Source of the DNA: Methylotenera sp.
GTDB taxonomy: Bacteria; Pseudomonadota; Gammaproteobacteria; Burkholderiales; Methylophilaceae
NCBI GenBank assembly: GCA_044228245.1
Contig: JBGAVG010000005.1
Span: 5,557 to 69,556, forward strand
Direction of reading: 5' to 3'
Length of the DNA stretch: 64,000 nucleotides
Each line of letters begins with the position of its first letter. Position 1 is the stretch's first letter. The notes below the pieces were generated by a model. The model made no database searches, was not told where the DNA came from, and saw only the letters and a list, made by a program, of their open reading frames with translations. Of the stretch, positions 1 to 64,000 are shown one piece after another. Position numbers and translations under genes: made by a program.

Positions 1-937
1 CTTTGCCACCTTTGTTCAATACATGCGTATAAATCATGGTAGTCGCCACATTTTCATGCCCCAGCAGCTCTTGCACGGTGCGGATATCATAACCACCCTG
101 CAGCAGATGCGTGGCAAAGCTGTGCCGTAAAGTATGCGGCGTGGCAGGTTTGGTAATGCCCGCGCGGCGGCATGCCGCCTTAATAGCGCGCTGTATCGTC
201 TCATCGGCCAGATGATGGCGCCGCACCTTACCGGAACGCGGGTCTGTTGAAAGCGTTGTAGAGGGGAACACATACTGCCAGCCCCACTCCTTGCCTGCGT
301 TCGGGTATTTTCGCTCTAAGGCATAAGGCAAAAACACCTCTCCCCCGCCGCTCGCCAAATCTTGTTCATGCAAATGTTTTACTTGCAGCAAATGTCCGCG
401 CAGCGGCTCTATCGCCATCTTTGGCAACATGGTCACACGGTCTTTAAAGCCTTTGCCCTCGCGCACCAGAATCTCGCCACGCTTCAGGTCAACATCCTTC
501 ACCCGCATGCGCAAAACTTCCATCAAACGCAAGCCGGAGCCATACAACAAACTAGCCGCCAGCCAATGCACGCCTTGCAACTGGCCTAACAATGCGCGCA
601 CTTCATCGTTATCCAGCACCGTTGGCAATCTGCGCGGCTTTTGCGCCTGCTCTACGTTATCCAGCCAAGGCAGCTCCTGCCCCAGCACATACTTATACAA
701 AAACAGCAAAGCACTACGCGCCTGGTTTTGCGTGCTGGCAGAAACATGGCCATCCACCGCCAGATGCGTTAAAAACGCCTCAACCTCCGGCGCGCCCAAT
801 TCGCCGGGGTGCCGCTTGCCGTGAAACAAAATGAAGCGCTTAACCCACTGCACATAGGCCTCTTCCGTTCTTATGCTATAGTGCTTTAAACGGATTTTGT
901 TGCGGACAGAATCTAAAAACGGGGATTGCGATGCCAT
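1..937 (-). CDS. intI: Integron integrase IntI (tyrosine recombinase); 3' end runs off the window
   Basis: Own translation from the ATG at 937: [44 protein letters not shown]... It contains the IntI-type extra segment [24 protein letters not shown] and the catalytic box [39 protein letters not shown]. It is missing from the ORF track because the ORF is open at position 1. Confidence 0.9.
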
Positions 938-943
938 ATGGTA

Positions 944-972
944 TTGACTATAGTTTAAAGGCTCCCTATTAT
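944..972 (+). promoter_or_regulatory. Candidate cassette promoter (Pc-like), TTGACT-N17-TATTAT
   Basis: -35 TTGACT at 944-949, a 17-nt spacer, and -10 TATTAT at 967-972. It points into the cassette array. Confidence 0.4.
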
Positions 973-996
973 TGACCTAATTTGATGATATGACAA
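968..996 (-). promoter_or_regulatory. Candidate intI promoter, TTGTCA-N17-AATAAT on the minus strand
   Basis: The reverse complement of 991-996 is TTGTCA, followed by a 17-nt spacer; the reverse complement of 968-973 is AATAAT. It lies face to face with the Pc candidate, about 30 nt upstream of the intI ATG. Confidence 0.3.
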
Positions 997-1053
997 GAAA
1001 AATGAAAAATAATACGCTCGTTTACACACCGTCATTGGGACGGTTACTTAATA

Positions 1054-1060
1054 GTTGGGC
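1054..1060 (+). other. attI recombination core GTTGGGC (crossover G|TT at 1054/1055)
   Basis: Fits GTTRRRY and lies 12 nt before the first cassette ATG. TTGGGC is the exact complement of the R'' box GCCCAAC (1969-1975) of the first attC. Confidence 0.7.
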
Positions 1061-1071
1061 GTCTCAAGCGC

Positions 1072-1953
1072 ATGAATAGCCAATCCTGCACGAGAAGAGA
1101 TTTTTTGATCGCCGTCGTCAGCGTTCTGGCGACAATACCTGTCGTGTCTGCCGCAAGCACTGAAGACGAGCCTGCTTCTATCGCCGATATTGAGGCGAAG
1201 GTTGGCGGGAGGGTCGGCGTTTTTGCCGTGGATACAGGAAGCGGCAAAGTATTGGCACACAGGCCGGATGAACGCTTCGCGATGTGCTCGACATTCAAGT
1301 GGGTGCTTGTAGCAACCATTCTTGCGCAGGTGGAGCGAAATATGGTGTCACTCGGCGACCGTGTTTTGTATGGGCCGGCTGATCTTCTGGCTTATGCCCC
1401 TGTCACAAGCAAGCATGTTGCGGAAGGCTTCATGACCGTGGGCGATTTGAGCCGTGCTGCGATTGTGGTCAGTGATAATACGGCTGCCAATCTGCTGCTC
1501 TCCAAATTGGGCGGCCCGTCGGCTGTTACCGAGTTCGCCCGGTCGTGCGGTGATGCTGTAACACGTCTCGACAGAAACGAGCCCACGCTCAATGACAATG
1601 AGGCAGACGATCTCCGCGACACAACCTCACCTCGGGCGATGGCTACGTTGATGAGGAAGGTTCTGTGCGGAAATCGCCTTTCATCTACATCCCGTGATCT
1701 TTTGCTGCAATGGCTGCGCGACTGTGAAACGGGCTATGATCGTTTGCGAGCGAAGCTGCCCAAGGATTGGCTGGTTGGCGACAAAACCGGCACGGGGGAG
1801 CGTGGCGCAGTTAACGATGTGGCAATCGCCATTCCTCCCGGTCGTTCTCCCATTCTTATTGCGGCGTTTCTAAGTGAGGGAAGAGTAGACCGCCCGGTTT
1901 TGGTCGCCGCGCACGCCGGTATCAGTCGTCTGATAGCACATCATTTCGCATGA
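1072..1953 (+). CDS. Class A (serine) beta-lactamase with twin-arginine signal peptide; cassette 1 (1055-2029)
   Basis: 293 aa. Motifs: S-x-x-K (MCSTFKW), SDN (VVSDNTAAN), the E166 loop (LDRNEPTLN) and KTG (GDKTGTG). The N-terminus MNSQSCTRRDFLIAVVSVLATIPVVSAAS matches the Tat consensus S/T-R-R-x-F-L. Confidence 0.85.
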   Translation: MNSQSCTRRDFLIAVVSVLATIPVVSAASTEDEPASIADIEAKVGGRVGVFAVDTGSGKVLAHRPDERFAMCSTFKWVLVATILAQVERNMVSLGDRVLYGPADLLAYAPVTSKHVAEGFMTVGDLSRAAIVVSDNTAANLLLSKLGGPSAVTEFARSCGDAVTRLDRNEPTLNDNEADDLRDTTSPRAMATLMRKVLCGNRLSSTSRDLLLQWLRDCETGYDRLRAKLPKDWLVGDKTGTGERGAVNDVAIAIPPGRSPILIAAFLSEGRVDRPVLVAAHAGISRLIAHHFA

Positions 1954-1968
1954 CCATTGCCCTGTTAC

Positions 1969-2035
1969 GCCCAACCCATCATTCCAGCGGACCTGCGCGA
2001 AAAGCCGCGCAGGCCGGTGAATTCAGACGTTAGGG
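1969..2035 (+). repeat. attC site 1 (67 bp)
   Basis: R'' GCCCAAC ... imperfect GC-rich palindrome CTGCGCG/CGCGCAG ... R' GTTAGGG. Confidence 0.8.
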
Positions 2036-2040
2036 TAATC

Positions 2041-2307
2041 ATGTCATCTACTCGCTTCGCCCTATTACTTCATCCAAATGCTCCTCAAGAATTTCTCTCA
2101 TTGGTTTCTTCTTGTCTCCGAATTCACAATGAGGAACGCTATCTGTACGGAAGCAAGGTGGAACACATCGGGGGATTTGTTGAGTTCCACATAATTGAGA
2201 AAGACCGTCCAGATTGGCCTGTTCAAATACCTGTGGGTTATATCGTAGCCATCGCAGATATGTCAAAACACCAAGCAGTTCCAGGCTTTCTGTCGGGTAG
2301 CAAATAA
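2041..2307 (+). CDS. Hypothetical 88-aa protein; cassette 2 (2030-2410)
   Basis: The ATG is 6 nt after the attC R' box, preceded by AGGG, and the ORF ends before the next attC. It has the same orientation as the other cassettes. No recognisable motif; an antisense ORF competes with it. Confidence 0.5.
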   Translation: MSSTRFALLLHPNAPQEFLSLVSSCLRIHNEERYLYGSKVEHIGGFVEFHIIEKDRPDWPVQIPVGYIVAIADMSKHQAVPGFLSGSK

Positions 2308-2359
2308 CCGGCATACCTGGCTTCCAAGTCATGGCATATCTAGTCCAATCATCCATATC

Positions 2360-2416
2360 CCCTAACCCCTCATTCAACCGCGACCACTTCGCGGCGCGTT
2401 AATTCTAACGTTAGCC
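2360..2416 (+). repeat. attC site 2 (57 bp)
   Basis: R'' CCCTAAC is the reverse complement of G+TTAGGG at the cassette 2 start; R' is GTTAGCC. Close relative of attC 4. Confidence 0.8.
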
Positions 2417-2427
2417 CTAAAATTAGC

Positions 2428-3099
2428 ATGTCATCAAATAACTTTAAATTATCACGAGTCTCGGGACAGCCAGTTAGTGATTCTGAGCTTCTCATGGATT
2501 TGAAACGCGTTAGCGAAATGCTGAACACATCAAAGGTATCTATGCCCAAGTACAATGAACTTGGCAATTACGATAACACTACGGTGGCAAGGCGCTTTGG
2601 CACTTGGAACAATGCACTAATCAAAGCAGGTTTGGCGGTCTCAAACGAAACCAACATTCCAGATGAACGCTTATTTGAAAACATTTTAACGTTATGGCAA
2701 CACTTTGGTCGCCAGCCCAGACGCAGCGAATTGGCAAAAGCGCCTTCGACTATTTCGCAGAGCCCTTACAACAGAAGATTTAGTTCATGGACAACGGCAT
2801 TAGAAGCTTTCATTGAGTATGCCAACGCTGGTGGAACTGATGTACCAACAGTAGTATCAAGTAACGAAAGCCAACCCAAAACAGGCAGAGACCCCTCTCT
2901 TAGGCTTCGTTGGCATGTGCTACAACGAGACCGCTTCACTTGCTGTGCTTGCGGTGCAAGCCCAGCAATCACACAAGGGGTTGAACTGCACGTTGACCAT
3001 ATAATTCCATGGAGTAAGGGCGGTGAAACAATATTAGCCAATCTTCAAACCCTTTGTTCCACATGTAATCTGGGTAAATCCAATGTATATTCAGGCTAA
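2428..3099 (+). CDS. HNH endonuclease with N-terminal homing-endonuclease-associated repeats; cassette 3 (2411-3147)
   Basis: C-terminal HNH motif [32 protein letters not shown] with paired Cys (CCACG...CSTCN). N-terminal repeated units ...[16 protein letters not shown] / ...[14 protein letters not shown]. The stop codon lies inside the attC R'' box. Confidence 0.8.
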
Positions 3100-3153
3100 C
3101 CCATCCATCAAGCGGGACGCGCTAAAGCGCGCCCCTTATGTCAAACGTTAGGG
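3094..3153 (+). repeat. attC site 3 (60 bp)
   Basis: R'' GGCTAAC is the reverse complement of G+TTAGCC at the cassette 3 start. Palindrome GGGACGCGC/GCGCGCCCC. R' GTTAGGG. Confidence 0.8.
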
Positions 3154-3161
3154 TTTTCATT

Positions 3162-3542
3162 ATGGGATTGCTCGATGGACTCGAAAAACTGATTAACGAG
3201 CACGGTTCGGCTACGATATTGAAGGAGCGCATTGCGCTTCTTAACGACCAGCATGCGCTTGTCGAAAAGCAAGCCGCTGCGCTTAAGGAGCAAATAACGC
3301 ACCTTCAAGGCGAGAATGAGCGTCTTAAGCTCGATAAACAGCAGCTGCAACAACAGATAAAAACACTGGAATCTTCTCATAACATAAACCCTCACAATTA
3401 CGTCTGCGACCACTGTGGCAGCGATAATCTAAATAGAGCTGGCAGCAGACCAGACCCAACATTCGGCGATTTAGGCATAAAGCAATCTTTATTTAACTGC
3501 TTATCATGCGGCAAGCAAAGTGCATTTACACAAAATCCCTAA
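3162..3542 (+). CDS. Coiled-coil protein with C-terminal CxxC...CxxC zinc ribbon; cassette 4 (3148-3593)
   Basis: 126 aa from the ATG at 3162, with AGGG upstream inside R'. Heptad-like stretch LKEQITHLQGENERLKLDKQQLQQQIKTLE, then CDHCGS...CLSCGK. Confidence 0.65.
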   Translation: MGLLDGLEKLINEHGSATILKERIALLNDQHALVEKQAAALKEQITHLQGENERLKLDKQQLQQQIKTLESSHNINPHNYVCDHCGSDNLNRAGSRPDPTFGDLGIKQSLFNCLSCGKQSAFTQNP

Positions 3543-3599
3543 CCTATCATTCAACCCCGACCGCGCCTACAGCGCGGCGGGTTAATTCAAACGTTAGGC
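3537..3599 (+). repeat. attC site 4 (63 bp)
   Basis: R'' CCCTAAC is the reverse complement of G+TTAGGG at the cassette 4 start. Palindrome AACCCCGACCGCGC/GCGCGGCGGGTT. R' GTTAGGC. Confidence 0.8.
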
Positions 3600-3622
3600 G
3601 TCTAAAAAAGAAAGAAATCAAC

Positions 3623-4018
3623 ATGAAGTTGCTTCCGATTCTTGCCGCTGGCTTTGCATATTTTGCGCTTGGGGGCCTTTGGTTTACGCCGTTATTTGGC
3701 AGGCAGTGGGACAAAGCCGTTGGCTTTGAACGCCCGCCAAAATGGCGGCCTAGCACCATTTACTACGTTGGCCCACTATTGGGTTGCCTGGTGGCGGCAT
3801 TTGCAACCGCTTACCTTGCACAGCTTGCTCAAGCGCAGTCGCTCGAGGACTATTTAAGAATTGGACTTCTGGCTGGCATCGGGTACGGTGCACCTATTAC
3901 TGCGGTAAATGCCATCGCCCCGAACATGCAGCATCCTGGACTTTATGCTGCCGTTGTAGGCTCCTACCACATGACAGGCCTGGTGCTTTGCGCCGCGGTT
4001 TTACATTGGCTCTCGTAG
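3623..4018 (+). CDS. DUF1761-like small membrane protein; cassette 5 (3594-4074)
   Basis: 131 aa from the ATG at 3623: MKLLPILAAGFAYFALGGLWFTPLFGRQWDKAVGF..., with several hydrophobic helices. The family assignment is from memory of DUF1761 N-termini. Confidence 0.65.
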   Translation: MKLLPILAAGFAYFALGGLWFTPLFGRQWDKAVGFERPPKWRPSTIYYVGPLLGCLVAAFATAYLAQLAQAQSLEDYLRIGLLAGIGYGAPITAVNAIAPNMQHPGLYAAVVGSYHMTGLVLCAAVLHWLS

Positions 4019-4038
4019 CAAAGCCTCAAGCAAGCCAC

Positions 4039-4080
4039 GCATAACTTGCTGCTCAAGCTGCAAAATGCCGCGCATTAGAG
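4039..4080 (+). repeat. Degenerate, shortened attC (42 bp) between the DUF1761 and brnTA cassettes
   Basis: R'' GCATAAC is one mismatch from the GCCTAAC predicted by the cassette 5 start TTAGGC. The R' position reads ATTAGAG instead of GTTAGAG. TTAGAG is the exact complement of the next attC R'' box CTCTAAC. Confidence 0.6.
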
Positions 4081-4094
4081 CACATCCTCAATAC

Positions 4095-4130
4095 TTGATT
4101 TTTGTATGAAAAAGGTATATTTTATATACC
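4095..4130 (+). promoter_or_regulatory. Candidate brnTA promoter plus palindromic operator
   Basis: TTGATT at 4095-4100, then an A/T-rich -10 region (TATATT/TATATA). The inverted repeat GGTATAT-TTT-ATATACC (4114-4130) abuts the brnT ATG, so there is almost no leader. Confidence 0.4.
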
Positions 4131-4394
4131 ATGATAGTATTTGAATTTGACGAAACAAAAAGTCAGGCGAATCTTCTTAAGCATGGTATCAATTTCATTG
4201 ATGCTCAGGATTTATGGAATGATCCAAGGTTATTGGAAATCCCCGCTAAAACCGAAGATGAGCCAAGATATCTGATGATAGGGCTGATTAACAAGAAACA
4301 CTGGTCAGCAGTTATCACCTATAGAGGCACAAATATTCGACTTATTTCTGTTCGTCGCTCACGCACCGAGGAGGTTGCATTATATGAAAGCTAA
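4131..4394 (+). CDS. brnT: BrnT-family (DUF497) toxin; cassette 6 (4075-4654)
   Basis: 87 aa: MIVFEFDETKSQANLLKHGINFIDAQDLWNDP...IRLISVRRSRTEEVALYE, matching the BrnT pattern (W/FD..K...N..KHG..F..A..F ... R.IS.R.A...E...Y). Confidence 0.8.
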   Translation: MIVFEFDETKSQANLLKHGINFIDAQDLWNDPRLLEIPAKTEDEPRYLMIGLINKKHWSAVITYRGTNIRLISVRRSRTEEVALYES

Positions 4395-4635
4395 AGATTT
4401 TGAACAGCAGTTTGACGAGAATGTTGACATTACAGCCTCGCTGGATTTGTCAAAGGCAAAACGCGTATTGCAAGAGCAAAAGCGCGTGAATGTCGATTTT
4501 CCAACATGGATGATCGAATCCCTGGATCGGGAGGCTGGAAAACTTGGGGTTACGAGGCAGTCCATTATTAAAGTGTGGCTTGCCGAGCGTTTGGAAAAAT
4601 CTACTCTAACGCCTCCATCAAGCGGCACGCGCTAA
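4384..4635 (+). CDS. brnA: BrnA/CopG-like antitoxin
   Basis: The ATG at 4384 lies 9 nt after GAGGAGG and overlaps the brnT 3' end. It carries the ribbon-helix-helix-type segment KRVNVDFPTWMIESLDREAGKLGVTRQSIIKVWL. The last codons read into the attC. Confidence 0.75.
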   Translation: MKAKDFEQQFDENVDITASLDLSKAKRVLQEQKRVNVDFPTWMIESLDREAGKLGVTRQSIIKVWLAERLEKSTLTPPSSGTR

Positions 4636-4660
4636 ACGCGCCCCTTAATCAGACGTTTTT
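4604..4660 (+). repeat. attC site 6, last in the array
   Basis: R'' CTCTAAC is the reverse complement of G+TTAGAG at the cassette 6 start. Core CCATCAAGCGGCACGCGCTAAACGCGCCCCTTAATCAGAC is near-identical to attC 3. R' reads GTTTTTT, with no RRRY, as expected at the array end. Confidence 0.75.
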
Positions 4661-4674
4661 TCTTCAAATCCATC

Positions 4675-4720
4675 GCCCTGCAGCCCGCATGGATATTGCC
4701 TTGCAGGGCATCTAATTTTT
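4675..4720 (+). terminator. Hairpin plus T-run after the last cassette; member of the CCAATATCCATG hairpin family
   Basis: Stem GCCCTGCA (4675-4682) pairs with TGCAGGGC (4702-4709) around a 19-nt loop, followed by 6 nt and TTTTT (4716-4720). Same architecture, and about 80% identity, as 53821-53866. Confidence 0.45.
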
Positions 4721-4844
4721 CTTGGCTTTTGTGTCTTTTTGGGCTTGCGCCCTCTCGCAATTAAGCCTATGCTGGATTTATGCCAGTTATGAACGATGGT
4801 GTTCAGTTCGCCGCCATGTTTGTATATTCTCGCAAGGAGCTAAC

Positions 4845-5081
4845 ATGAAAATTGAAATCAGTGAAGATATCAAAGCATTAGCGACCCTTTGCAAGCATGA
4901 TCTTGCCTGCCTGAAATCAGAAAATCATCCGTTATGTAAAGTACAGGATTGCGTCGACGGCAAAGTGCATTTTATTGAGTGCAAAGACCATAATCCTTGC
5001 GTGTATAAAACATCGTTTGGATACGGGCATGTTTGCGGCTGCCCGGTAAGAAAGGAAATCTACAACAAATATAAAATATAA
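4845..5081 (+). CDS. Small cysteine-rich hypothetical protein (78 aa, 9 Cys)
   Basis: The ATG at 4845 is preceded by AGGAG: MKIEISEDIKALATLCKHDLACLKSENHPLCKVQDCVDGKVHFIECKDHNPCVYKTSFGYGHVCGCPVRKEIYNKYKI. AT-rich, and I recognise no family. Confidence 0.5.
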   Translation: MKIEISEDIKALATLCKHDLACLKSENHPLCKVQDCVDGKVHFIECKDHNPCVYKTSFGYGHVCGCPVRKEIYNKYKI

Positions 5082-5132
5082 CGCCCGCAAGCGTTGCTTC
5101 GCCCACTCTGTCGAGCTTCATAGAACAGCAAC

Positions 5133-5678
5133 ATGACGCGCATTCACAGCTTTGAGCCCATTGCGGATGAAAACGCAGAGATACTGATTCTTGGCAGCAT
5201 GCCGGGACGCGCATCGCTGGCCGCCGGACAATATTATGCGCATGGCCAGAATACTTTCTGGCGCATCATTTGCCATCTGCTTCAGCTTGATATTGCATCT
5301 ACCTATGAGGCAAGAACTCAGGCGCTAAAGTCAGCCAGAATTGCGCTTTGGGATGTGCTGCACTCATGCAGGCGGGAAGGCAGCCTGGATGCGATGATTG
5401 AGCGCGATACGCAGATAGCCAACGATTTTAAGACATTCTTCCAAACGCACAATAAAATCACGCATGTATTTTTTAACGGCGCCAAGGCCGAGGAATATTT
5501 CTTGCGCCATGTGCTGAAAAATATCAACAATAACCCCATCAGTTTTACGCGTTTGCCTTCAACAAGCCCGGCACATGCCGCGATGTCGTTTGAGCAAAAA
5601 CTCAGCGCCTGGAGGGCTATTGAGGCCATCGTGCAAAACTTTGATCATGGCCCGCTAAGTTTGGCAGTTAGCGCGTAG
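5133..5678 (+). CDS. DNA-deoxyinosine (hypoxanthine) glycosylase, UDG superfamily
   Basis: 181 aa with LILGSMPGRASLAAGQYYAHGQNTFWRI and a C-terminal LPSTSPAHA, typical of family-6 UDG/HDG-like enzymes (from memory). Confidence 0.65.
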   Translation: MTRIHSFEPIADENAEILILGSMPGRASLAAGQYYAHGQNTFWRIICHLLQLDIASTYEARTQALKSARIALWDVLHSCRREGSLDAMIERDTQIANDFKTFFQTHNKITHVFFNGAKAEEYFLRHVLKNINNNPISFTRLPSTSPAHAAMSFEQKLSAWRAIEAIVQNFDHGPLSLAVSA

Positions 5679-5771
5679 AGAATAAACAGCTGATGAAAAG
5701 AGCCGTACAAACGCTGCAAATAATTCAACCTTCCAGTTCTATTTTCACCGGTTTAGTTTTAAACTAGCCGC

Positions 5772-6425
5772 ATGAAAACTCCTTTTATTTTATCTTCCGC
5801 CCTGGCCATATACGCCGCAATTGTTGCGCATGAGGCCGATATTGAATCGCTAGACCGCGCGATTGGCGATGGCGACCATTACATCAACATGAAACGCGGC
5901 AGCGAGATGATTGCGGGCATGTATAACGAACTGCTGCCGCTGCCGCCGGAAGACGCGCTGCAAAAAATCAGCATGAAGCTGCTCAGCACTATCGGCGGGG
6001 CTTCGGGGCCATTGTTTGCGAGCTTTTTTATGGGCATGTCCAAATACCTGAAAGAGCACCACGCCAAAATCAACGAAACCAATATGCACCTAGAAACTGC
6101 AGCCGCTTTTGCCTATGGGGTGCAGAGCATGATGATGCGCGGCAAATCCAACGTGGGTGAAAAAACCATGCTGGATGTGCTGGTGCCTGTTTCTACCACA
6201 TTCACCACGATGGCAGCACAAGGCAAACCGGTTGCCGAGATATGCGCCGCTGTAAAAAGCGCTGCCGATAAAGGGCTGGAATACACGCGCAACCTGCTTG
6301 CCACCAAGGGCCGCGCTGCGGGCTTGGGTGAACGTGCGATTGGCCATTTAGACCCCGGCGCGAAAAGCTGCCAGGTGATGACGCATACGGTCTGTGATTT
6401 GGTTTTGAAAGAGATTAAACAATGA
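5772..6425 (+). CDS. dhaL: Dihydroxyacetone kinase subunit L (ADP-binding)
   Basis: 217 aa with the DRAIGDGDHYINMKRG motif (D-x-x-x-G-D-G-D-H-G type). It overlaps dhaK by 4 nt. Confidence 0.8.
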   Translation: MKTPFILSSALAIYAAIVAHEADIESLDRAIGDGDHYINMKRGSEMIAGMYNELLPLPPEDALQKISMKLLSTIGGASGPLFASFFMGMSKYLKEHHAKINETNMHLETAAAFAYGVQSMMMRGKSNVGEKTMLDVLVPVSTTFTTMAAQGKPVAEICAAVKSAADKGLEYTRNLLATKGRAAGLGERAIGHLDPGAKSCQVMTHTVCDLVLKEIKQ

Positions 6426-7423
6426 AAAAATTTATCAATTCGACTGACGCTTTGTTAAAAGAAAGCCTCACCGGCTTTGGTCAAGCGCATGCCGATTTAG
6501 TCCAGGTACATTTCGAACCCGCCTACGTTACCCGCGCCAAACCGGCGCAAAATAAAGTCGCCATTGTTTCCGGCGGCGGCTCAGGGCACGAGCCGTTACA
6601 TGCGGGCTACATCGGCTATGGCATGCTCGATGCCGCCTGCCCCGGCCAGGTGTTTACCTCGCCCACGCCAGACCAGATGCTGGCTGCTGCCGAAGCGGTG
6701 CATGCAGGAAAGGGCATTTTGTTTATTGTGAAGAACTATGCCGGCGATGTGATGAATTTTGAAATGGCCGCGGAAATGCTGCCATTTGACCATGCCACCG
6801 TGCTCACCAGCGACGACTGCGCCGTGGTCAACAGCACCTACACCACCGGCCGCCGCGGCGTTGCAGGCACAGTGATTGTCGAAAAATGCGTTGGCAGTCT
6901 GGCAGAAACCGGCGCCAGCTTGCACGCCTGCCAGTTACTTGGCAACAAAGTGAATGCCCGCACCGCCAGCATTGGCGTGGCTTTAACCAGCTGCACCGTA
7001 CCTGCTGCAGGCCGCCCAACCTTTGACATCAGCGACAGCGAACTGGAAATGGGCGTAGGCATTCATGGCGAGCCGGGACGCAGGCGCGAAGCCATGCGCG
7101 AGGCAGATTCGATCGTGGGTGACTGCGTTGCCGCCATTCTGGCAGATCTGAAAACAACCCTGGAAAACGATACTTCAAGGGATATCCTGCTGCTCGTCAA
7201 CGGCCTCGGTGCGACCCCGCTCATGGAGCTCTACCTCATCTACAACACCGCGGCGAAGCTGCTGGGCGATGCAGGGTTGAATATATCGCGTAGCCTGGTC
7301 GGCAACTACACCACGGCCATCGACATGGCAGGCGCTTCCATCACGGTTTGCCTGCTGGATGATGAAATCAAGCAGCATTGGGATAGCCCCGTGCATACGC
7401 CGGCGCTACGCTGGGGGTGTTAA
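6422..7423 (+). CDS. dhaK: Dihydroxyacetone kinase subunit K
   Basis: 333 aa with VSGGGSGHEPLHAGYIGYGMLDAACPGQVFTSPTPDQM, the DhaK signature. Confidence 0.85.
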   Translation: MKKFINSTDALLKESLTGFGQAHADLVQVHFEPAYVTRAKPAQNKVAIVSGGGSGHEPLHAGYIGYGMLDAACPGQVFTSPTPDQMLAAAEAVHAGKGILFIVKNYAGDVMNFEMAAEMLPFDHATVLTSDDCAVVNSTYTTGRRGVAGTVIVEKCVGSLAETGASLHACQLLGNKVNARTASIGVALTSCTVPAAGRPTFDISDSELEMGVGIHGEPGRRREAMREADSIVGDCVAAILADLKTTLENDTSRDILLLVNGLGATPLMELYLIYNTAAKLLGDAGLNISRSLVGNYTTAIDMAGASITVCLLDDEIKQHWDSPVHTPALRWGC

Positions 7424-7636
7424 GGGCACTTCTATAAATTCACTTTTTGGGCGCATTACTTTGTTGCGCGGTTTTTTGGTTTCGGCCGCTACGCTTAACA
7501 TTGGCTTCGCCAATGTTAGCCTGCACCGCAACTGGCGTTGTCGCAACCTCGCTGTATAGCCCATACTATCTCGGCTCCTGCGTTCCGTGCGCCTCGTACT
7601 ACATCCCAAACCCTGTATTTATAGAAGTGCCCTTAA
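7420..7636. mobile_element. MITE-like element (217 bp) with perfect 20-bp terminal inverted repeats
   Basis: TTAAGGGCACTTCTATAAAT at 7420-7439, with its exact reverse complement at 7617-7636. Internal hairpin GCTTAACATTGGC-TTC-GCCAATGTTAGC (7493-7520). The internal 65 nt are homologous to 62420-62490 (inverted). Confidence 0.75.
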
Positions 7637-10390
7637 ATCTTTACTAAAAACAGTCTTCCAAAGCGCCAATACAGCTGCCTGCTGTTTTTCAAGTTCAGCC
7701 GATTTTACCTTTGCCGCTTGCGCCTGCAGTTTTGTGGCGTGAATCAGTTTGCGGTATTGCCTGTAGGCGTCCGCTACTTCTTTCGCCAGGTTTTTATTAA
7801 TAATATTCAATTCGCCCAGCACTTTTAATAAGCCAATATTACCAATGTTTTCAGTGAGTTGCGGATATTGTCTTGCGTGCGCCAGCACCAGATACTGCAC
7901 CAGAAACTCCACATCAATAATGCCGCCCGCGCTGTGTTTTACATCAAACCAGTCTTTTTCAAAACGCTGTGCCGCACGCATTTTCTCGCGCATGGCCATG
8001 ACGTCGGCTTTCAATTTCTCTATATCGCGCGTTTGCGTCATCACTTCAAAACGAATGGCATCGAAAGCCTTGCCAATACTGACATCCCCTGCCACAAAGC
8101 GGGCACGAGTAATGGCCTGATGCTCCCAAACCCAGGCCTTATGGAGTTGATAATCGCGAAATGCTTCTATGCTGCTTACCAGCAAGCCGCTATTGCCATC
8201 CGGACGCAGCTGCAAATCGGTTTCATACAGCAGCCCCGCATTGGTCACGCTGTTAAACCAGCTGTTGATGCGCTGCGCAAAGCGCGCATAGTTTTCTGAA
8301 GCATCAGGATGATCATCGTCCTTAGCATTTTCATGCGCGGCATCATAAAGAAAAATTATATCCAGATCAGACAGATAACCCAGCTCCTTGCCGCCCAGCT
8401 TGCCGTAGCCAATGACCGCGAACCTGGGCGTTTCGCAATGCCTGAACTTGAGCGATTGCCAGATCGTTTGCAGACTCACTTGCAGAATGAGGTCGGCCAG
8501 CGCGCTCAAATAGTCCGACAACGTTTCCAGAGTTAGCCTGCCCGCCACATCTTGCGCCGCGAGGCGCAAGATTGCAGCCTGCTTGAAATGGCGCATGGCG
8601 TCCATTTGCGCTTCGGTATCCCCTTGCAATTGCTGCATGCTCTCGTTGAGTTCTTCCTGCATTCTGGCGAAATCAGGCGGTGCATATAAGTTTCGCGTAT
8701 CCAGCAGTTCATCCAGCAAAATGGGATGCGCCGCCAAATACTGCGCCAGCCAGGGGCTGGCCGCGCATAGCTTAATCACCAGATGCAGCGCCTCCGGATA
8801 CTCGGCCAGCAGGGCCAGATAACTCGCACGGCGGCAGATATTCTCCAGCAGATTGATCGTGCGCAACAGTGCGATATCTGCATTTTTCTCCTGCCCGGAT
8901 TGCTTAATCACCAGTGGCATCAGGCAATCAAAGCGTTGGCGGCTTAATTCTGGCAGCTGTTGATAACGGCTGCTGGCCCTGAGCATTTGCAGCTGCTGCA
9001 GAACTTGCGACGCATTGCCAAATCCCACATTTGTCAAGGCTTGCAGGGCAGCATCATTCTCTAGCGCGCCTTGCCATACGGCCGTTTCCTGCGCGGTTTG
9101 TTGCTGGCTCTGTTCGCTATCGCTGTCATCGTTAAACGTTGCGTCAAAATGCTGCTGTACCAGGCCACGGTGGCAGTTGAGCGCCATGAGAAACTCTGTC
9201 CAGCTGGCGTAGTTCATGGCGTGGGCGATGCGCACTTTTGCCTCGTCGGTTTTAGGCAAATCCTGCGTTTGCCGATCTTCCACATACATCAGGCGATGTT
9301 CCAGATTGCGCAAAAACACGTAGGCTTCAGTCAGTTCCACAACCGTTTTTTCGGACAACAGCTTTTTGTTTTGCAACAGATTCAACACCGCTAATGTAGG
9401 CCGAATTTGCAAGCTTATATCGCGCCCGCCGCGAATCAGCTGGAACACTTGGGCGATAAATTCTATCTCGCGGATTCCGCCCCGCCCTAGCTTGATATTA
9501 TCCTGCAGCCCTTTTTGTGTCACATCGCGATGAATTTGCAGTTTCAGGTCGCGCATGCTCGCAAGCGCATTGTAATCGAGATACTTTCTAAAAACGAACG
9601 GCCTGAGAAGCGCATGGATATTGGCCTGCGGCCCGGCAACCACACGGCCTTTAATCCATGCGTAACGCTCCCATTCGCGGCCGTTATTCTGGTAATACTC
9701 TTCCAGCGCGTCCAGATTCGAAACCAGCGCGCCCTCGCTGCCAAACGGCCGCAACCGCATATCCACACGAAACACAAAGCCGTCTTCGGTAATTTCATCC
9801 AGCGCCGCAATAAGTTTTTTGCTGAGGCGCGCAAAAAAATCCTGATTGCTGATGGGACGTTCGCCCTGTGTCGCGCCTTCATTCTCATAGGCAAAAATCA
9901 AGTCAATGTCGGACGACACATTGAGCTCACCGCCGCCCAACTTGCCCATGCCGATCACAATCAGGCCTTGCGGATGCCCCTGCGCGTCCACCGGCTGGCC
10001 ATAGGTCTCCACCTGCCAGGCATTCAGGTAATCGATTGCCGTGCTAATCGTGCATTCCGCGAGCTGGGAAGTCGTATTCATCACCTCCTGCAAATCAGCC
10101 AAGCCATTTAAGTCGCGACAGATCGTGCGCACCAATACACGCTGCCTGAGCTTTCTTAATGCCTTTTTTAAGGTATTTTCATCACTTATTTGTTGGTTTG
10201 CCAGAAATTGTTGCATTTCTGCCAACCCACACGAAACCTCCAGATTGTCTAGCAGATCTTCGAGCAGGCCGGCATCGTTAGCAAGCAATCTGCGTGCAAA
10301 TGGGCTGCAAACTTCCAGCCTGTGCAGACAAGAAGTCTGCAATGGTGTTAATGCACGGTTTTTGGCGATTTCAGACAGTGTTTGCATCAT
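7619..10390 (-). CDS. glnE: Bifunctional glutamine synthetase adenylyltransferase/adenylyl-removing enzyme
   Basis: 923 aa with two nucleotidyltransferase halves (GMGKLGGGELNVSSDIDLIF and GYGKLGGKELGYLSDLDIIF). Confidence 0.9.
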   Translation of the reverse strand: MMQTLSEIAKNRALTPLQTSCLHRLEVCSPFARRLLANDAGLLEDLLDNLEVSCGLAEMQQFLANQQISDENTLKKALRKLRQRVLVRTICRDLNGLADLQEVMNTTSQLAECTISTAIDYLNAWQVETYGQPVDAQGHPQGLIVIGMGKLGGGELNVSSDIDLIFAYENEGATQGERPISNQDFFARLSKKLIAALDEITEDGFVFRVDMRLRPFGSEGALVSNLDALEEYYQNNGREWERYAWIKGRVVAGPQANIHALLRPFVFRKYLDYNALASMRDLKLQIHRDVTQKGLQDNIKLGRGGIREIEFIAQVFQLIRGGRDISLQIRPTLAVLNLLQNKKLLSEKTVVELTEAYVFLRNLEHRLMYVEDRQTQDLPKTDEAKVRIAHAMNYASWTEFLMALNCHRGLVQQHFDATFNDDSDSEQSQQQTAQETAVWQGALENDAALQALTNVGFGNASQVLQQLQMLRASSRYQQLPELSRQRFDCLMPLVIKQSGQEKNADIALLRTINLLENICRRASYLALLAEYPEALHLVIKLCAASPWLAQYLAAHPILLDELLDTRNLYAPPDFARMQEELNESMQQLQGDTEAQMDAMRHFKQAAILRLAAQDVAGRLTLETLSDYLSALADLILQVSLQTIWQSLKFRHCETPRFAVIGYGKLGGKELGYLSDLDIIFLYDAAHENAKDDDHPDASENYARFAQRINSWFNSVTNAGLLYETDLQLRPDGNSGLLVSSIEAFRDYQLHKAWVWEHQAITRARFVAGDVSIGKAFDAIRFEVMTQTRDIEKLKADVMAMREKMRAAQRFEKDWFDVKHSAGGIIDVEFLVQYLVLAHARQYPQLTENIGNIGLLKVLGELNIINKNLAKEVADAYRQYRKLIHATKLQAQAAKVKSAELEKQQAAVLALWKTVFSKDLRALL

Positions 10391-10476
10391 TTTTTTAAGG
10401 TAATATGGCGTTTGGCAATTTAGTTACATCTTACATTATTCATCAATATTAATAGCGTTTTGGGGAGTGCAGCAGC

Positions 10477-12453
10477 ATGTCAATTGAATCGGTTCTTCAT
10501 GAAAATCGCATTTTTGAACCCAGCGATGCGTTTAAACAACAAGCCACCGTATCTGGCATGGCGGCCTATAACGCTTTGTGCGCAGAAGCCGCTGCCGATT
10601 ATGAAGGATTTTGGGCGAAACTGGCGCGCGAGTTATTGATTTGGCACAAACCCTTTACAAAAACCCTTAACGACAGCAACGCGCCTTTTTACAAATGGTT
10701 TGAAGATGGCGAACTGAATGTTTCAGCCAACTGCCTCGACAGGCACTTGAACACCATCCCCAATAAAACCGCGATTATTTTTGAGGCTGACAATGGCGAC
10801 AGCAAAAAAGTAAGTTATAAAGAGCTATATCACCAAGTCTGCCAGTTCGCGAATGGCCTGAAAAAACTGAATCTCAATCTCGGCGACCGCGTCATCATCT
10901 ATCTTCCGATGGGCATCGAGGCTGTCGTAGCCATGCAAGCCTGCGCGCGTATCGGGCTTACCCACAGCGTGGTATTCGGCGGCTTTTCAGCCAAAAGTCT
11001 GAATGAACGCATTATTGATGCAGGCGCAAAAGCTGTGATTACTTCAGATGGCCAATTCCGCGGCGGCAAAACCTTGCCACTCAAACAAGCGGTGGATGAA
11101 GGCATTGCCATGGGCGGTTGCGACAGCATTCAACAAGTCGTGGTGCTGAAAAAAACCGGCCAGGAAGTTACCTGGAATGGACACAACATCTGGTGGCATG
11201 ACCTGATTGGCGGCTGCGCAGACACCTGCGAGCCTGTGATGGTGAATGCAGAACATCCCTTATTTTTGCTTTATACGTCAGGCTCCACAGGCAAGCCCAA
11301 GGGCGTGCAGCATTCATCCGCGGGCTACCTGCTGCATGCCATGAACACCATGCGCTGGACATTCGACATTCACGCCAATGATGTTTTCTGGTGCACCGCC
11401 GATGTGGGCTGGATTACCGGCCACACTTACGTGGCTTATGGGCCATTGGCGATGGGCGCGACGCAAGTAGTGTTTGAAGGCATTCCCACCTACCCTCACG
11501 CCGGGCGCTTCTGGCAGACGATTGAAAAGCATCAAGTATCGATTTTCTATACCGCACCCACGGCCATTCGCTCGCTCATTAAAGCTTCCGAAACCACGCC
11601 GGAAGTGCATCCTAAAAATTACAATCTAAGCAGCCTGCGTTTATTGGGCTCGGTGGGCGAACCCATCAACCCGGAAGCGTGGATGTGGTACTTTGAGAAC
11701 GTAGGCGGAAGCCGCTGCCCGATCGCTGATACTTTCTGGCAAACCGAAACCGGCGGCCATGTGATCACCCCGCTGCCGGGCGCTACCGCGCTGGTGCCCG
11801 GCTCATGCACGCTGCCTTTCCCAGGCATTGATATTGATGTGGTGGACGAAACAGGCAAGGACGTGCCCTGGGGCACCGGTGGTTTGCTTGTCATTAAAAA
11901 ACCGTGGCCAGCCATGATACGCACCATCTGGAATGATCCTGGGCGCTTTGTGAAAAGCTATTATCCGGCTGATTTAGGCGGCAAGATATATCTGGCGGGC
12001 GATGGCGCCGTACGCGATGCGGAAACCGGCAACTTCACCATTATGGGACGTATTGATGATGTGCTGAATGTGTCAGGCCACCGTTTGGGCACGATGGAAA
12101 TTGAATCTGCACTTGTAGCGAACCACTTGGTGGCAGAAGCTGCTGTCGTCGGTAAACCGCATGATATTAAAGGCGAATCTGTCGTGGCTTATGTGGTGCT
12201 AAAAGGTGCCCGACCACAAGGCGAAGAAGCCAAAAAAATCGTCGCCGAACTGCGGAACTGGGTCGGCAAAGAAATTGGCCCGATCGCCAAGCCGGACGAA
12301 ATCCGCTTTGGCGACAACTTGCCCAAAACCCGCTCCGGCAAGATTATGCGCAGGCTGTTACGCAGCCTGGCCAAAGGCGAAGAAATCACTTCGGACATTT
12401 CCACACTGGACAACCCCGCCATACTTGAACAACTAAAAGAAGTAGTGAAATAG
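10477..12453 (+). CDS. acs: Acetyl-CoA synthetase
   Basis: 658 aa with the AMP-binding motif [12 protein letters not shown] and C-terminal [12 protein letters not shown]. Confidence 0.95.
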
Positions 12454-12463
12454 CGAATGTAAA

Positions 12464-12506
12464 GCCTGCCGCCATTCATAGCACGAATACCGGCAGCTTT
12501 TCTTTT
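12464..12506 (+). terminator. Weak candidate terminator after acs
   Basis: CTGCCG (12466-12471) pairs with CGGCAG (12491-12496), followed by CTTTTCTTTT. The stem is short and the loop is long. Confidence 0.25.
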
Positions 12507-12575
12507 AGCGCGTGGAAATAATATACAAAATGCGCAATTCGATTTGCATTTGTGTACCGCCCAGTTAAACTCTAA

Positions 12576-13037
12576 TCAAGCTGCCGCAAATTCTTGCGTC
12601 ATTGGCCTAATAATGATCCGCAGACAGTGTCTGCCGAAGTTTTCTACTTCGTTAAAAAATAGCGCGCAAACAAAGTGTACACCGCCAAATCCAATCATCT
12701 CGAAACCGTAACCAATACGCGAAAGAAATCGCAAATTAGGGTTAATCTTTTCGCCCAGCATCAATGCATTCTCTGCGAGCTGGGGCAAGAATGTGGAGAT
12801 ATGTTGCCAGGTCAGCTTGCTTGGTGCGCAGCCTAGCAACTCTCCCGCCGCCTGGTTGCATTCGCAAATCGTGCCATTGTCGTAAAGGGTTATTACCGCT
12901 GTAATCTCTTCGCTGTGGCAAATACAGGCACTAGCGGCATTTTTAGCATGGTCACTGGCAACGTGATCATTAGCAGCGTCATCACTGGTTGTTACCTCAT
13001 TGGGGCCTACCCGGTATTCAATTAGCGCGGTGTTCAT
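12576..13037 (-). CDS. Stand-alone PAS-like domain protein
   Basis: 153 aa. The segment ITLYDNGTICECNQAAGELLGCAPSKLTWQHISTFLP resembles a PAS core. No output domain. The start overlaps the upstream stop (ATGA). Confidence 0.55.
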   Translation of the reverse strand: MNTALIEYRVGPNEVTTSDDAANDHVASDHAKNAASACICHSEEITAVITLYDNGTICECNQAAGELLGCAPSKLTWQHISTFLPQLAENALMLGEKINPNLRFLSRIGYGFEMIGFGGVHFVCALFFNEVENFGRHCLRIIIRPMTQEFAAA

Positions 13038-13261
13038 TGGCCTGCCACCTCCGCTTCAGCAGCTAGCCAGTCCTCCATCTCATGACCGGGTTCAAAACCT
13101 CTTGCTTCTGCCTTGCAGTAAGCACGCACTGCTATAAGATCGCGTTTATCTCCAACGTTCAACGTCTGTCTGGATTCATTGTTAGACTTAACCCTGGACT
13201 CAATGCCAATAACCGGAATAGGGTTCTTCGTAATCATCGGGGTTGTTTTTGCAAGTTCCAT
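13034..13261 (-). CDS. DUF2934-like small protein
   Basis: The ATG at 13261 is preceded by AGGAGG. C-terminal IAVRAYCKAEARGFEPGHEMEDWLAAEAE matches the DUF2934 pattern (A...RG...G...DW..AE). Confidence 0.65.
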   Translation of the reverse strand: MELAKTTPMITKNPIPVIGIESRVKSNNESRQTLNVGDKRDLIAVRAYCKAEARGFEPGHEMEDWLAAEAEVAGQ

Positions 13262-13526
13262 AATACCTCCTATCAAACATAGCAAAAAAGTCGACGGTAC
13301 AGAGAGGGATAAATAATGTAACGAGTAGTTACTTTGGACGTACCGCTAAACTATACATATTACCGAACCAGTCTACCAAGAGTAAATAAGTGCTAGCACG
13401 TATAGGCGACCCTTGCATACATGCACAAATGTAGCATGGCCATCTCTCCGAATTCCCGCTTGCGCAAGAATGAAGAACAAGGGCGTATTTCGGGTAAAAT
13501 AGCGTTTTTCCTATTTCAAACCCGCC

Positions 13527-15092
<1,566 letters not shown>

Positions 15093-15098
<6 letters not shown>

Positions 15099-15144
15099 CT
15101 CAACCATAATTTACCAAATGAAAACAAGTTTTCAAACGTTAGGT
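15093..15144 (+). repeat. Orphan attC-like site (52 bp) overlapping the prfC stop codon
   Basis: GCCTAAC-TCAACC...GTTTTCAAAC-GTTAGGT. The right end shares 13 identical nt (TTCAAACGTTAGG) with attC 4, and the left end shares CTAAC..TCAACC. The central GC palindrome is missing. Confidence 0.4.
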
Positions 15145-15540
15145 TTTATTGCTAGCTTGTTAGCACTGGGCCTCTCAATGATTCTTTGGCCAGATTTGTT
15201 TCTTTTTGCAAAAAAAGTATTTTTACCAGAATGGGCAGAGTTACTGCCAAGCCCAATAGATGCAGCAAAGTATCTTGCTTTTTTATGCCTAATCCCTGTT
15301 ACTATAACAAGCAAAACAACACTAGAAGCACTTAAAAATATATCTAAAGTAATACTTATTGCTGCAATATTGCCAACACTTATTTTTGTCTTCCGGGTCA
15401 ATCCTTATGAGAAGTATTTTGTTCATAACACTCTATTTCAATATATTTTCGTGATCCTTTGGAACTGCCTTTTACCAGCTGTAATCTTGCTAGTAATAAA
15501 GTTATTTTACGAAAAAATTAGTTCACATATAGCAGATTAG
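15118..15540 (+). CDS. AT-rich hypothetical multi-pass membrane protein
   Basis: 140 aa from the ATG at 15118: MKTSFQTLGFIASLLALGLSMILWPDLFLFAKK..., with about four hydrophobic segments. Composition is much more AT-rich than the neighbouring genes. Confidence 0.5.
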   Translation: MKTSFQTLGFIASLLALGLSMILWPDLFLFAKKVFLPEWAELLPSPIDAAKYLAFLCLIPVTITSKTTLEALKNISKVILIAAILPTLIFVFRVNPYEKYFVHNTLFQYIFVILWNCLLPAVILLVIKLFYEKISSHIAD

Positions 15541-15875
15541 TTTACGTAATCCGCCGCATGGTTTTGACTTTCATCCCCTTTGCCGCGCCTTCGGCTTGAG
15601 CGGCAGATGGCAGGCGGCGAGGACTGTTTGAGCGCTGAAAGCGCGAGTTCCGCAGCCGCCCCAGATGCGGCGCTAAGACCGAAGGATGAAGCGGCAGCGG
15701 GGCAGCCTTCTTTTTGGATACTTTTTCTTGGCTAAGCAAGAAAAAGTATCTCGCCAGTCGCGCGAGAGCGACTTGTTTCAAAAGACACTGGATTCCGATT
15801 TTCATCGGAATGACGGCAAAACCACCTACCCTGCAGCCCAATATCCATGCGCCTTCCAGAGCCATTATTTTCAAA
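15541..15875. repeat. Hairpin-dense non-coding element
   Basis: Contains a perfect 14-bp stem GATACTTTTTCTTG/CAAGAAAAAGTATC (15717-15750) and an 8-bp stem ATTCCGAT/ATCGGAAT (15792-15811). Also a 6-bp stem AGTCGC/GCGACT (15756-15773), a long imperfect hairpin (15613-15660), and one copy of CCAATATCCATG at 15838-15849. Confidence 0.6.
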
Positions 15876-16433
15876 TCAAGCCGCTTCAAACGCCTCGCAT
15901 AGCTGGCTGAGCAACTGGCCAAAAATCGGCAACACTTCTTCTTTGCTGTGTGGGCTGTCATCATCGGTACCGGCAATTACAAAGCTCACCGTGAGTTTGT
16001 CCAGATTCTCACGGAACTCCATCCAGTGCTCTGCCTCAGCCTCGCCTATCAGCTTGAATTTATTGAAACCTGATTCGATGATTTCCACCAGCTCAGCCTC
16101 CGGCAAACCTGCGAACAAGGTTTTAGCAATGATGATTTGTGCTGCAGTGATATCCGGCGTGATGTTTTCTTGAGCCAATGGCGCAGTAAAAAACGCGAAT
16201 GCCAACAACGCATAGGCCTGATACACGCTTAGCATATCAAAGTTATTTTTATGCTCGAATGCGGGCTGCCTATCCGCCACCTGAATCGCCTTGAATGTCA
16301 CGTAACTGGACAGATAATGCGCGGAATCCAGCGGGTCATATTCATCCAAATTGACATTGGGTTTAGCGCCATCATCTAAGGTTTCCGCTAGACATAAAGC
16401 GTGCAGTAAGGTGAGTCGTTTTGAGTAGTCCAT
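15876..16433 (-). CDS. Hypothetical protein (185 aa, acidic)
   Basis: Uninterrupted ORF with plausible composition. No motif recognised. Confidence 0.55.
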   Translation of the reverse strand: MDYSKRLTLLHALCLAETLDDGAKPNVNLDEYDPLDSAHYLSSYVTFKAIQVADRQPAFEHKNNFDMLSVYQAYALLAFAFFTAPLAQENITPDITAAQIIIAKTLFAGLPEAELVEIIESGFNKFKLIGEAEAEHWMEFRENLDKLTVSFVIAGTDDDSPHSKEEVLPIFGQLLSQLCEAFEAA

Positions 16434-16453
16434 CGTGTATGTTCTCTAGTTAG

Positions 16454-18367
16454 TTAATTAATTTCCGGGTATGCTTCGAGCTGTTCATGTAGCTCCAGCC
16501 AGCGCACTTCAGCTTCATCTATTTGGCTGCCAAGCTCTGCCTGGCGCTTTAATAATGTTTGCAGCTCACCTTTGTTTTCAGCATCATACAGGCTGGGTTC
16601 ACCAGCGCGCGCATCCAACGCAGCTTTTTCCTGCTGCCATTTTTCGAGTTTTTTTTCGATTTGTTCGGTTTCTTTCAGCAATGGTCGGCGCGCCGCGATG
16701 CGTGCCTGCCGCTCTGCTTTATTTTGTGCATACGCATTCAAACCCGATGCTCTGGAAGCCAATATCGGCGCGGTCTCTGGCAATGCACTTTGCTCGCTCT
16801 TTTGTGATGCCAGCCAGACTTTGTAATCATCCAGATCCCCATCAAACGCTTCCGCTTTGCCGTTCGCCACCAACACAAACTGGTCGCAAGTGGCGCGCAG
16901 CAAGGCTCTGTCATGCGACACCAGAATCACGCCACCTTCGTAATCCTGCAATGCCAAGGTTAAGGCGTGACGCATCTCCAAATCCAGATGGTTGGTAGGT
17001 TCATCCAGCAAAAGCAGATTCGGGCGCGTCCAGATCAGCAGTGCCAACGCCAAGCGTGATTTTTCGCCACCGGAAAAATTTTCACAAGGGCTGCGCGCCA
17101 TGTCGCCTTTAAAATCGAAACCACCAAGATAGTTCAGGTGCTCCTGCTCGCGTGTAGCCAGATCGAGTCTCATCATATGCTGTAACGGCGATTCATGCGG
17201 ACGAAGCTGCTCAAGCTGATGTTGCGCAAAATAGCCGATTTTTAAATCTTTACCTTCTACGCGTTTGCCGCCTAATGGCTTAAGTTCTGCGGCCAGCAAT
17301 TTTATCAGCGTTGATTTGCCCGCACCGTTTTTACCAAGCAAGCCAATGCGCTCCCCTGGGCGAATGGTGAGCTTGATTTGAGTTAATATTTTTTTATCTG
17401 CGTAGCCCGCATCCACATCATCCAGCACCAGCAATGGATCCGGCGCGCTAACTGGCTTGCGAAACTCGAAGTTAAACTGCGAATCGACATGCGCAGCTGA
17501 AATCATTTCCATGCGCTCCAGCGCTTTAATGCGGCTCTGTGCCTGCCGCGCTTTAGTGGCCTGCACGCGAAAACGGTCGATGTAGCTATGCAAATGCGCG
17601 ACCTTGCGTTGCTGCTTCTCATACATGGCCTGCTGCAACGCCAGCTTTTCTGCACGCTGCCGTTCAAAATCCGTGTAGCCACCTCGATACAGCGTAATGC
17701 GCTGCTGCTCAATGTGCAGCACGTTATCAATCACGTTATCCAGAAAGTCCCGGTCATGCGAAATCAATAGCAACGTACCGCGGTAATCGCGCAACCAGCC
17801 TTCCAGCCAGATGACTGCATCCAAATCCAGATGGTTTGTCGGCTCATCCAGCAGCAGCAAATCCGAGCGGCACATCAGCGCGCGCGCCAGATTCAAGCGC
17901 ACCCGCCAGCCGCCCGAGAAATCACTGACAGCCCGTGCTAAATCGGCCTGGGTGAAGCCTAGGCCATCCAACAAGGCCGACGCACGCGCTTTGGCGCTAT
18001 AGCCTTCAATATCACTTAAGCGATGGTGCAGCTCGGCAATTTTTTCACCTTCATGATTGGCTTCTGCCGAGATGAGGGCTGCCTCTATCTCACGCAACTC
18101 AACATCGCCATCCAGCGTGAACTCAAGCGCCGGCTGATCCAGTGCAGGCGTTTCCTGCGCCACGTGTGCAATCACCCAGTTTGGCGGCATTTCCAGATCG
18201 CCGACTTCGGGCTGCAACTCACCGCGCAATAGGGCAAACAGGCTGGATTTACCCGCGCCATTGGCACCGATCAGGCCGACTTTATGGCCTGGATGCAACT
18301 GAAAGGACGCGGCTTCCAGCAGCACTTTCACACCTCGTGTAAGCGTTAAATTTCTAAATTGAATCAA
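16454..18367 (-). CDS. yheS: ABC-F family ATPase, YheS-like
   Basis: 637 aa with two ABC cassettes (GANGAGKSS, GKNGAGKST; LSGGWRVRLNLA, FSGGEKSRLALA), no transmembrane domain, and a C-terminal coiled coil. It aligns along its length to my memory of E. coli YheS. Confidence 0.85.
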   Translation of the reverse strand: MIQFRNLTLTRGVKVLLEAASFQLHPGHKVGLIGANGAGKSSLFALLRGELQPEVGDLEMPPNWVIAHVAQETPALDQPALEFTLDGDVELREIEAALISAEANHEGEKIAELHHRLSDIEGYSAKARASALLDGLGFTQADLARAVSDFSGGWRVRLNLARALMCRSDLLLLDEPTNHLDLDAVIWLEGWLRDYRGTLLLISHDRDFLDNVIDNVLHIEQQRITLYRGGYTDFERQRAEKLALQQAMYEKQQRKVAHLHSYIDRFRVQATKARQAQSRIKALERMEMISAAHVDSQFNFEFRKPVSAPDPLLVLDDVDAGYADKKILTQIKLTIRPGERIGLLGKNGAGKSTLIKLLAAELKPLGGKRVEGKDLKIGYFAQHQLEQLRPHESPLQHMMRLDLATREQEHLNYLGGFDFKGDMARSPCENFSGGEKSRLALALLIWTRPNLLLLDEPTNHLDLEMRHALTLALQDYEGGVILVSHDRALLRATCDQFVLVANGKAEAFDGDLDDYKVWLASQKSEQSALPETAPILASRASGLNAYAQNKAERQARIAARRPLLKETEQIEKKLEKWQQEKAALDARAGEPSLYDAENKGELQTLLKRQAELGSQIDEAEVRWLELHEQLEAYPEIN

Positions 18368-18577
18368 TGTGCGCCTTAACCAAACTTGAACTTTTGGGCC
18401 GAACGTCAGCCAAATTTGCCAAAAGGCGTTATTCTAAAGCAATCCAGCGTGATTTCTAACCAGATGTTTACGTTTTATTAACAAGTTAGTCACATAAATT
18501 AAAGTAAAATAAACAATGATTTCAATGCGCCCTATTACCAAAACAAGCCCGTTATTAACGCAAGAATAAAAAACATA

Positions 18578-21500
18578 ATGATGATTCACCTAAAAAGACT
18601 ATACCGCTGGGTGCTATACGTATTCTTGTTGTTGCTAATCATCTTCATATTGGCAGCGCTTGCCGTGCGCTTTATCGTGTTCCCCAATATCGACCAGTAC
18701 AAGGATGACATTGCCGCTTATGCTTCCGAAAAGATCGGCCAGAAAATCACCATTGGCGACATTGAAACAGGCTGGGATGGCATTTCGCCGCATTTTTCGC
18801 TTAAGGATATTGAATTATTCGATGCAGAGAACCGCTCGGCATTCCATCTAAATAATGCGGAAGCGAATATTTCGTGGCTAAGCATCCCGTTACTGCATCC
18901 GCACCTATCTAATCTGGTCATCAATCAGCCTGAAATTACCATTCGCCGCAAAGCAGATGGCAGCATTTATTTAGCCGGAATCGATTTATCCGGACCGAGC
19001 AACCCGGACTTTACCAACTGGCTGCTTAGCCAGCGTGAAGTGAGTATTAAAAATGCCCAGGTAGTTTGGCTGGACGAATTGCGCAAAGCACCGCCATTAT
19101 CGCTCAAACAATTAAACCTGACGCTTGCCAATCCCACTTGGCGAAGCCTGTTTGGCCAGCACAAGTTTGAATTGTCTGCATTACCCTCAACAGGCACCAG
19201 TCATGTCGTTACGGCTAATGGGCACTTTGTTGGGCGCGACATCAGCAAGCTTGACACTTGGCATGGCGAATTGTCCGCACAGCTCAAACAGGCTGATTTG
19301 GCTGTATGGCGGCCCTGGCTGGATTATCCGGTAAACATACAAACAGGCACTGGGGATGCGCAGATATCAGTTGGTTTTGCTGATGCTAAAATCGAGCGCA
19401 TCAAAACACATGCCTCATTAAATAACCTATCTCTCGTAGTGAACAAACAAACAACGCCATTCGTCGCCAAGCAATTCACCGGCGACATTAGCTGGAGTGA
19501 CCTCAAAAATACAAAGACCATCCTTGCAGACAATATCAAGCTTCGCACCAATACTGGCCTGAATATCAATAATGGCCGTGGCTATTACTCGACCAGCACC
19601 AAAAAAGGCAAATCCTGGGTAAAGACGGATGTCAAGCTGGATCAATTTAATTTGGCTACCATCAAACAGCTGGCGCCGTACCTTCAACTGCCGGAAAACA
19701 TGACTGCGAAACTGAACGGACTCGCGCCCGTGGGTGAACTGCAAGCGCTCAGCTTAGGGTATGAGAGCGAAGCAGGTAAAACCACTGCGTATAAAATCAA
19801 TACCTCTTTTAAGCATCTGGGCTTAACCGCTTACCAGAAAATACCCGGGTTCAGCAATTTGACAGGCAAAATCGAAGCCGATGAAGATGGCGGCGAGGTC
19901 ACGCTGCAGTCACAAAAAGCCATGCTTGATTTAAAAGATATTTTACGCTGGCCGATTCCCGCAGATAAACTAGACGGCCGCATCAGCTGGAAAATCAATG
20001 ATGATCAAGCCAGGATAAAGGCTGAAGACGTTTTTATCAACAGCCCGCACATTACCGGCACTGTAAACGCCAGCTACGATATGAGTGGTGTAAAAAGCGG
20101 GAACTTTAAAAAAGGGTTCCTGGATTTAAGCGGAAAATTCGGTAAAGGCGATGCCAAATACGCGCTTTTTTACTACCCTATTATGCTGGGAAAGCCAACC
20201 CTGCATTGGCTGGACACGTCGATCCTGGCGGGTCGCGCAGAAGACGTGAATGTAACGGTTAAGGGCAATCTGGCCGATTTTCCTTACGTTAATGCCAATA
20301 ACCAGCTTGATAAAAAACTTGGGGTTTTTAGAGTCACAGCCAAAATCAGCGATGTCTTACTGGAATATGGCACAGGCTGGCCCGTGATTGAAGGTTTAGG
20401 ATTGGACATGCTTTTTGAAGGCAAGCGCATGGTGCTTAACGCCAACAAAGGCCATATTTTTGGTAATAAAATCATCAAAAGCAAAGCCGAGATCGCGCAA
20501 CTGGATGCAGACTCCCCCATACTGCACATTGTGAGTGATGTTGAAGGCCCGGTTGTGGATGGCGTGAAATTTGTGAATGAAAGCCCGGTAAAATTAGTTA
20601 CGCAAGGCTTTACTGACCAACTAAAAACTGCCGGCCAGGGCAAGCTCTCTCTTGAGCTCAATATCCCCATGCAAGATCTGGAAGCCGCGAAATACAAAGG
20701 TGTCTACAAAATCAGCAATGGCACCATTTATGCCGATGCGGATGCTGGCTTGCCTGAGCTTGGTAAACTGAATGGCGTGCTGAACTTTACCGAGAACAGC
20801 CTGACTGCGCAAAATGTCAGCACTGAGATTTTAGGTGGCCCCGCACAATTTAGCTTGCGTACAGGCAGCGATAAAATCCTACGCGTAACTGCGAATGGCC
20901 GCGTGACCGATGCCGGCATCAAAAAACTGGCCTCGAACCGGTTGATAGACAGCATGCAGGGAAGCACGGACTGGACCGGCGAAATTACCATCAAAAAGCC
21001 GCTGACAGATGTTAGTTTGCGTTCAAACTTGTTAGGCATGGCCATTCAGCTGCCGCCGCCTTTTGGAAAGACGGCCAACCAGCCACTGGCTTTCAATATC
21101 GAGAAAAAACAACTGAGTGCGGATAGCGACAGCATCAATATCAGTTATGGCAACGCCGTTTCAGCAAAAATATTACGCACCGAACAGGCAGGAAAACTTG
21201 CGCTCGAACGCGGTGATATCGGTATCAATGTCGCCGCCGAACTCCCCGCCCAAGCCGGCTTGTCGCTGCACGGAAAAATGGATTATGTTAATGCTGACGA
21301 CTGGCTGACATTCTTTAATAAACCTGACAGCAATGCGGGTTCTCGCGGCTTGACGATTGGTAAAGCTGACATTGCGATACAAAAACTGGATATTTTTGGC
21401 CGCAGCTTAAATGCGCTCAAATTATCCGCCCAACCCGGCACAACCGGCTTGCTATTGACAGTTGACAGCCAGGAAATCACTGGCAACGCCGAATGGCAAG

Positions 21501-22453
21501 GCGATGGCAATGGGAAAATTATCGCCCGACTGAAAAATTTAACCATTCCCGCTAGCGGTGAAACCGCCAGCAAACCTGCTGCAAAAAAGGAGATTAAAAA
21601 ACTGGCCAAGGGCTACCCAGCGCTTGATGTCATTGCAGAAAATTTTCAATTGGGCAATAAGAAACTGGGCAGTCTGGAGCTTAACGCATTTGAAAGCAAT
21701 GATGTCTGGGTGATCCAAAAACTGAAAATCAGTAATCCGGACAGCACCTTGGCAGCTGACGGCAACTGGTATAACTGGACACGTAACCCCAACACAAGCT
21801 TGAAATTCTCTTTAAGCGTGAGCAATATAGGTAACACGCTCAAACGCTTTGGCCAGCCCGATGCGGTCAAAGGCGGTGGAGCCGAGATTGCCGGCCAGTT
21901 GCAATGGTCTGGCAGCCCGCATGAATTTGAAACCAGCAGCTTGAACGGCAGTTTCAAGCTGGATGCCACCAAGGGACAGTTCTTAAAAGTGCAGCCGGGG
22001 GTTGGACGTTTATTCGGCTTATTAAGCCTGCAAAGCCTGCCGCGCCGCTTAAGCCTTGATTTCAGGGATTTGTTCAGTGACGGCTTTGCCTTTGACAAAA
22101 TCAGCGCAAATGCAAAAATTGACAATGGTATTATGCGCAGCGATGATTTCTTTATGACCGGCCCCGCCGCAGAAACCAGAATAAAAGGTGAAACCAATCT
22201 GGTAACCGAAACACAAAGGCTAAAAGTCAAAGTCACGCCGCATGTGAGCGACAGCCTGTCACTGGCAGCCTTGGCGGGCGGCCCAATCGCCGGCGCTGCA
22301 GCTTTTGTTGCGCAAAAGATACTAAAAGATCCGTTCAACAAAATTGCCTCCAGCGAATATATCATTATTGGTACATGGAATAAGCCACAAGAGGTAGAAT
22401 CTGATAAAAGTGAATCGCAAAAAACAAACAGTGTTTCGCCATTGCATCCATAA
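18578..22453 (+). CDS. yhdP: YhdP-family (AsmA-like) large envelope protein
   Basis: 1291 aa with an N-terminal TM anchor and a long beta-rich body. A tldD neighbour lies downstream, as in E. coli yhdP-tldD. Confidence 0.75.
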   Translation: MMIHLKRLYRWVLYVFLLLLIIFILAALAVRFIVFPNIDQYKDDIAAYASEKIGQKITIGDIETGWDGISPHFSLKDIELFDAENRSAFHLNNAEANISWLSIPLLHPHLSNLVINQPEITIRRKADGSIYLAGIDLSGPSNPDFTNWLLSQREVSIKNAQVVWLDELRKAPPLSLKQLNLTLANPTWRSLFGQHKFELSALPSTGTSHVVTANGHFVGRDISKLDTWHGELSAQLKQADLAVWRPWLDYPVNIQTGTGDAQISVGFADAKIERIKTHASLNNLSLVVNKQTTPFVAKQFTGDISWSDLKNTKTILADNIKLRTNTGLNINNGRGYYSTSTKKGKSWVKTDVKLDQFNLATIKQLAPYLQLPENMTAKLNGLAPVGELQALSLGYESEAGKTTAYKINTSFKHLGLTAYQKIPGFSNLTGKIEADEDGGEVTLQSQKAMLDLKDILRWPIPADKLDGRISWKINDDQARIKAEDVFINSPHITGTVNASYDMSGVKSGNFKKGFLDLSGKFGKGDAKYALFYYPIMLGKPTLHWLDTSILAGRAEDVNVTVKGNLADFPYVNANNQLDKKLGVFRVTAKISDVLLEYGTGWPVIEGLGLDMLFEGKRMVLNANKGHIFGNKIIKSKAEIAQLDADSPILHIVSDVEGPVVDGVKFVNESPVKLVTQGFTDQLKTAGQGKLSLELNIPMQDLEAAKYKGVYKISNGTIYADADAGLPELGKLNGVLNFTENSLTAQNVSTEILGGPAQFSLRTGSDKILRVTANGRVTDAGIKKLASNRLIDSMQGSTDWTGEITIKKPLTDVSLRSNLLGMAIQLPPPFGKTANQPLAFNIEKKQLSADSDSINISYGNAVSAKILRTEQAGKLALERGDIGINVAAELPAQAGLSLHGKMDYVNADDWLTFFNKPDSNAGSRGLTIGKADIAIQKLDIFGRSLNALKLSAQPGTTGLLLTVDSQEITGNAEWQGDGNGKIIARLKNLTIPASGETASKPAAKKEIKKLAKGYPALDVIAENFQLGNKKLGSLELNAFESNDVWVIQKLKISNPDSTLAADGNWYNWTRNPNTSLKFSLSVSNIGNTLKRFGQPDAVKGGGAEIAGQLQWSGSPHEFETSSLNGSFKLDATKGQFLKVQPGVGRLFGLLSLQSLPRRLSLDFRDLFSDGFAFDKISANAKIDNGIMRSDDFFMTGPAAETRIKGETNLVTETQRLKVKVTPHVSDSLSLAALAGGPIAGAAAFVAQKILKDPFNKIASSEYIIIGTWNKPQEVESDKSESQKTNSVSPLHP

Positions 22454-22503
22454 ATCAGGCTAACTTGTTAGCACAGGATTAAAAACAAGAAAGTAACTTA
22501 ATC

Positions 22504-23364
22504 ATGCCTATTACATCGCGCAATAAAACCGCAAAACCTGCCAAGGCCGCAGCCGGAGTGATTAAGGTAGCGGGGATTCAAATGGCTTCCAGCCCGCATG
22601 TATCCTCCAACCTCATCGAGGCGGAGCGCCTGATTGCGATTGCAGCTAACCAGGGTGCAAAAATTGTGGTGTTGCCAGAATATTTTTGTATTATGGGCGC
22701 AAAAGAAAATGACAAAGTCCTTGCCAGAGAAAAGCCAAACGACGGACCGATTCAGCGCTTTTTATCCAGAATGGCGCGCGAGCATAAAATCTGGCTCATC
22801 GGCGGCACGGTTCCTCTGGTAAGCAATTATCCCAATAAAATTCGCAACAGCTGCCTGGTTTACAACGACAAAGGTGAGCAAGTCGCACGCTACGATAAAA
22901 TCCATCTGTTCGGGCTAGATTTAGGGACGGAACATTATCACGAAGAAAATACCATCGAATCTGGCGACACTGTAGTCACGGTGAATACGCCTTACGGAAA
23001 AATCGGCCTTTCGATTTGTTACGATTTGCGCTTTCCGGAGCTGTATCGCGCCATGGGCGAGGTCGATATGATCGTGGTGCCCTCAGCCTTCACCGAAACT
23101 ACCGGCAAGGCACATTGGGAAAGTTTAATCCGCGCACGCGCGATCGAGAACCTATGCTACGTGATTGCCCCGGCACAAGGCGGCTACCATTTATCCGGCC
23201 GCGAAACGCATGGCAACAGCATGATTGTTGACCCCTGGGGTGTCATCCTGGACAGGCTGCCGCGCGGCTCCGGCGTAGTCATTGCGTCGATGAATCGAGA
23301 TTATCAGGCCAGCCTGCGTAAAAGCCTGCCTGCGTTGAAACATAAAACCATCAAAGCAATCTAA
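22504..23364 (+). CDS. Carbon-nitrogen hydrolase (nitrilase superfamily)
   Basis: Catalytic E-K-C context: VVLPEYF, YDKIHLF, GLSICYDLRFPE. Confidence 0.85.
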   Translation: MPITSRNKTAKPAKAAAGVIKVAGIQMASSPHVSSNLIEAERLIAIAANQGAKIVVLPEYFCIMGAKENDKVLAREKPNDGPIQRFLSRMAREHKIWLIGGTVPLVSNYPNKIRNSCLVYNDKGEQVARYDKIHLFGLDLGTEHYHEENTIESGDTVVTVNTPYGKIGLSICYDLRFPELYRAMGEVDMIVVPSAFTETTGKAHWESLIRARAIENLCYVIAPAQGGYHLSGRETHGNSMIVDPWGVILDRLPRGSGVVIASMNRDYQASLRKSLPALKHKTIKAI

Positions 23365-23456
23365 TTAGATCAGTCTATTTCACGAATATACTTGGCACCG
23401 CCTGTGTGCGATGCTGGGATAATGTTTCTCAACTATTAAAGTTAATTGAATATTGA

Positions 23457-24908
23457 ATGAATACCTCAGTAAAAACAAACCACTTTGATACAGCGCATGA
23501 TGTGCTGCTAAAACCCACAGGGCTTGATACACAAGCCTTGCAAGGGGTGCTGGGCAGCATTATGTCGCATCAAGTGGATTATGCTGATTTGTATTTTCAG
23601 TATAGCCGCAGCGAATCCTGGAGCCTGGAAGAGGGCCAGGTAAAGTCAGGCAATTTCAGCATAGACCAGGGCGTGGGCGTGCGCGCCGTGAGTGGAGAAA
23701 AAACCGCCTTTGCCTATTCCGATGACATCAATCTGCCCGCCTTGCAGCAAGCCGCTAGTGCGACCAAGTCTATAGCCGCTTTGGGTGCAGAGCAAACAGG
23801 GAAAAATATTCTAACGCGCCAAGCGCAAGCACTTTATTTGCCGCAGGATCCCATCGCCTCACTTTCTGCAGATGCAAAAGTCAAATTACTGGAACGGCTG
23901 GAGCAGTTTGCCCGCAAAATTGACCCACGCGTCAGTCAAGTCATGGCCTCTATCGCAGGCGAATATGAAGTAGTGATGGTGGCGCGCAGTGACGGCGTGA
24001 TGGCAGCGGACGTGCGCCCGCTGGTACGCATTTCGATACAGGTCATTGCCGAGCATCATGGTCGCCGCGAGCAAGGCTCCAGCGGCGGCGGCGGACGTTT
24101 CGACTACAGCTATTTCAGCGATGCAGTCTTGCAGGATTACGCGCAAAAAGCCGTACACCAGGCGCTGGTGAATCTGGATGCGCGCCCTGCCCCTGCCGGC
24201 AGCATGACCGTAGTGCTAGGCGCCGGCTGGCCAGGTATCTTGCTACACGAAGCCATTGGACACGGCCTGGAAGGTGACTTCAACCGCAAAGGCAGCTCTG
24301 CCTTTGCCAACAGGATGGGCAAACGCGTAGCGGCCAAGGGTATCACCATTGTCGATGACGGCACCCTCACGAACCGCCGTGGCTCACTCAGCATGGATGA
24401 TGAGGGCAACCCGACCAATAGGACCATCCTCATTGAAGACGGCATTCTACGCGGCTACATCCAGGACAGCCTCAATGCGCGCCTGATGGGCATGCCGCTC
24501 ACCGGTAATGCGCGCCGCGAAAGCTACGCCCATATGCCCATGCCGCGCATGACCAACACCTATATGCTCAATGGTGACAAAGACCCAGCCGAAATTATCA
24601 AATCGGTTAAGAAAGGCCTGTACGCCGCTAATTTTGGCGGCGGCCAAGTCGACATCACCAGCGGTAAATTCGTATTCAGCGCGGCTGAAGCCTACATGAT
24701 TGAAGACGGCAAAATCACCTACCCTGTAAAAGGCGCCACCCTGATTGGCAACGGGCCAGATGTACTCACGCGCGTTTCGATGATAGGCAATGACATGGCG
24801 CTGGACAGCGGCGTGGGCACCTGCGGCAAAGAAGGTCAGAGCGTACCTGTCGGCGTTGGCCAGCCCACCCTGAAAATCGAAGGCTTGACAGTAGGCGGCA
24901 CGGTTTAA
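23457..24908 (+). CDS. tldD: Metalloprotease TldD
   Basis: 483 aa with LHEAIGHGLEGD (HExxxH) and a C-terminal GxC...G pattern. Confidence 0.9.
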   Translation: MNTSVKTNHFDTAHDVLLKPTGLDTQALQGVLGSIMSHQVDYADLYFQYSRSESWSLEEGQVKSGNFSIDQGVGVRAVSGEKTAFAYSDDINLPALQQAASATKSIAALGAEQTGKNILTRQAQALYLPQDPIASLSADAKVKLLERLEQFARKIDPRVSQVMASIAGEYEVVMVARSDGVMAADVRPLVRISIQVIAEHHGRREQGSSGGGGRFDYSYFSDAVLQDYAQKAVHQALVNLDARPAPAGSMTVVLGAGWPGILLHEAIGHGLEGDFNRKGSSAFANRMGKRVAAKGITIVDDGTLTNRRGSLSMDDEGNPTNRTILIEDGILRGYIQDSLNARLMGMPLTGNARRESYAHMPMPRMTNTYMLNGDKDPAEIIKSVKKGLYAANFGGGQVDITSGKFVFSAAEAYMIEDGKITYPVKGATLIGNGPDVLTRVSMIGNDMALDSGVGTCGKEGQSVPVGVGQPTLKIEGLTVGGTV

Positions 24909-24988
24909 TACTATAATAGTGCATCAGCTAGCGGGTACAAGAAGCTTTTGTAAGCTAATTTTAAGCATTTTTAGAAAAGGAACTCATC

Positions 24989-25267
24989 ATGGCAACCGCA
25001 AAAACGACTGCTGATAAAAAACCAACAGCAGCCAAGAAGGCGACAGCAAGCAAAGCTAAATCTACAGAAGAAAAAAAAGTGGCTGTAAAAAAAGCACCGG
25101 CCAAAAAAGCCGGTACGTCAAAAGCCAAAAACATTGATCCCGGAGAGCGCTATAGAATGACCGAGATAGCGGCTTATTATATGGCCGAACGCAATAATTT
25201 TGCTGGTTGTGCAGTGGATTACTGGATTGCAGCTGAAGCGGAAATTGCCAAAAAACTGGCCGGATAA
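24989..25267 (+). CDS. DUF2934-like protein with Lys/Ala-rich histone-H1-like N-terminal tail
   Basis: MATAKTTADKKPTAAKKATASKAKSTEEKKVAVKKAPAKKAGTSKAK, then IAAYYMAERNNFAGCAVDYWIAAEAEI. The N-terminus MATAKTT resembles MELAKTT of the 13261 gene. Confidence 0.65.
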   Translation: MATAKTTADKKPTAAKKATASKAKSTEEKKVAVKKAPAKKAGTSKAKNIDPGERYRMTEIAAYYMAERNNFAGCAVDYWIAAEAEIAKKLAG

Positions 25268-25290
25268 GTTTTCAATTCTTGCACACACAC

Positions 25291-25320
25291 AAAAAAGGGC
25301 GCAATCTGCGCCCTTTTTCA
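25291..25320. terminator. Bidirectional rho-independent terminator between the DUF2934 gene and efp
   Basis: AAAAAA-GGGCGCA-ATC-TGCGCCC-TTTTTCATTTT. Confidence 0.8.
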
Positions 25321-25348
25321 TTTTCAACATCTGCTTAATTACATCCGC

Positions 25349-25909
25349 TTACTTCATCACGCGGTTACGATATTCGCCCGTGCGTGTATCAATCTCGATT
25401 TTGTCGCCCTGGTTACAGAACAATGGCACTGGCACTTCATAACCTGAAGCAATTTTGGCAGGCTTCATCACCTTGCCTGAGGTATCGCCCTTTACCGCTG
25501 GTTCGGTATAAGTGATTTCACGCACCACGGTTGTTGGCAATTCAACTGAGATGGCTTTGCCTTCGTAAAAGCGCACGTCGCAAGGCATGCCATCTTCCAG
25601 ATACGGCAATGCGTCTTCCATAAACTCGGCATCCACGTCGTACTGGTTGTAATCCCCATCCATAAACACATAGGTTGGATCGGCAAAATAGGAGAAAGTC
25701 ACTTCTTTTTTCTCGAGCACGATCACGTCGAATTTATCGCCTGCGTTGTATACGGTTTCGCTCGGCGCTTCGGTAAGCAGGTTCTTAAATTTCATTTTAA
25801 CCACAGCGGAATTGCGGCCCGATTTGTTGTATTCGGCTTTTACCACCACCAATGGTGCGCCATCCACCATAATCACGTTACCGGCGCGAAGTTCTTGTGC
25901 TGTTTTCAT
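25349..25909 (-). CDS. efp: Elongation factor P (Arg32 type)
   Basis: 186 aa. The loop ...[15 protein letters not shown] places Arg at position 32, counted from M1. Confidence 0.95.
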
Positions 25910-25984
25910 AATTTGCCTTGCAGATTAATTGCGTTGAATATTGAAGCCGCGCATTATACCTAAACTATTATTTTTTCTCTAGTT

Positions 25985-27109
25985 TCACTGAATTTTATTA
26001 CAAAAAATCACCAACTTAGATGCAAGGTCTGCTTGCTTTGCCAATTGTTGTGCCTGTTGCCGCGCATAATGCCGTAACGCAGGCAAAGCATTCAAAAAAT
26101 GGTTCCAGGCCGTTTCTGGCATATGCCCTGCAGACCAATACCGGTGCGCCTCGCAGACCACCTGTTTTGCATCAGAATGCGCATAAAACACCTCCAGAAA
26201 CGCATCCAGTTTTTTCATGTGAGTGTTTTCGGTTTGAAAATACGGCTGCCAGATAAACGGCTTGCCCGCCCAGATGGCACGGATCCAGCTATCTTCGCCA
26301 CGTACAAAGTTAATATCACAGACGGCCAGTAATTGGTCGTAATCTTGATGCGACAGAAAAGGCAGCACATGCAAATTGAGGTTTTTGTGCGTCAAGTTCT
26401 CGCCTGCCGCAACGGAGTCTTTACCAAAAAAACGGGCGATTTGCAGCAGATCACTGCTGGCAGGCACGTAACAATCGACAGTTTGCCGGCCACTGGCCAT
26501 GACCGTGAGCAAATCATGGACCGGCGCATGCGGGTAGTAAAACAGTGAAACTTTTAAATACGCATCGTGAGTCAGATTCAGGCGTTTCCAGAACGCGTTC
26601 TGCAACTGTATATCGTTGGCAAGCAATTGATTCTGCGCAACAATATTTCGCTCCCGGATCAGGCCGCCGGTCGCCTCGGTAAAACCTGGAAAGTAAAAAT
26701 GCCGCGTTAGATTGTGCTGTGGCCGCGGTGAAGGTTTTGCATGAAAATCCCCCACCCATGGCTCGGCGGATAAATATTCCAGATTAACCCATTTGGACCT
26801 TTTCTGTGTCATCGCATCTAAATAAGCGGGCGGCAACTCGCAGCCAAAAGCCTCAATCACCACTTCTGCCGCCTGATCAAACATAGTGCCTGCATGCCAT
26901 GAAACAATCGTGATGTCTTGAATAACCTGCTTTTGCAGCGTCACATCTAATGCAGGAATAACCCGCTTAGCGACGCTTAAATCATCAATCCAAAGCCGAA
27001 CCTGCAAGCCATGCTCCATGTGCAGCTGCCTTGCCAGCCGCCAGCAGACGCCGATGTCCCCAAGGTTATCGACAATCTTGCAGAAAATATCCCACCTGAG
27101 TTCGTGCAT
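25985..27109 (-). CDS. earP: EF-P arginine-32 rhamnosyltransferase EarP
   Basis: 374 aa. N-terminal WDIFCKIVDNLGDIGVCWRLARQLHMEHG matches the EarP/DUF2331 signature. Adjacent to an efp carrying R32. Confidence 0.85.
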   Translation of the reverse strand: MHELRWDIFCKIVDNLGDIGVCWRLARQLHMEHGLQVRLWIDDLSVAKRVIPALDVTLQKQVIQDITIVSWHAGTMFDQAAEVVIEAFGCELPPAYLDAMTQKRSKWVNLEYLSAEPWVGDFHAKPSPRPQHNLTRHFYFPGFTEATGGLIRERNIVAQNQLLANDIQLQNAFWKRLNLTHDAYLKVSLFYYPHAPVHDLLTVMASGRQTVDCYVPASSDLLQIARFFGKDSVAAGENLTHKNLNLHVLPFLSHQDYDQLLAVCDINFVRGEDSWIRAIWAGKPFIWQPYFQTENTHMKKLDAFLEVFYAHSDAKQVVCEAHRYWSAGHMPETAWNHFLNALPALRHYARQQAQQLAKQADLASKLVIFCNKIQ

Positions 27110-27118
27110 TTCTAAAAT

Positions 27119-27469
27119 CTACAGCAAATGAACGCCAAACTGTTTCAGCACAGTCGCATAAAGATAAAAAACCACGATGGTAAACACTGCACAGCCCAAC
27201 AAGGTAAGCCAGAAACCCCATTTGGGCAGCAAATAGGGAAACAGCAAAAACATGGGCAAGGTGGGGATGACATACCAGAACGTGTAATAGGCGTGATTGG
27301 CGATTTTAATGCCGGGCTGCTTTTCCACAAACAGCCAGATCAAGGTCAGGATCGTCACCATCGGCAAGGCGGCAACCAACCCGCCCAGCCTGTCGCTGGC
27401 CTTTGCCACCTCTGATACCACCACCACCACCGCGGCGGTGATTAAATACTTTATAAAAATATATGTCAT
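27119..27469 (-). CDS. DUF3147-like small membrane protein
   Basis: 116 aa with four hydrophobic helices: MTYIFIKYLITAAVVVVVSEVAKASDRLGGLVAALPMV... It ends 9 nt upstream of earP. Confidence 0.6.
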   Translation of the reverse strand: MTYIFIKYLITAAVVVVVSEVAKASDRLGGLVAALPMVTILTLIWLFVEKQPGIKIANHAYYTFWYVIPTLPMFLLFPYLLPKWGFWLTLLGCAVFTIVVFYLYATVLKQFGVHLL

Positions 27470-27511
27470 GGCTTTTCTCTAATTTTTGAGCACTCTATTG
27501 AATAAAACGAC

Positions 27512-30500
27512 TTAGCGGATGATAACCCTTTTCAATAAAATATAAGCAGCAGGTAACACAAATAACGATAACAGCGGCGCAGTCAGCATGCCGCCCACCA
27601 TTGGCGCCGCGATGCGGCTCATCGCTTCTGAGCCAGTGCCAGTGCCGATTAAAATGGGGATCAACCCCGCCAATATCACAGCCACCGTCATGGCTTTTGG
27701 CCTGACCCGCAGCGCGGCGCCTTCAATCAGCGCAGCGTGCAAATCTTCGCTTGTATTGAGCGTGCCCGCAGCTCGATGGCGTTCAACTGCGCCATCCAGG
27801 TATACCAGCATGATGACACCAAACTCAGCTGCCAGCCCTGCCAGCGCAATCATACCAACACCACTGGCAATCGAAAAATGATGGCCTAAAAGATACAGAA
27901 ACCACACCGCCCCCACCAGGGCAAACGGCAGGCTGCCGAGAATCAGAACGGCTGGCGTGATGCGTTTGAAAGCCAAAAACAGCAGGATAAAAATAATGGC
28001 TAGCGTCATTGGCACCACGTAACTCAGGCGTTTTGCAGCACGCTCAAAATATTCAAACTGACCAGACCAGGCCAGTGAATAACCTGCCGGCAGCTGCAAC
28101 TCTTTATCCAGCGCGGCTTTTGCATCCTGCACAAAGCTCCCCAGATCACGGTTATGAATATCGACATACACCCAGACATTGGGGCGCGCATTTTCACTTT
28201 TAATCATCGGCGGGCCGTCGGTCACTTTGACTTCGGCCATATCGCCCAACAGTACGGTTGCGCCCTGTTCGGTAATAATGGGCAGGCTTTTAAGTTTCTC
28301 TACAGAATCACGCAGTTCTCTTGGAAACCGGACGCTGATCGGAAAGCGCGCCAGGCCATCAATCTTTTCAGCAATATTGTCCCCGCCAATGGCTGTCGAT
28401 ATGAACGATTGCACATCCTCAATATTCAAGCCATAGCGCGCGATTTTAAGCCGATCAATTTTTATATCAATATACCGTCCACCAGTCACACGCTCGGCAA
28501 TCACCGAGCCAACACCCGGTACTTTTTTCATAATGCGCTCGACTTCTTCGCCCAGTTTTTCCAGCGTTGCCAAATCCGCCCCGCCAATCTTGATGCCGAC
28601 AGGGCTTTTGATGCCGGTAGAAAGCATGTCGATTCGGTTGCGGATAGGCTGCACCCAGACATTGGCCATACCAGGGATCTTCAGCCTGGCATCCAGTTCT
28701 TCAATCAGTTTTTCGGTGGTCATGCCGGTGCGCCATTCTGCGCGCGGCTTGAACTGAATGGTGGTTTCCAGCATTTCTAGCGGCGCCGGGTCAGTGGCGG
28801 TTTCGGCGCGGCCTGCCTTACCAAATACTGACTTGACCTCAGGCACAGTTTTGATGAGGCGGTCACTCAACTGCAGAATTTCCGAAGCTTTTGAAACCGA
28901 CAAGCCCGGCAACGCGGTCGGCATATAGAGCAGATCGCCTTCATCCAGCGGCGGCATGAATTCACTGCCAAGCCTGCTTAATGGATACAGTGTAATTAAA
29001 ACCAGAACTAAAGCGACGCCCAAAGTGATTTTAGGATAATGCAACACTTTGCTTAATAAAGGCTTATAAATGGCAATCAGCCAGCGATTGAGCGGATTGT
29101 CATGTTCAGGCCGAATGCGCCCGCGAATGAAGATAGTCATCAATACCGGGATCAGTGTGACCGATAAGCCCGCTGCAGCGGCCATGGCGTAAGTCTTGGT
29201 AAAAGCTAATGGCGCGAACAGCTTGCCTTCCTGTGCCTCCAGAGTGAACACTGGGATGAAAGACAACGTAATAATAAGCAGTGAGAAAAACAGCGCAGGG
29301 CCAACTTCACTCGCCGCCTCAATAATCAACTTGATACGTTGCATATTGTCAGGCTCGCCGTGGGTATTCTTGTAATGCTCAAGCTGCCGATGCGCATTCT
29401 CAATCATCACAATCGCCGCATCCACCATGGCGCCGATGGCAATGGCAATGCCGCCCAGCGACATGATATTGGCATTAACGCCTTGATAATACATGACAAT
29501 AAAGCTCACCAGCACGCCGATCGGCAAGGCCACAATCGCTACCAAAGCTGATCTAAAGTGCCATAAAAATACAGCACAAACCAGCGCGACGACGACGAAT
29601 TCCTCAATCAGTTTATGCGTCAGGTTATCTACTGCGCGTTTAATCAGTTGCGACCTGTCGTAGGTAGTCACAATCTCCACGCCTTCCGGCAAACTCTTTT
29701 TCAGTGTGGCAAGTTTGGCTTTTACCGCATCAATCACCTCCAGCGCATTTTGCCCGGCCCGTACTACAATCACACCGCCAGTCACTTCACCCTCGCCGTT
29801 AAGCTCTGCAACGCCGCGCCTGAGTTCCGGTCCGATTTGCACACGTGCCACATCTGATAACAGAATCGGCGTACCGCGGTCACTGATACTCAGTGGAATA
29901 TTGCGAAAGTCATCCAGAGATTCCAGATAGCCGTGCGCTCGCACCATATATTCGGCCTCGGCAGTTTCAACCACGGCACCGCCTGTTTCCTGATTGGCTG
30001 ACTGAAGCGCCGATACAACTTTTGATAATGGAATGCGGTAATTCCGTAATTTGTCAGGGTCAACCTGCACCTGATATTGCCGCACCATACCGCCCAGCGT
30101 AGCGACCTCAGCAACACCTGCAACAGTTTTAAGCTCAAATTTCAGAAACCAGTCCTGCAGAGCGCGCAGTTGACCCAAATCGTGCCTGCCGCTGCGGTCA
30201 ACCAGCGCATATTCATACACCCAGCCTACCCCGGTAGCATCTGGCCCCAGACTGGGATTTACACCTTTGGGCAAACGTGAAGAAATCTGGCTCAGATATT
30301 CCAGCACGCGGGAACGTGCCCAGTACTGATCGGTGCCATCGTTGAATAGAATATAAACAAAAGAGTCACCAAAGAACGAATAGCCGCGCACCGTCTTGAC
30401 GCCGGGCACTGACAGCATGGTAGTAGTCAATGGATAGGTAAGCTGGTTCTCGACAATCTGCGGCGCTTGTCCTGGCCATGGCGTGCGGATAATGACTTGC

Positions 30501-30634
30501 GTGTCAGACAAATCAGGAATCGCATCCAGCGGCGTCCGCAGCATGGCAAATATGCCCCAGGCCACCACCATCAGCGTAGCCAGCAGCACCAGCAAACGGT
30601 TGCCGGCCGACCAGCGTATGAGTCCAGCGATCAT
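27512..30634 (-). CDS. cusA: Heavy-metal (Cu/Ag-type) RND efflux pump, CusA/CzcA family
   Basis: 1040 aa. Long stretches match my memory of E. coli CusA ([68 protein letters not shown]). Confidence 0.9.
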
Positions 30635-31956
30635 GGTGTAGCTCCCTTCATGTCAGGTGTATCACTCTTCATCTCCCCCTGTTGAACCATATTTTGATTA
30701 GCAAGCCTCGCCAGCACCCCGGACAAAGAGGCCTCCGAGTCAATCAGAAACTGGCCTGATGCCACCACCTCTTCGCCTTCGGATAAACCGCCCAATATCT
30801 CGGTATAGCCATCACGCTCCTGTCCAGTCTCGATTTCTACAGGACGATAACCATGCGCTTCTTTCACAATTACAACGTTGCGTTTGCCTGTCGCGATGAT
30901 GCTTTCGGCCGGCGCTGATAAGGCTTCGTGGGTTTGCCCGGTAAACTTGACATTGGCGTACATGCCTGGTCGAAGAAGATTGCGCTTGTTAGGCAACTCA
31001 ATACGCACCTGCAATGTTCTTGAAACTTCGTTCAAGATTGGATAGAGGTAGCTCACTTTGCCCTTGAATACTTCACCAGGCAGGCTTTGCAACTGCACTT
31101 CAGCAGCCAATCCCGGCTTCAGGCGGGCTGCATCGCGTTCGGGGACTTCTGCAATCAGCCAAACTTGAGATAAGTCAGATGTTTGCATCAACGAGCTGCC
31201 CGTCATCAGCTGTCCGCCTTCACGCACCCCGAGTTCTGTCAGCACACCGGAGGCGGGTGCATAAACGCCAAAGCGTGGGCTGGATTTACCCGTTTTAGAG
31301 ATTCCAGCTATTTCGCCCTCTGACATGCCAAGCAATTTCAGCCGATGACGTGCCGCTTGCTTGAGCGAATTGTCGCCATCAACATCGTTTAAGGTAAGCA
31401 ATGCCAAATACTCTTGTTGCGCAACCAATAATTCCGGCGCATAGACTTCTGCGATTTTCTGCCCCTTGCTCACAGGGTCGCCCACCGCGCGCACAAACAA
31501 CCTTTCTACAAAACCTGGGATACGCGTTTGCACCACGTAGAAACGTCGCTCATCCGGCTCAATACGACCAATGGCCGACAGCGATTCGCCAAAGCTTCTG
31601 GTCGCAACTTTCTCCAGCCGAATTCCCAGATTCTGTGTGGTTTGTGACGAAATGGTAACAGCAGCGGCTTCACTGTCTTTATTAGCTTCACCGCCACCTT
31701 CATCAGCATACTTGGGCTCCAGTTGCATGTCCATAAATGGCGATTTACCTGGCTTGTCAAATTTTTGACCAGGCACCATCGGGTCATACCAGTAAAGCAC
31801 AATCTTGCCGCTTTTGTCTTGCACTACGCCGTTATTCGTAATCTCTTGTGTTGGCATAGCCTCCTGCTTGGAGACTGATAATTTCTCCCAGGCAACCCAG
31901 CCAGCCGCTGCGGCCAACACAATGGACCCTATCAGGATGAGATGGATACGTTTCAT
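30631..31956 (-). CDS. cusB: RND efflux periplasmic adaptor, CusB family
   Basis: 441 aa. [29 protein letters not shown] is the heavy-metal adaptor N-terminal motif. 4-nt overlap with cusA. Confidence 0.85.
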
Positions 31957-31974
31957 GGTGAATATCCTTTTATC

Positions 31975-33267
31975 TTATTCAAGCATCTGGCTATAGCCAG
32001 ATGGAGCGTTGCCGAATGGATCACTGTTAGTGAGATAGGCCAATTTGATTGCCGCGCGCTGGATGTCCGTTAAAATGGCCCAGTGCTCCATTTCAACTTC
32101 AATCAATCCCCTGCGGGCATCCCATACTTCGGATAGGTTTTGCTTTCCAGCCTGATAGCCTGCCTGCGCAAGACCCAGCAGCGCTTTTGCAGTTGGAATG
32201 AGCCTTTGCTGATGTTCGTCTTCACGCGCCTTAGCGGCCTCCTGATCTGCCATTACACCGGCTAATTCAGCAGATAATTCCAGACGACGGTCCTCCGTCA
32301 GTTTGCGCGCCTTTTCTACCTGAAGCATTTTCTCGGCCGTGCGCTTGTCCTGCCGGTTGGGTCTGTCCCATGGCAAATCAATCGCCACCTGCAATGTCAG
32401 CATATCGCTCAGGTCAGAACGCCGTTTGCCGTACATCACCTCCCAGCTCCAATTCAACTCGCGATCCGCTTTGGCGCGGTCGGTTTCAGAAATCGCGACT
32501 TGCTCTATCTGTTTTGCGTTCAGTACCAGCGGGTGTTTATCGATTTGCTCATTCAGCACATCCCGATTAACAGAGAGGGAATACATGGGCAGCTCGGATG
32601 AGATGGGCTGATTGGCCGCACTGCCAATCCATCTTGATAAAAGCGCACGCGCTTTCCTTTCATCGCGTTGTGCGGTGATAAATAGATGATGGGTATTGGA
32701 AAGCTGGGTGTCCAGTTTGAAAACTTCAGCCAGCTGGGCGCCTCCGGAAGCAATACGCGCCTTAATCACATTACGCTCCGCAGTCATTTCATTCATGATG
32801 CGCTGATACAGCTCTACTTTTCGTTGTGCTTCATAAACGTCCAGCCAGGCCAATCCTGCATCACGTTGGATAGATTTGGATGTGGCTATTTTTTCTGTCT
32901 GATATTGCGTCGCAGTGGCCTGCATGGCCCTTGCGCCTGCTTCACGTTTTGCCGTTGGCACCATTTCCTGCATGACGCCGATCGTTGACATGGTCATGTC
33001 ATCACGGTTAAAACGAAAAGCATCATTCGAAGTCACGGGCAAATTAACGACACCCAGCTTCAGGCGCGGATCCGGTAACTGGCTTGAGGCCACCGCTGCC
33101 GCCATTGAGGATGAAGCGGCATCATCCAGCGACTCAAGCAGCGGCTGATGTTGCGTAGACAAACGCATCGCCTCAGCCAGTGATAGACCCGGCTCAGCAT
33201 ATACATGCAGACTGGCTAGAAACCAGAAACACGCATGGAAAAACAACTTCCATTGTTGGGTAAACAT
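31975..33267 (-). CDS. cusC: TolC-family outer-membrane efflux protein
   Basis: 430 aa with a signal peptide and two-repeat helical content. First gene of the cus-like operon. Confidence 0.75.
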   Translation of the reverse strand: MFTQQWKLFFHACFWFLASLHVYAEPGLSLAEAMRLSTQHQPLLESLDDAASSSMAAAVASSQLPDPRLKLGVVNLPVTSNDAFRFNRDDMTMSTIGVMQEMVPTAKREAGARAMQATATQYQTEKIATSKSIQRDAGLAWLDVYEAQRKVELYQRIMNEMTAERNVIKARIASGGAQLAEVFKLDTQLSNTHHLFITAQRDERKARALLSRWIGSAANQPISSELPMYSLSVNRDVLNEQIDKHPLVLNAKQIEQVAISETDRAKADRELNWSWEVMYGKRRSDLSDMLTLQVAIDLPWDRPNRQDKRTAEKMLQVEKARKLTEDRRLELSAELAGVMADQEAAKAREDEHQQRLIPTAKALLGLAQAGYQAGKQNLSEVWDARRGLIEVEMEHWAILTDIQRAAIKLAYLTNSDPFGNAPSGYSQMLE

Positions 33268-33333
33268 AACAACCTCCGATACTGACTAAAAATAGTCAAA
33301 CTAAAAAAACTGGGCGGATTAACCCTGTGTGAT

Positions 33334-33693
33334 TTAATTCGATATCGGTGGTTTATAGGCGGGAGGATAGTCCTGAGAAGAAAACACCACATTTGCAGGA
33401 AGTGGTGCGGATGACAGCTTGGTTACCAAATTAAAAGATGGCGCAGTGCTGAAGCTGGCGGATGCATTAGCCAGCGCACATATGCCACATGCAAGACATT
33501 GGTGCGTTTTGTGTGCCTGATTGTCCTGGGTTTGATTATCCTGGGCTTGATTCGTATCGTCATGACAACTCATATGCGTTACCACGACATCATGCCCTGT
33601 TGAATCAAGCTGCATTTGCATATTCATTGCCCATGCAGAAGCCATGAATAATGGCAACCAAAGCATTAAAAACAGGCAAATAAGCTTCTTCAT
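33334..33693 (-). CDS. Secreted His/Cys-containing small protein upstream of cusCBA
   Basis: 119 aa with signal peptide MKKLICLFLMLWLPLFMASAWA, then HMSCHDD, the repeat QDNQTQDNQ, and HKTHQCLACGIC. It may belong to the small accessory proteins found ahead of czc/cus operons, but I am unsure of the family. Confidence 0.5.
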   Translation of the reverse strand: MKKLICLFLMLWLPLFMASAWAMNMQMQLDSTGHDVVVTHMSCHDDTNQAQDNQTQDNQAHKTHQCLACGICALANASASFSTAPSFNLVTKLSSAPLPANVVFSSQDYPPAYKPPISN

Positions 33694-33732
33694 GCAAATA
33701 TGATAGATTGATAACGGAATTAGTTCAAGCGC

Positions 33733-34233
33733 TTATACTGCCGACAGCTGGTAACGGATATCAATCACTTCAAATTCCTCTTCACCCTTCGGCGTCTGCA
33801 CGCGCACCGTATCGCCCAACCCCTTGCCCAGCATGGCTTTTGCCAGCGGCGATACCCAACTGATGTAGCCTTGTGAAGGCGCCAACTCATCTTTGCCGAC
33901 AATGCGATAGGTGGTTTCAGTGTCGTTACTCAAGTTAAATAATGTCACCCAGGCGCCAAAATAGATTTTTTCTAGATGCTGCTGTTTAGTCGAATCAACA
34001 ATTTCTGCAAGATCCATTCTTTTCATCAAATGTTTGCAGCGTCCGTCAATCTGCCGCAGGCGACGTTTACCGTAGATATAATCGCCATTCTCGCTTCTAT
34101 CGCCATTGCTGGCCGCCCACGCCACTGTGCGCACCACTTCCGGTCGCTCGACCTTGTAAAGCTGATGAAACTCAGCCTGTAAGGCCGCAAAACCTTCCGG
34201 CGTGATGTAATTTTTTTCGTCAGTGACGGCCAT
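33733..34233 (-). CDS. greB: Transcript cleavage factor GreB
   Basis: 166 aa. ...ERPEVVRTVAWAASNGDRSENGDYIYGKRRLRQIDGR... parallels E. coli GreB. Confidence 0.85.
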   Translation of the reverse strand: MAVTDEKNYITPEGFAALQAEFHQLYKVERPEVVRTVAWAASNGDRSENGDYIYGKRRLRQIDGRCKHLMKRMDLAEIVDSTKQQHLEKIYFGAWVTLFNLSNDTETTYRIVGKDELAPSQGYISWVSPLAKAMLGKGLGDTVRVQTPKGEEEFEVIDIRYQLSAV

Positions 34234-34613
34234 TATTGCTTATCGAGCAACTGCACATCTTGCACAAAGTACCCCGTCTCGCCAAAACAATCCGTCGGAA
34301 TGCCTTTATGCTCCTCGTAAATCAGGCGCACGCGTTTGCCTACAGTCTCATCAATTCTTTTAGCGACTTTTTTATCTCTTACCGTAAAGTGAAACTTTTC
34401 TGCCTGTGTGCCGGGCATGGAAACCAGCACCAATTCGCCCTCATAAGTTTTGCATACCCAGCCCTTTTGCGAGAGCTTTTGCACATAACCCGCACGTTCA
34501 CCCGATGAATACACCCATGTGAGCGCTGCCCATGTGTAGAGCGCAAACAGTAGCAATGGAATCAGCAATAACCAAATAAAATATTTCAAAACCCTTCCAA
34601 TCTGCGCCAGCAT
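34233..34613 (-). CDS. Membrane-anchored hypothetical protein, translationally coupled to greB
   Basis: The ATG at 34613 is preceded by GGAGAA; a longer TTG start at 34661 is less likely. One N-terminal TM helix. Its stop overlaps the greB start (TAATG). Confidence 0.55.
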   Translation of the reverse strand: MLAQIGRVLKYFIWLLLIPLLLFALYTWAALTWVYSSGERAGYVQKLSQKGWVCKTYEGELVLVSMPGTQAEKFHFTVRDKKVAKRIDETVGKRVRLIYEEHKGIPTDCFGETGYFVQDVQLLDKQ

Positions 34614-34673
34614 TGCGTTTCTCCGTTTAAGCGTTTTATTTGCTAAGCCAGCATTATCCAATAGAATGATGCA

Positions 34674-37367
34674 ATGTTAAACACCTTGATTCTTTGCCCA
34701 TCCCCCCGCCTCGCCCGCAGCATTCAAAATGACATCACACGCCTGCAATTACAGGCCGGGCAGCAGCAACGGCAAAGCGCGCCGGTGCTAACGTTATCCC
34801 AATGGCTGGATAACGTGATTGAGGAAGCTTTGCTCAGCGGCGAAATCGCCGAACCGCATGCGCTACTAAGCCCATTTAACGAGCAGTTGTTGTGGGAGGA
34901 AGTCATCACGCAATCGCTTCAAAAGAATGACTTTGGCGAATTGTTTGATGTTACAGGCCTGGCCAGCGCGGCGATTGAAGCGAACCGCTATATGGTTGCA
35001 TGGAAACTGCATGTGCCGCGCGAGCACCAGGCCGAAGAATCGCGTCAATTTATGCAATGGCGACGCGCGTTTCAGCAGCGCTGCAGCCAACTGAATGTGC
35101 TTGAAAGCGTGCGCTATATGGATTGGCAATTGGATTGCCTGGCGCGAAATGCAGGCTTGTTGCCAGCTCGCATTGAATTTGCGGGCTTTGACCAGACTGC
35201 GCCGCAGGAGCAGCGTCTACGCGAGATTTTAATGAAGCACGGCGTGCAAGTAACAGAGTATGTAACAACACAGGCCGAGCCTGCACAAACCCAGCATGTG
35301 AATCTGGAAAATCAGGAAGCCGAATGCCGTGCCGCAGTAGCCTGGGTGAAGCAGCATTTGGACGAAAACCCGAACGCAAAACTGGCGATTATCACACCGC
35401 TACTCAATGAGACCAGAAACCAGTTGGCCGATTTGCTGGATGATGTGTTTTACCCTGCCAGCGTGCGCCCCGGCCTGGCGGAGAGCGCATGCTGTTATAA
35501 CTTTTCACTCGGCACGCCACTGGCGCAGCAGCCCATCATCCAAGCCGCATTAAATATGCTGCGCCTAGTCAGCAGTTACCAGTTGCAGCAGACTGATGTT
35601 TCAGGCATGTTGCTTTCGCCGTTCTGGTCCGCCAGCCAGCAAGAGGCCGACGCGCGCGCCTTGCTGGACGCGAAAATACGCGAACATCTGCCTACACAAT
35701 TCACCTGGGCAAACTTAATCGCCTTTGCCAGAAACCAGCATGGAAAAGGCCTGGACATCGCCCGCTTGCTGGCGGACATACAAAGCGCAAACTCGCTCAT
35801 CCCGAATAGAAAATCCGCCGCTTCACAATGGGTGCAAACGCTGACCGCCTTGCTGGATGCGCTTAACTGGCCAGGCGAGCGTGCGATAACCAGCCTTGAA
35901 CATCAGGCCGTTAACGCTTGGCAAAAAGCGCTGCAGCAGCTAAGCAAACTCGATGTACTCGGCAAAAGCTTCTCCTTGTCCGAAGCCGTGCACGTGATGC
36001 AGAAAATTTGCACAGAGCAGGTGTTTCAGGCTGAAACCTTAGATGAGCCTGCGATACAGATTCTGGGCATGATGGAAGCGCTGAGCGCGCCAGTGGACGC
36101 CATGTGGGTGATGGGCATGAATGACCATATCTGGCCGCCGGCCGCCCGTCCGAACCCGTTGTTGCCCGCGTTTATTCAACGTGCTGCAATGCTACCGAAT
36201 GCAGACAACAGCGTACAGGCTGCGTTTGCAGCTAGCGTACAACAACGTTTGCTGCACTCCGCCGGGCACATTATTTTCTCTAGCAGCCAGACTGAAAATA
36301 ATAGCCAGCTGCGTGCCTCGCCGCTGATGAAAGACATCGCGCCCCTGGAAACCATGCCGCTCGCCGAAACGCTGGCTGAGAAACTGAGCCGCTTAGGCAA
36401 TCAAGATTTAGTTCACGTGGAGGACCATCTCGCCCCAGCGGTGCAGGCTGGCGAGCATGTTTCCGGTGGCACCGGGTTATTCCGGGCACAGGCCATCTGC
36501 CCGGCATGGGCGTTTTACCAGTATCGGCTTGGTGCGAAGGCGCTCAAAACGCCCAGCAATGGCCTGGATGCGATGTCGCGCGGCATTTTGGTGCATGCTG
36601 TTCTGGCAGCATTTTGGCAGAAACGGCATTTTGCAGATTTGCGGGATATGCACGCAGACGACTTTTCGGAAGCGTTAACCCAGGCGATTCAGCAGGCATT
36701 ACAGGACTTTTCAACTGAGCAGAATATTGTTTCCTCCGGCCTATTGGAACTGGAACAAGAGCGGCTGTATAAACTGATCGGTGATTGGCTAGAGTTTGAG
36801 AAAGCGCGTGATATTGCGTTTAATACCGTGGCGTCTGAGGCAGAAAAAAAGGTCATGATTTGCGGCATCGAAGTCACCCTGAAAATTGACAGGATCCACC
36901 AGCTGGAACATGGCGGGATTGAATTCATCGACTATAAAACCGGCCAGAAACCCGACATCAACAGCTGGGGCGAAAACCGTATCATAGAGCCGCAATTGCC
37001 TATTTATGCTGCATTCTACAGCGAAGACGCCAGCCATGTCATCGGCGTACAGTTTGGCATGGTAAAAATTGCCGAACATGCTTTTTCAGGCGTCAGCGAG
37101 ACGGATTTTGAAGCGGAAATCGAAAAGCGCAAGCCTAAATTTACCCAGAATTTCACACATTGGCAGGATCTGCTCGCTCACTGGAAAGCCAGCATTGAAG
37201 CCATGGCGCAAGAAATCAAGTCCGGCGAGGCTTCGATAAAATTCAAGGATGAAAAAGATTTGATGTATTGCGAAGTTGTTCCTGTGTTGCGCCTGCCCGA
37301 ACGGAAATTGCAGTTTGAGCGCTTTAGCACGCTTGATGTAAAAACGGACGAAAGTAACGGCGCATGA
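34674..37367 (+). CDS. addB: AddB-like PD-(D/E)XK nuclease subunit (inactivated-helicase N-terminal part)
   Basis: 897 aa with no Walker A motif. C-terminal nuclease motif ...IDRIHQLEHGGIEFIDYKTGQ. It overlaps the downstream UvrD/RecB-type helicase gene by 4 nt. Confidence 0.7.
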   Translation: MLNTLILCPSPRLARSIQNDITRLQLQAGQQQRQSAPVLTLSQWLDNVIEEALLSGEIAEPHALLSPFNEQLLWEEVITQSLQKNDFGELFDVTGLASAAIEANRYMVAWKLHVPREHQAEESRQFMQWRRAFQQRCSQLNVLESVRYMDWQLDCLARNAGLLPARIEFAGFDQTAPQEQRLREILMKHGVQVTEYVTTQAEPAQTQHVNLENQEAECRAAVAWVKQHLDENPNAKLAIITPLLNETRNQLADLLDDVFYPASVRPGLAESACCYNFSLGTPLAQQPIIQAALNMLRLVSSYQLQQTDVSGMLLSPFWSASQQEADARALLDAKIREHLPTQFTWANLIAFARNQHGKGLDIARLLADIQSANSLIPNRKSAASQWVQTLTALLDALNWPGERAITSLEHQAVNAWQKALQQLSKLDVLGKSFSLSEAVHVMQKICTEQVFQAETLDEPAIQILGMMEALSAPVDAMWVMGMNDHIWPPAARPNPLLPAFIQRAAMLPNADNSVQAAFAASVQQRLLHSAGHIIFSSSQTENNSQLRASPLMKDIAPLETMPLAETLAEKLSRLGNQDLVHVEDHLAPAVQAGEHVSGGTGLFRAQAICPAWAFYQYRLGAKALKTPSNGLDAMSRGILVHAVLAAFWQKRHFADLRDMHADDFSEALTQAIQQALQDFSTEQNIVSSGLLELEQERLYKLIGDWLEFEKARDIAFNTVASEAEKKVMICGIEVTLKIDRIHQLEHGGIEFIDYKTGQKPDINSWGENRIIEPQLPIYAAFYSEDASHVIGVQFGMVKIAEHAFSGVSETDFEAEIEKRKPKFTQNFTHWQDLLAHWKASIEAMAQEIKSGEASIKFKDEKDLMYCEVVPVLRLPERKLQFERFSTLDVKTDESNGA

Positions 37368-40300
37368 ACACGTTAAATTTGATGGAAGACGAAAAGAACC
37401 GCAAGCGTGCGCTGGAACTCGCTTCTTTCATTGTAGAAGCCCCGGCCGGCGCGGGCAAGACCGAGCTGCTTACGCAACGCTTTTTGAGGCTTTTGCAAAC
37501 TGTCAGCGCGCCAGAAGAAATTATCGCCATTACCTTTACTAACAAAGCCGCGGCAGAGATGCGGCTGCGTATTCTGGATAGCTTAATCAACGCTGCAAAG
37601 CAGTCACCTCCTCCAGAACCGCATAAGCAAATCACCTACGAGTTGAGCCTGCAAGCCCTGCAGCATGCGCAAACCCACGATTGGAAGCTGATTGAGAATC
37701 CGTCGCGCTTGCGCATTTTTACCATTGACAGCCTGTGTGCGCATCTGGCGAGGCAAATGCCGCTGATGAGCCGTTTCGGCTCGCAGCCAAAGGTCGCCGA
37801 AGATGCCGGCATTTTGTATGCGCAAGCGGTTGAGCAGGCGCTGGGATTATTGGAAGATGCGGAACATGGCGAGGTGGTTAAAATCGCGCTGCGCTATGTG
37901 GATAACGATGCCGGCCAGCTTAAAAAACTGCTGGTCAAGATGCTGGAAAAGCGCGACCAGTGGCTATATCACGCGCAATATGAGATTGATGCCGGGCAGT
38001 TGCAACATACGCTGCATGGGCTGGTAAAACAGGCCTTGAATGACGCGGCCAGCGCTTTGCCTGCCGCCTTACAGCAAGCCTTGATGCCGGTCGCGCGCTT
38101 TGCTGCCTCGCATCTCCCCTGTGACCATGCGGTGGCACTGCTGCTGGATTGGGAAACGCCAATCACCCCCACACCGGAAGCGCTGCCGATGTGGTGCGCG
38201 GTGGCCAATTTAATGCTGACCGATAAAGGTGAAACACGCAAGGAAGCAGGCCTTAATGTGAAATTTGGCTTTCCGCCCACAGATGCCGGGCGCGCGCAAA
38301 AACAGGCTCTAGTGGAAATCATGGCAGCAGTTGATGACATGCCTGCCTTGCATCGCGTTCGCGGTTTGCCGCATACCACCAACCTCGAAGCAGATTGGCG
38401 CATGATTGCGGCGCTTTCCAAGCTGCTCAACCTGGCTGTGGCCCAGCTGTGGTTTGTGTTTCAGCGGGCGGGCGAGGTCGATTTTGTTGAAATTGCCCAG
38501 CGCGCAACGCAGGCGTTATCCAATGACGCTGGCGAACCCACCGAGCTTGCCCTGAAACTGGATTACCAGATCCGGCATTTGTTGGTGGACGAGTTTCAGG
38601 ATACCAGTCCGAGCCAGATTGCACTTTTGGAACAGCTCATGCAAGGCTGGCAGCAAGACGATGGCCGTACTTTATTCTGTGTGGGCGACCCGATGCAGTC
38701 GATCTACCGCTTTCGCAAAGCCAATGTGAGCCTGTTTATTCATGCGGCAAACAATGGCATCGGCGATATTCGCCTACAAAGGCTGCGGCTTTACCGCAAC
38801 AACCGCGCCTGCCCGCCCGTGGTCGACTGGATTAATCAGACGTTCGCATCGATTTTCCCCGAAGTTGACGACGAAAGTCAGGGCGCGATCCGATATCGCG
38901 AGTCAATCGCAGACCCTGAGCATCTGGCGCCTGACAGCGGCATTGAAGTGCACGCAATTATCAAACACGAATTGACGCCAGACGCCAAGCAGCTTGAAGC
39001 CGAGACAGTGATCGAGATCATCCGGCGCGAACGCGCGAAACACCCGGATAAAAAAATTGCAGTGCTGGTCAGCGCGAAAAAACATCTAGCGCCGCTGGTT
39101 TCGCAATTGCGGCGTGCACATCAGGAAATTGCATTTCAGGCCGTGGAAATTGAAGCACTGGCGGGCCGCCAGATAGTGCAGGACCTGCTCGCGCTCACGC
39201 ATGCCCTGCACCACCGCGCGGACCGCGTTTACTGGCTGGCAACCCTGCGCGCACCCTGGTGCGGCCTCACTTTGCACGATTTGCATATGCTCGCGGGACA
39301 TGACCACCACAGCACGGTCTGGTCGCTGATGCAAAATGATAAAATTGTGAATTATCTTTCCGCAGACGGGCAAACCAGGCTAAGGCATGTACGCGGTATT
39401 TTTGCGGAGGCTTTTTCCAGTCAGGGGAGAATGCCGGTAAGCCGCTGGATCCGCGGTGTCTGGCTGATGTTGAATGGCGCGGCATGTTTGTGGGAGCAAA
39501 ATGACATCGCCGATGTGCAGGCGTTTTTTAAGTGCCTGGATGACTTGGACAAGCGCAACCAGTTCTCGCTGGAACGCATGGATGCGGAAATCGAAAAACT
39601 GTTTGCCGCACCCGACAGCGAGGGTGAACTGCTGCAGATGATGACGATCCATAAATCTAAAGGTCTGGAGTTTGATACGGTGATTCTGCCAGGACTAGGC
39701 ACGCAGACCGGTGGCAATAACAGCGAAAAGCCGCTTGTACTATGGGAAGAAATCCCCATAGGACAACATGCCGAACTGCTTGCTGCGCCTTATATCCCAA
39801 AAGGTGCGCGCGACAAGGGCAAAGTGAGCCCGTATGATTTTCTGGCAACGCGTGAAAAAGTGCGCGACGCCAATGAGGACGCCCGCGTACTATATGTAGC
39901 AGCGACGCGCGCAGAGCGGAAACTGCATCTGGTAGGCATTGCCGGCAAAAATGCAAAAGGCGAGATCAAGCCTGCCTCAGGCACACCGCTGGAGCTGTTA
40001 TGGCCCGCGGTAAGCCGGTGTTTTGAAGCCTCTGGCTCAGCCGAACAGCCAAACAATATCGAAGATGATATAGCCGATTTCACGCCGCATCTGGTGCGCC
40101 TGCAGCATCTGCAAATCCCCGCGGTGTTGCAGACGGAAAAAACGGTTCACGCGAATACCAACACTGCCAAAATAAAGCCTGCCAAGTCTGACAGCCTGGA
40201 AGCCGATAGCGGTACGCTCGCACATCGCTACATGGAAATCATCTCCCGGCAGGGACTCACTGGCTGGCCGCCGGCACGCATCGCGCAGTTGGCATCACCC

Positions 40301-40699
40301 ATGCAGCATTGGCTGCGCGAACGCGGCCACAGCAGCCAAAATGCAAGCCTCGCCACGAGCCAGGTAATACGCGCCTTGCAGCGCACGCTTGCCTGTGCCG
40401 ACGGGCAATGGGTACTGCAGGCTCGCGAAGAAGCGCATAGCGAATACGCACTCACCTCGCAAGACGGCGAGCAGCATGTTATTGACCGCACGTTTATAGA
40501 AAATTGTCCGGATAATAAAAAGGTGCGCTGGATAATCGATTACAAACTTGGGCTGGATGTCACCGAAGCCAATGCAAGTGCCGCCGCACAAGGCCACAAA
40601 CCACAATTGGCGCGCTATGCCGGCTTGTTTGCCAATGAAGGTTTAACCATGAAACAAGCGGTATTTTTCTTGAGTTTGGGCAAACTCATTGAAATCTGA
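37364..40699 (+). CDS. addA: AddA-like UvrD-family helicase with C-terminal RecB-type nuclease
   Basis: 1111 aa with Walker A EAPAGAGKTE, LLVDEFQDTS, TIHKSKGLEF and VAATRAERKLHL. C-terminal GTLAHRYME ... WIIDYKLG. Confidence 0.75.
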   Translation: MNTLNLMEDEKNRKRALELASFIVEAPAGAGKTELLTQRFLRLLQTVSAPEEIIAITFTNKAAAEMRLRILDSLINAAKQSPPPEPHKQITYELSLQALQHAQTHDWKLIENPSRLRIFTIDSLCAHLARQMPLMSRFGSQPKVAEDAGILYAQAVEQALGLLEDAEHGEVVKIALRYVDNDAGQLKKLLVKMLEKRDQWLYHAQYEIDAGQLQHTLHGLVKQALNDAASALPAALQQALMPVARFAASHLPCDHAVALLLDWETPITPTPEALPMWCAVANLMLTDKGETRKEAGLNVKFGFPPTDAGRAQKQALVEIMAAVDDMPALHRVRGLPHTTNLEADWRMIAALSKLLNLAVAQLWFVFQRAGEVDFVEIAQRATQALSNDAGEPTELALKLDYQIRHLLVDEFQDTSPSQIALLEQLMQGWQQDDGRTLFCVGDPMQSIYRFRKANVSLFIHAANNGIGDIRLQRLRLYRNNRACPPVVDWINQTFASIFPEVDDESQGAIRYRESIADPEHLAPDSGIEVHAIIKHELTPDAKQLEAETVIEIIRRERAKHPDKKIAVLVSAKKHLAPLVSQLRRAHQEIAFQAVEIEALAGRQIVQDLLALTHALHHRADRVYWLATLRAPWCGLTLHDLHMLAGHDHHSTVWSLMQNDKIVNYLSADGQTRLRHVRGIFAEAFSSQGRMPVSRWIRGVWLMLNGAACLWEQNDIADVQAFFKCLDDLDKRNQFSLERMDAEIEKLFAAPDSEGELLQMMTIHKSKGLEFDTVILPGLGTQTGGNNSEKPLVLWEEIPIGQHAELLAAPYIPKGARDKGKVSPYDFLATREKVRDANEDARVLYVAATRAERKLHLVGIAGKNAKGEIKPASGTPLELLWPAVSRCFEASGSAEQPNNIEDDIADFTPHLVRLQHLQIPAVLQTEKTVHANTNTAKIKPAKSDSLEADSGTLAHRYMEIISRQGLTGWPPARIAQLASPMQHWLRERGHSSQNASLATSQVIRALQRTLACADGQWVLQAREEAHSEYALTSQDGEQHVIDRTFIENCPDNKKVRWIIDYKLGLDVTEANASAAAQGHKPQLARYAGLFANEGLTMKQAVFFLSLGKLIEI

Positions 40700-40725
40700 C
40701 TTCTTAAGGTAAAATGTGAGAACCT

Positions 40726-41301
40726 ATGAAAATATTTTCTCTGCTTTATCTAAAAGTCATGGCTTGGTCGAGGCTGCCAAATGCGCAATGGTATTTGGGT
40801 GCGCTGAGTTTCGCCGAGTCTTCGTTCTTTCCCATTCCGCCCGATGTGATGCTTGCGCCCATGAGTCTGGCCAACCCTTCCAGAGCGTGGCGGTTTGCCT
40901 TGCTGACCACCATTGCCTCTGTGCTGGGCGGGTTGTTTGGCTACTTGATTGGTGCAACGGCATTCGATCTTATCGAACCTTACCTCAAAGCAAGCCACTA
41001 CTGGGAACATTTTCAGACGGCTAAGTTATGGTTCAAAGAATGGGGCTTTTGGGCGATATTTGTCGCGGGATTTTCACCCATTCCATATAAAGTGTTCACC
41101 ATCGCCGCAGGCGCGCTCTCTATGGCGATTGTACCTTTTACGATTGCTTCATTGATTGGCCGCGGTTCGCGGTTTTTTATCGTAGCCGGATTGATGAAAT
41201 GGGGCGGCGCACGCATGGAAGCCAATCTGCATAAATATGTCGACCGCATCGGCTGGGCAACGGTGGCGCTGGTGGTAGTCGCGATTATCGCATTCAGGTA
41301 A
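40726..41301 (+). CDS. yqaA: YqaA/DedA-related membrane protein
   Basis: 191 aa. ...ALSFAESSFFPIPPDVMLAPM... is typical of the YqaA family. Confidence 0.7.
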   Translation: MKIFSLLYLKVMAWSRLPNAQWYLGALSFAESSFFPIPPDVMLAPMSLANPSRAWRFALLTTIASVLGGLFGYLIGATAFDLIEPYLKASHYWEHFQTAKLWFKEWGFWAIFVAGFSPIPYKVFTIAAGALSMAIVPFTIASLIGRGSRFFIVAGLMKWGGARMEANLHKYVDRIGWATVALVVVAIIAFR

Positions 41302-41325
41302 TTATTAAGTAAATTCGCATCAAAA

Positions 41326-44300
41326 TCATGCAAACGCTTTGAGCAGCTGCCTGATAAAGTCGGTGCGCAACTGCATATCGTTAAACTGCACGGTAACCCT
41401 GAGTTTATCCGGCCCGTTCATGCGGCAGCGGCGGTCGCGCTGCAGTAGATTAATCAGCTTCATCGGATCGAGCTCGGTATTTTGCGAAAATTGCAGTTGT
41501 ACCGCGCTATCCGAAGCGTCGATCTTGCTAATGCCCAGCGGCTTGGCGGCGATACGTAGCCTGTGGCAAGCCAGTAAGGCTTCGCCCTGCTCCGGCAGTA
41601 AACCGAAGCGGTCAATCAGCTCTTCCTGCAGCGTGTCCAGTTCATCATCGGTGCTGGCGTTGGCAAGGCGTTTATACAGCACCAGGCGCTCGTGCACATC
41701 GGGACAATAAGCGTTGGTGAGTAATGCGGGCACATGCAGGTTGATTTCGGTAGTCACGCCAAGCGGCGCGTTCAAACCCGGCTCTTTGCCCGCTTTTAGC
41801 TGCTTCACTGCATGGTTCAGCATGTCCGAATATAAGCTAAAGCCGATTTCCTGCATCTCGCCGCTTTGGCTGTCGCCCAGCAATTCACCCGCGCCGCGAA
41901 TCTCTAAATCGTGCATCGCCAGATGGAAGCCTGCGCCCAAGTCCTCCAGCAATTGAATCGCATCCAGGCGTTTCTGCGCTTGCGGGGTGATTTTGCGGTG
42001 TTCATCGGTAAGCAGATAAGCATAGGCTTGGTGATGGCTGCGTCCTACCCGGCCTCGCAGCTGGTGCAACTGCGCCAGCCCAAACATATCGGCTTTGTTA
42101 ATGATGATGGTATTGGCGGTAGGGATGTCGATACCTGTTTCAATAATGGTGGTACATAGCAGCACGTTAAAGCGTTGCTGGTGAAAATCGCGCATCACGG
42201 ATTCCAGCTCACGCTCTCGTAATTGCCCATGTGCAATGCCGATGCGCGCTTCTGGCACGATTTTTTCCAGCTTTTCGCGCATCACAAAAATGGTGTCGAC
42301 TTCGTTATGCAGGAAATACACCTGTCCGCCACGCTTGAATTCACGCATCATTGCCTCGCGGATAATGCCTTCGCCATAATAAGTCGCAAAAGTTTTAATG
42401 CTCAAGCGTTTTTGTGGCGGCGTGGCGATCACGCTAAACTCGCGCAGCCCTTCCATTGCCATGCTTAAGGTGCGCGGGATGGGCGTAGCGGTAAGTGTCA
42501 GCACATCCACCTCAGCGCGCATGGCTTTGAGCTGCTCTTTCTGGCGCACACCAAAACGGTGCTCTTCATCCAGAATCACCAAGCCGAGGTTCTTGAATTT
42601 CACGTCTTTTTGAATGAGTCGATGCGTGCCGATGATAATATCTACCTTGCCCGCAGCCAGGTCTGCCAGAGCTTGCATTTGCTCTTTGGCACTTCTGAAG
42701 CGTGAAATTTCGGCAATCTTGATCGGCCATTCGGCAAAGCGGTCACAGAAGTTCTGATAATGCTGTTCGGCAAGCAGCGTAGTGGGTACGAGCACGGCGA
42801 CTTGCCTGCCACCCATCACGGCGACAAAGGCCGCGCGCAGCGCGACCTCCGTCTTGCCAAAGCCCACATCGCCGCATACCAGTCTATCCATCGGCTGGCC
42901 AGACTGCATGTCCTTGATGACGTTTTCAATGGCTTCCAACTGGTCCGGTGTTTCTTCAAACGGAAAACCCTCACAAAACGCTTCATAATCTTTCAAACTA
43001 AGCGTAAACGCATGGCCGCGCCGTGCAGCACGCTGGGCATATAGATTCAGCAACTCCGCTGCGGTATCGCGGATCTGCTTAAGCGCTTTTTTCTTGGCTT
43101 TTTCCCACTGGCCACTGCCAAGCCTGTGTAATGGCGCGCTTTCCGGCGGACCACCTGAATAACGCGAGATTAAGAATAACTGCGAAACAGGCACATAAAG
43201 CTTGTCGTCGCCAAAATATTCCAATAGCAAAAACTCGGTTTCGCCCTCGCCAAAATCCAGGTTCACCAAACCTTTGTAGCGCCCGACGCCGTGCTGCTCA
43301 TGCACGATGGGATCTTCCAGATGCAGCTCCGATAAATCTTTGAGCATGCCTTCCGTGTTGCGTGCCTTTTCTTTTTCGCGGCGGCGCTGCTGGCGCACCG
43401 TGCCCGAGTAAAGCTCGGCCTCGGTGATTAATACGAATTCATCTTCAGCAAATCCGCTGTGTAGCGGTGACACCCCTAGCATCAAGGGCTGCTGGCTAGT
43501 TTCAAACCCAGCCCAAGTCTCGCAAACAGGCATTGACAGGCCATGTTCGGCAAACAGTTGTGCCATGGTCTCGCGACGGCCCAGACTTTCCGCAGTAATC
43601 AAAATGCGTTTTTTAGTTGATTCAATAAACGCCTGCAGCTTATGCAGCGGCTTTTCGGCTCGCCGCTCAATTTCCAGTGCTGGCAATGGCTTTGCAGCTT
43701 CATACATCAAAACCAGGGTTGGGTAATCGTGCGTTTGCGCAAAAAAATCATCGGTTTTAATCAATAAGTTTTCTGGCTTCAGAATTGGCCGTTCGGCATC
43801 GTGCGCCAGCAATCGATACCGGGCGTTTGCATCTGCCCAGAACTGCTGTGCGGCCTTGTCGCAATCGCCGTGTAAACAAAGATTGGTGTAGCTCATTTCT
43901 TTGTCTTTGGGCAAGTAGTCCAGCAAGCTTGCAGTTTCATCAAAAAACAGCGGTAAATACCATTCTATGCCGCCGCTGGCCACGCCCTTGCTCACATTTT
44001 TATAAATGGTTGCGCGCTGCGGATCGCCTTCGAATTGTTCACGGAAGTTGCTTCTGAATCTGCTGATACCGGCTTCATCCAACGGAAACTCACGCGCCGG
44101 CAGCAGCCTGATTTCAGGTACGGGATACAGACTGCGCTGTGTGTCGATGTCAAAAGTGCGAATCGTTTCGATTTCATCGTCAAACAAATCAATGCGGTAA
44201 GGCAGCGCACTGCCCATCGGGAACAAATCGATTAAACCGCCGCGCACACTGAACTCGCCGGGAGAAATTACCTGGCTCACATGATGATAGCCTGCCTGGG

Positions 44301-44745
44301 CACATTGGCGGCGCAGCGCCTCCAGCTCAAGCTTCTGGCCTTTTTTCAGCATAAAAGTATGCGCCGACATAAAAGCCACCGATGGCAGCCTCAATAAAGC
44401 CGTAGCAATTGGCACAATTACCACATCGCATCGATTCTGGCTGATTTGGTACAAGGTCGCCAGACGTTCGGAGATCAAATCGGGATGCGGCGAGAACACA
44501 TCATAAGGCAACGTCTCCCAATCCGGCAGCAAATGCACACTCAAGTCAGGCGCAAAATAAGGCATTTCGTCCAGTAAGCGCTGCGCCTCGAATGCGCTGG
44601 CAGTAATAATTACCAGCGGCGCCCGCTTATTATCTGCTGTTGTTTTTAAGCGACATGCAAGTAAAGCAAGAGATAAGCTATCTAAGCCATTGGCAGAATA
44701 AGAAAAACGGCTTTTTTTTCCTGGCTTGGGCGGGGATAACTGCAT
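41326..44745 (-). CDS. mfd: Transcription-repair coupling factor
   Basis: 1139 aa with CGDVGFGKTEVA, DEEHRFGV and the TRG motif region QLHQLRGRVGRS. Confidence 0.95.
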   Translation of the reverse strand: MQLSPPKPGKKSRFSYSANGLDSLSLALLACRLKTTADNKRAPLVIITASAFEAQRLLDEMPYFAPDLSVHLLPDWETLPYDVFSPHPDLISERLATLYQISQNRCDVVIVPIATALLRLPSVAFMSAHTFMLKKGQKLELEALRRQCAQAGYHHVSQVISPGEFSVRGGLIDLFPMGSALPYRIDLFDDEIETIRTFDIDTQRSLYPVPEIRLLPAREFPLDEAGISRFRSNFREQFEGDPQRATIYKNVSKGVASGGIEWYLPLFFDETASLLDYLPKDKEMSYTNLCLHGDCDKAAQQFWADANARYRLLAHDAERPILKPENLLIKTDDFFAQTHDYPTLVLMYEAAKPLPALEIERRAEKPLHKLQAFIESTKKRILITAESLGRRETMAQLFAEHGLSMPVCETWAGFETSQQPLMLGVSPLHSGFAEDEFVLITEAELYSGTVRQQRRREKEKARNTEGMLKDLSELHLEDPIVHEQHGVGRYKGLVNLDFGEGETEFLLLEYFGDDKLYVPVSQLFLISRYSGGPPESAPLHRLGSGQWEKAKKKALKQIRDTAAELLNLYAQRAARRGHAFTLSLKDYEAFCEGFPFEETPDQLEAIENVIKDMQSGQPMDRLVCGDVGFGKTEVALRAAFVAVMGGRQVAVLVPTTLLAEQHYQNFCDRFAEWPIKIAEISRFRSAKEQMQALADLAAGKVDIIIGTHRLIQKDVKFKNLGLVILDEEHRFGVRQKEQLKAMRAEVDVLTLTATPIPRTLSMAMEGLREFSVIATPPQKRLSIKTFATYYGEGIIREAMMREFKRGGQVYFLHNEVDTIFVMREKLEKIVPEARIGIAHGQLRERELESVMRDFHQQRFNVLLCTTIIETGIDIPTANTIIINKADMFGLAQLHQLRGRVGRSHHQAYAYLLTDEHRKITPQAQKRLDAIQLLEDLGAGFHLAMHDLEIRGAGELLGDSQSGEMQEIGFSLYSDMLNHAVKQLKAGKEPGLNAPLGVTTEINLHVPALLTNAYCPDVHERLVLYKRLANASTDDELDTLQEELIDRFGLLPEQGEALLACHRLRIAAKPLGISKIDASDSAVQLQFSQNTELDPMKLINLLQRDRRCRMNGPDKLRVTVQFNDMQLRTDFIRQLLKAFA

Positions 44746-44884
44746 AGATGAACTTGAAAATGGCTTGGTTTAAAATCGGATTTTACCTATTATAACTGTA
44801 AGCATGTCGCATCAATTAAGCCTATTTAATTAAACTTAATCCGTTTAAGCCAAAAATAATAAAATTATTGAGGAGACAGACATC

Positions 44885-45562
44885 ATGAATGACAAACAGC
44901 TTGTTGCAATTCATGCAACGAAGTACGTCAAGGACGGCATGTTGGTTGGCTTAGGCACCGGCTCTACCGCCAATTATTTCATTGAAGAACTCGCGCGCCG
45001 CCAAACAGAACAGAATCTCAAAGTCACTACCATCGCCAGCTCGCAGGTGAGCATGATTAAAGCGCAAAGCCTGGGGTTGAATGTCATCGCACTGACGCAG
45101 GTTGCGGAAATTGATTTATATGTGGATGGCGCGGATGAAATCACGCCGGACATGACGCTGCTTAAAGGGCGCGGCTATGATCTGGTGCTGGAAAAGCTGC
45201 TCGCAAAAGCGGCTAAACAATTTCTGGTTGTCGCCGATAAAAGTAAATTAGTAGAGCGCATCGGCACGAACTTCGCCATTCCCATTGAGGTGATGCCGTT
45301 TGCCTGGAAAGCCGTAAAACGCAGCCTGGAAGCGGCGGGCGGCGTAGGTGAGTTGCGGCAGAACGTTGCCAAAGATGGCTTGTCCATTACATCTTACGGC
45401 AGCCTAGTGCTGGACATGGCATTCGACAAGTCCATCACTGAAGAATCCCTCAATCACCTCATCAACAATATCCCTGGCGTGGTGGAGCATGGCATCTTTC
45501 GCGGATTAACCAACGCCGTGTTGATTGCTGGCGATGGAAAAGTAGAGGAACGCTGGAAATAA
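44885..45562 (+). CDS. rpiA: Ribose-5-phosphate isomerase A
   Basis: 225 aa with GLGTGSTANYFIEEL and VDGADE. Confidence 0.9.
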   Translation: MNDKQLVAIHATKYVKDGMLVGLGTGSTANYFIEELARRQTEQNLKVTTIASSQVSMIKAQSLGLNVIALTQVAEIDLYVDGADEITPDMTLLKGRGYDLVLEKLLAKAAKQFLVVADKSKLVERIGTNFAIPIEVMPFAWKAVKRSLEAAGGVGELRQNVAKDGLSITSYGSLVLDMAFDKSITEESLNHLINNIPGVVEHGIFRGLTNAVLIAGDGKVEERWK

Positions 45563-45586
45563 ATCGAATCAATCGAGACCAATTTT

Positions 45587-48359
<2,773 letters not shown>

Positions 48360-49685
48360 TTATTTCTTTGCTTTCGCTTTTTTATCGAGTTCTTTAAGAT
48401 GAGCCAACTTTTCTGCTATTTTACCTTCCAAACCGCGCGGTGTGGGCGTATAAAATTGCGGCGGCGATTTTTGTTGAGCTAACTCGTCAGGAAAATACTG
48501 CTCTCCTGCCGCGTAGGCTTCAGGTTCATGATGCGCGTAACGGTATTCCTTACCGTAATCCAGCGCTTTCATGAGTTTGGTTGGTGCGTTACGTAAATGC
48601 AACGGCACAGGGCGCGATTTATCGTTGCCCACAAAGGCCTTGGCTTGATTATAGGCGTTGTAAGCCGCATTGCTCTTGGGTGCGACAGCCATGTAGATCA
48701 CTGCGTTAGAAAGCGCCAATTCGCCTTCAGGCGAGCCTAGCCGTTCGTAAATGTTACAGGCTTCCAGTGCCATGGTTTGTGCACGCGGGTCTGCCAGGCC
48801 AATATCTTCAATCGCCATGCGGATGATGCGCCGCCCCAGGTAGAGCGGGTCTGCGCCGCCATCTATCATGCGCAAAAACCAGTACAAGGCCGCATCAGGA
48901 TTTGAACCACGCACTGATTTGTGTAAAGCCGAAATCTGGTCATAAAACGCTTCGCCGCCTTTATCAAACCGGCGCAGTTTTTCTGCCATCGTAGTTTGTA
49001 AAAAAGCTTCGTCAATTTGTGTGATGCCTGCTCCCGCAGCCGCATTGAATAATCCCTCAGCGAAGTTAAGCAAACGCCTTGCATCGCCATCCGCATAAGC
49101 CAGTATCTGCTCGCGTACTTCGTCTGCAATAGTGATGTTTTTAGCAACCAACAGTCTCGCCCGCTCCAGCAGCACGGCCAGCTCAGACTCAGACAAGCTA
49201 CTCAACACAAATACTTGTGCGCGGCTTAAAAGCGCACTGTTGACCTCAAACGAAGGATTTTCTGTTGTTGCGCCAATAAAGGTAATCAGACCACTTTCCA
49301 CGAAAGGCAGGAAAGCGTCTTGCTGACCTTTGTTGAAGCGATGCACCTCATCCACAAATAAAATGGTCTTGCGGCCATGCTGCTGCAAGGCAAGTTCGGC
49401 GCGCTCTACCGCATCGCGGATATCCTTGATGCCAGATAACACTGCAGAAATCGGGATAAAATCAGCATCGGCCGTGTTCGCAATCAGCCTTGCCAGTGTG
49501 GTTTTGCCCACACCTGGCGGTCCCCACAGGATCATGGAAGGCAATTTTCCTGATTCAAATGCAAGCCTGAGCGGCTTATTTTCGCCCAACAGGTGCGATT
49601 GTCCGACGACTTCATCCAATGTTTTAGGGCGCAGCTGCTCAGCGAGTGGCGCTTGTGGTGTTGCGGGTTGAAATAAGCTATTCAC
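48360..49685 (-). CDS. rarA: Replication-associated recombination protein A
   Basis: 441 aa with GPPGVGKTTLA, FVDEVHRFNK and IEDIGLADP. Confidence 0.9.
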   Translation of the reverse strand: MNSLFQPATPQAPLAEQLRPKTLDEVVGQSHLLGENKPLRLAFESGKLPSMILWGPPGVGKTTLARLIANTADADFIPISAVLSGIKDIRDAVERAELALQQHGRKTILFVDEVHRFNKGQQDAFLPFVESGLITFIGATTENPSFEVNSALLSRAQVFVLSSLSESELAVLLERARLLVAKNITIADEVREQILAYADGDARRLLNFAEGLFNAAAGAGITQIDEAFLQTTMAEKLRRFDKGGEAFYDQISALHKSVRGSNPDAALYWFLRMIDGGADPLYLGRRIIRMAIEDIGLADPRAQTMALEACNIYERLGSPEGELALSNAVIYMAVAPKSNAAYNAYNQAKAFVGNDKSRPVPLHLRNAPTKLMKALDYGKEYRYAHHEPEAYAAGEQYFPDELAQQKSPPQFYTPTPRGLEGKIAEKLAHLKELDKKAKAKK

Positions 49686-49704
49686 TTATTTTTACTTATC
49701 AATG

Positions 49705-50313
49705 CTACTCACCCACCACATCAACACCCTTGGGTGGTGTAAACAGAAAAGTGGAATCTTGCAGTACAGGATTTCGCTCTACTTCGTTAAATGTAATGTG
49801 AGTAATGTGGTTAAAACTGTCGTACAGCTCCATTTTGCGCAGCTTGTCAGCCTTAAACCCGAGCAGCACGCGGTCAAAGCCGCTTTCTTTATCCTTGGGT
49901 AATGCCAGCACCCATGTCAACCCATCCTTGCGGGTGGCATTTTTTAGCGTAAAGCTTTTTTCCACATCTTCGCCGCCCGCCAGCATGGCAGCGGGGCTTG
50001 AGCCCAGCGTTTTGCTCAACTCCCGAATCGTGACTTGCTGCAGCTCAGTATCGAATAAAAACACCTGTTTTCCATCGCTCACGATCTGCTGCTCGTAGGG
50101 TTTTTTGTAATCCCAGCGGAATTTATTCGGGCGCTGCAGTTGCATGGTGCCTTCTACTTCCTGCTCCTTGCGCCCCTGCTTGTCATTCACCACCTGGCTG
50201 AACTGCGCCCGCATGGTATTGGTATTATTGAAAAAGTCGCGCAGACTGGATACACCATCCGCCATGGCCAGATTGGCGAATATAACCAAAAAACCAAATA
50301 ATAATTTATTCAT
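49705..50313 (-). CDS. lolA: Outer-membrane lipoprotein carrier LolA
   Basis: The start at [18 protein letters not shown] (ATG 50313) overlaps the ftsK stop. ...FSQVV...RFRWDY... is LolA-like. Confidence 0.8.
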
Positions 50314-52618
50314 TGTTTGTGTTGCCGCCACCGGCCAAGACCTCTCGATTACCATTGCTCTGCATGGCAGAAACCAGCCCCGCGCGTTCCATATCCTCTA
50401 TCAAACGTGCAGCGCGGTTATACCCTATTCGAAGCTGGCGCTGTACCGATGAAATCGATGCGCGACGGCTTTTTAGCACGATGGCCACCGCTTCATCATA
50501 AAGCGGATCTTTCTCTGCACCGTCATCGCCAAAATCACCGAGCTCACCACCACCTTCAGTTTCATTGGTCAAGATACCTTCAATATAGTTCGGCTCGCCC
50601 ATCGCTTTTAAGTAATTCACCACTTCGTGCACCTCATGGTCACTCACAAACGCGCCATGAATGCGCTGCGGGTAACCACTGCCCGGCGGCATATACAGCA
50701 TGTCGCCCTGACCCAATAACGCCTCAGCGCCCATTTGATCTAATATGGTGCGTGAATCAATTTTGCTGGACACCTGAAATGCCACGCGGGTGGGGATATT
50801 CGCCTTGATCAAACCCGTAATTACATCTACAGATGGACGCTGCGTCGCCAGTACCAGATGAATGCCGGAGGCACGTGCTTTCTGTGCCAGACGGGCAATT
50901 AGTTCCTCCACTTTTTTGCCGACCACCATCATCAAATCGGCCAGCTCATCAATCACCACCACGATCAGCGGCATTTCTTCCAGCGGCTCCGGCGCATCTG
51001 GTGTTAAGCTAAACGGATGCGGGATTTTCTCGCCTGCTTTTTCGGCGTCTTTGATTTTCTGGTTGTAACCCGCCAGGTTGCGTACACCTAAGCTAGACAT
51101 CAGCTTGTAGCGGCGCTCCATCTCGGCCACACACCAGTTCAGCGCGTTAGCTGCTTGGCGCATATCCGTCACCACCGGCGCCAACAGATGCGGAATGCCC
51201 TCATACACCGAGAGTTCCAGCATTTTCGGGTCGATCAGAATCATGCGTACTTTTGAGGCTTCTGATTTATACAAGAAGCTCAAAATCAGCGCGTTAATCG
51301 CTACCGATTTGCCCGAGCCTGTCGTGCCCGCCACCAGCACATGCGGCATTTTGGCCAAATCCGCCACCACCGGTTTGCCGGCGATATCTTTACCCATGGC
51401 AATCGCAATCGGTGAGTGCATCTCTGCATACACCTGGCTGCTCATGATTTCTGATAAAAACACGATTTGGCGTTTGGGATTTGGAATCTCTAGGCCCATG
51501 CAGCTTTTGCCGGGAATCGTCTCCACCACGCGGACACTGACAACAGACAAAGCGCGTGCCAGATCGCGCGCCAGATTGGTAATCTGGCTGCCTTTTACAC
51601 CTGCCGCCGGTTCAAACTCAAAGCGCGTAATCACCGGGCCGGGCTGGGCAGAAATGACTTTCACCTCGATACCGAAATCCATGAGTTTTCGCTCGATCAA
51701 GCGTGAAGTGAAATCGAGCGTATCGGCCGAAGGCAGGTCAACTGTATTATGCGCCTCATCCAGTAAATGCAGCGGCGGCAGCGTGGAATCCGGGTCTGAA
51801 GCAAACAGCGTGGTCTGTTTTTCTTTTAACACGCGCTCGCTCTTGGCGATTTCGATTTGCGCGGGTTTAATCTCAAGCGGGGCGCGGTCTTCAGCGCGTT
51901 TACGCTCGCTCTCCACAAATTCTTCGCGTTTAAGCTCGACCGCCTTGCCAGCTTTTCTGTCCTGCCAATCATAATATTTGTTGTAGACCCATTGGTAGCC
52001 GGCAATTAAGCCCGCACCTAGTTTTTCGGTCATCATGATCCACGACCAGCCGGTAAACAAGCTAAATCCGATTGCGAATAACAGCAAAAGTATCATGGTA
52101 GAACCTGCAAAACCAAACATGTCGCGCAGCAAGCCGTCTACCGCGTTACCCAGCATGCCGCCCGCGCCAAGCGGCAGCGAGGCAGGCAGCGCGACCAAAT
52201 GCCCGGCTTCCAATGCGCAGGAAGAGATGAGCAGCAGGCCAAAGCCGACCAGGTTAAACACTAAGAACGGGCGCTCAGAGATGGTGAGCTCCAGACGCAG
52301 ATACACCAGCCACATGCTGTAGAACGCCAGCACCACCCACCACCAGGCAGAGAAGCCGAACAGGTAAAGCAGCATATCGGAAATCCACGCGCCTACAGCG
52401 CCGCCAGCGTTATCGATGGTGGCGTTCTCGCTCGTCATGTGCGACCAGGAAGGGTCTTGCCGGCTGTAACTCATGAGAATGACCGCGAGATACAAGCCAA
52501 CCAATACTAAACCCAGCCACCAGGCTTCACGAACCAGTTTAACGCCATGCTGCTGGGTTGGGCTGAGGGGCGCTTGCACGCGACCGTTGACTGCGGATGA
52601 TTTTTTATTAAAAAACAA
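50306..52618 (-). CDS. ftsK: DNA translocase FtsK
   Basis: 770 aa with a TTG start, N-terminal TM helices, the motor domain [11 protein letters not shown], and a C-terminal gamma domain. Confidence 0.9.
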
Positions 52619-52838
52619 TATGTTACAAACCTTAAGAAATAGCTAAGTACAATTAAAATTAATTGTTGATTATAGCAAAATCAAATTGCGTAAAGTATGC
52701 CTAAAATCTAAAATACCAGTAATAAAATATTGGTAAATTGAATCATTATAAAATGCCTGCCCGTTTTGCAGCTTGAAAACAACTTACAACAACGCCATCT
52801 CTAATTCATTCATTCAACATTTCCAAAGAAAGCATTAA

Positions 52839-53792
<954 letters not shown>

Positions 53793-53820
53793 CCAAAGCT
53801 AGATAATCAAAAAATAGCTA

Positions 53821-53866
53821 GCCTGCAAGCCGCATGGATATTGGCCTGCAGGCCCATGCTTTTTTA
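53821..53866 (+). terminator. Hairpin plus T-run after trxB; member of the CCAATATCCATG hairpin family
   Basis: Stem GCCTGCA (53821-53827) pairs with TGCAGGC (53847-53853) around a 19-nt loop containing CATGGATATTGG, followed by 6 nt and TTTTTT. Confidence 0.45.
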
Positions 53867-53896
53867 TTCTGGCAAGCAGGGTTAATATCTCACATC

Positions 53897-54436
53897 ATGG
53901 GCGCGGACGAGAAAAAACCGGAGGATTTACACCTCTTCCACGAGGCGGTGAAAGACGCGCGGCCGCTGAATATTGAGCCTATTCACACCCCCAAAGCGCG
54001 CCCCAAACCCATCGCCAAGCACTTTTTGCGCGACGAAAAACAAGCCCTGCGCGATTCACTTAGTGATGACTACATTCCCGCGCACGAGCTGGAAAGCGGC
54101 GAAGAGCTGCTTTACCTGCGCGAAGGCCAATCACCCAACATTCTAGGCAAACTGCGCCGCGGCTTTTGGGTGGTGCAGGCGCAAATCGATTTACACGGCT
54201 TGGTGACAGATGAAGCGCGCCTGTACGTGGCGGATTTCTTAAATGGGTGCAAAAAACGTAATATCCGCTGCGTGCGCATTGTGCATGGCAAAGGCTTAGG
54301 CTCACGCAACCGCGAACCCGTGCTTAAACACAAACTGCGCAGCTGGCTCATGCAACGTGACGAAGTGATTGCCTATGCCCAAGCCAAGCCGGAAGACGGC
54401 GGCAGTGGCGCGGTGATTGTGTTGTTGAAGGCTTAA
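53897..54436 (+). CDS. Smr-domain protein
   Basis: Start chosen at MGADEKKPED, because the upstream extension begins in the hairpin loop. C-terminal Smr domain DLHGL...VRIVHGKGLGS...VLK..L..WL. Confidence 0.75.
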   Translation: MGADEKKPEDLHLFHEAVKDARPLNIEPIHTPKARPKPIAKHFLRDEKQALRDSLSDDYIPAHELESGEELLYLREGQSPNILGKLRRGFWVVQAQIDLHGLVTDEARLYVADFLNGCKKRNIRCVRIVHGKGLGSRNREPVLKHKLRSWLMQRDEVIAYAQAKPEDGGSGAVIVLLKA

Positions 54437-54447
54437 GAACAGTTAGA

Positions 54448-54651
54448 TTGATGAATACAAAAAATACCAATTTAGACGATGAAGTCATGTGCTCTTGCAG
54501 CGGCACCACGCGCGGCGAGATTGAAAGCCTGTTTAAAGAAGGCCTTGATATGGATGCAATATCGAGAAGAACTGGCGCACTTTCAGGTTGTGCAGGCTGC
54601 GAGTGGGATGTTGCACAGTTTTTAAAAGCGCTGGCTGATGCAGCGGAATGA
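54448..54651 (+). CDS. bfd: BFD-like [2Fe-2S]-binding small protein
   Basis: 67 aa. VMCSCSGTTRGEI...GALSGCAGCEWDV gives the C-x-C ... C-x-x-C spacing typical of bacterioferritin-associated ferredoxin. Confidence 0.65.
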   Translation: MMNTKNTNLDDEVMCSCSGTTRGEIESLFKEGLDMDAISRRTGALSGCAGCEWDVAQFLKALADAAE

Positions 54652-54724
54652 AGCCATCACCTACGCCCAAGCCAAGCCGGAAGATGGCGGCAGCGGCGCA
54701 GTGATTGTGTTGCTGATGGCTTAA
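54650..54724 (+). pseudogene. Orphan duplicate of the last 24 codons plus stop of smr
   Basis: 65/75 nt identical to 54362-54436. Reads EAITYAQAKPEDGGSGAVIVLLMA* versus EVIAYAQAKPEDGGSGAVIVLLKA*. There is no upstream coding continuation. Confidence 0.7.
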
Positions 54725-54749
54725 TACCAGCACCATTGGAGGAATATAC

Positions 54750-55409
54750 ATGACCAATTTAGCTACAATTACCCAGGCCTTAGCCATAATTTCTGCGTGC
54801 TGGGCGATAATTTCAGGGGTAGGCGCGTGGAAACGAGAATTTATTGGTAAAAGAAAGATTGAACTTGCAGAAGAAACACTGGCTACATTCTTTGAAATCA
54901 AAGATGCAATAGCTTTTATCCGAAACCCTTGGTCTAGCGGGAATGAAGGCACAACGCGACAACGAGCCACTCATGAAACAGATGCGGAAACCCAGCTTCT
55001 AAACAGAGGGCACATTGTATTTGAGCGTTATGAAGCGAAGAAAGACATATTTGTTCGATTTAATACCCTGAAATATAAATTCATGGCTGTATTTGGAACA
55101 GAAACAGAAAATATTTTTAAGGAAACAAACCAAACCCTAAATTCCATATTCTCTTCTGCGAATATGCTTGCTACTTATTATTGGCAGCGTCAAGGCCGTG
55201 TTCAAATGGAACCAGATGAGTTTCAGAAACACCTAGATGAAATGCATAAGCATGAAGGCATTTTTTGGGATAACTACAATCAAGATGACGAAATACGAAA
55301 TCAATTAGCGACAACTCAGAATGAGCTTGAAAAAGTAACCAAATCTTGTTTTGAGGAGCCAATGAAAACATATACCATCTTTACAAAGCAATGGTTAAAA
55401 AAAGGCTAA
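54750..55409 (+). CDS. AT-rich hypothetical protein with one N-terminal TM helix
   Basis: 219 aa. LATITQALAIISACWAIISGVGAW is followed by a helical soluble part. No family recognised. Confidence 0.55.
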   Translation: MTNLATITQALAIISACWAIISGVGAWKREFIGKRKIELAEETLATFFEIKDAIAFIRNPWSSGNEGTTRQRATHETDAETQLLNRGHIVFERYEAKKDIFVRFNTLKYKFMAVFGTETENIFKETNQTLNSIFSSANMLATYYWQRQGRVQMEPDEFQKHLDEMHKHEGIFWDNYNQDDEIRNQLATTQNELEKVTKSCFEEPMKTYTIFTKQWLKKG

Positions 55410-55417
55410 TTCAAACT

Positions 55418-55897
55418 TTAAAGCCCCAACTCACTTAAACTGGCGTGGTCATCAGGCCTGCGGCCGAGCGGCCAGTGGAATTTTCGCTCACTCTCGCTTA
55501 TCGGTAAATCGTTAATGCTGGCGTAGCGCAGCTCCATTAAGCCATTGGCATCAAACTGCCAATTCTCGTTGCCGTAAGAGCGAAACCATTGCCCCGAGTC
55601 ATCATGCCATTCATAAGCAAAGCGCACCGCGATACGGTTATCGGTAAACGCCCATAGCTCTTTAATCAGCCTGTAATCCAGCTCTTTCGCCCATTTGCGG
55701 GTTAAAAACTCCACAATCTGCGCACGACCTTTGGGAAACTCCGCACGGTTACGCCATTGCGAATCTGGCGTATACACCATTGAAACACGCTGTGGGTCGC
55801 GGCTGTTCCAGCCATCTTCCGCCATGCGTACTTTCTGTATAGCGGTTTCACGCGTAAAAGGTGGTACTGGTGGGCGAACTTCTATTTCAGCATTCAT
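55418..55897 (-). CDS. DUF1348 / NTF2-like (SnoaL-fold) protein
   Basis: 159 aa. ...[28 protein letters not shown]...WQFDANGLM... resembles DUF1348 (from memory). Confidence 0.65.
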
Positions 55898-55911
55898 ACC
55901 TTTTTCCTTTA

Positions 55912-57759
55912 TCAGTCTTCAGCCAAGAACCCACCGCTCTGCCTTGCCCACAGGCTAGCATACAAGCCCGTCCTGGCAAGCAGCTTTTTGTGCGGCCCTT
56001 CTTCCACAACCTTACCCTCATCCAGCACAATCAGCCTGTCCATCGCAGCAATGGTAGAAAGCCGATGCGCGATGGCAATCACGGTTTTGCCTTCCATCAG
56101 CTTATACAGGCTCTCTTGAATCACCGCTTCTACCTCACTATCCAGCGCGCTGGTAGCTTCGTCCAGCAACAGAATCGGTGCGTCTTTCAGCATCACGCGC
56201 GCAATAGCGATGCGCTGACGCTGCCCACCTGAGAGTTTTACGCCGCGCTCGCCCACATGCGCATCATAGCCAACACGGCCTTTGGCATCTTGTAGGTTGA
56301 GTATAAACTCATGCGCCTCGGCACGTTTGGCGGCGGCAATCATTTCTGCCTCGGTCGCGCCCGGGCGGCCGTATAAAATATTATCCCTCACGCTGCGGTG
56401 CAGCAATGACGTATCCTGCGTGACCATGCCTATACTCGCACGCAGGCTATTTTGCGTCACGCTCTTGACGTTCTGACCATCAATCAAAATGGCGCCAGAT
56501 TCAACTTCGTAAAAGCGCAGCAGCAGATTCACAATGGTGGATTTACCCGCGCCGGAACGCCCGACCAGCCCGACTTTTTCACCCGGTTTGATGTGTAAAT
56601 TAAGTTCTTTCAGCAGTTCTTTCTGGCTGCCATAGCTAAAGTTCACAGTTTCAAACTTGATTTCACCCTGGCTTACTTGCAGCGGTTTTGCGTCTGGCGC
56701 ATCGATTATTTTATTGTGCGTGGTGAGTGTGTTAATGCCGTCCTGCACCGTGCCTACCTGCTCGTAGAGTGTTGTCATCTCCCACATCACCCAGTGTGAA
56801 ATACCGTTGAGCCGCAATGACATGGCGGTAACCGCAGCCACGCCACCCACCCCCACTTGCCCCTTGCTCCATAACCACAGCGCCAATCCGCCGCCGCTGA
56901 TCAGCAGGCCCATATTAAGGAAATGATTGATGGTTTCCACCGCGCTCACCAGGCGCATTTGTTTGTGCACCGTGCCCAAAAACTCGTGCATGGCAGATTG
57001 CGCATAGCCCGCCTCGCGTCCCGCGTGCGAAAACAGTTTGACAGTGCTGATGTTGGTATAGGCATCGGTGATGCGCCCGGTCATCAGCGCGCGCGCATCG
57101 GCCTGGCGCTGCGAGACCTTGCTCAATCTGGGCACAAAATACAGCAAGGCGCTTGCGTACAAAACCAGCCACGCCAGAAAAGGCCAGATAATCAACAGGT
57201 TAAAGCTGCCGACGACGGTCACCATGGTCGCAAAATAAATCGTCACGAATACCAGAATATCTGCCACGATAAACCACACATCGCGCACTGCCAGCGCGGT
57301 CTGCATGACTTTTGCTGCGACACGCCCGGCAAACTCGTCCTGGTAAAAACTCATGCTTTGGTTAAGCATTAAACGGTGGAAGTTCCAGCGCATGCGCATG
57401 GGAAAATTGCCGGCCAGCGTTTGATGTTTGAACATGGTCTGCAAGCCGATAAATACGGTGCTTGCGATAAGAATAACGGCCAGCCAGGTCAAGTGCGTGC
57501 CTTCACGCGCCCAAAGTTCGGAAGGTGGAATGTTCGCCAGCCAATCGACCACCTTACCCATCATGCCGAACAACAAGGCCTCGAACGCGCCGATGATGGC
57601 CGTCAGCAGCGTCATGCCCAGCAGATACGGGCGCAGGCCCTGTGTGCAACCCCACGCGAATTGCCAGAAACTTTTTGGCGGTGTGGTGATTAGGCTTTCC
57701 GGAAAAGGCTTGGCCAGATTTTCAAAATAATTGAATCCGTGTTCAAACCATTTAAACAT
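55912..57759 (-). CDS. ABC exporter, fused permease-ATPase
   Basis: Start at MFKWFEHGF (ATG 57759), 2 nt after the ispF stop. Six TM helices, then [22 protein letters not shown] and [11 protein letters not shown]. Confidence 0.85.
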
Positions 57760-57761
57760 AG

Positions 57762-58235
57762 CTATTTTTGTACAATGGTACACACGGCCTCGGCCGCAAT
57801 GCCTTCGCCGCGACCAGTAAAACCAAGCTTCTCGGTGGTGGTGCCTTTTACATTGACCTGTGAAACACCCACATTGCAATCAGCCGCGATATTGGCGCAC
57901 ATTTGTGCGGTGTGCGGTGACAGCCTGGGCGCTTCGCAAATCACCGTGGCATCGATATTATTCACTGCATAACTTTTAGCCTCAAGCAATGCAACCACAT
58001 GGCGCAACAGCTGGCGTGAATCAATGCCTTTGTAGCGATTATCGCTGGGTGGGAAATGCTTGCCGATGTCGCCCAGCGCTGCAGCGCCCAGCAAGGCATC
58101 GCAAATGGCATGCAATAAGACATCCGCGTCCGAGTGGCCGTCCAGCCCTTTTTCATGCGTGATTTCAACACCGCCGATGATACATTTACGGCCAACCACC
58201 AAAGCATGCACATCAAAGCCATGTCCTATGCGCAT
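57762..58235 (-). CDS. ispF: 2-C-methyl-D-erythritol 2,4-cyclodiphosphate synthase
   Basis: 157 aa. [12 protein letters not shown]...[19 protein letters not shown]. Confidence 0.95.
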
Positions 58236-58936
58236 GATGCTGATCCTTTGTTTTTTTCATGCTCAAATAAGGCTTCCAGCAGTGCCAAATCTTGCGGATA
58301 AGTGATTTTCAGATTGCGCAGGTCACCTTGTACCAGTTTTGGCTGCAGGCCAAGCGCCTCAATCGCTTCAGCTTCATCCGTCGGCATACCGGCATAGCGC
58401 TCCAAAGCCATTTTCAGTGTTGCATAGCGAAACATCTGCGGCGTCTGCGCTTGCCATAAACCGGCTCTCGGAATCGTTTTATTCACGCGATTATCCTGAT
58501 TGCCCTGCTTGAGCGTATCAGCCAAAGGCAGCGCCAGCAAACCGCCCACCTCATCGTTTTCGAGCGAGCTCAGCAAGTTATCCAGCAACCGGTTTGTCAA
58601 ACCGGGCCGCGCGGCATCGTGCACCAGAATCCAGTCATCGTCATTCACCTGCGACGTGATGGCCTGCAAGGTATTCAGCACGGTCCCGCTTCTGCTGTCA
58701 CCGCCGGTGTAATGCAGTTTAAGCTTGCTGGCAGGCTCCAGCGTCAGGCTGCGCCAAAACCCATCGTCAGGATTCAAGGCCACATGGATATTGGTAATGC
58801 GCGGATGGTTAAAAAACACCTGTATGGAATGTGAAATGATTGGCTTGCCGGCCAATGGCAGATACTGCTTGGGCAGGGCGTTAGCCATACGGTTGCCAAT
58901 GCCTGCAGCTGGAATGATTACATGAAAAAACGCCAT
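58226..58936 (-). CDS. ispD: 2-C-methyl-D-erythritol 4-phosphate cytidylyltransferase
   Basis: Start probably at [24 protein letters not shown] motif. Overlaps ispF. Confidence 0.9.
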
Positions 58937-58988
58937 GCGTAAGTTTAGCATGGCGTTTAATGTTTTAGTCTAAAGCAGACATCTGTGC

Positions 58989-60188
58989 TTAATGCTCTGC
59001 GGTTGCGTTAATTTTATGTATAGACAAATCTGCGCCGTTAAATTCTTCCTCGGCATCCAGGCGAATACCAACCAATTGTTTAAGCACCCCATAAACAATC
59101 GTGCCGCCAACAAGCGCAACAATCACACCCAAACCTGTGCCCAAGAGTTGCGACATAAAACTCACGCCACCAAGGCCGCCCAAGGACTTAAGCCCGAAAA
59201 TACCAGCTGCAATGCCGCCCCATGCGCCGCACAGGCCATGCAATGGCCACACACCCAGCACATCATCTATTTTTAAGCGGTTCTGCGTCATGGTAAAAGC
59301 CCATACAAACAGGGCTCCAGCCACTGCGCCGGTCGCCAATGCGCCTAGCGGATGCATGACATCTGAACCGGCACATACTGCCACCAAGCCCGCCAGCGGA
59401 CCATTGTGCACAAAACCCGGGTCATTTTTACCCATGACTAAAGCCGCTAAGGTACCGCCAACCAAAGCCATGAGCGAGTTAACAGCCACCAGGCCGGAAA
59501 TGCCCTGGATGCTTTGCGCGGACATGACATTAAAGCCAAACCAGCCTACAGTGAGTATCCATGCGCCTAACGCAAGGAACGGGATATTGGACGGCGGATG
59601 TGCGTGAATCCTTCCATCTACACCATACCGACCACTACGGGCGCCCAGTAAAAGCACGGCGGTTAGCGCTATCCAGCCGCCCATGGCATGCACCACAACG
59701 GAGCCGGCAAAATCATGGAATTTGGCGCCAAAAGCGGCGTTGAGCCAGTCTTGAAAGCCATGCTGATTATTCCACGCGATACCCTCAAAAAATGGATAGA
59801 TAAACCCGACCAGTAAAAATGTCGCAGCCATTTGCGGATTAAACTTTGCGCGCTCGGCGATGCCGCCGGAAACAATGGCCGGGATAGCTGCGGCAAAGGT
59901 AAGCAGGAAGAAGAATTTAACCAGGTCATAGCCATTTTTCGCAGCAAGCATCTCTGCACCGCTGAAAAAATTAACTCCATAGGCAATGCTATAGCCAATA
60001 AAAAAATATGCCACAGTCGACACTGAAAAATCGACCATGATTTTTACCAAGGCGTTGACCTGGTTTTTACTGCGGACGGTACCTACTTCTAAAAATGCGA
60101 AACCCGCATGCATGGCCAGCACCATGATGGCGCCAAGCAGCACAAATAACACGTCATTCGCAGAAACTAATGCTTCCATTAAAATCAC
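58989..60188 (-). CDS. amt: Ammonium transporter
   Basis: 399 aa with about 11 TM helices and the motifs DFAGSVVVHAMGG and VWPLHGLCGAWG. Confidence 0.9.
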   Translation of the reverse strand: MILMEALVSANDVLFVLLGAIMVLAMHAGFAFLEVGTVRSKNQVNALVKIMVDFSVSTVAYFFIGYSIAYGVNFFSGAEMLAAKNGYDLVKFFFLLTFAAAIPAIVSGGIAERAKFNPQMAATFLLVGFIYPFFEGIAWNNQHGFQDWLNAAFGAKFHDFAGSVVVHAMGGWIALTAVLLLGARSGRYGVDGRIHAHPPSNIPFLALGAWILTVGWFGFNVMSAQSIQGISGLVAVNSLMALVGGTLAALVMGKNDPGFVHNGPLAGLVAVCAGSDVMHPLGALATGAVAGALFVWAFTMTQNRLKIDDVLGVWPLHGLCGAWGGIAAGIFGLKSLGGLGGVSFMSQLLGTGLGVIVALVGGTIVYGVLKQLVGIRLDAEEEFNGADLSIHKINATAEH

Positions 60189-60253
60189 TCCCCAAAATCA
60201 AGATTAAATTTAATTTTTTATTATGGTTGGCTTAAAAACTGACGTCAGAAATA

Positions 60254-60269
60254 AGCAAAATTCAAGCCA
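60254..60269 (-). promoter_or_regulatory. Candidate sigma-54 promoter for amt
   Basis: The minus strand reads TGGCTTGAATTTTGCT (TGGC-N7-TTGC, GG-N10-GC spacing), about 66-81 nt upstream of the amt start. Confidence 0.55.
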
Positions 60270-60321
60270 TTGGCTTGGAGGATTGATTTTAAAGGATTTT
60301 TATAAATAGAAAATAATATGA

Positions 60322-60358
60322 TGCACCTTTTGTGTGCATTCAAAAGTGCATTGCACCA
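60322..60358 (-). promoter_or_regulatory. Candidate NtrC-type enhancer sites
   Basis: TGCACCTTTTGTGTGCA (60322-60338) fits TGCACC-N5-TGGTGCA loosely. Overlapping TGCATTCAAAAGTGCA (60335-60350) and GTGCATTGCAC. Confidence 0.45.
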
Positions 60359-60381
60359 TAACAAAGCAGATATAGCTAATT

Positions 60382-61056
60382 TTACAGCATACTTACAGTA
60401 TGACTGTTCAGCACAAACTTCTCTGCCTCCGGATTGCCTGCCCAAAAATGGAAGAATTCACGCACCACAACCAGAAACAGACGGCGGTTTTTCTTTACTT
60501 CAAATAGCGGCAGTGTCGCATCAACCGCTGTTCGGTAGACCTTGTTGTCCTTATCGGGCGCATCCCTAAGCCGTACCAGCAGGATTTTGGCAAGCTTCAG
60601 ACGCGTGTCAATCAGCGCCTGTTCCGCATTCTCGTTGCGCAGCGCCTTGGCATAGCCTTTTAGCGCCCAACTGTCGGTCGTGCCAAATTTCTCCTCATCC
60701 ACGCTATGCCACAACTCGCTTAAACTGACATGCACCGGCAGCCAGTCGATGGGCAAAGTGTCTTTAGTTGCATTTTTACTTAGCAGTGCAACCGCTTTTA
60801 TATCATTGATCCAGAAAGGATAATACTCACGTGCGATGACCAGGCTTTCCGGCCAGTCGTCCTCACCAACGGTATCCATCAGCGCTTCGATGACATCACG
60901 ATATACGCGGCCATTAAGCTCTTTGTTGGCTAATAATGGCATTAATTTGTTCAGGAAATTAATCCGCGGCACAAAGGTATCCGGGCCAAACCCTTTAGTG
61001 GTCAGCAGCTTGATGTACACTTCTAGCGCTTGTTGCTCACGTGGCTGAATCGTCAT
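60382..61056 (-). CDS. Hypothetical protein (224 aa)
   Basis: Clean ORF with helical-looking composition. No motif recognised. Confidence 0.55.
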   Translation of the reverse strand: MTIQPREQQALEVYIKLLTTKGFGPDTFVPRINFLNKLMPLLANKELNGRVYRDVIEALMDTVGEDDWPESLVIAREYYPFWINDIKAVALLSKNATKDTLPIDWLPVHVSLSELWHSVDEEKFGTTDSWALKGYAKALRNENAEQALIDTRLKLAKILLVRLRDAPDKDNKVYRTAVDATLPLFEVKKNRRLFLVVVREFFHFWAGNPEAEKFVLNSHTVSML

Positions 61057-61179
61057 GAAATTTCCACTTAACTAATATTTTTAATTCTACGGCACAATCT
61101 ATTGAAAAATATAATAAAACTCTCATATAGTATCAGTACATGCATATTGTGCACATCACAAATAAAAAAGTAAATCATC

Positions 61180-61494
61180 ATGTTTGAAGTCACCCTGCTA
61201 GCACTGCTCCTGCTCGCCACCTGGTTCTGGCTGGACAGCATCTCCAAGCGAGAAATCGCCATCCACTTTGGCCGTGAGCTGGCAAACCGCTGCAATCTGC
61301 AACTGCTGGATGAAACGGTAGCCTGCAATATGATCCGGCTGGGACGCGATAGCCGCGGCCATGCACAACTGTTGCGTTTTTACGAGTTCGAAGTCAGCGC
61401 CAGCGGCGCAGAACGCATGCAATGCAATCTGCAACTGCTCGGCAAACAGCTACAGACTTGGCATATTCCGCCTTATATCCAGCCGCTTCAATAA
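61180..61494 (+). CDS. DUF3301-like small membrane-anchored protein
   Basis: 104 aa. N-terminal TM, then REIAIHFGRELANRCNLQLLDETVA...RFYEFEVSASGAERMQCNLQLLG. Family assignment from memory. Confidence 0.6.
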   Translation: MFEVTLLALLLLATWFWLDSISKREIAIHFGRELANRCNLQLLDETVACNMIRLGRDSRGHAQLLRFYEFEVSASGAERMQCNLQLLGKQLQTWHIPPYIQPLQ

Positions 61495-61496
61495 CC

Positions 61497-62393
61497 ATGC
61501 CCTATGTCGGAAGATTCGCACCCTCGCCCACCGGTCCACTGCATTTTGGTTCACTGGTAGCAGCAGTCGCAAGTTATTGCGATGCAAAAGCCAAAGATGG
61601 GAAATGGCTGCTGCGCATGGAAGACCTGGACAAACCACGCGAAGTGCAAGGCGCTGCCGACGGCATATTGCGCACTTTGGAGGCATTTGGCTTTGAATGG
61701 GATAGAGAGGCTTGGTATCAAAGCCAGCGCACAGAGTTTTACGAAAGTGCGCTGCAAATACTAAAAAACAAGGGACTGGCTTACCCATGCACCTGCAGCC
61801 GTAAAGAGATTGCAGATTCAGCCATCGCAAGCGGCATTGAAGGCGCGATATACCCGAAAACATGCTTGAACCATGCCCTGAAGACCAATATCCATGAGGC
61901 CTACAGAGCACTCACTTTAGATGAAAATATCGTCTTTCTGGATGAAATTCAAGGCGAAATCATACAAAATCTGGCGCGCGATGTCGGCGATTTTATTTTG
62001 AAACGGGCCGATGGTTTATTCGCCTACCAGCTTGCTGTGGTGGTGGATGATGCCGCACAAGGCGTTACCCACGTTGTGCGCGGCGCCGATTTACTTGATT
62101 CCACGCCACGCCAGATTTATTTGCAGCGGCTTTTGGGATACGCCACGCCGCACTACGCGCATGTACCGGTTGTCAGTAATGCAGCAGGCGAAAAACTCAG
62201 CAAACAGACCCTTGCCAAGCCAATATATATGCGCCCTCCAGGGCATGCATTATTTGATGCTTTAAGCTTTTTAGGCCAGCAGCCGCCAGCAGAAATAAAA
62301 AACGCCACACTGAATGAGGTATGGCAGTGGGCAATGACCAATTGGAGCATTTCCAATATTCCCAAACAGCGCGCAATCGTTTTTCACGATTAG
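61497..62393 (+). CDS. gluQ: tRNA glutamyl-Q(34) synthetase
   Basis: Start at MPYVGRFAPSPTGPLHFGSL, 2 nt after the upstream stop. KLSKQ motif. Truncated GluRS-like length (298 aa). Confidence 0.85.
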   Translation: MPYVGRFAPSPTGPLHFGSLVAAVASYCDAKAKDGKWLLRMEDLDKPREVQGAADGILRTLEAFGFEWDREAWYQSQRTEFYESALQILKNKGLAYPCTCSRKEIADSAIASGIEGAIYPKTCLNHALKTNIHEAYRALTLDENIVFLDEIQGEIIQNLARDVGDFILKRADGLFAYQLAVVVDDAAQGVTHVVRGADLLDSTPRQIYLQRLLGYATPHYAHVPVVSNAAGEKLSKQTLAKPIYMRPPGHALFDALSFLGQQPPAEIKNATLNEVWQWAMTNWSISNIPKQRAIVFHD

Positions 62394-62395
62394 CG

Positions 62396-62533
62396 GCCTT
62401 TCGCAAAAATGCTTATTGTGGATGAAGTACAAGGCGCACGGAACACAGAAACCGAGATAGTATGCGGTATACAGCGAGGTTGCGAGTACCGCGCAACGCA
62501 GTAATTCACCGCAAAAGTGCTTTTGCAAAGGTC
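62396..62533. repeat. Second, shorter member (138 bp, inverted) of the 7420-7636 repeat family
   Basis: The reverse complement of 62420-62490 matches 7541-7606, apart from a handful of substitutions that I did not count exactly. Own imperfect termini CCTTTCGCAAAAATGCTT / AAGTGCTTTTGCAAAGG. It fills the gap between the convergent genes. Confidence 0.65.
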
Positions 62534-62537
62534 TCAA

Positions 62538-63287
62538 TTAATGTTGCGGTTTTTTTCGCACAGTCCGCAGATAAATCCAGACGCCGGATAAGGAAAGCAC
62601 GACCAGCACGATAGCTGCCAGATCCATCAGCAGCGGGCCATAGCGGCCGAAGATGCGGCCACTGTGTAAATCCAGAATAATGCGCTCTAACGGGAGCGAT
62701 GGCGCGAATGCTTGCTTTACTTCCTTTAACTCAGCATTCGGCAAGGCTTGTAAGCTGGCCCAGGTTAGCTGTTCGCCATCATATGGCTGCCAAGTCAAAG
62801 CATCGGTCGAGGCAAAGCTGCCGTGCGCGGTTGCAAGCACTAGCTTGTCACCCGCCAGCCCTAGCTGCTTTAGGGACTTGCCCGGCAGGTCTGCATCAGA
62901 CAGCTTATCTATCAGTTGTCCTTCCGCCGTGTACAAATATAGCGCTTCTGGACCGGCAATGACACGCGCCTGATTCCATGTCATTGCGCCTAGCGGTGGC
63001 TGCTCAACGCCTTCACGCAGGATATGCCCATCCATCACCCAACGCCCATCAGCCGCTGCCAAATACCCATCTTTAAATAAATAGCCTTGCTTCGGCACTG
63101 TTGACTTGAGCCCGTACCAATGCATCAGCCATGATGCCTTGACTTCGCGCTTTGCTAGCGACAGCGCATCCGTATGATTTAAAGCCAGCCCGCTGATAGC
63201 AAGAAACAATAGAAACAATGCCGCAATCACGCCCGCGCGGGCATGCCAATGGCGGACAAACCGGATCATTCTGGTTCTAAGACTCAT
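62538..63287 (-). CDS. PepSY-associated TM protein
   Basis: 249 aa with N- and C-terminal TM helices flanking a periplasmic part. RFVRHWHARAGV is typical of the PepSY_TM family. Confidence 0.6.
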   Translation of the reverse strand: MSLRTRMIRFVRHWHARAGVIAALFLLFLAISGLALNHTDALSLAKREVKASWLMHWYGLKSTVPKQGYLFKDGYLAAADGRWVMDGHILREGVEQPPLGAMTWNQARVIAGPEALYLYTAEGQLIDKLSDADLPGKSLKQLGLAGDKLVLATAHGSFASTDALTWQPYDGEQLTWASLQALPNAELKEVKQAFAPSLPLERIILDLHSGRIFGRYGPLLMDLAAIVLVVLSLSGVWIYLRTVRKKPQH

Positions 63288-63826
63288 TCTGCCCGGCTCA
63301 ATCTGTCAAAATACAGGGCTAACCGCGCCATGCGCACCATCGCATTGACCGAAAGTGTCGCGCCTGAAATGCCGTCAACAGGCTGATTCAGGTGATCATC
63401 CGCCTGCAGCTGCGCCCCTTGAAACTGCTTAAGGAATGCCGGATAGCGCACTTCCCAGCCCCGGCTTTCCCGGTAGGTGAGGATGCGCGCCTGGGCAATC
63501 TTGCCGTCAGTCACGACAAACCCTGCAGTTATCGGCTCTTCCTTGCCAATCTCTTCTAGAATCCAGGCACTCGAATTGCCGGTTCTCCAGTAGCGCTGCC
63601 GCGTTTGGTGAGGCGCATGTCCCAGTATTTTCTCTACCTGTTTCGCGGTTTCTTTATTCAGCCACAATGCCTGAGGCTTGGATACCTCGTTACCAAACGC
63701 TTCGGCCAGAAACTGCTCTGAAGTCAGATATTGCTGAATGGCTTGTGCACTGCCGGCCATCACCAGCAATAACAGCGCACAAGCTGCTACTATCATGTTT
63801 TTATTCATAACGAGATTATGAATCAA
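63284..63826 (-). CDS. FMN-binding domain protein
   Basis: 180 aa with a signal peptide and VDGISGATLS (FMN_bind motif). 4-nt overlap with the downstream gene. Confidence 0.65.
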   Translation of the reverse strand: MIHNLVMNKNMIVAACALLLLVMAGSAQAIQQYLTSEQFLAEAFGNEVSKPQALWLNKETAKQVEKILGHAPHQTRQRYWRTGNSSAWILEEIGKEEPITAGFVVTDGKIAQARILTYRESRGWEVRYPAFLKQFQGAQLQADDHLNQPVDGISGATLSVNAMVRMARLALYFDRLSRAE

Positions 63827-63831
63827 TCCCT

Positions 63832-64000
63832 CTAAAACATATAGCCCAAACCAAGATTGAAGCGCTTGTCACCTTTGTCACCATCCGGCTTGTCAAACTT
63901 CTGATAATCGGTTTTCAGTACGACTTGTGGGTGCGGCCAGTAATTGGCGCCAATCGTCCATACATCGTTCTTGTTAGCGCTGATTCGCGTCACGTTAGAC
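63832..64000 (-). CDS. Outer-membrane beta-barrel protein, C-terminal fragment (5' end outside the window)
   Basis: Own translation ends ...DKGDKRFNLGLGYMF*, the aromatic C-terminal residue typical of OMP barrels. Confidence 0.5.
   Translation of the reverse strand, partial: SNVTRISANKNDVWTIGANYWPHPQVVLKTDYQKFDKPDGDKGDKRFNLGLGYMF

Follow-up and report, generated by a model that had tools for sequence, protein, structure and literature searches.

An intact integron in a Methylotenera chromosome shares a predicted beta-lactamase cassette with class 1 integrons

In integrons, the integrase IntI recombines the double-stranded attI site at G/TT with attC hairpins formed by the folded bottom strand; circular cassettes enter beside attI, and recombination between attC sites excises them. 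The superintegron of Vibrio cholerae holds about 180 cassettes. The locus described here occupies the first 4,661 positions of a 64-kb stretch (64,000 nucleotides, hereafter the window) of Methylotenera sp. DNA, and it resembles the V. cholerae system in several respects: a full-length integrase alignment (VchIntIA) that runs ungapped through the IntI-specific segment, divergent intI and attI, co-oriented attC sites with bulged bases on the bottom strand, a toxin-antitoxin cassette, and a fixed chromosomal position with varying cassette content. Unlike the superintegron, the array has only six cassette units, and its attC sites fall into at least three sequence types instead of sharing a single species-specific repeat. 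Judging from GC skew, the attC bottom strands apparently lie on the lagging-strand template; this orientation is reported to promote excision and is the reverse of the one in large chromosomal integrons (PMC13108822).

With clinical class 1 integrons the locus shares its architecture and one cassette, at 100% nucleotide identity and with identical boundaries. In contrast to them, it lacks Tn402 and 3'-conserved-segment sequences, has housekeeping flanks, and carries an attI unrelated to the attI1 of four class 1 contexts (L001, L009, L010 and L096). Classification as a class 1 integron, which requires about 98% identity or more to IntI1, was ruled out by this unrelated attI and by an IntI only 59.6% identical to IntI1 (the copy in L096).

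Resistance cassettes identical in chromosomal integrons have been described before, namely catB3 and qacI in Lysobacter oculi and qnrVC1 in Vibrio alginolyticus (Ghaly et al. 2021, PMC8352920). As in those cases, the shared unit (cassette 1) comprises an ORF and an attC that are 100% identical between chromosomal and mobile integrons. There, however, the attC type fitted the host taxon and supported an origin in it, whereas attC1 fits no host type, and the cassette 1 gene is not yet a named resistance gene. Because of this mismatch, capture of the cassette by Methylotenera would be at least as likely as an origin there.

Integrase, attachment sites and cassette boundaries

The intI product matched the TIGR02249 integron integrase profile with 467.9 bits (cut-off 265) over profile positions 1-305 of 315, and aligned end to end with VchIntIA (PDB 2A3V), gap-free through the 21 residues of the IntI-specific segment (aa 206-226). 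The complete catalytic set (R137, K165, H268, R271, H294 and Y303) lies inside the window. The sequence-only reading of this DNA, which had described an IntI-specific insertion and an intact RHRY-type box, is thereby borne out, and we assign the product to the integron integrases, that is, a predicted tyrosine recombinase with the IntI-specific segment. That reading had also considered a truncation or frameshift just beyond the left edge. A metagenome contig (L004), identical to the window at 100% over 2017 bp and reaching 226 bp further left, holds a complete 322-aa ORF, with the last 10 codons and the stop past the edge (stop 30 bp beyond) and a PPK2 gene next to it.

The attI site adjoins intI in divergent orientation, and the core GTTGGGC, proposed at 1054-1060 with intI facing away, was found there. 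Its layout is a palindrome, ACCGTC-ATTGG-GACGGT (1028-1044), followed by TACTTAATA and the crossover. The site is identical through ...AATAGTT in L018/L102 and conserved in L012, L011 and L020, with divergence starting exactly after GTT; the palindrome arms show compensatory changes among relatives. Promoter-like sites in the intI-attI region (candidates between 944 and 996) were no more numerous than expected from shuffled sequence, and the Pc and Pint sites in Table 1 are therefore positional candidates only. No LexA box (CTGT-N8-ACAG) was found near these divergent sites.

Table 1. Features of the integron and of its right-hand flank (window coordinates; a slash marks the crossover point; bits are R1 scores)
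Feature	Position	Strand	Remarks
intI, integron integrase	937..<1	minus	312 of 322 codons within window; TIGR02249 match
candidate Pc, TTGACT-17-TATTAT	944-972	+	consensus scan, 10/12 positions matched
candidate Pint, TTGTCA-17-AATAAT	996-968	-	consensus scan, 10/12 positions matched
attI	1018..1060	+	crossover G/TT at 1054/1055; conserved in relatives up to GTT
cassette 1, predicted class A beta-lactamase	1055..2029	+	ORF 1072-1953, 293 aa; attC1 1969-2035, 46.8 bits
cassette 2, 88-aa ORF	2030..2410	+	ORF 2041-2307; attC2 2360-2416, 50.3 bits
cassette 3, HNH endonuclease with two homing-endonuclease-associated repeats	2411..3147	+	ORF 2428-3099; PF18780, PF01844; attC3 3094-3153, 71.7 bits
cassette 4, 126-aa coiled-coil protein, Cys-rich C-terminal end	3148..3593	+	ORF 3162-3542; attC4 3537-3599, 50.3 bits
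cassette 5, DUF1761 membrane protein	3594..4074	+	ORF 3623-4018; PF08570; attC (4039-4080) decayed
cassette 6, brnT and brnA, predicted toxin-antitoxin	4075..4655	+	brnT 4131-4394, brnA 4384-4635; attC6 4604-4661; array end
conserved chromosomal flank	4662..10390	.	syntenic genes in L102-L104; nucleotide identity to L018 and L012
78-aa Cys-rich ORF	4845-5081		flank gene
DNA-deoxyinosine glycosylase (UDG family)	5133-5678		TIGR04274 match
dhaL	5772-6425		flank gene
dhaK	6422-7423		flank gene
glnE	7619-10390	minus	flank gene

For the attC sites we scanned the whole 64-kb window, with filters off, using a covariance model (R1) trained on 20 attCs of other genomes; R1 is purpose-built and distinct from the model of IntegronFinder, and its E-values are rough. 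Five sites were matched, the weakest being attC6, with a local match (4608-4657, 22.6 bits, E about 1e-3) and an atypical R' (GTTTTTT). All five matches lie on the minus (bottom) strand next to intI, spaced 0.4-1.1 kb apart and at the coordinates proposed for them, and each site has the bulged bases T...G...G on its bottom strand; nothing comparable was found outside them over the full 64 kb. R1 also recovered attCs on which it had not been trained, the blaGES attC and the last, qac-type attC of L001. Across 51 distinct attCs, 91.3% of cells were paired (95.3% in the L-box helix), with compensatory changes in 12 of 18 pairs; when the structure was slid along the alignment, pairing fell to 31-50%. 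A failure of the covariance model on these sites, which the sequence-only reading had named as evidence against an integron, did not occur: five of its six attCs were matched, and only the fifth failed.

This fifth site (4039-4080) is only 42 nt long, has ATTAGAG in place of an R' with a GTT start, and gave neither a hairpin fold nor an R1 match. In L099, a homologous DUF1761 cassette also carries CAAGCCACGCATAAC, there leading into an intact attC that begins with GCATAAC; the first bases of this cassette are TTATGC. We take the R'' box GCATAAC of site 5 to be genuine, and because the site has no hairpin or R1 match, yet shares this R'' with the L099 cassette, it is a decayed, non-working attC whose R'' was kept while the arms were deleted and the G of R' became A. 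Since this site separated the DUF1761 unit from brnTA, cassettes 5 and 6 are now fused and would move only together.

The boundaries of the six units are coherent. All six pairs of first six bases and R'' boxes tabulated beforehand are correct in the sequence; own-cassette pairs have one mismatch in total versus 10 for in-array neighbour pairs, and only 2 of 720 permutations are as good, the true order and the swap of two identical TTAGGG starts. The array packs its six units into 3.6 kb, so that under size-based definitions, some of which ask for more than about 20 cassettes, it counts as a small chromosomal integron. The description of a complete integron with six self-consistent cassettes stands for intI, attI and the boundaries, but only five attCs are intact.

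Regarding cassette content, the ORF of cassette 2 had no match in Pfam or NCBIfam, and the cassette 4 protein had only weak coiled-coil profile matches. The two genes of cassette 6 overlap by 11 nt and matched the BrnT and BrnA profiles (PF04365, 87 bits, cut-off 34.5; NF047399, 119 bits, cut-off 60), which identifies them as a predicted type II toxin-antitoxin pair.

Two attC types, pairing sites 2 with 4 and 3 with 6, had been proposed. These pairs are indeed the closest (78% identity each, against 61-72% for all others), but the array attCs form at least three types, with attC1 apart. Outside the array, attC2 shares 86% identity with an attC of a Methylophilus MAG (L011), and attC3 shares 95-100% with attCs of Methylophilus sp. 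14 (L041) and L015; these two sites thus match Methylophilus attCs at 86-95% or more, yet identity within the array is 61-78%.

The beta-lactamase cassette and its copies in class 1 integrons

The cassette 1 protein scored 305 bits on the bla_class_A model (NF033103, cut-off 200), and its translation contains MCSTFKW, VSDNT, RNEPTLN and DKTGTG, corresponding to the STFK, SDN, E166 and KTG motifs of the class A L2, PEN and GES groups. Unlike members of these groups, it falls far under the cut-offs of the named families, none of which was reached (best L2, 265 bits versus 540), and its identity to the GES enzyme of L001 is 45%. Among solved structures its nearest matches are ancestral enzymes obtained by reconstruction, and plasmid genes in PLSDB reach 49% identity or less. 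We therefore consider the ORF a predicted class A beta-lactamase of an unnamed, uncharacterised family. Its N-terminus has a Tat-type motif (TRRDFL), resembling the signals of L2 and PenA enzymes, and the protein is probably Tat-exported. A literature search found no paper mentioning the accessions.

At the nucleotide level, cassette 1 (1054-2034) is identical to L001 1801-2781 over 981 bp, and the same unit stands at attI1 in L009, L010 and L096. These class 1 contexts are a K. pneumoniae contig, where it lies beside the carbapenemase gene blaGES, a plasmid-like contig and two metagenome contigs. In all four the cassette starts at ...G/TTGGGCGTC and ends at ...CAGACG/TTAGG, precisely the limits predicted from the window. 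The view that this is not a clinical mobile integron holds for the platform, which is chromosomal; the array, in turn, is not cut off from the clinical pool of cassettes.

The origin of the cassette was addressed through its attC. attC1 shares 84-87% identity with the attCs that accompany bla homologues in unrelated arrays (L091, L093), against 61-72% with the other attCs of the window. Homologues of the bla cassette are found next to a different IntI (L114) and within a decayed integron (L091), and the bla-plus-attC family is diverse (77-94% identity) and spread over other platforms and taxa. Cassette 1 occupies the first position of the array and is absent from the variant prevalent in the same species; its GC content (56%, versus 51% for the host genome) is non-discriminating. 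Because attC1 is unlike the host-type attCs, cassette 1 probably arrived recently, from a pool of cassettes that mobile integrons also draw on, and would be non-native to Methylophilaceae, while the last transfer could have run either way.

A separate observation concerns the related array L012, where the right half of an attC on a different cassette is attC1-like (97% over 38 nt), which weakens the reading of attC1 as foreign to the lineage.

We also considered the opposite direction, in which the cassette is native and the chromosomal integron of Methylotenera or its close relatives was the source from which class 1 integrons received it. The perfect identity in both contexts, the presence of the Methylotenera context in at least seven independent assemblies, the attC half in L012 and the precedents in Lysobacter and Vibrio speak for such a transfer. 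We nevertheless regard it as unlikely, given the first position of the cassette and its absence from the prevalent variant, an attC1 resembling bla-homologue attCs of unrelated integrons rather than host types, and the breadth of the bla-plus-attC family.

A fixed chromosomal locus with changing cassettes

An identical IntI (100%) was found at one locus in at least ten contigs (L102-L111), drawn from NCBI, ENA, JGI and Logan and up to 578 kb long, always in the order ppk2, intI and array, 78-aa ORF, UDG, dhaLK and glnE; like the window itself, most of the sequences compared are metagenome assemblies. On the left lie ppk2 and a two-component system. On the right, where the neighbouring dhaLK and glnE were located as previously described, the syntenic genes of L102-L104 matched the Pfam families Dak2, Dak1, GlnE and UDG, and the flank is 96% identical in nucleotides to L018 and 70-78% to L012. 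The latter, whose IntI is 96% identical, has an array at the same right-hand junction that terminates in a 20-nt R''-R' stub, with homology back at window position 4666.

Cassette content varies at this locus. L018 matches window positions 3096-11771 at 96%, with about 1.2 kb of other cassettes in place of cassettes 1-3, and the prevalent variant encodes, in order, 76 aa, 136-150 aa, Imm50, cc126, DUF1761, BrnT and BrnA. Cassette 4 is common to every other array variant of the species. A comparison of array content across strains, suggested by the sequence-only reading, thus shows three differing attI-proximal cassettes and constant cassettes 4-6. The distal cassettes, ending in the toxin-antitoxin pair, are fixed in the species and the proximal ones are variable; since the latter differ under an identical IntI, recent capture and loss at attI are indicated. 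The same locus in many samples, its conservation in the 96%-IntI relative and the differing proximal cassettes support the earlier view of a sedentary chromosomal integron, to which the comparison adds predicted recent turnover.

A fossil array, with a dead intI or dead attCs and strain differences produced by homologous recombination or deletion rather than by IntI, appears improbable. It would account for the decayed attC, the atypical R' of the terminal one, the stub in L012 and the absence of an SOS box from the search, but not for a 322-aa IntI that is intact, catalytically complete and 100% conserved across samples, for variable cassettes starting exactly at the attI G/TT, or for four attCs with R1 scores of 47-72 bits.

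Short-read assemblers are known to stumble over integron repeats, and the window is probably part of a metagenome-assembled genome, so that the intI-bla junction might be an assembly or binning chimera formed through the GTTRRRY repeats shared by cassette boundaries. This is highly improbable: L002-L008, which stem from seven different sequencing runs, all carry this junction at 99.8-100% identity, L002 and L003 run on through cassettes 2-3 and beyond, and the shared repeat there measures only about 7 nt. A mobile integron on a transposon, plasmid or genomic island, caught in the contig by chance, could explain the copies of cassette 1 on class 1 integrons and a plasmid-like contig, but we give it hardly any weight, since housekeeping genes lie on both sides with the same junctions in the 96%-IntI relative, IntI is far from IntI1, and no transposase, plasmid or tni/Tn402 genes were called within about 8 kb in the locus contigs, answering the earlier call to check for such a context.

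Taken globally, window positions 1-4661 are an intact integron, ordinary in kind, in the chromosome of Methylotenera, a bacterium of freshwater type that uses methanol. Our favoured account, held with considerable confidence, is a sedentary chromosomal integron, small and functional-looking, in a Methylotenera-like member of the Methylophilaceae, with a bla cassette probably drawn from a shared pool. Mechanistically, the predicted IntI would insert circular cassettes at the attI crossover, and these would be transcribed from a promoter in the intI-attI spacer, possibly the candidate Pc; of the six cassette-derived units, with their five intact attCs, the DUF1761 and brnTA units would be mobile only jointly. 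The locus deserves attention for the link it draws between chromosomal and mobile integrons through cassette 1: its newest captured gene would be a beta-lactamase with a DNA sequence identical to that of a cassette carried by mobile class 1 integrons.

A beta-lactamase cassette shared with class 1 integrons

The first of the six cassettes of the Methylotenera integron (bla, an 88-aa ORF, HNH, a 126-aa coiled-coil protein, DUF1761 and brnTA) also lies inside the class 1 array of a K. pneumoniae contig (L001, GCA_032424395.1), where it corresponds to window positions 1054-2034 with 100% identity over 981 bp. The blaGES gene of the same array encodes Ser170, as read from the sequence, and is GES-5-like. 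Between the first acetyltransferase gene and bla, L001 has two gene-less stretches. Two ENA metagenome contigs (L009, L010) carry the cassette in first position at attI1, and a 16-kb contig (L096), which also encodes MobA/MobL, a coupling protein, ParA and a resolvase, has it first behind a canonical 337-aa IntI1. On the Methylotenera side, the intI-attI-bla junction was seen in seven independent assemblies, ruling out an assembly chimera. Both platforms, the chromosomal one of Methylotenera and class 1, have drawn the same cassette very recently. Cassettes identical in chromosomal and mobile integrons have been reported for 3 of the 108 examined (PMC8352920).

The cassette 1 gene passed the generic class A model, while none of the named beta-lactamase families came near its own cut-off. 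Identity to GES is 45% and, among the plasmid-encoded proteins of PLSDB, at best ≤49%; the closest solved structures are reconstructed ancestral enzymes. The cassette was found in no PLSDB plasmid and in no complete E. coli genome, and the literature search returned no paper naming the gene or its accessions. The exact protein is recorded as MDT9670796.1 / WP_315865499.1, 'class A beta-lactamase [Klebsiella pneumoniae]', and would be exported through the Tat pathway and hydrolyse beta-lactams.

Features of the integron and of the K. pneumoniae class 1 array, with scores of the attC covariance model R1
Feature	Position	Strand	Description
intI	first 937 bases of the window	minus	312 codons of a tyrosine recombinase, running off the left edge
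Cassette 1 product	first cassette of the window	plus	293-aa class A beta-lactamase; STFK, SDN, E166 and KTG motifs; TRRDFL Tat-type signal
attC1	1969-2035	minus	R1 46.8 bits
attC2	2360-2416	minus	R1 50.3 bits
attC3	3094-3153	minus	R1 71.7 bits
attC4	3537-3599	minus	R1 50.3 bits
attC6	4608-4657	minus	R1 22.6 bits, E about 1e-3
Class 1 array of L001	1-4933		attI1, blaGES, acetyltransferase, cassette 1 bla, aac(6')-Ib-type, aadA, qac/smr-type

Integrase, attC sites and cassette boundaries

The sequence-only reading had raised the worry that intI might be truncated just past the window edge. This is refuted by a metagenome contig (L004) that matches the window at 100% identity over 2017 bp and reaches 226 bp further left, from which a complete IntI of 322 aa was recovered, with its stop codon 30 bp past the edge, followed by a PPK2 gene. 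Since the open reading frame is complete in this contig and all the catalytic residues (R137, K165, H268, R271, H294 and Y303) are inside the window, intI is intact. The gene scores 467.9 bits against TIGR02249, the NCBIfam integron-integrase model (cut-off 265, profile positions 1-305 of 315), and the V. cholerae integron integrase (PDB 2A3V) aligns residue for residue with its product, IntI-specific segment included. NCBI carries the identical protein as integron integrase of Methylotenera sp., and its nearest relatives among species-representative genomes, at 91-96% identity, come from Methylophilus, Methylotenera and other Methylophilaceae MAGs. Putative promoters, not statistically enriched, point toward the cassettes (TTGACT-17-TATTAT, 944-972) and toward intI (TTGTCA-17-AATAAT). 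No LexA box was found near intI.

A scan of positions 1-12000 with Rfam (E up to 10) gave zero matches, which is uninformative as Rfam has no attC family; for this reason we built a covariance model, R1. A heuristic attC finder (AAC...GTT with constrained folding) had found sites 1, 3, 4 and 6, missing site 2 and returning a false positive in the HNH gene (2920-2986), and the covariance model was used instead. A strict heuristic applied to distant loci, meant to supply training sites that were all foreign, found at least two sites at three loci only, so the training set mixes Methylophilaceae with other taxa. It comprises 20 attC bottom strands, all from other genomes and none from the window: those of the Methylophilus arrays L015 and L041, of the comparison contigs L012, L017, L038 and L048, and an aacA4-type attC of a class 1 integron. 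The model has 18 base pairs, spanning the R and L boxes, and was searched against all 64 kb on both strands with filters off.

All five matches in the array fall on the minus strand, as expected for the bottom strands of plus-strand cassettes. The model also generalises, recovering two sites of L001 outside the training set, the long attC of blaGES and the final attC, of qac type. In the alignments to R1, the bulged T...G...G bases are present on the bottom strand of all five window sites. Pairing was examined by aligning 51 distinct attCs, drawn from the window and 11 loci: standard pairs occupy 91.3% of cells, compared with 31-50% when the partners are slid, compensatory changes occur at 12 of the 18 pairs, and the L-box helix is paired at 95.3%. 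Mismatches are frequent in the outermost R-box pairs, affecting 27 of the 51 attCs at the outermost position; they are to be expected, since the R' of an arrayed site forms a chimera with the cassette that follows.

The next-best R1 match is a lone attC-like relic at 15093-15144 on the minus strand (GCCTAAC-N38-TCAAACGTTAGGT, 20.9 bits, E 0.003), directly after the prfC stop codon and followed by a membrane ORF up to 15540 with a GC content of about 33%. No second attC is visible around it, and an exact look-up of the adjacent prfC product returned no record. The relic may have been left by a cassette that inserted outside the integron. Miniature R''-R' sites devoid of a hairpin were observed at the end of the L012 array (CTCTAAC-TCGAAC-GTTAACA, reverse complement about 12677-12697) and in the K. 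pneumoniae class 1 array (GCCTAACAATTCGTTAGGC, L001 1630-1648), which suggests recurrent internal deletion of attCs.

In established integron biology, the integrase recognises attI as double-stranded DNA and attCs as folded bottom strands, cutting between G and TT; circular cassettes enter at attI and are excised by attC x attC recombination. The earlier table that paired the first six bases of each cassette with its own R'' box was accurate, with 1 mismatch in total; against the physically adjacent R'' box there are 10, and 2 of the 720 permutations equal the true assignment of cassettes to R'' boxes. For cassette 1 the boundaries are proved directly by its occurrence in other integrons, where it starts at ...G|TTGGGCGTC and ends at ...CAGACG|TTAGG. 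The attI crossover is set by comparison with five contigs, two same-locus arrays of another variant (L018, L102) and three relatives (L012, L011, L020), which keep ...TTACTTAATAGTT and then diverge at once; the right end of the array is set by L012, in which homology to the window restarts at 4666.

Two further observations concern attI. A palindrome beside it (1028-1044, ACCGTC-ATTGG-GACGGT) is changed in a compensatory manner in the relatives L012, L011 and L020 (GCCATC...GATGGC, GCCGTC...GACGGC), which suggests that a hairpin or a dimer-binding site is maintained by selection upstream of the crossover. In L011, a Methylophilus MAG, a structured repeat of ~107 nt lies directly after the attI GTT (reverse complement 11084-11190) and again after the GTT of an attC (11715-11823), with a cassette between. 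Such a repeat could represent a small element targeting integron recombination sites.

The fifth attC of the sequence-only reading (4039-4080) stands only in part. It is 42 nt long, carries ATTAGAG in place of the needed GTT, formed no hairpin on folding and gave no R1 match, which rules it out as a working attC. A Gammaproteobacteria MAG (L099) carries a DUF1761 cassette, in the same 90%-identity protein cluster as that of the window, that begins TTATGC and ends CAAGCCAC-GCATAAC, followed by a canonical 63-nt attC (60 bits). Site 5 retains CAAGCCACGCATAAC as in L099, having lost both arms, and this R'' homology with an intact attC rules out a chance match. It follows that cassettes 5 and 6 were once separate, as proposed (TTAGAG/CTCTAAC), whereas the site itself is no longer an intact attC. 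The two cassettes are now fused through a decayed attC, and the toxin-antitoxin unit brnTA is predicted to be no longer excisable alone.

Chromosomal locus and array turnover

An identical IntI occurs in ten contigs from NCBI, ENA, JGI and Logan, the longest of 578 kb, always with ppk2 and a two-component system on one side and the cassette array on the other; beyond the array come a 78-aa ORF, a UDG-family glycosylase, dhaL, dhaK and glnE. The prevalent array encodes 76-aa and 136-150-aa proteins, Imm50, the 126-aa coiled-coil protein, DUF1761, BrnT and BrnA. The window has the last four of these genes and, from 3096 on, matches L018 with 96% nucleotide identity, while bla, the 88-aa gene and HNH replace the first three. 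The sedentary chromosomal integron proposed earlier is borne out: because the locus is fixed, with housekeeping flanks, no transposition genes called within about 8 kb and variation only next to attI under an unchanged integrase, the integron bears the signature of one that is sedentary and recently active. The platform is an ordinary chromosomal integron, and integrons are already annotated in the family Methylophilaceae; our literature search found no paper on one in Methylotenera.

The integrase is intact, five attCs are foldable and show covariation, the boundaries fall exactly at G|TT, and cassettes have been replaced naturally at attI. The IntI of the window would capture cassettes at attI and excise them by attC x attC recombination, as other integron integrases do. 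The non-excisable brnTA unit would, in turn, stabilise the distal array. Plus-strand GC skew is negative in 14 of the 16 4-kb bins of the window (1-64000), from which we infer that the lagging-strand template carries the attC bottom strands, a placement reported to favour excision (PMC13108822). Large chromosomal integrons have the opposite attC orientation (PMC13108822), whereas the one inferred here fits a small, fast-turning array.

Origin of the bla cassette

We favour the reading in which the bla cassette is an immigrant in the window array, because it stands first, is missing from the prevalent variant, ends in an attC of another type and belongs to a dispersed family. attC1 shows 61-72% identity to the other window attCs, which themselves share 86-95% or more with Methylophilus attCs, and 87% and 84% identity to the attCs on the bla homologues of L091 and L093. 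The bla-plus-attC unit is a diverged family (77-94% protein identity) present in several settings. L091 has a 91% homologue in a toxin-antitoxin-rich array headed by a 64-aa C-terminal intI fragment (5089-5280), and L114 (746-2987) an 86% homologue placed first beside an IntI 66% identical to IntI1. In L093 (Desulfobacter sp.), an 83%-identical bla cassette is bordered on both sides by a 52-nt double-hairpin repeat (3703-3760, 4741-4800), the junction falling at the R' end of the cassette's attC. This locus has the rpsF-rplI operon on one side and leuS on the other, and no intI was found on this contig. L095 carries a homologue with a truncated attC beside an IS. GC content did not discriminate cassette 1 as foreign.

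Tentatively, and with considerable doubt, the shared cassette can also be read as a very recent direct exchange between the Methylotenera chromosomal integron and clinical class 1 integrons, with Methylotenera serving as immediate donor, or as environmental reservoir, for an unnamed new bla family already in K. pneumoniae alongside blaGES. The narrower proposal that Methylotenera donated the cassette to class 1 integrons draws support from the right half of attC1 (38 nt), found with 97% identity on another cassette of the related array L012, which also counts against the immigrant reading; however, the position of the cassette, its absence from the prevalent variant, an attC resembling those of L091 and L093 and not its neighbours, and the spread of the family all weigh against it, making such a donation unlikely.

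Chromosomal integrons are presumed to be the reservoir that supplied mobile integrons with resistance cassettes, and this locus adds a rare case of a 100% identical cassette in both chromosomal and class 1 integrons. Its interest rests on the uncharacterised beta-lactamase cassette that class 1 integrons also carry rather than on the platform: the gene belongs to no named family and is absent from PLSDB and complete E. coli genomes, yet it is already carried on class 1 integrons, among them one on the K. pneumoniae contig with a GES-5-like carbapenemase gene and one on a plasmid-like contig. It is a candidate emerging resistance gene that merits phenotypic tests and surveillance. The two array variants under one identical IntI offer a natural system for environmental-clinical cassette flow.

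Follow-up and report, generated by a model that had tools for sequence, protein, structure and literature searches.

The DNA uptake signals of the Neisseriaceae (DUS) and the Pasteurellaceae (USS) are family-specific oligomers that are far over-represented, use both strands, are enriched at terminators and are frequent within genes, where they occupy preferred frames without insertions; they come in lineage variants and have a density of about 1 per kb. In their terminators, the stem is made by a pair of signal copies in inverted orientation (PMC1852404). REPs or palindromic units, which also build BIMEs and REPINs, are imperfect palindromes found where genes end and where convergent genes meet; they plausibly act as terminators or at mRNA ends, and are kept across genera. 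A GT(A/G)G head defined all REPs studied in PMC2817692, and the same work found RAYT homologues with abundant REPs in Gammaproteobacteria only, bar one horizontal transfer. Bidirectional intrinsic terminators are GC-rich hairpins, preceded by an A-run and followed by a T-run, that lie at gene 3' ends or between convergent genes, and ordinary Rho-independent terminators share their structure, not a sequence. Inside genes, Rickettsia palindromic elements (RPE) are insertions of 100-150 bp that add a peptide segment. The cyanobacterial HIP1, GCGATCGC, is an 8-bp perfect palindrome of very high density with no hairpin or terminator context, for which we know of no agreed mechanism.

We analysed a 64-kb window, by which we mean the whole stretch of DNA under study, in which a first-pass annotation had pointed out the over-represented 12-mer CCAATATCCATG. 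Counted on both strands of the whole window, the exact 12-mer occurs five times, at 9613(-), 15838(+), 53833(-), 58783(-) and 61885(+), and a copy with one mismatch, GCAATATCCATG, lies at 4688(-), precisely as claimed. Dinucleotide shuffles of the window give an expectation of 0.02 exact copies and Markov models of order 1-5 one of 0.01-0.04, and CCAATATCCATG tops the frequency ranking of all window 12-mers. Searching the window with a profile built from element copies yielded eight family members, four on each strand and three of them intergenic, comprising the six core copies and two degenerate members at 62215-62252 and 26120-26159 recovered at E<0.02. Recomputation reproduced the pairwise similarities described earlier, namely the identity of 53831-53849 and 9611-9629 over all 19 nt, 17 matches in 18 positions between 61873-61890 and 26123-26140, and 21 in 25 between 62220-62244 and 15838-15862. 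Two further proposed relatives, at 30851 in cusB (E=1.5) and at 27001 in earP (E=13), did not rise above chance in the profile search. Another, at 50209..50223(-) in lolA, is doubtful: direct reading does find the core there with a 1-nt deletion, ACCAATA-CCATGCGG, and a weak arm, and the profile search did not pick up the stretch even with the threshold relaxed to E=100.

The 12-mer belongs to a hairpin element of about 39 nt, in which a 5' arm ATGCCCTGCA(G/A)(A/G)CC and a 3' arm GGCTTGCAGGGCAT enclose the loop AATATCCATGC. In the consensus, derived from 136 copies, arms, loop and A/T tracts are all conserved; the conserved block spans 29 nt including the loop of 11 nt, which is almost invariant and is the most conserved part of the element. 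The core is single and asymmetric, lying in the loop between sequence-conserved arms. One unconstrained column adjoins columns that are more than 90% conserved, a pattern that looks like a recognition site and not like decaying repeat copies. A scan with the arms only returned 20 metagenome stretches, and in 12 of these the loop motif is present, as such or in a closely similar form; the loop is thus tied to the arms. One subfamily has a perfect stem of up to 14 bp. The best window copy, after trxB, folds with a stem of 12 bp and a loop of 11 nt (-26.1 kcal/mol), replacing the 7-8 bp stem and 19-nt loop originally proposed.

This trxB copy (53811..53864, minus strand; 50 bits) is a bidirectional-terminator-like hairpin with an A-run on one side and a T-run on the other. 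The element is present at the orthologous site in several lineages and lost or degenerate there in about 4 of 10, indicative of the dispensability of individual sites. Short-read contigs break at the element at this site. Another intergenic copy with the exact 12-mer (15820..15871, plus strand; 42.7 bits), shared with the orthologous site of L036, lies between the convergent ORFs 15073-15540(+) and 15876-16433(-); its arms pair on the complementary strand only, via G-U pairs. The copy with the variant core (4668..4719, minus strand; 39 bits in the profile, -20.2 kcal/mol folded as RNA) forms a hairpin followed by a T-run directly 3' of the last integron cassette, the integron integrase being at 2-937, and an identical element occupies the orthologous site of L027. 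In general, intergenic copies carry an A-run on the 5' side and a T-run on the 3' side, and the 84 classifiable ones lie between convergent (47, 56%), tandem (33) or divergent (4) gene pairs, compared with 18% convergent and 16% divergent among background gene junctions. The flanking runs and the excess of convergent pairs make these GC-rich hairpins look like bidirectional terminators, and we predict terminator activity from their sequence. In contrast to ordinary terminators, the element has a 29-nt block conserved family-wide and also occurs inside genes, there without the A/T runs.

Coding copies make up about a quarter of all copies. They lie within Pfam domains or linkers of housekeeping genes, in conserved genes including glnE, ispD, gluQ, fabD and polA, mostly in the frame L-Q-x-N-I-H-A, and 19 of 36 strong ones are on the sense strand in a single preferred frame. 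The three exact coding copies of the window, in keeping with the first-pass annotation, are all sense and share the frame xCC-AAT-ATC-CAT-G. In glnE (9592..9640, minus strand; 35 bits) the codons read A-N-I-H-A-L-L-R-P, with an AGG Arg codon replacing CAGG of the arm consensus; the region has no insertion relative to E. coli GlnE, being actually shorter, and the copy is kept in L027 and L036. The ispD copy (58769..58808, minus strand; 14.4 bits), T-N-I-H-V, has the core with weak arms, shows no gap against solved IspD structures and is found in L139-L141. The first gluQ copy (61869..61914, plus strand; 38 bits) has arms and core and encodes A-L-K-T-N-I-H-E-A-Y-R-A. Six of the seven lineages fetched through TrxB, and hence independently of the motif, have element-like sequence at the same site and frame, four of them scoring 18-49.5 bits; L051, more distant and fetched by motif scan, is without it. 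A degenerate second gluQ copy (62215..62252, plus strand; E=4.4e-4) reads P-I-Y-M-R-P-P-G-H-A in another frame. In alignment it shows no length difference from E. coli YadB, L144 and L051, whose sequence there is unrelated; L142 and L146 carry different partial copies at this site. The other degenerate copy, ATGCCCTGCAGACCAATACCGGTG..., lies antisense in earP (26120..26159, plus strand; E=5.5e-4 and 0.0066 in two profile searches), and L099 has a full copy at the orthologous position.

Such palindromic repeats in frame within protein-coding genes recall the RPE and other in-frame MITEs. Unlike the RPE, the element mostly leaves gene length unchanged: no gaps are seen at the copies in IspD, GlnE, FabD, KdsB and GluQ site 2, and in FabD, for example, QPSIVAGH becomes QPNIHAGH without an indel. 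Strict length-neutrality does not extend to all coding copies, since NadC contains an insertion of 6 aa that corresponds to the 5' arm. The copies occupy variable or pre-adapted protein segments and have both the arms and the core.

Among 185,579 species genomes scanned, the element turned up almost only in metagenome-assembled genomes (MAGs; Methylotenera, Methylophilus) of the Methylophilaceae, a methanol-eating bacterial family, and a pattern with 20 specified bases gave more than 111 matches, again almost all in MAGs of this family. It was absent from the plasmid and phage databases searched, IMG/VR gave one match, no Rfam family matches it, and neither Rfam nor the literature searched yielded a description of it. 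The element is specific to this one family, and lower-GC relatives have variant cores, CCAATAACCATG among them. In the window there is about one copy for every 8-13 kb, and relatives whose retrieval did not depend on the motif have about one for every 35 kb; extrapolation from sampled density gives about 80-250 copies per genome. Like HIP1, the element is a lineage-wide DNA motif over-represented in coding and non-coding DNA; HIP1 is far denser and has neither its hairpin nor its terminator context.

Codon bias can inflate oligomers, as illustrated by TGCTGGATGA, which occurs nine times in the window against 0.18 expected, always on the sense strand of ORFs. Yet three of the eight window copies of our element are intergenic, the likeness spans about 40 nt, the host proteins are unrelated, and all three N-I-H tripeptides in window ORFs (1.09 expected) are encoded by the identical 12-mer. 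This encoding, the five copies in place of a few hundredths of one, and the hundreds of copies in other genomes have already refuted chance or a conserved-peptide or codon-bias artefact. A structured RNA whose loop is read on the transcript, be it a small RNA or a hairpin that regulates or stabilises in cis, would fit the stable hairpin at mRNA 3' ends and the favoured sense orientation within genes. However, no stem covariation was found (68.3% of cells paired versus 68.2% in shuffles), and in tandem contexts both orientations occur, with antisense the commoner (23 versus 10). Orientation also differs at three independent orthologous sites, and at the trxB site the inner 23 nt are inverted in L044 and L060 with the outer arms unmoved, the loop staying invariant though inverted between orthologues. 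With no covariation, free orientation, in-place inversion and no Rfam match, the element behaves as a DNA-level signal, and the RNA reading is very improbable, indeed close to refuted.

The first-pass annotation likened the motif to DUS. On such a reading, a competence receptor would prefer motif-bearing fragments, and uptake with homologous recombination would drive the motif into tolerant places such as terminators and permissive reading frames. Much of this likeness holds: the motif is family-specific and conserved family-wide with variant cores, uses both strands, stands in either orientation at orthologous sites, forms terminator-like hairpins and falls in a preferred frame of unrelated genes mostly without insertions; moreover, motif-bearing genomes have a type IV pilus ATPase and pilin. 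The density, in sharp contrast, is 10-30x below that of DUS/USS, so most DNA fragments would be untagged. A lone asymmetric core sits in the loop where inverted signal pairs would make the stem, the palindromic arms retained in coding copies are not predicted by a short-motif receptor, no known DUS or USS is present or matches the element, and neither competence nor an uptake sequence was reported for Methylophilaceae in the literature searched. We regard an uptake signal as unlikely. Two alternatives offered alongside it, a protein-binding site and a REP-like element seeding conversion, are both still tenable. A mobile REP-type element, whose single-strand hairpin an HUH enzyme, either a RAYT or a loop-nicking Rep-like nuclease, would recognise and copy, agrees with the imperfect palindrome of REP size (about 35-40 nt), the extrapolated copy number of a hundred or more, the position at gene 3' ends and convergent junctions in either orientation, and the conservation across related genera seen for enterobacterial REPs; the loop start AATAT presumably also resembles the loop nick sites of rolling-circle origins. 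But the element is without the GT(A/G)G head, its copies are singletons forming no BIME or REPIN clusters, it conserves the loop most where REPs conserve stem and head, about a quarter of its copies lie within genes, many in frame, without added length, and a search of about 1 Mb of motif-selected DNA turned up no RAYT-like ORF. This makes active mobility of the REP type quite doubtful.

We tentatively favour, as a reading with a reasonable chance of being right, a Methylophilaceae-specific dispersed DNA hairpin of about 39 bp that is putatively protein-recognised and has a REP-like role. The loss or decay of the element at the trxB site in some lineages and the NadC insertion count against it. 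In addition, a loop of 11 nt is longer than expected of an intrinsic terminator, the sense-strand, single-frame preference also fits a motif-drive model, and selection for binding alone does not readily account for complete arms within genes. Read as DNA rather than RNA, the intergenic copies would serve as intrinsic terminators in both directions where genes end, chiefly between convergent genes. The almost invariant loop and inner stem would be the recognition site of a putative lineage-specific protein, binding either the duplex or the extruded or single-stranded hairpin; we infer such a protein from the conservation pattern. Copies would be maintained or refreshed in place, through point substitution or replacement of sequence without change of length and through inversion of the inner 23 nt, rather than by transposon-style insertion. 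Length-neutral change of this kind, the proposed mode of copying, would place complete copies in tolerant reading frames of ordinary genes.

The 12-mer CCAATATCCATG, singled out as over-represented by the first-pass annotation, does occur in five exact copies in the window, at 9613 (-), 15838 (+), 53833 (-), 58783 (-) and 61885 (+), and its sixth copy with one mismatch was found as claimed at 4688 (-). Against the five copies observed, dinucleotide shuffles give an expectation of 0.02 and Markov models of order 1-5 one of 0.01-0.04, and the motif is the most frequent 12-mer of the whole window. Direct comparison bore out the reported 19-nt identity between two copies as well as the matches at 17/18 and 21/25 positions, and the three exact coding copies indeed lie in one common frame. 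The ORFs of the window hold three N-I-H tripeptides where 1.09 are expected, and all three are encoded by CCAATATCCATG, which indicates that the signal resides in the DNA and not in the peptide; an origin in peptide or codon bias is thus rejected. A profile built from the copies recognised eight members in the window, namely the six 12-mer copies, a degenerate second copy in gluQ (62215-62252) and a degenerate copy antisense in earP (26120-26159), with the strands split four to four. Two further relatives proposed earlier, at 30851 and 27001, scored no better than chance in this search, and the one at 50209 remains doubtful. A contrast case to the hairpin motif is TGCTGGATGA, with nine copies against 0.18 expected (7353, 8709, 13978, 17001, 17418, 17844, 35434, 56018 and 61304), 9/9 of them on the ORF sense strand; it is likely a codon-bias oligomer, presumably read as L-L-D-E codons.

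An alignment of 136 distinct copies, drawn from the window and from related genomes, gave the consensus taAAAAta.aTGCCCTGCAGaCCAATATCCATGCGGcTT.CAGgGCAt.taTTTt. The element is an imperfect palindrome, in which the arms ATGCCCTGCAG.CC and GG.TTGCAGGGCAT enclose an 11-nt loop, AATATCCATGC, and in one subfamily, CTGCAAGCC...GGCTTGCAG, the stem is a perfect 14 bp. The copy after trxB (53811-53864) folds into a 12-bp stem with an 11-nt loop at -26.1 kcal/mol, and folding energies range from -20 to -26 kcal/mol. Between genes, the copies are preceded by an A-run and followed by a T-run; coding copies have neither. Of the block's columns, the one separating TT from CAG shows no constraint, and its neighbours are more than 90% conserved. 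The arms alone showed no over-representation.

With gene calls defined as ORFs of at least 150 aa, 109 of the 145 strong copies are intergenic and 36 coding. Among the intergenic copies, 47 lie at convergent junctions, 33 at tandem and 4 at divergent ones, compared with background shares of 18%, 66% and 16% of gene junctions, respectively, which makes the element a feature of gene 3' ends. At least one gene 3' end is faced by 80 of the 84 classifiable intergenic copies, and in tandem contexts 23 copies are opposed to the genes and 10 run in the same direction. Judged by sequence, the intergenic copies look like bidirectional terminators: a stable hairpin, a 5' A-run, a 3' T-run and a location at gene 3' ends are all present, as in intrinsic terminators of this type. 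In L117 (L numbers denote other DNA loci fetched from related genomes, metagenome stretches and contigs), a small ORF at 460-763, which by its sequence resembles a GIY-YIG nuclease, lies between element copies at 244 and 1387, and several further short genes are likewise bracketed by copies. The Smr-domain endonuclease gene (53834-54436; 10993-11595 in the loci L139-L141) has its called ATG inside the element (CATGG). Since the match to the Smr family begins only at residue 26-30, the true start probably lies downstream, and the element has misled gene callers as to the Smr start codon.

The coding copies usually comprise both arms and core. About twenty of the 36 strong ones were checked with Pfam, and they fall in domains or linkers of housekeeping genes, on the sense strand in PolA, FabD, HldE, CoaBC, NadC, CitG, Fmt, QueA, TrpD, KdsB, PrmC, a Mur ligase and GlnE, and on the antisense strand in EarP, a Type ISP restriction enzyme and a sigma-54 activator. 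Among the strong coding copies, 19/36 use one sense frame, L-Q-x-N-I-H-A (xCC-AAT-ATC-CAT-G), and direct translation of the consensus shows it to be the frame free of Cys, Trp and Met. We judged length at the coding copies by alignment to solved structures. There is no gap at the copy in IspD, in FabD (QPNIHAGH, compared with QPSIVAGH in Burkholderia), in GlnE, where the region is shorter than its E. coli counterpart, or in KdsB, where the query is shorter. The second gluQ copy aligns 1:1 in length with the E. coli protein and also with relatives whose sequence at this place is unrelated, and NadC carries a 6-aa insertion corresponding to the 5' arm. Insertion of the RPE or MITE type was rejected, because the coding copies are length-neutral, with NadC as a partial exception, and because the flanks are inverted A/T runs and not direct repeats.

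Persistence and turnover were judged on loci fetched through TrxB, blind to the motif. The trxB terminator element is intact in the window's own lineage and in L151, takes the variant form CCAATAACCAYG in L142 and L143, is truncated in L146, is replaced by a new hairpin with arm remnants in L144 and L147, and is absent from L148-L150. At the first gluQ site (61869-61914), a recognisable copy persists in the same frame in 6/7 lineages, scoring 49.5 bits in L147 and 41 bits in L151, with a varying encoded peptide. Third-codon-position conservation there is 0.86-1.0 against a gene mean of 0.64, measured over three columns only, which points towards constraint. Elsewhere, an orthologous copy in L078 is decaying through point substitutions. 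The loci compared at the site upstream of prfC have non-homologous flanks, so a comparison of presence and absence at that site is uninformative. Another oligomer, CCATGTCATTGC, is found at 13525, 24787, 56814 and 62976 (four copies against 0.7 expected, within one mismatch), and one of its copies overlaps the prfC start codon.

Stem covariation is absent (68.3% of cells paired, against 68.2% in shuffles), and the conservation of the arms goes beyond mere structure to the sequence itself. In L044 and L060, the inner 23 nt of the orthologous trxB terminator (cagaCORE...gttg) run in the opposite direction to those of the window, L082 and L068, whereas the outer arms keep their side-specific differences, a pattern that points to inversion of the hairpin in place rather than to re-insertion. 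The 15-nt core is invariant in both orientations at this site, and the orientation of the element differs at three independent orthologous sites. The evidence thus points to an element that acts at the DNA level. A structured RNA family was rejected on the lack of any Rfam match (the window at gathering thresholds, eight loci at E<=1) and of covariation, on the use of both orientations and on the inversion of the loop between orthologues; both an RNA-level function and chance are effectively excluded.

A scan with CAGNCCAATATCCATGCGNNNNNCAG over one genome per species (185,579 species) returned at least 111 stretches, nearly all from metagenome-assembled genomes (MAGs) of the Methylophilaceae (Methylotenera, Methylophilus and unnamed family members). 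Among those listed, matches from outside the family were few, lay mostly on short contigs and may be mis-binned. Such element-bearing short contigs were filed in a Methylococcales bin (L069), a Prolixibacteraceae bin (L105) and a Propionivibrio bin (L095); the 500 nt on either side of the element in L069 are identical to a Methylotenera contig (L061), and all three placements are probably binning errors. The element could help flag such errors and is a possible taxonomic marker for binning. The window's TrxB is 91-100% identical to its best 120 database homologues, whose source names, where given, are only Methylotenera, Methylophilus, Methylophilaceae or unclassified proteobacterial MAG. An arms-only scan gave 20 metagenome stretches; in 12 of them the loop motif, or a sequence close to it, is present in one orientation or the other. 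The core variant CCAATAACCATG was found in contigs of lower GC; together with CCAAATACTCATG (L142 and L143 at about 10958-11008; L122, L132 and L135) it sits in contigs of 35-49% GC, the lowest being L132 and L122, and these variants may represent lineage 'dialects' of the element. Plasmid and phage collections yielded zero copies. IMG/VR gave a single match, at 3718-3743 of a 58 kb contig (L138), which may be either a prophage or a piece of chromosome that was misclassified.

In density, the window has 8 copies per 64 kb, or 1 per 8-13 kb. Extra exact cores adjoining ascertained copies number 23 in 787 kb (about 1 per 34 kb), and in the TrxB-fetched loci, which were chosen independently of the motif and total about 189 kb, there are 5 strong ones (about 1 per 38 kb). 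Independent short-read assemblies stop exactly at the element: Logan contigs with an identical trxB (L002, L003, L004, L005 and L006) end inside it or just before it. The hairpin repeat breaks short-read assemblies of the Methylophilaceae, an abundant environmental family. A search of one paper library gave no mention of the element, or of REPs, uptake sequences or competence in Methylophilaceae, and a search for the 12-mer itself matched only unrelated eukaryotic primer lists. Neither the RAYT study (PMC2817692) nor the terminator and USS study (PMC1852404) mentions Methylophilaceae.

The window also contains other repeats and an integron. The integron integrase lies at 2-937 (-) (TIGR02249, E=1.7e-140) and is followed by an apparent cassette array at 1072-4660, which an element copy at 4668-4719 closes; the 12-mer CCTAACGTTTGA, with three occurrences in the window, may belong to attC sites. 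Integron attC sites carry R'' and R' boxes (RYYYAAC ... GTTRRRY) within a cassette array. The element is not an attC site, because its consensus has no such boxes and its copies are scattered over the chromosome, with just one adjoining the integron (2-4660). A second small hairpin family, ATTCCGATTTTCATCGGAAT at 15792-15811, appears in relatives as ATTCCCGC...GCGGGAAT(GAC) beside element copies in L060, L068 and L084, and presumably resembles the Neisseria dRS3 repeat (ATTCCC-N8-GGGAAT). What we take to be likenesses of the element's core to the sigma-54 promoter, the DnaA box, the IHF consensus and an arm of the Neisseria AT-DUS were dismissed as weak.

The element is outside every family tested and blends two sets of traits: its anatomy, number and placement are of the REP type, and its family-wide exact core and in-frame coding copies are those of uptake signals. 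The reading we rank highest is a recognition site for a protein. A putative lineage-specific protein would recognise the element, which would play a REP-like host role at the ends of transcription units. This reading agrees with the observed density, with the constraint on particular positions, with the lack of a fixed orientation and with the way coding copies lie in tolerant frames. Length-neutral overwriting could result if template switching used as its anchor the CTGCAG of both arms, which is self-complementary. We rank next a drive like that of the uptake signals of Neisseriaceae (DUS) and Pasteurellaceae (USS), signals to which the first-pass annotation had likened the element; such a drive would spread the element and would account elegantly for the in-frame coding copies. 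Shared with DUS and USS are a short motif, exact and strongly over-represented with copies on both strands, and copies inside genes in a preferred frame without insertions. DUS and USS, however, are dense enough, at near 1 per kb, for most fragments to include one, and the element is 10-30 times less dense. Their terminator stems are two inverted signal copies, whereas the element has a single asymmetric core in its loop, and its coding copies include the arms. Moreover, no paper on competence in Methylophilaceae came up in the library searched, and related loci showed only a type IV pilus ATPase and a pilin. Membership of a known DUS dialect or of USS is ruled out by absent sequences, the known 12-mer DUS each occurring 0 times and the 10-mer cores and two USS 9-mers 0-2 times.

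Ranked third is a REP mobilised by an HUH enzyme, with which the imperfect palindrome and the size, number and placement of the copies agree. In the definition of PMC2817692, a REP begins with a GT(A/G)G head, after which comes an imperfect palindrome rich in GC. In contrast, the consensus 5' flank of the element reads AAAAta.A, and a GTAG or GTGG head is missing from both strands. REPs are strictly extragenic, and 36/145 strong copies of the element lie inside ORFs. Unlike clustered BIMEs and REPINs, the copies stand singly; even the closest pairs are separated by 290-700 nt and enclose whole genes, the ORFs between them being ordinary and unrelated. In REP systems two inverted copies flank a RAYT gene; no RAYT transposase was matched in about 1 Mb of fetched loci, either by tblastn with an E. 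coli RayT query or by a regular expression for the HUH and Y motifs.

The robust part of our findings is that the element is a family-specific DNA-level hairpin, terminator-like between genes, and that its changes occur in place: sequence is substituted, replaced or inverted there, and not inserted. It pairs the oddest trait of uptake signals, length-neutral in-frame copies within genes, with the look of a REP-type terminator hairpin. To our knowledge, only two bacterial families have uptake signals that are sequence-specific. We consider it unlikely that the Methylophilaceae possess a third hairpin-structured signal (about 29-39 bp) of independent origin for uptake or self-recognition, whose molecular drive would have rewritten segments of housekeeping genes, or else an enzyme that overwrites DNA length-neutrally. 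There is a real chance that the mechanism behind the element is new. The element offers a concrete 39-bp probe with which to find its putative reader protein, to assay uptake in Methylotenera and Methylophilus that can be cultivated, and to map terminators. Either the range of uptake and drive signals would widen to this family, or a new route by which dispersed repeats are written into genomes would come into view.
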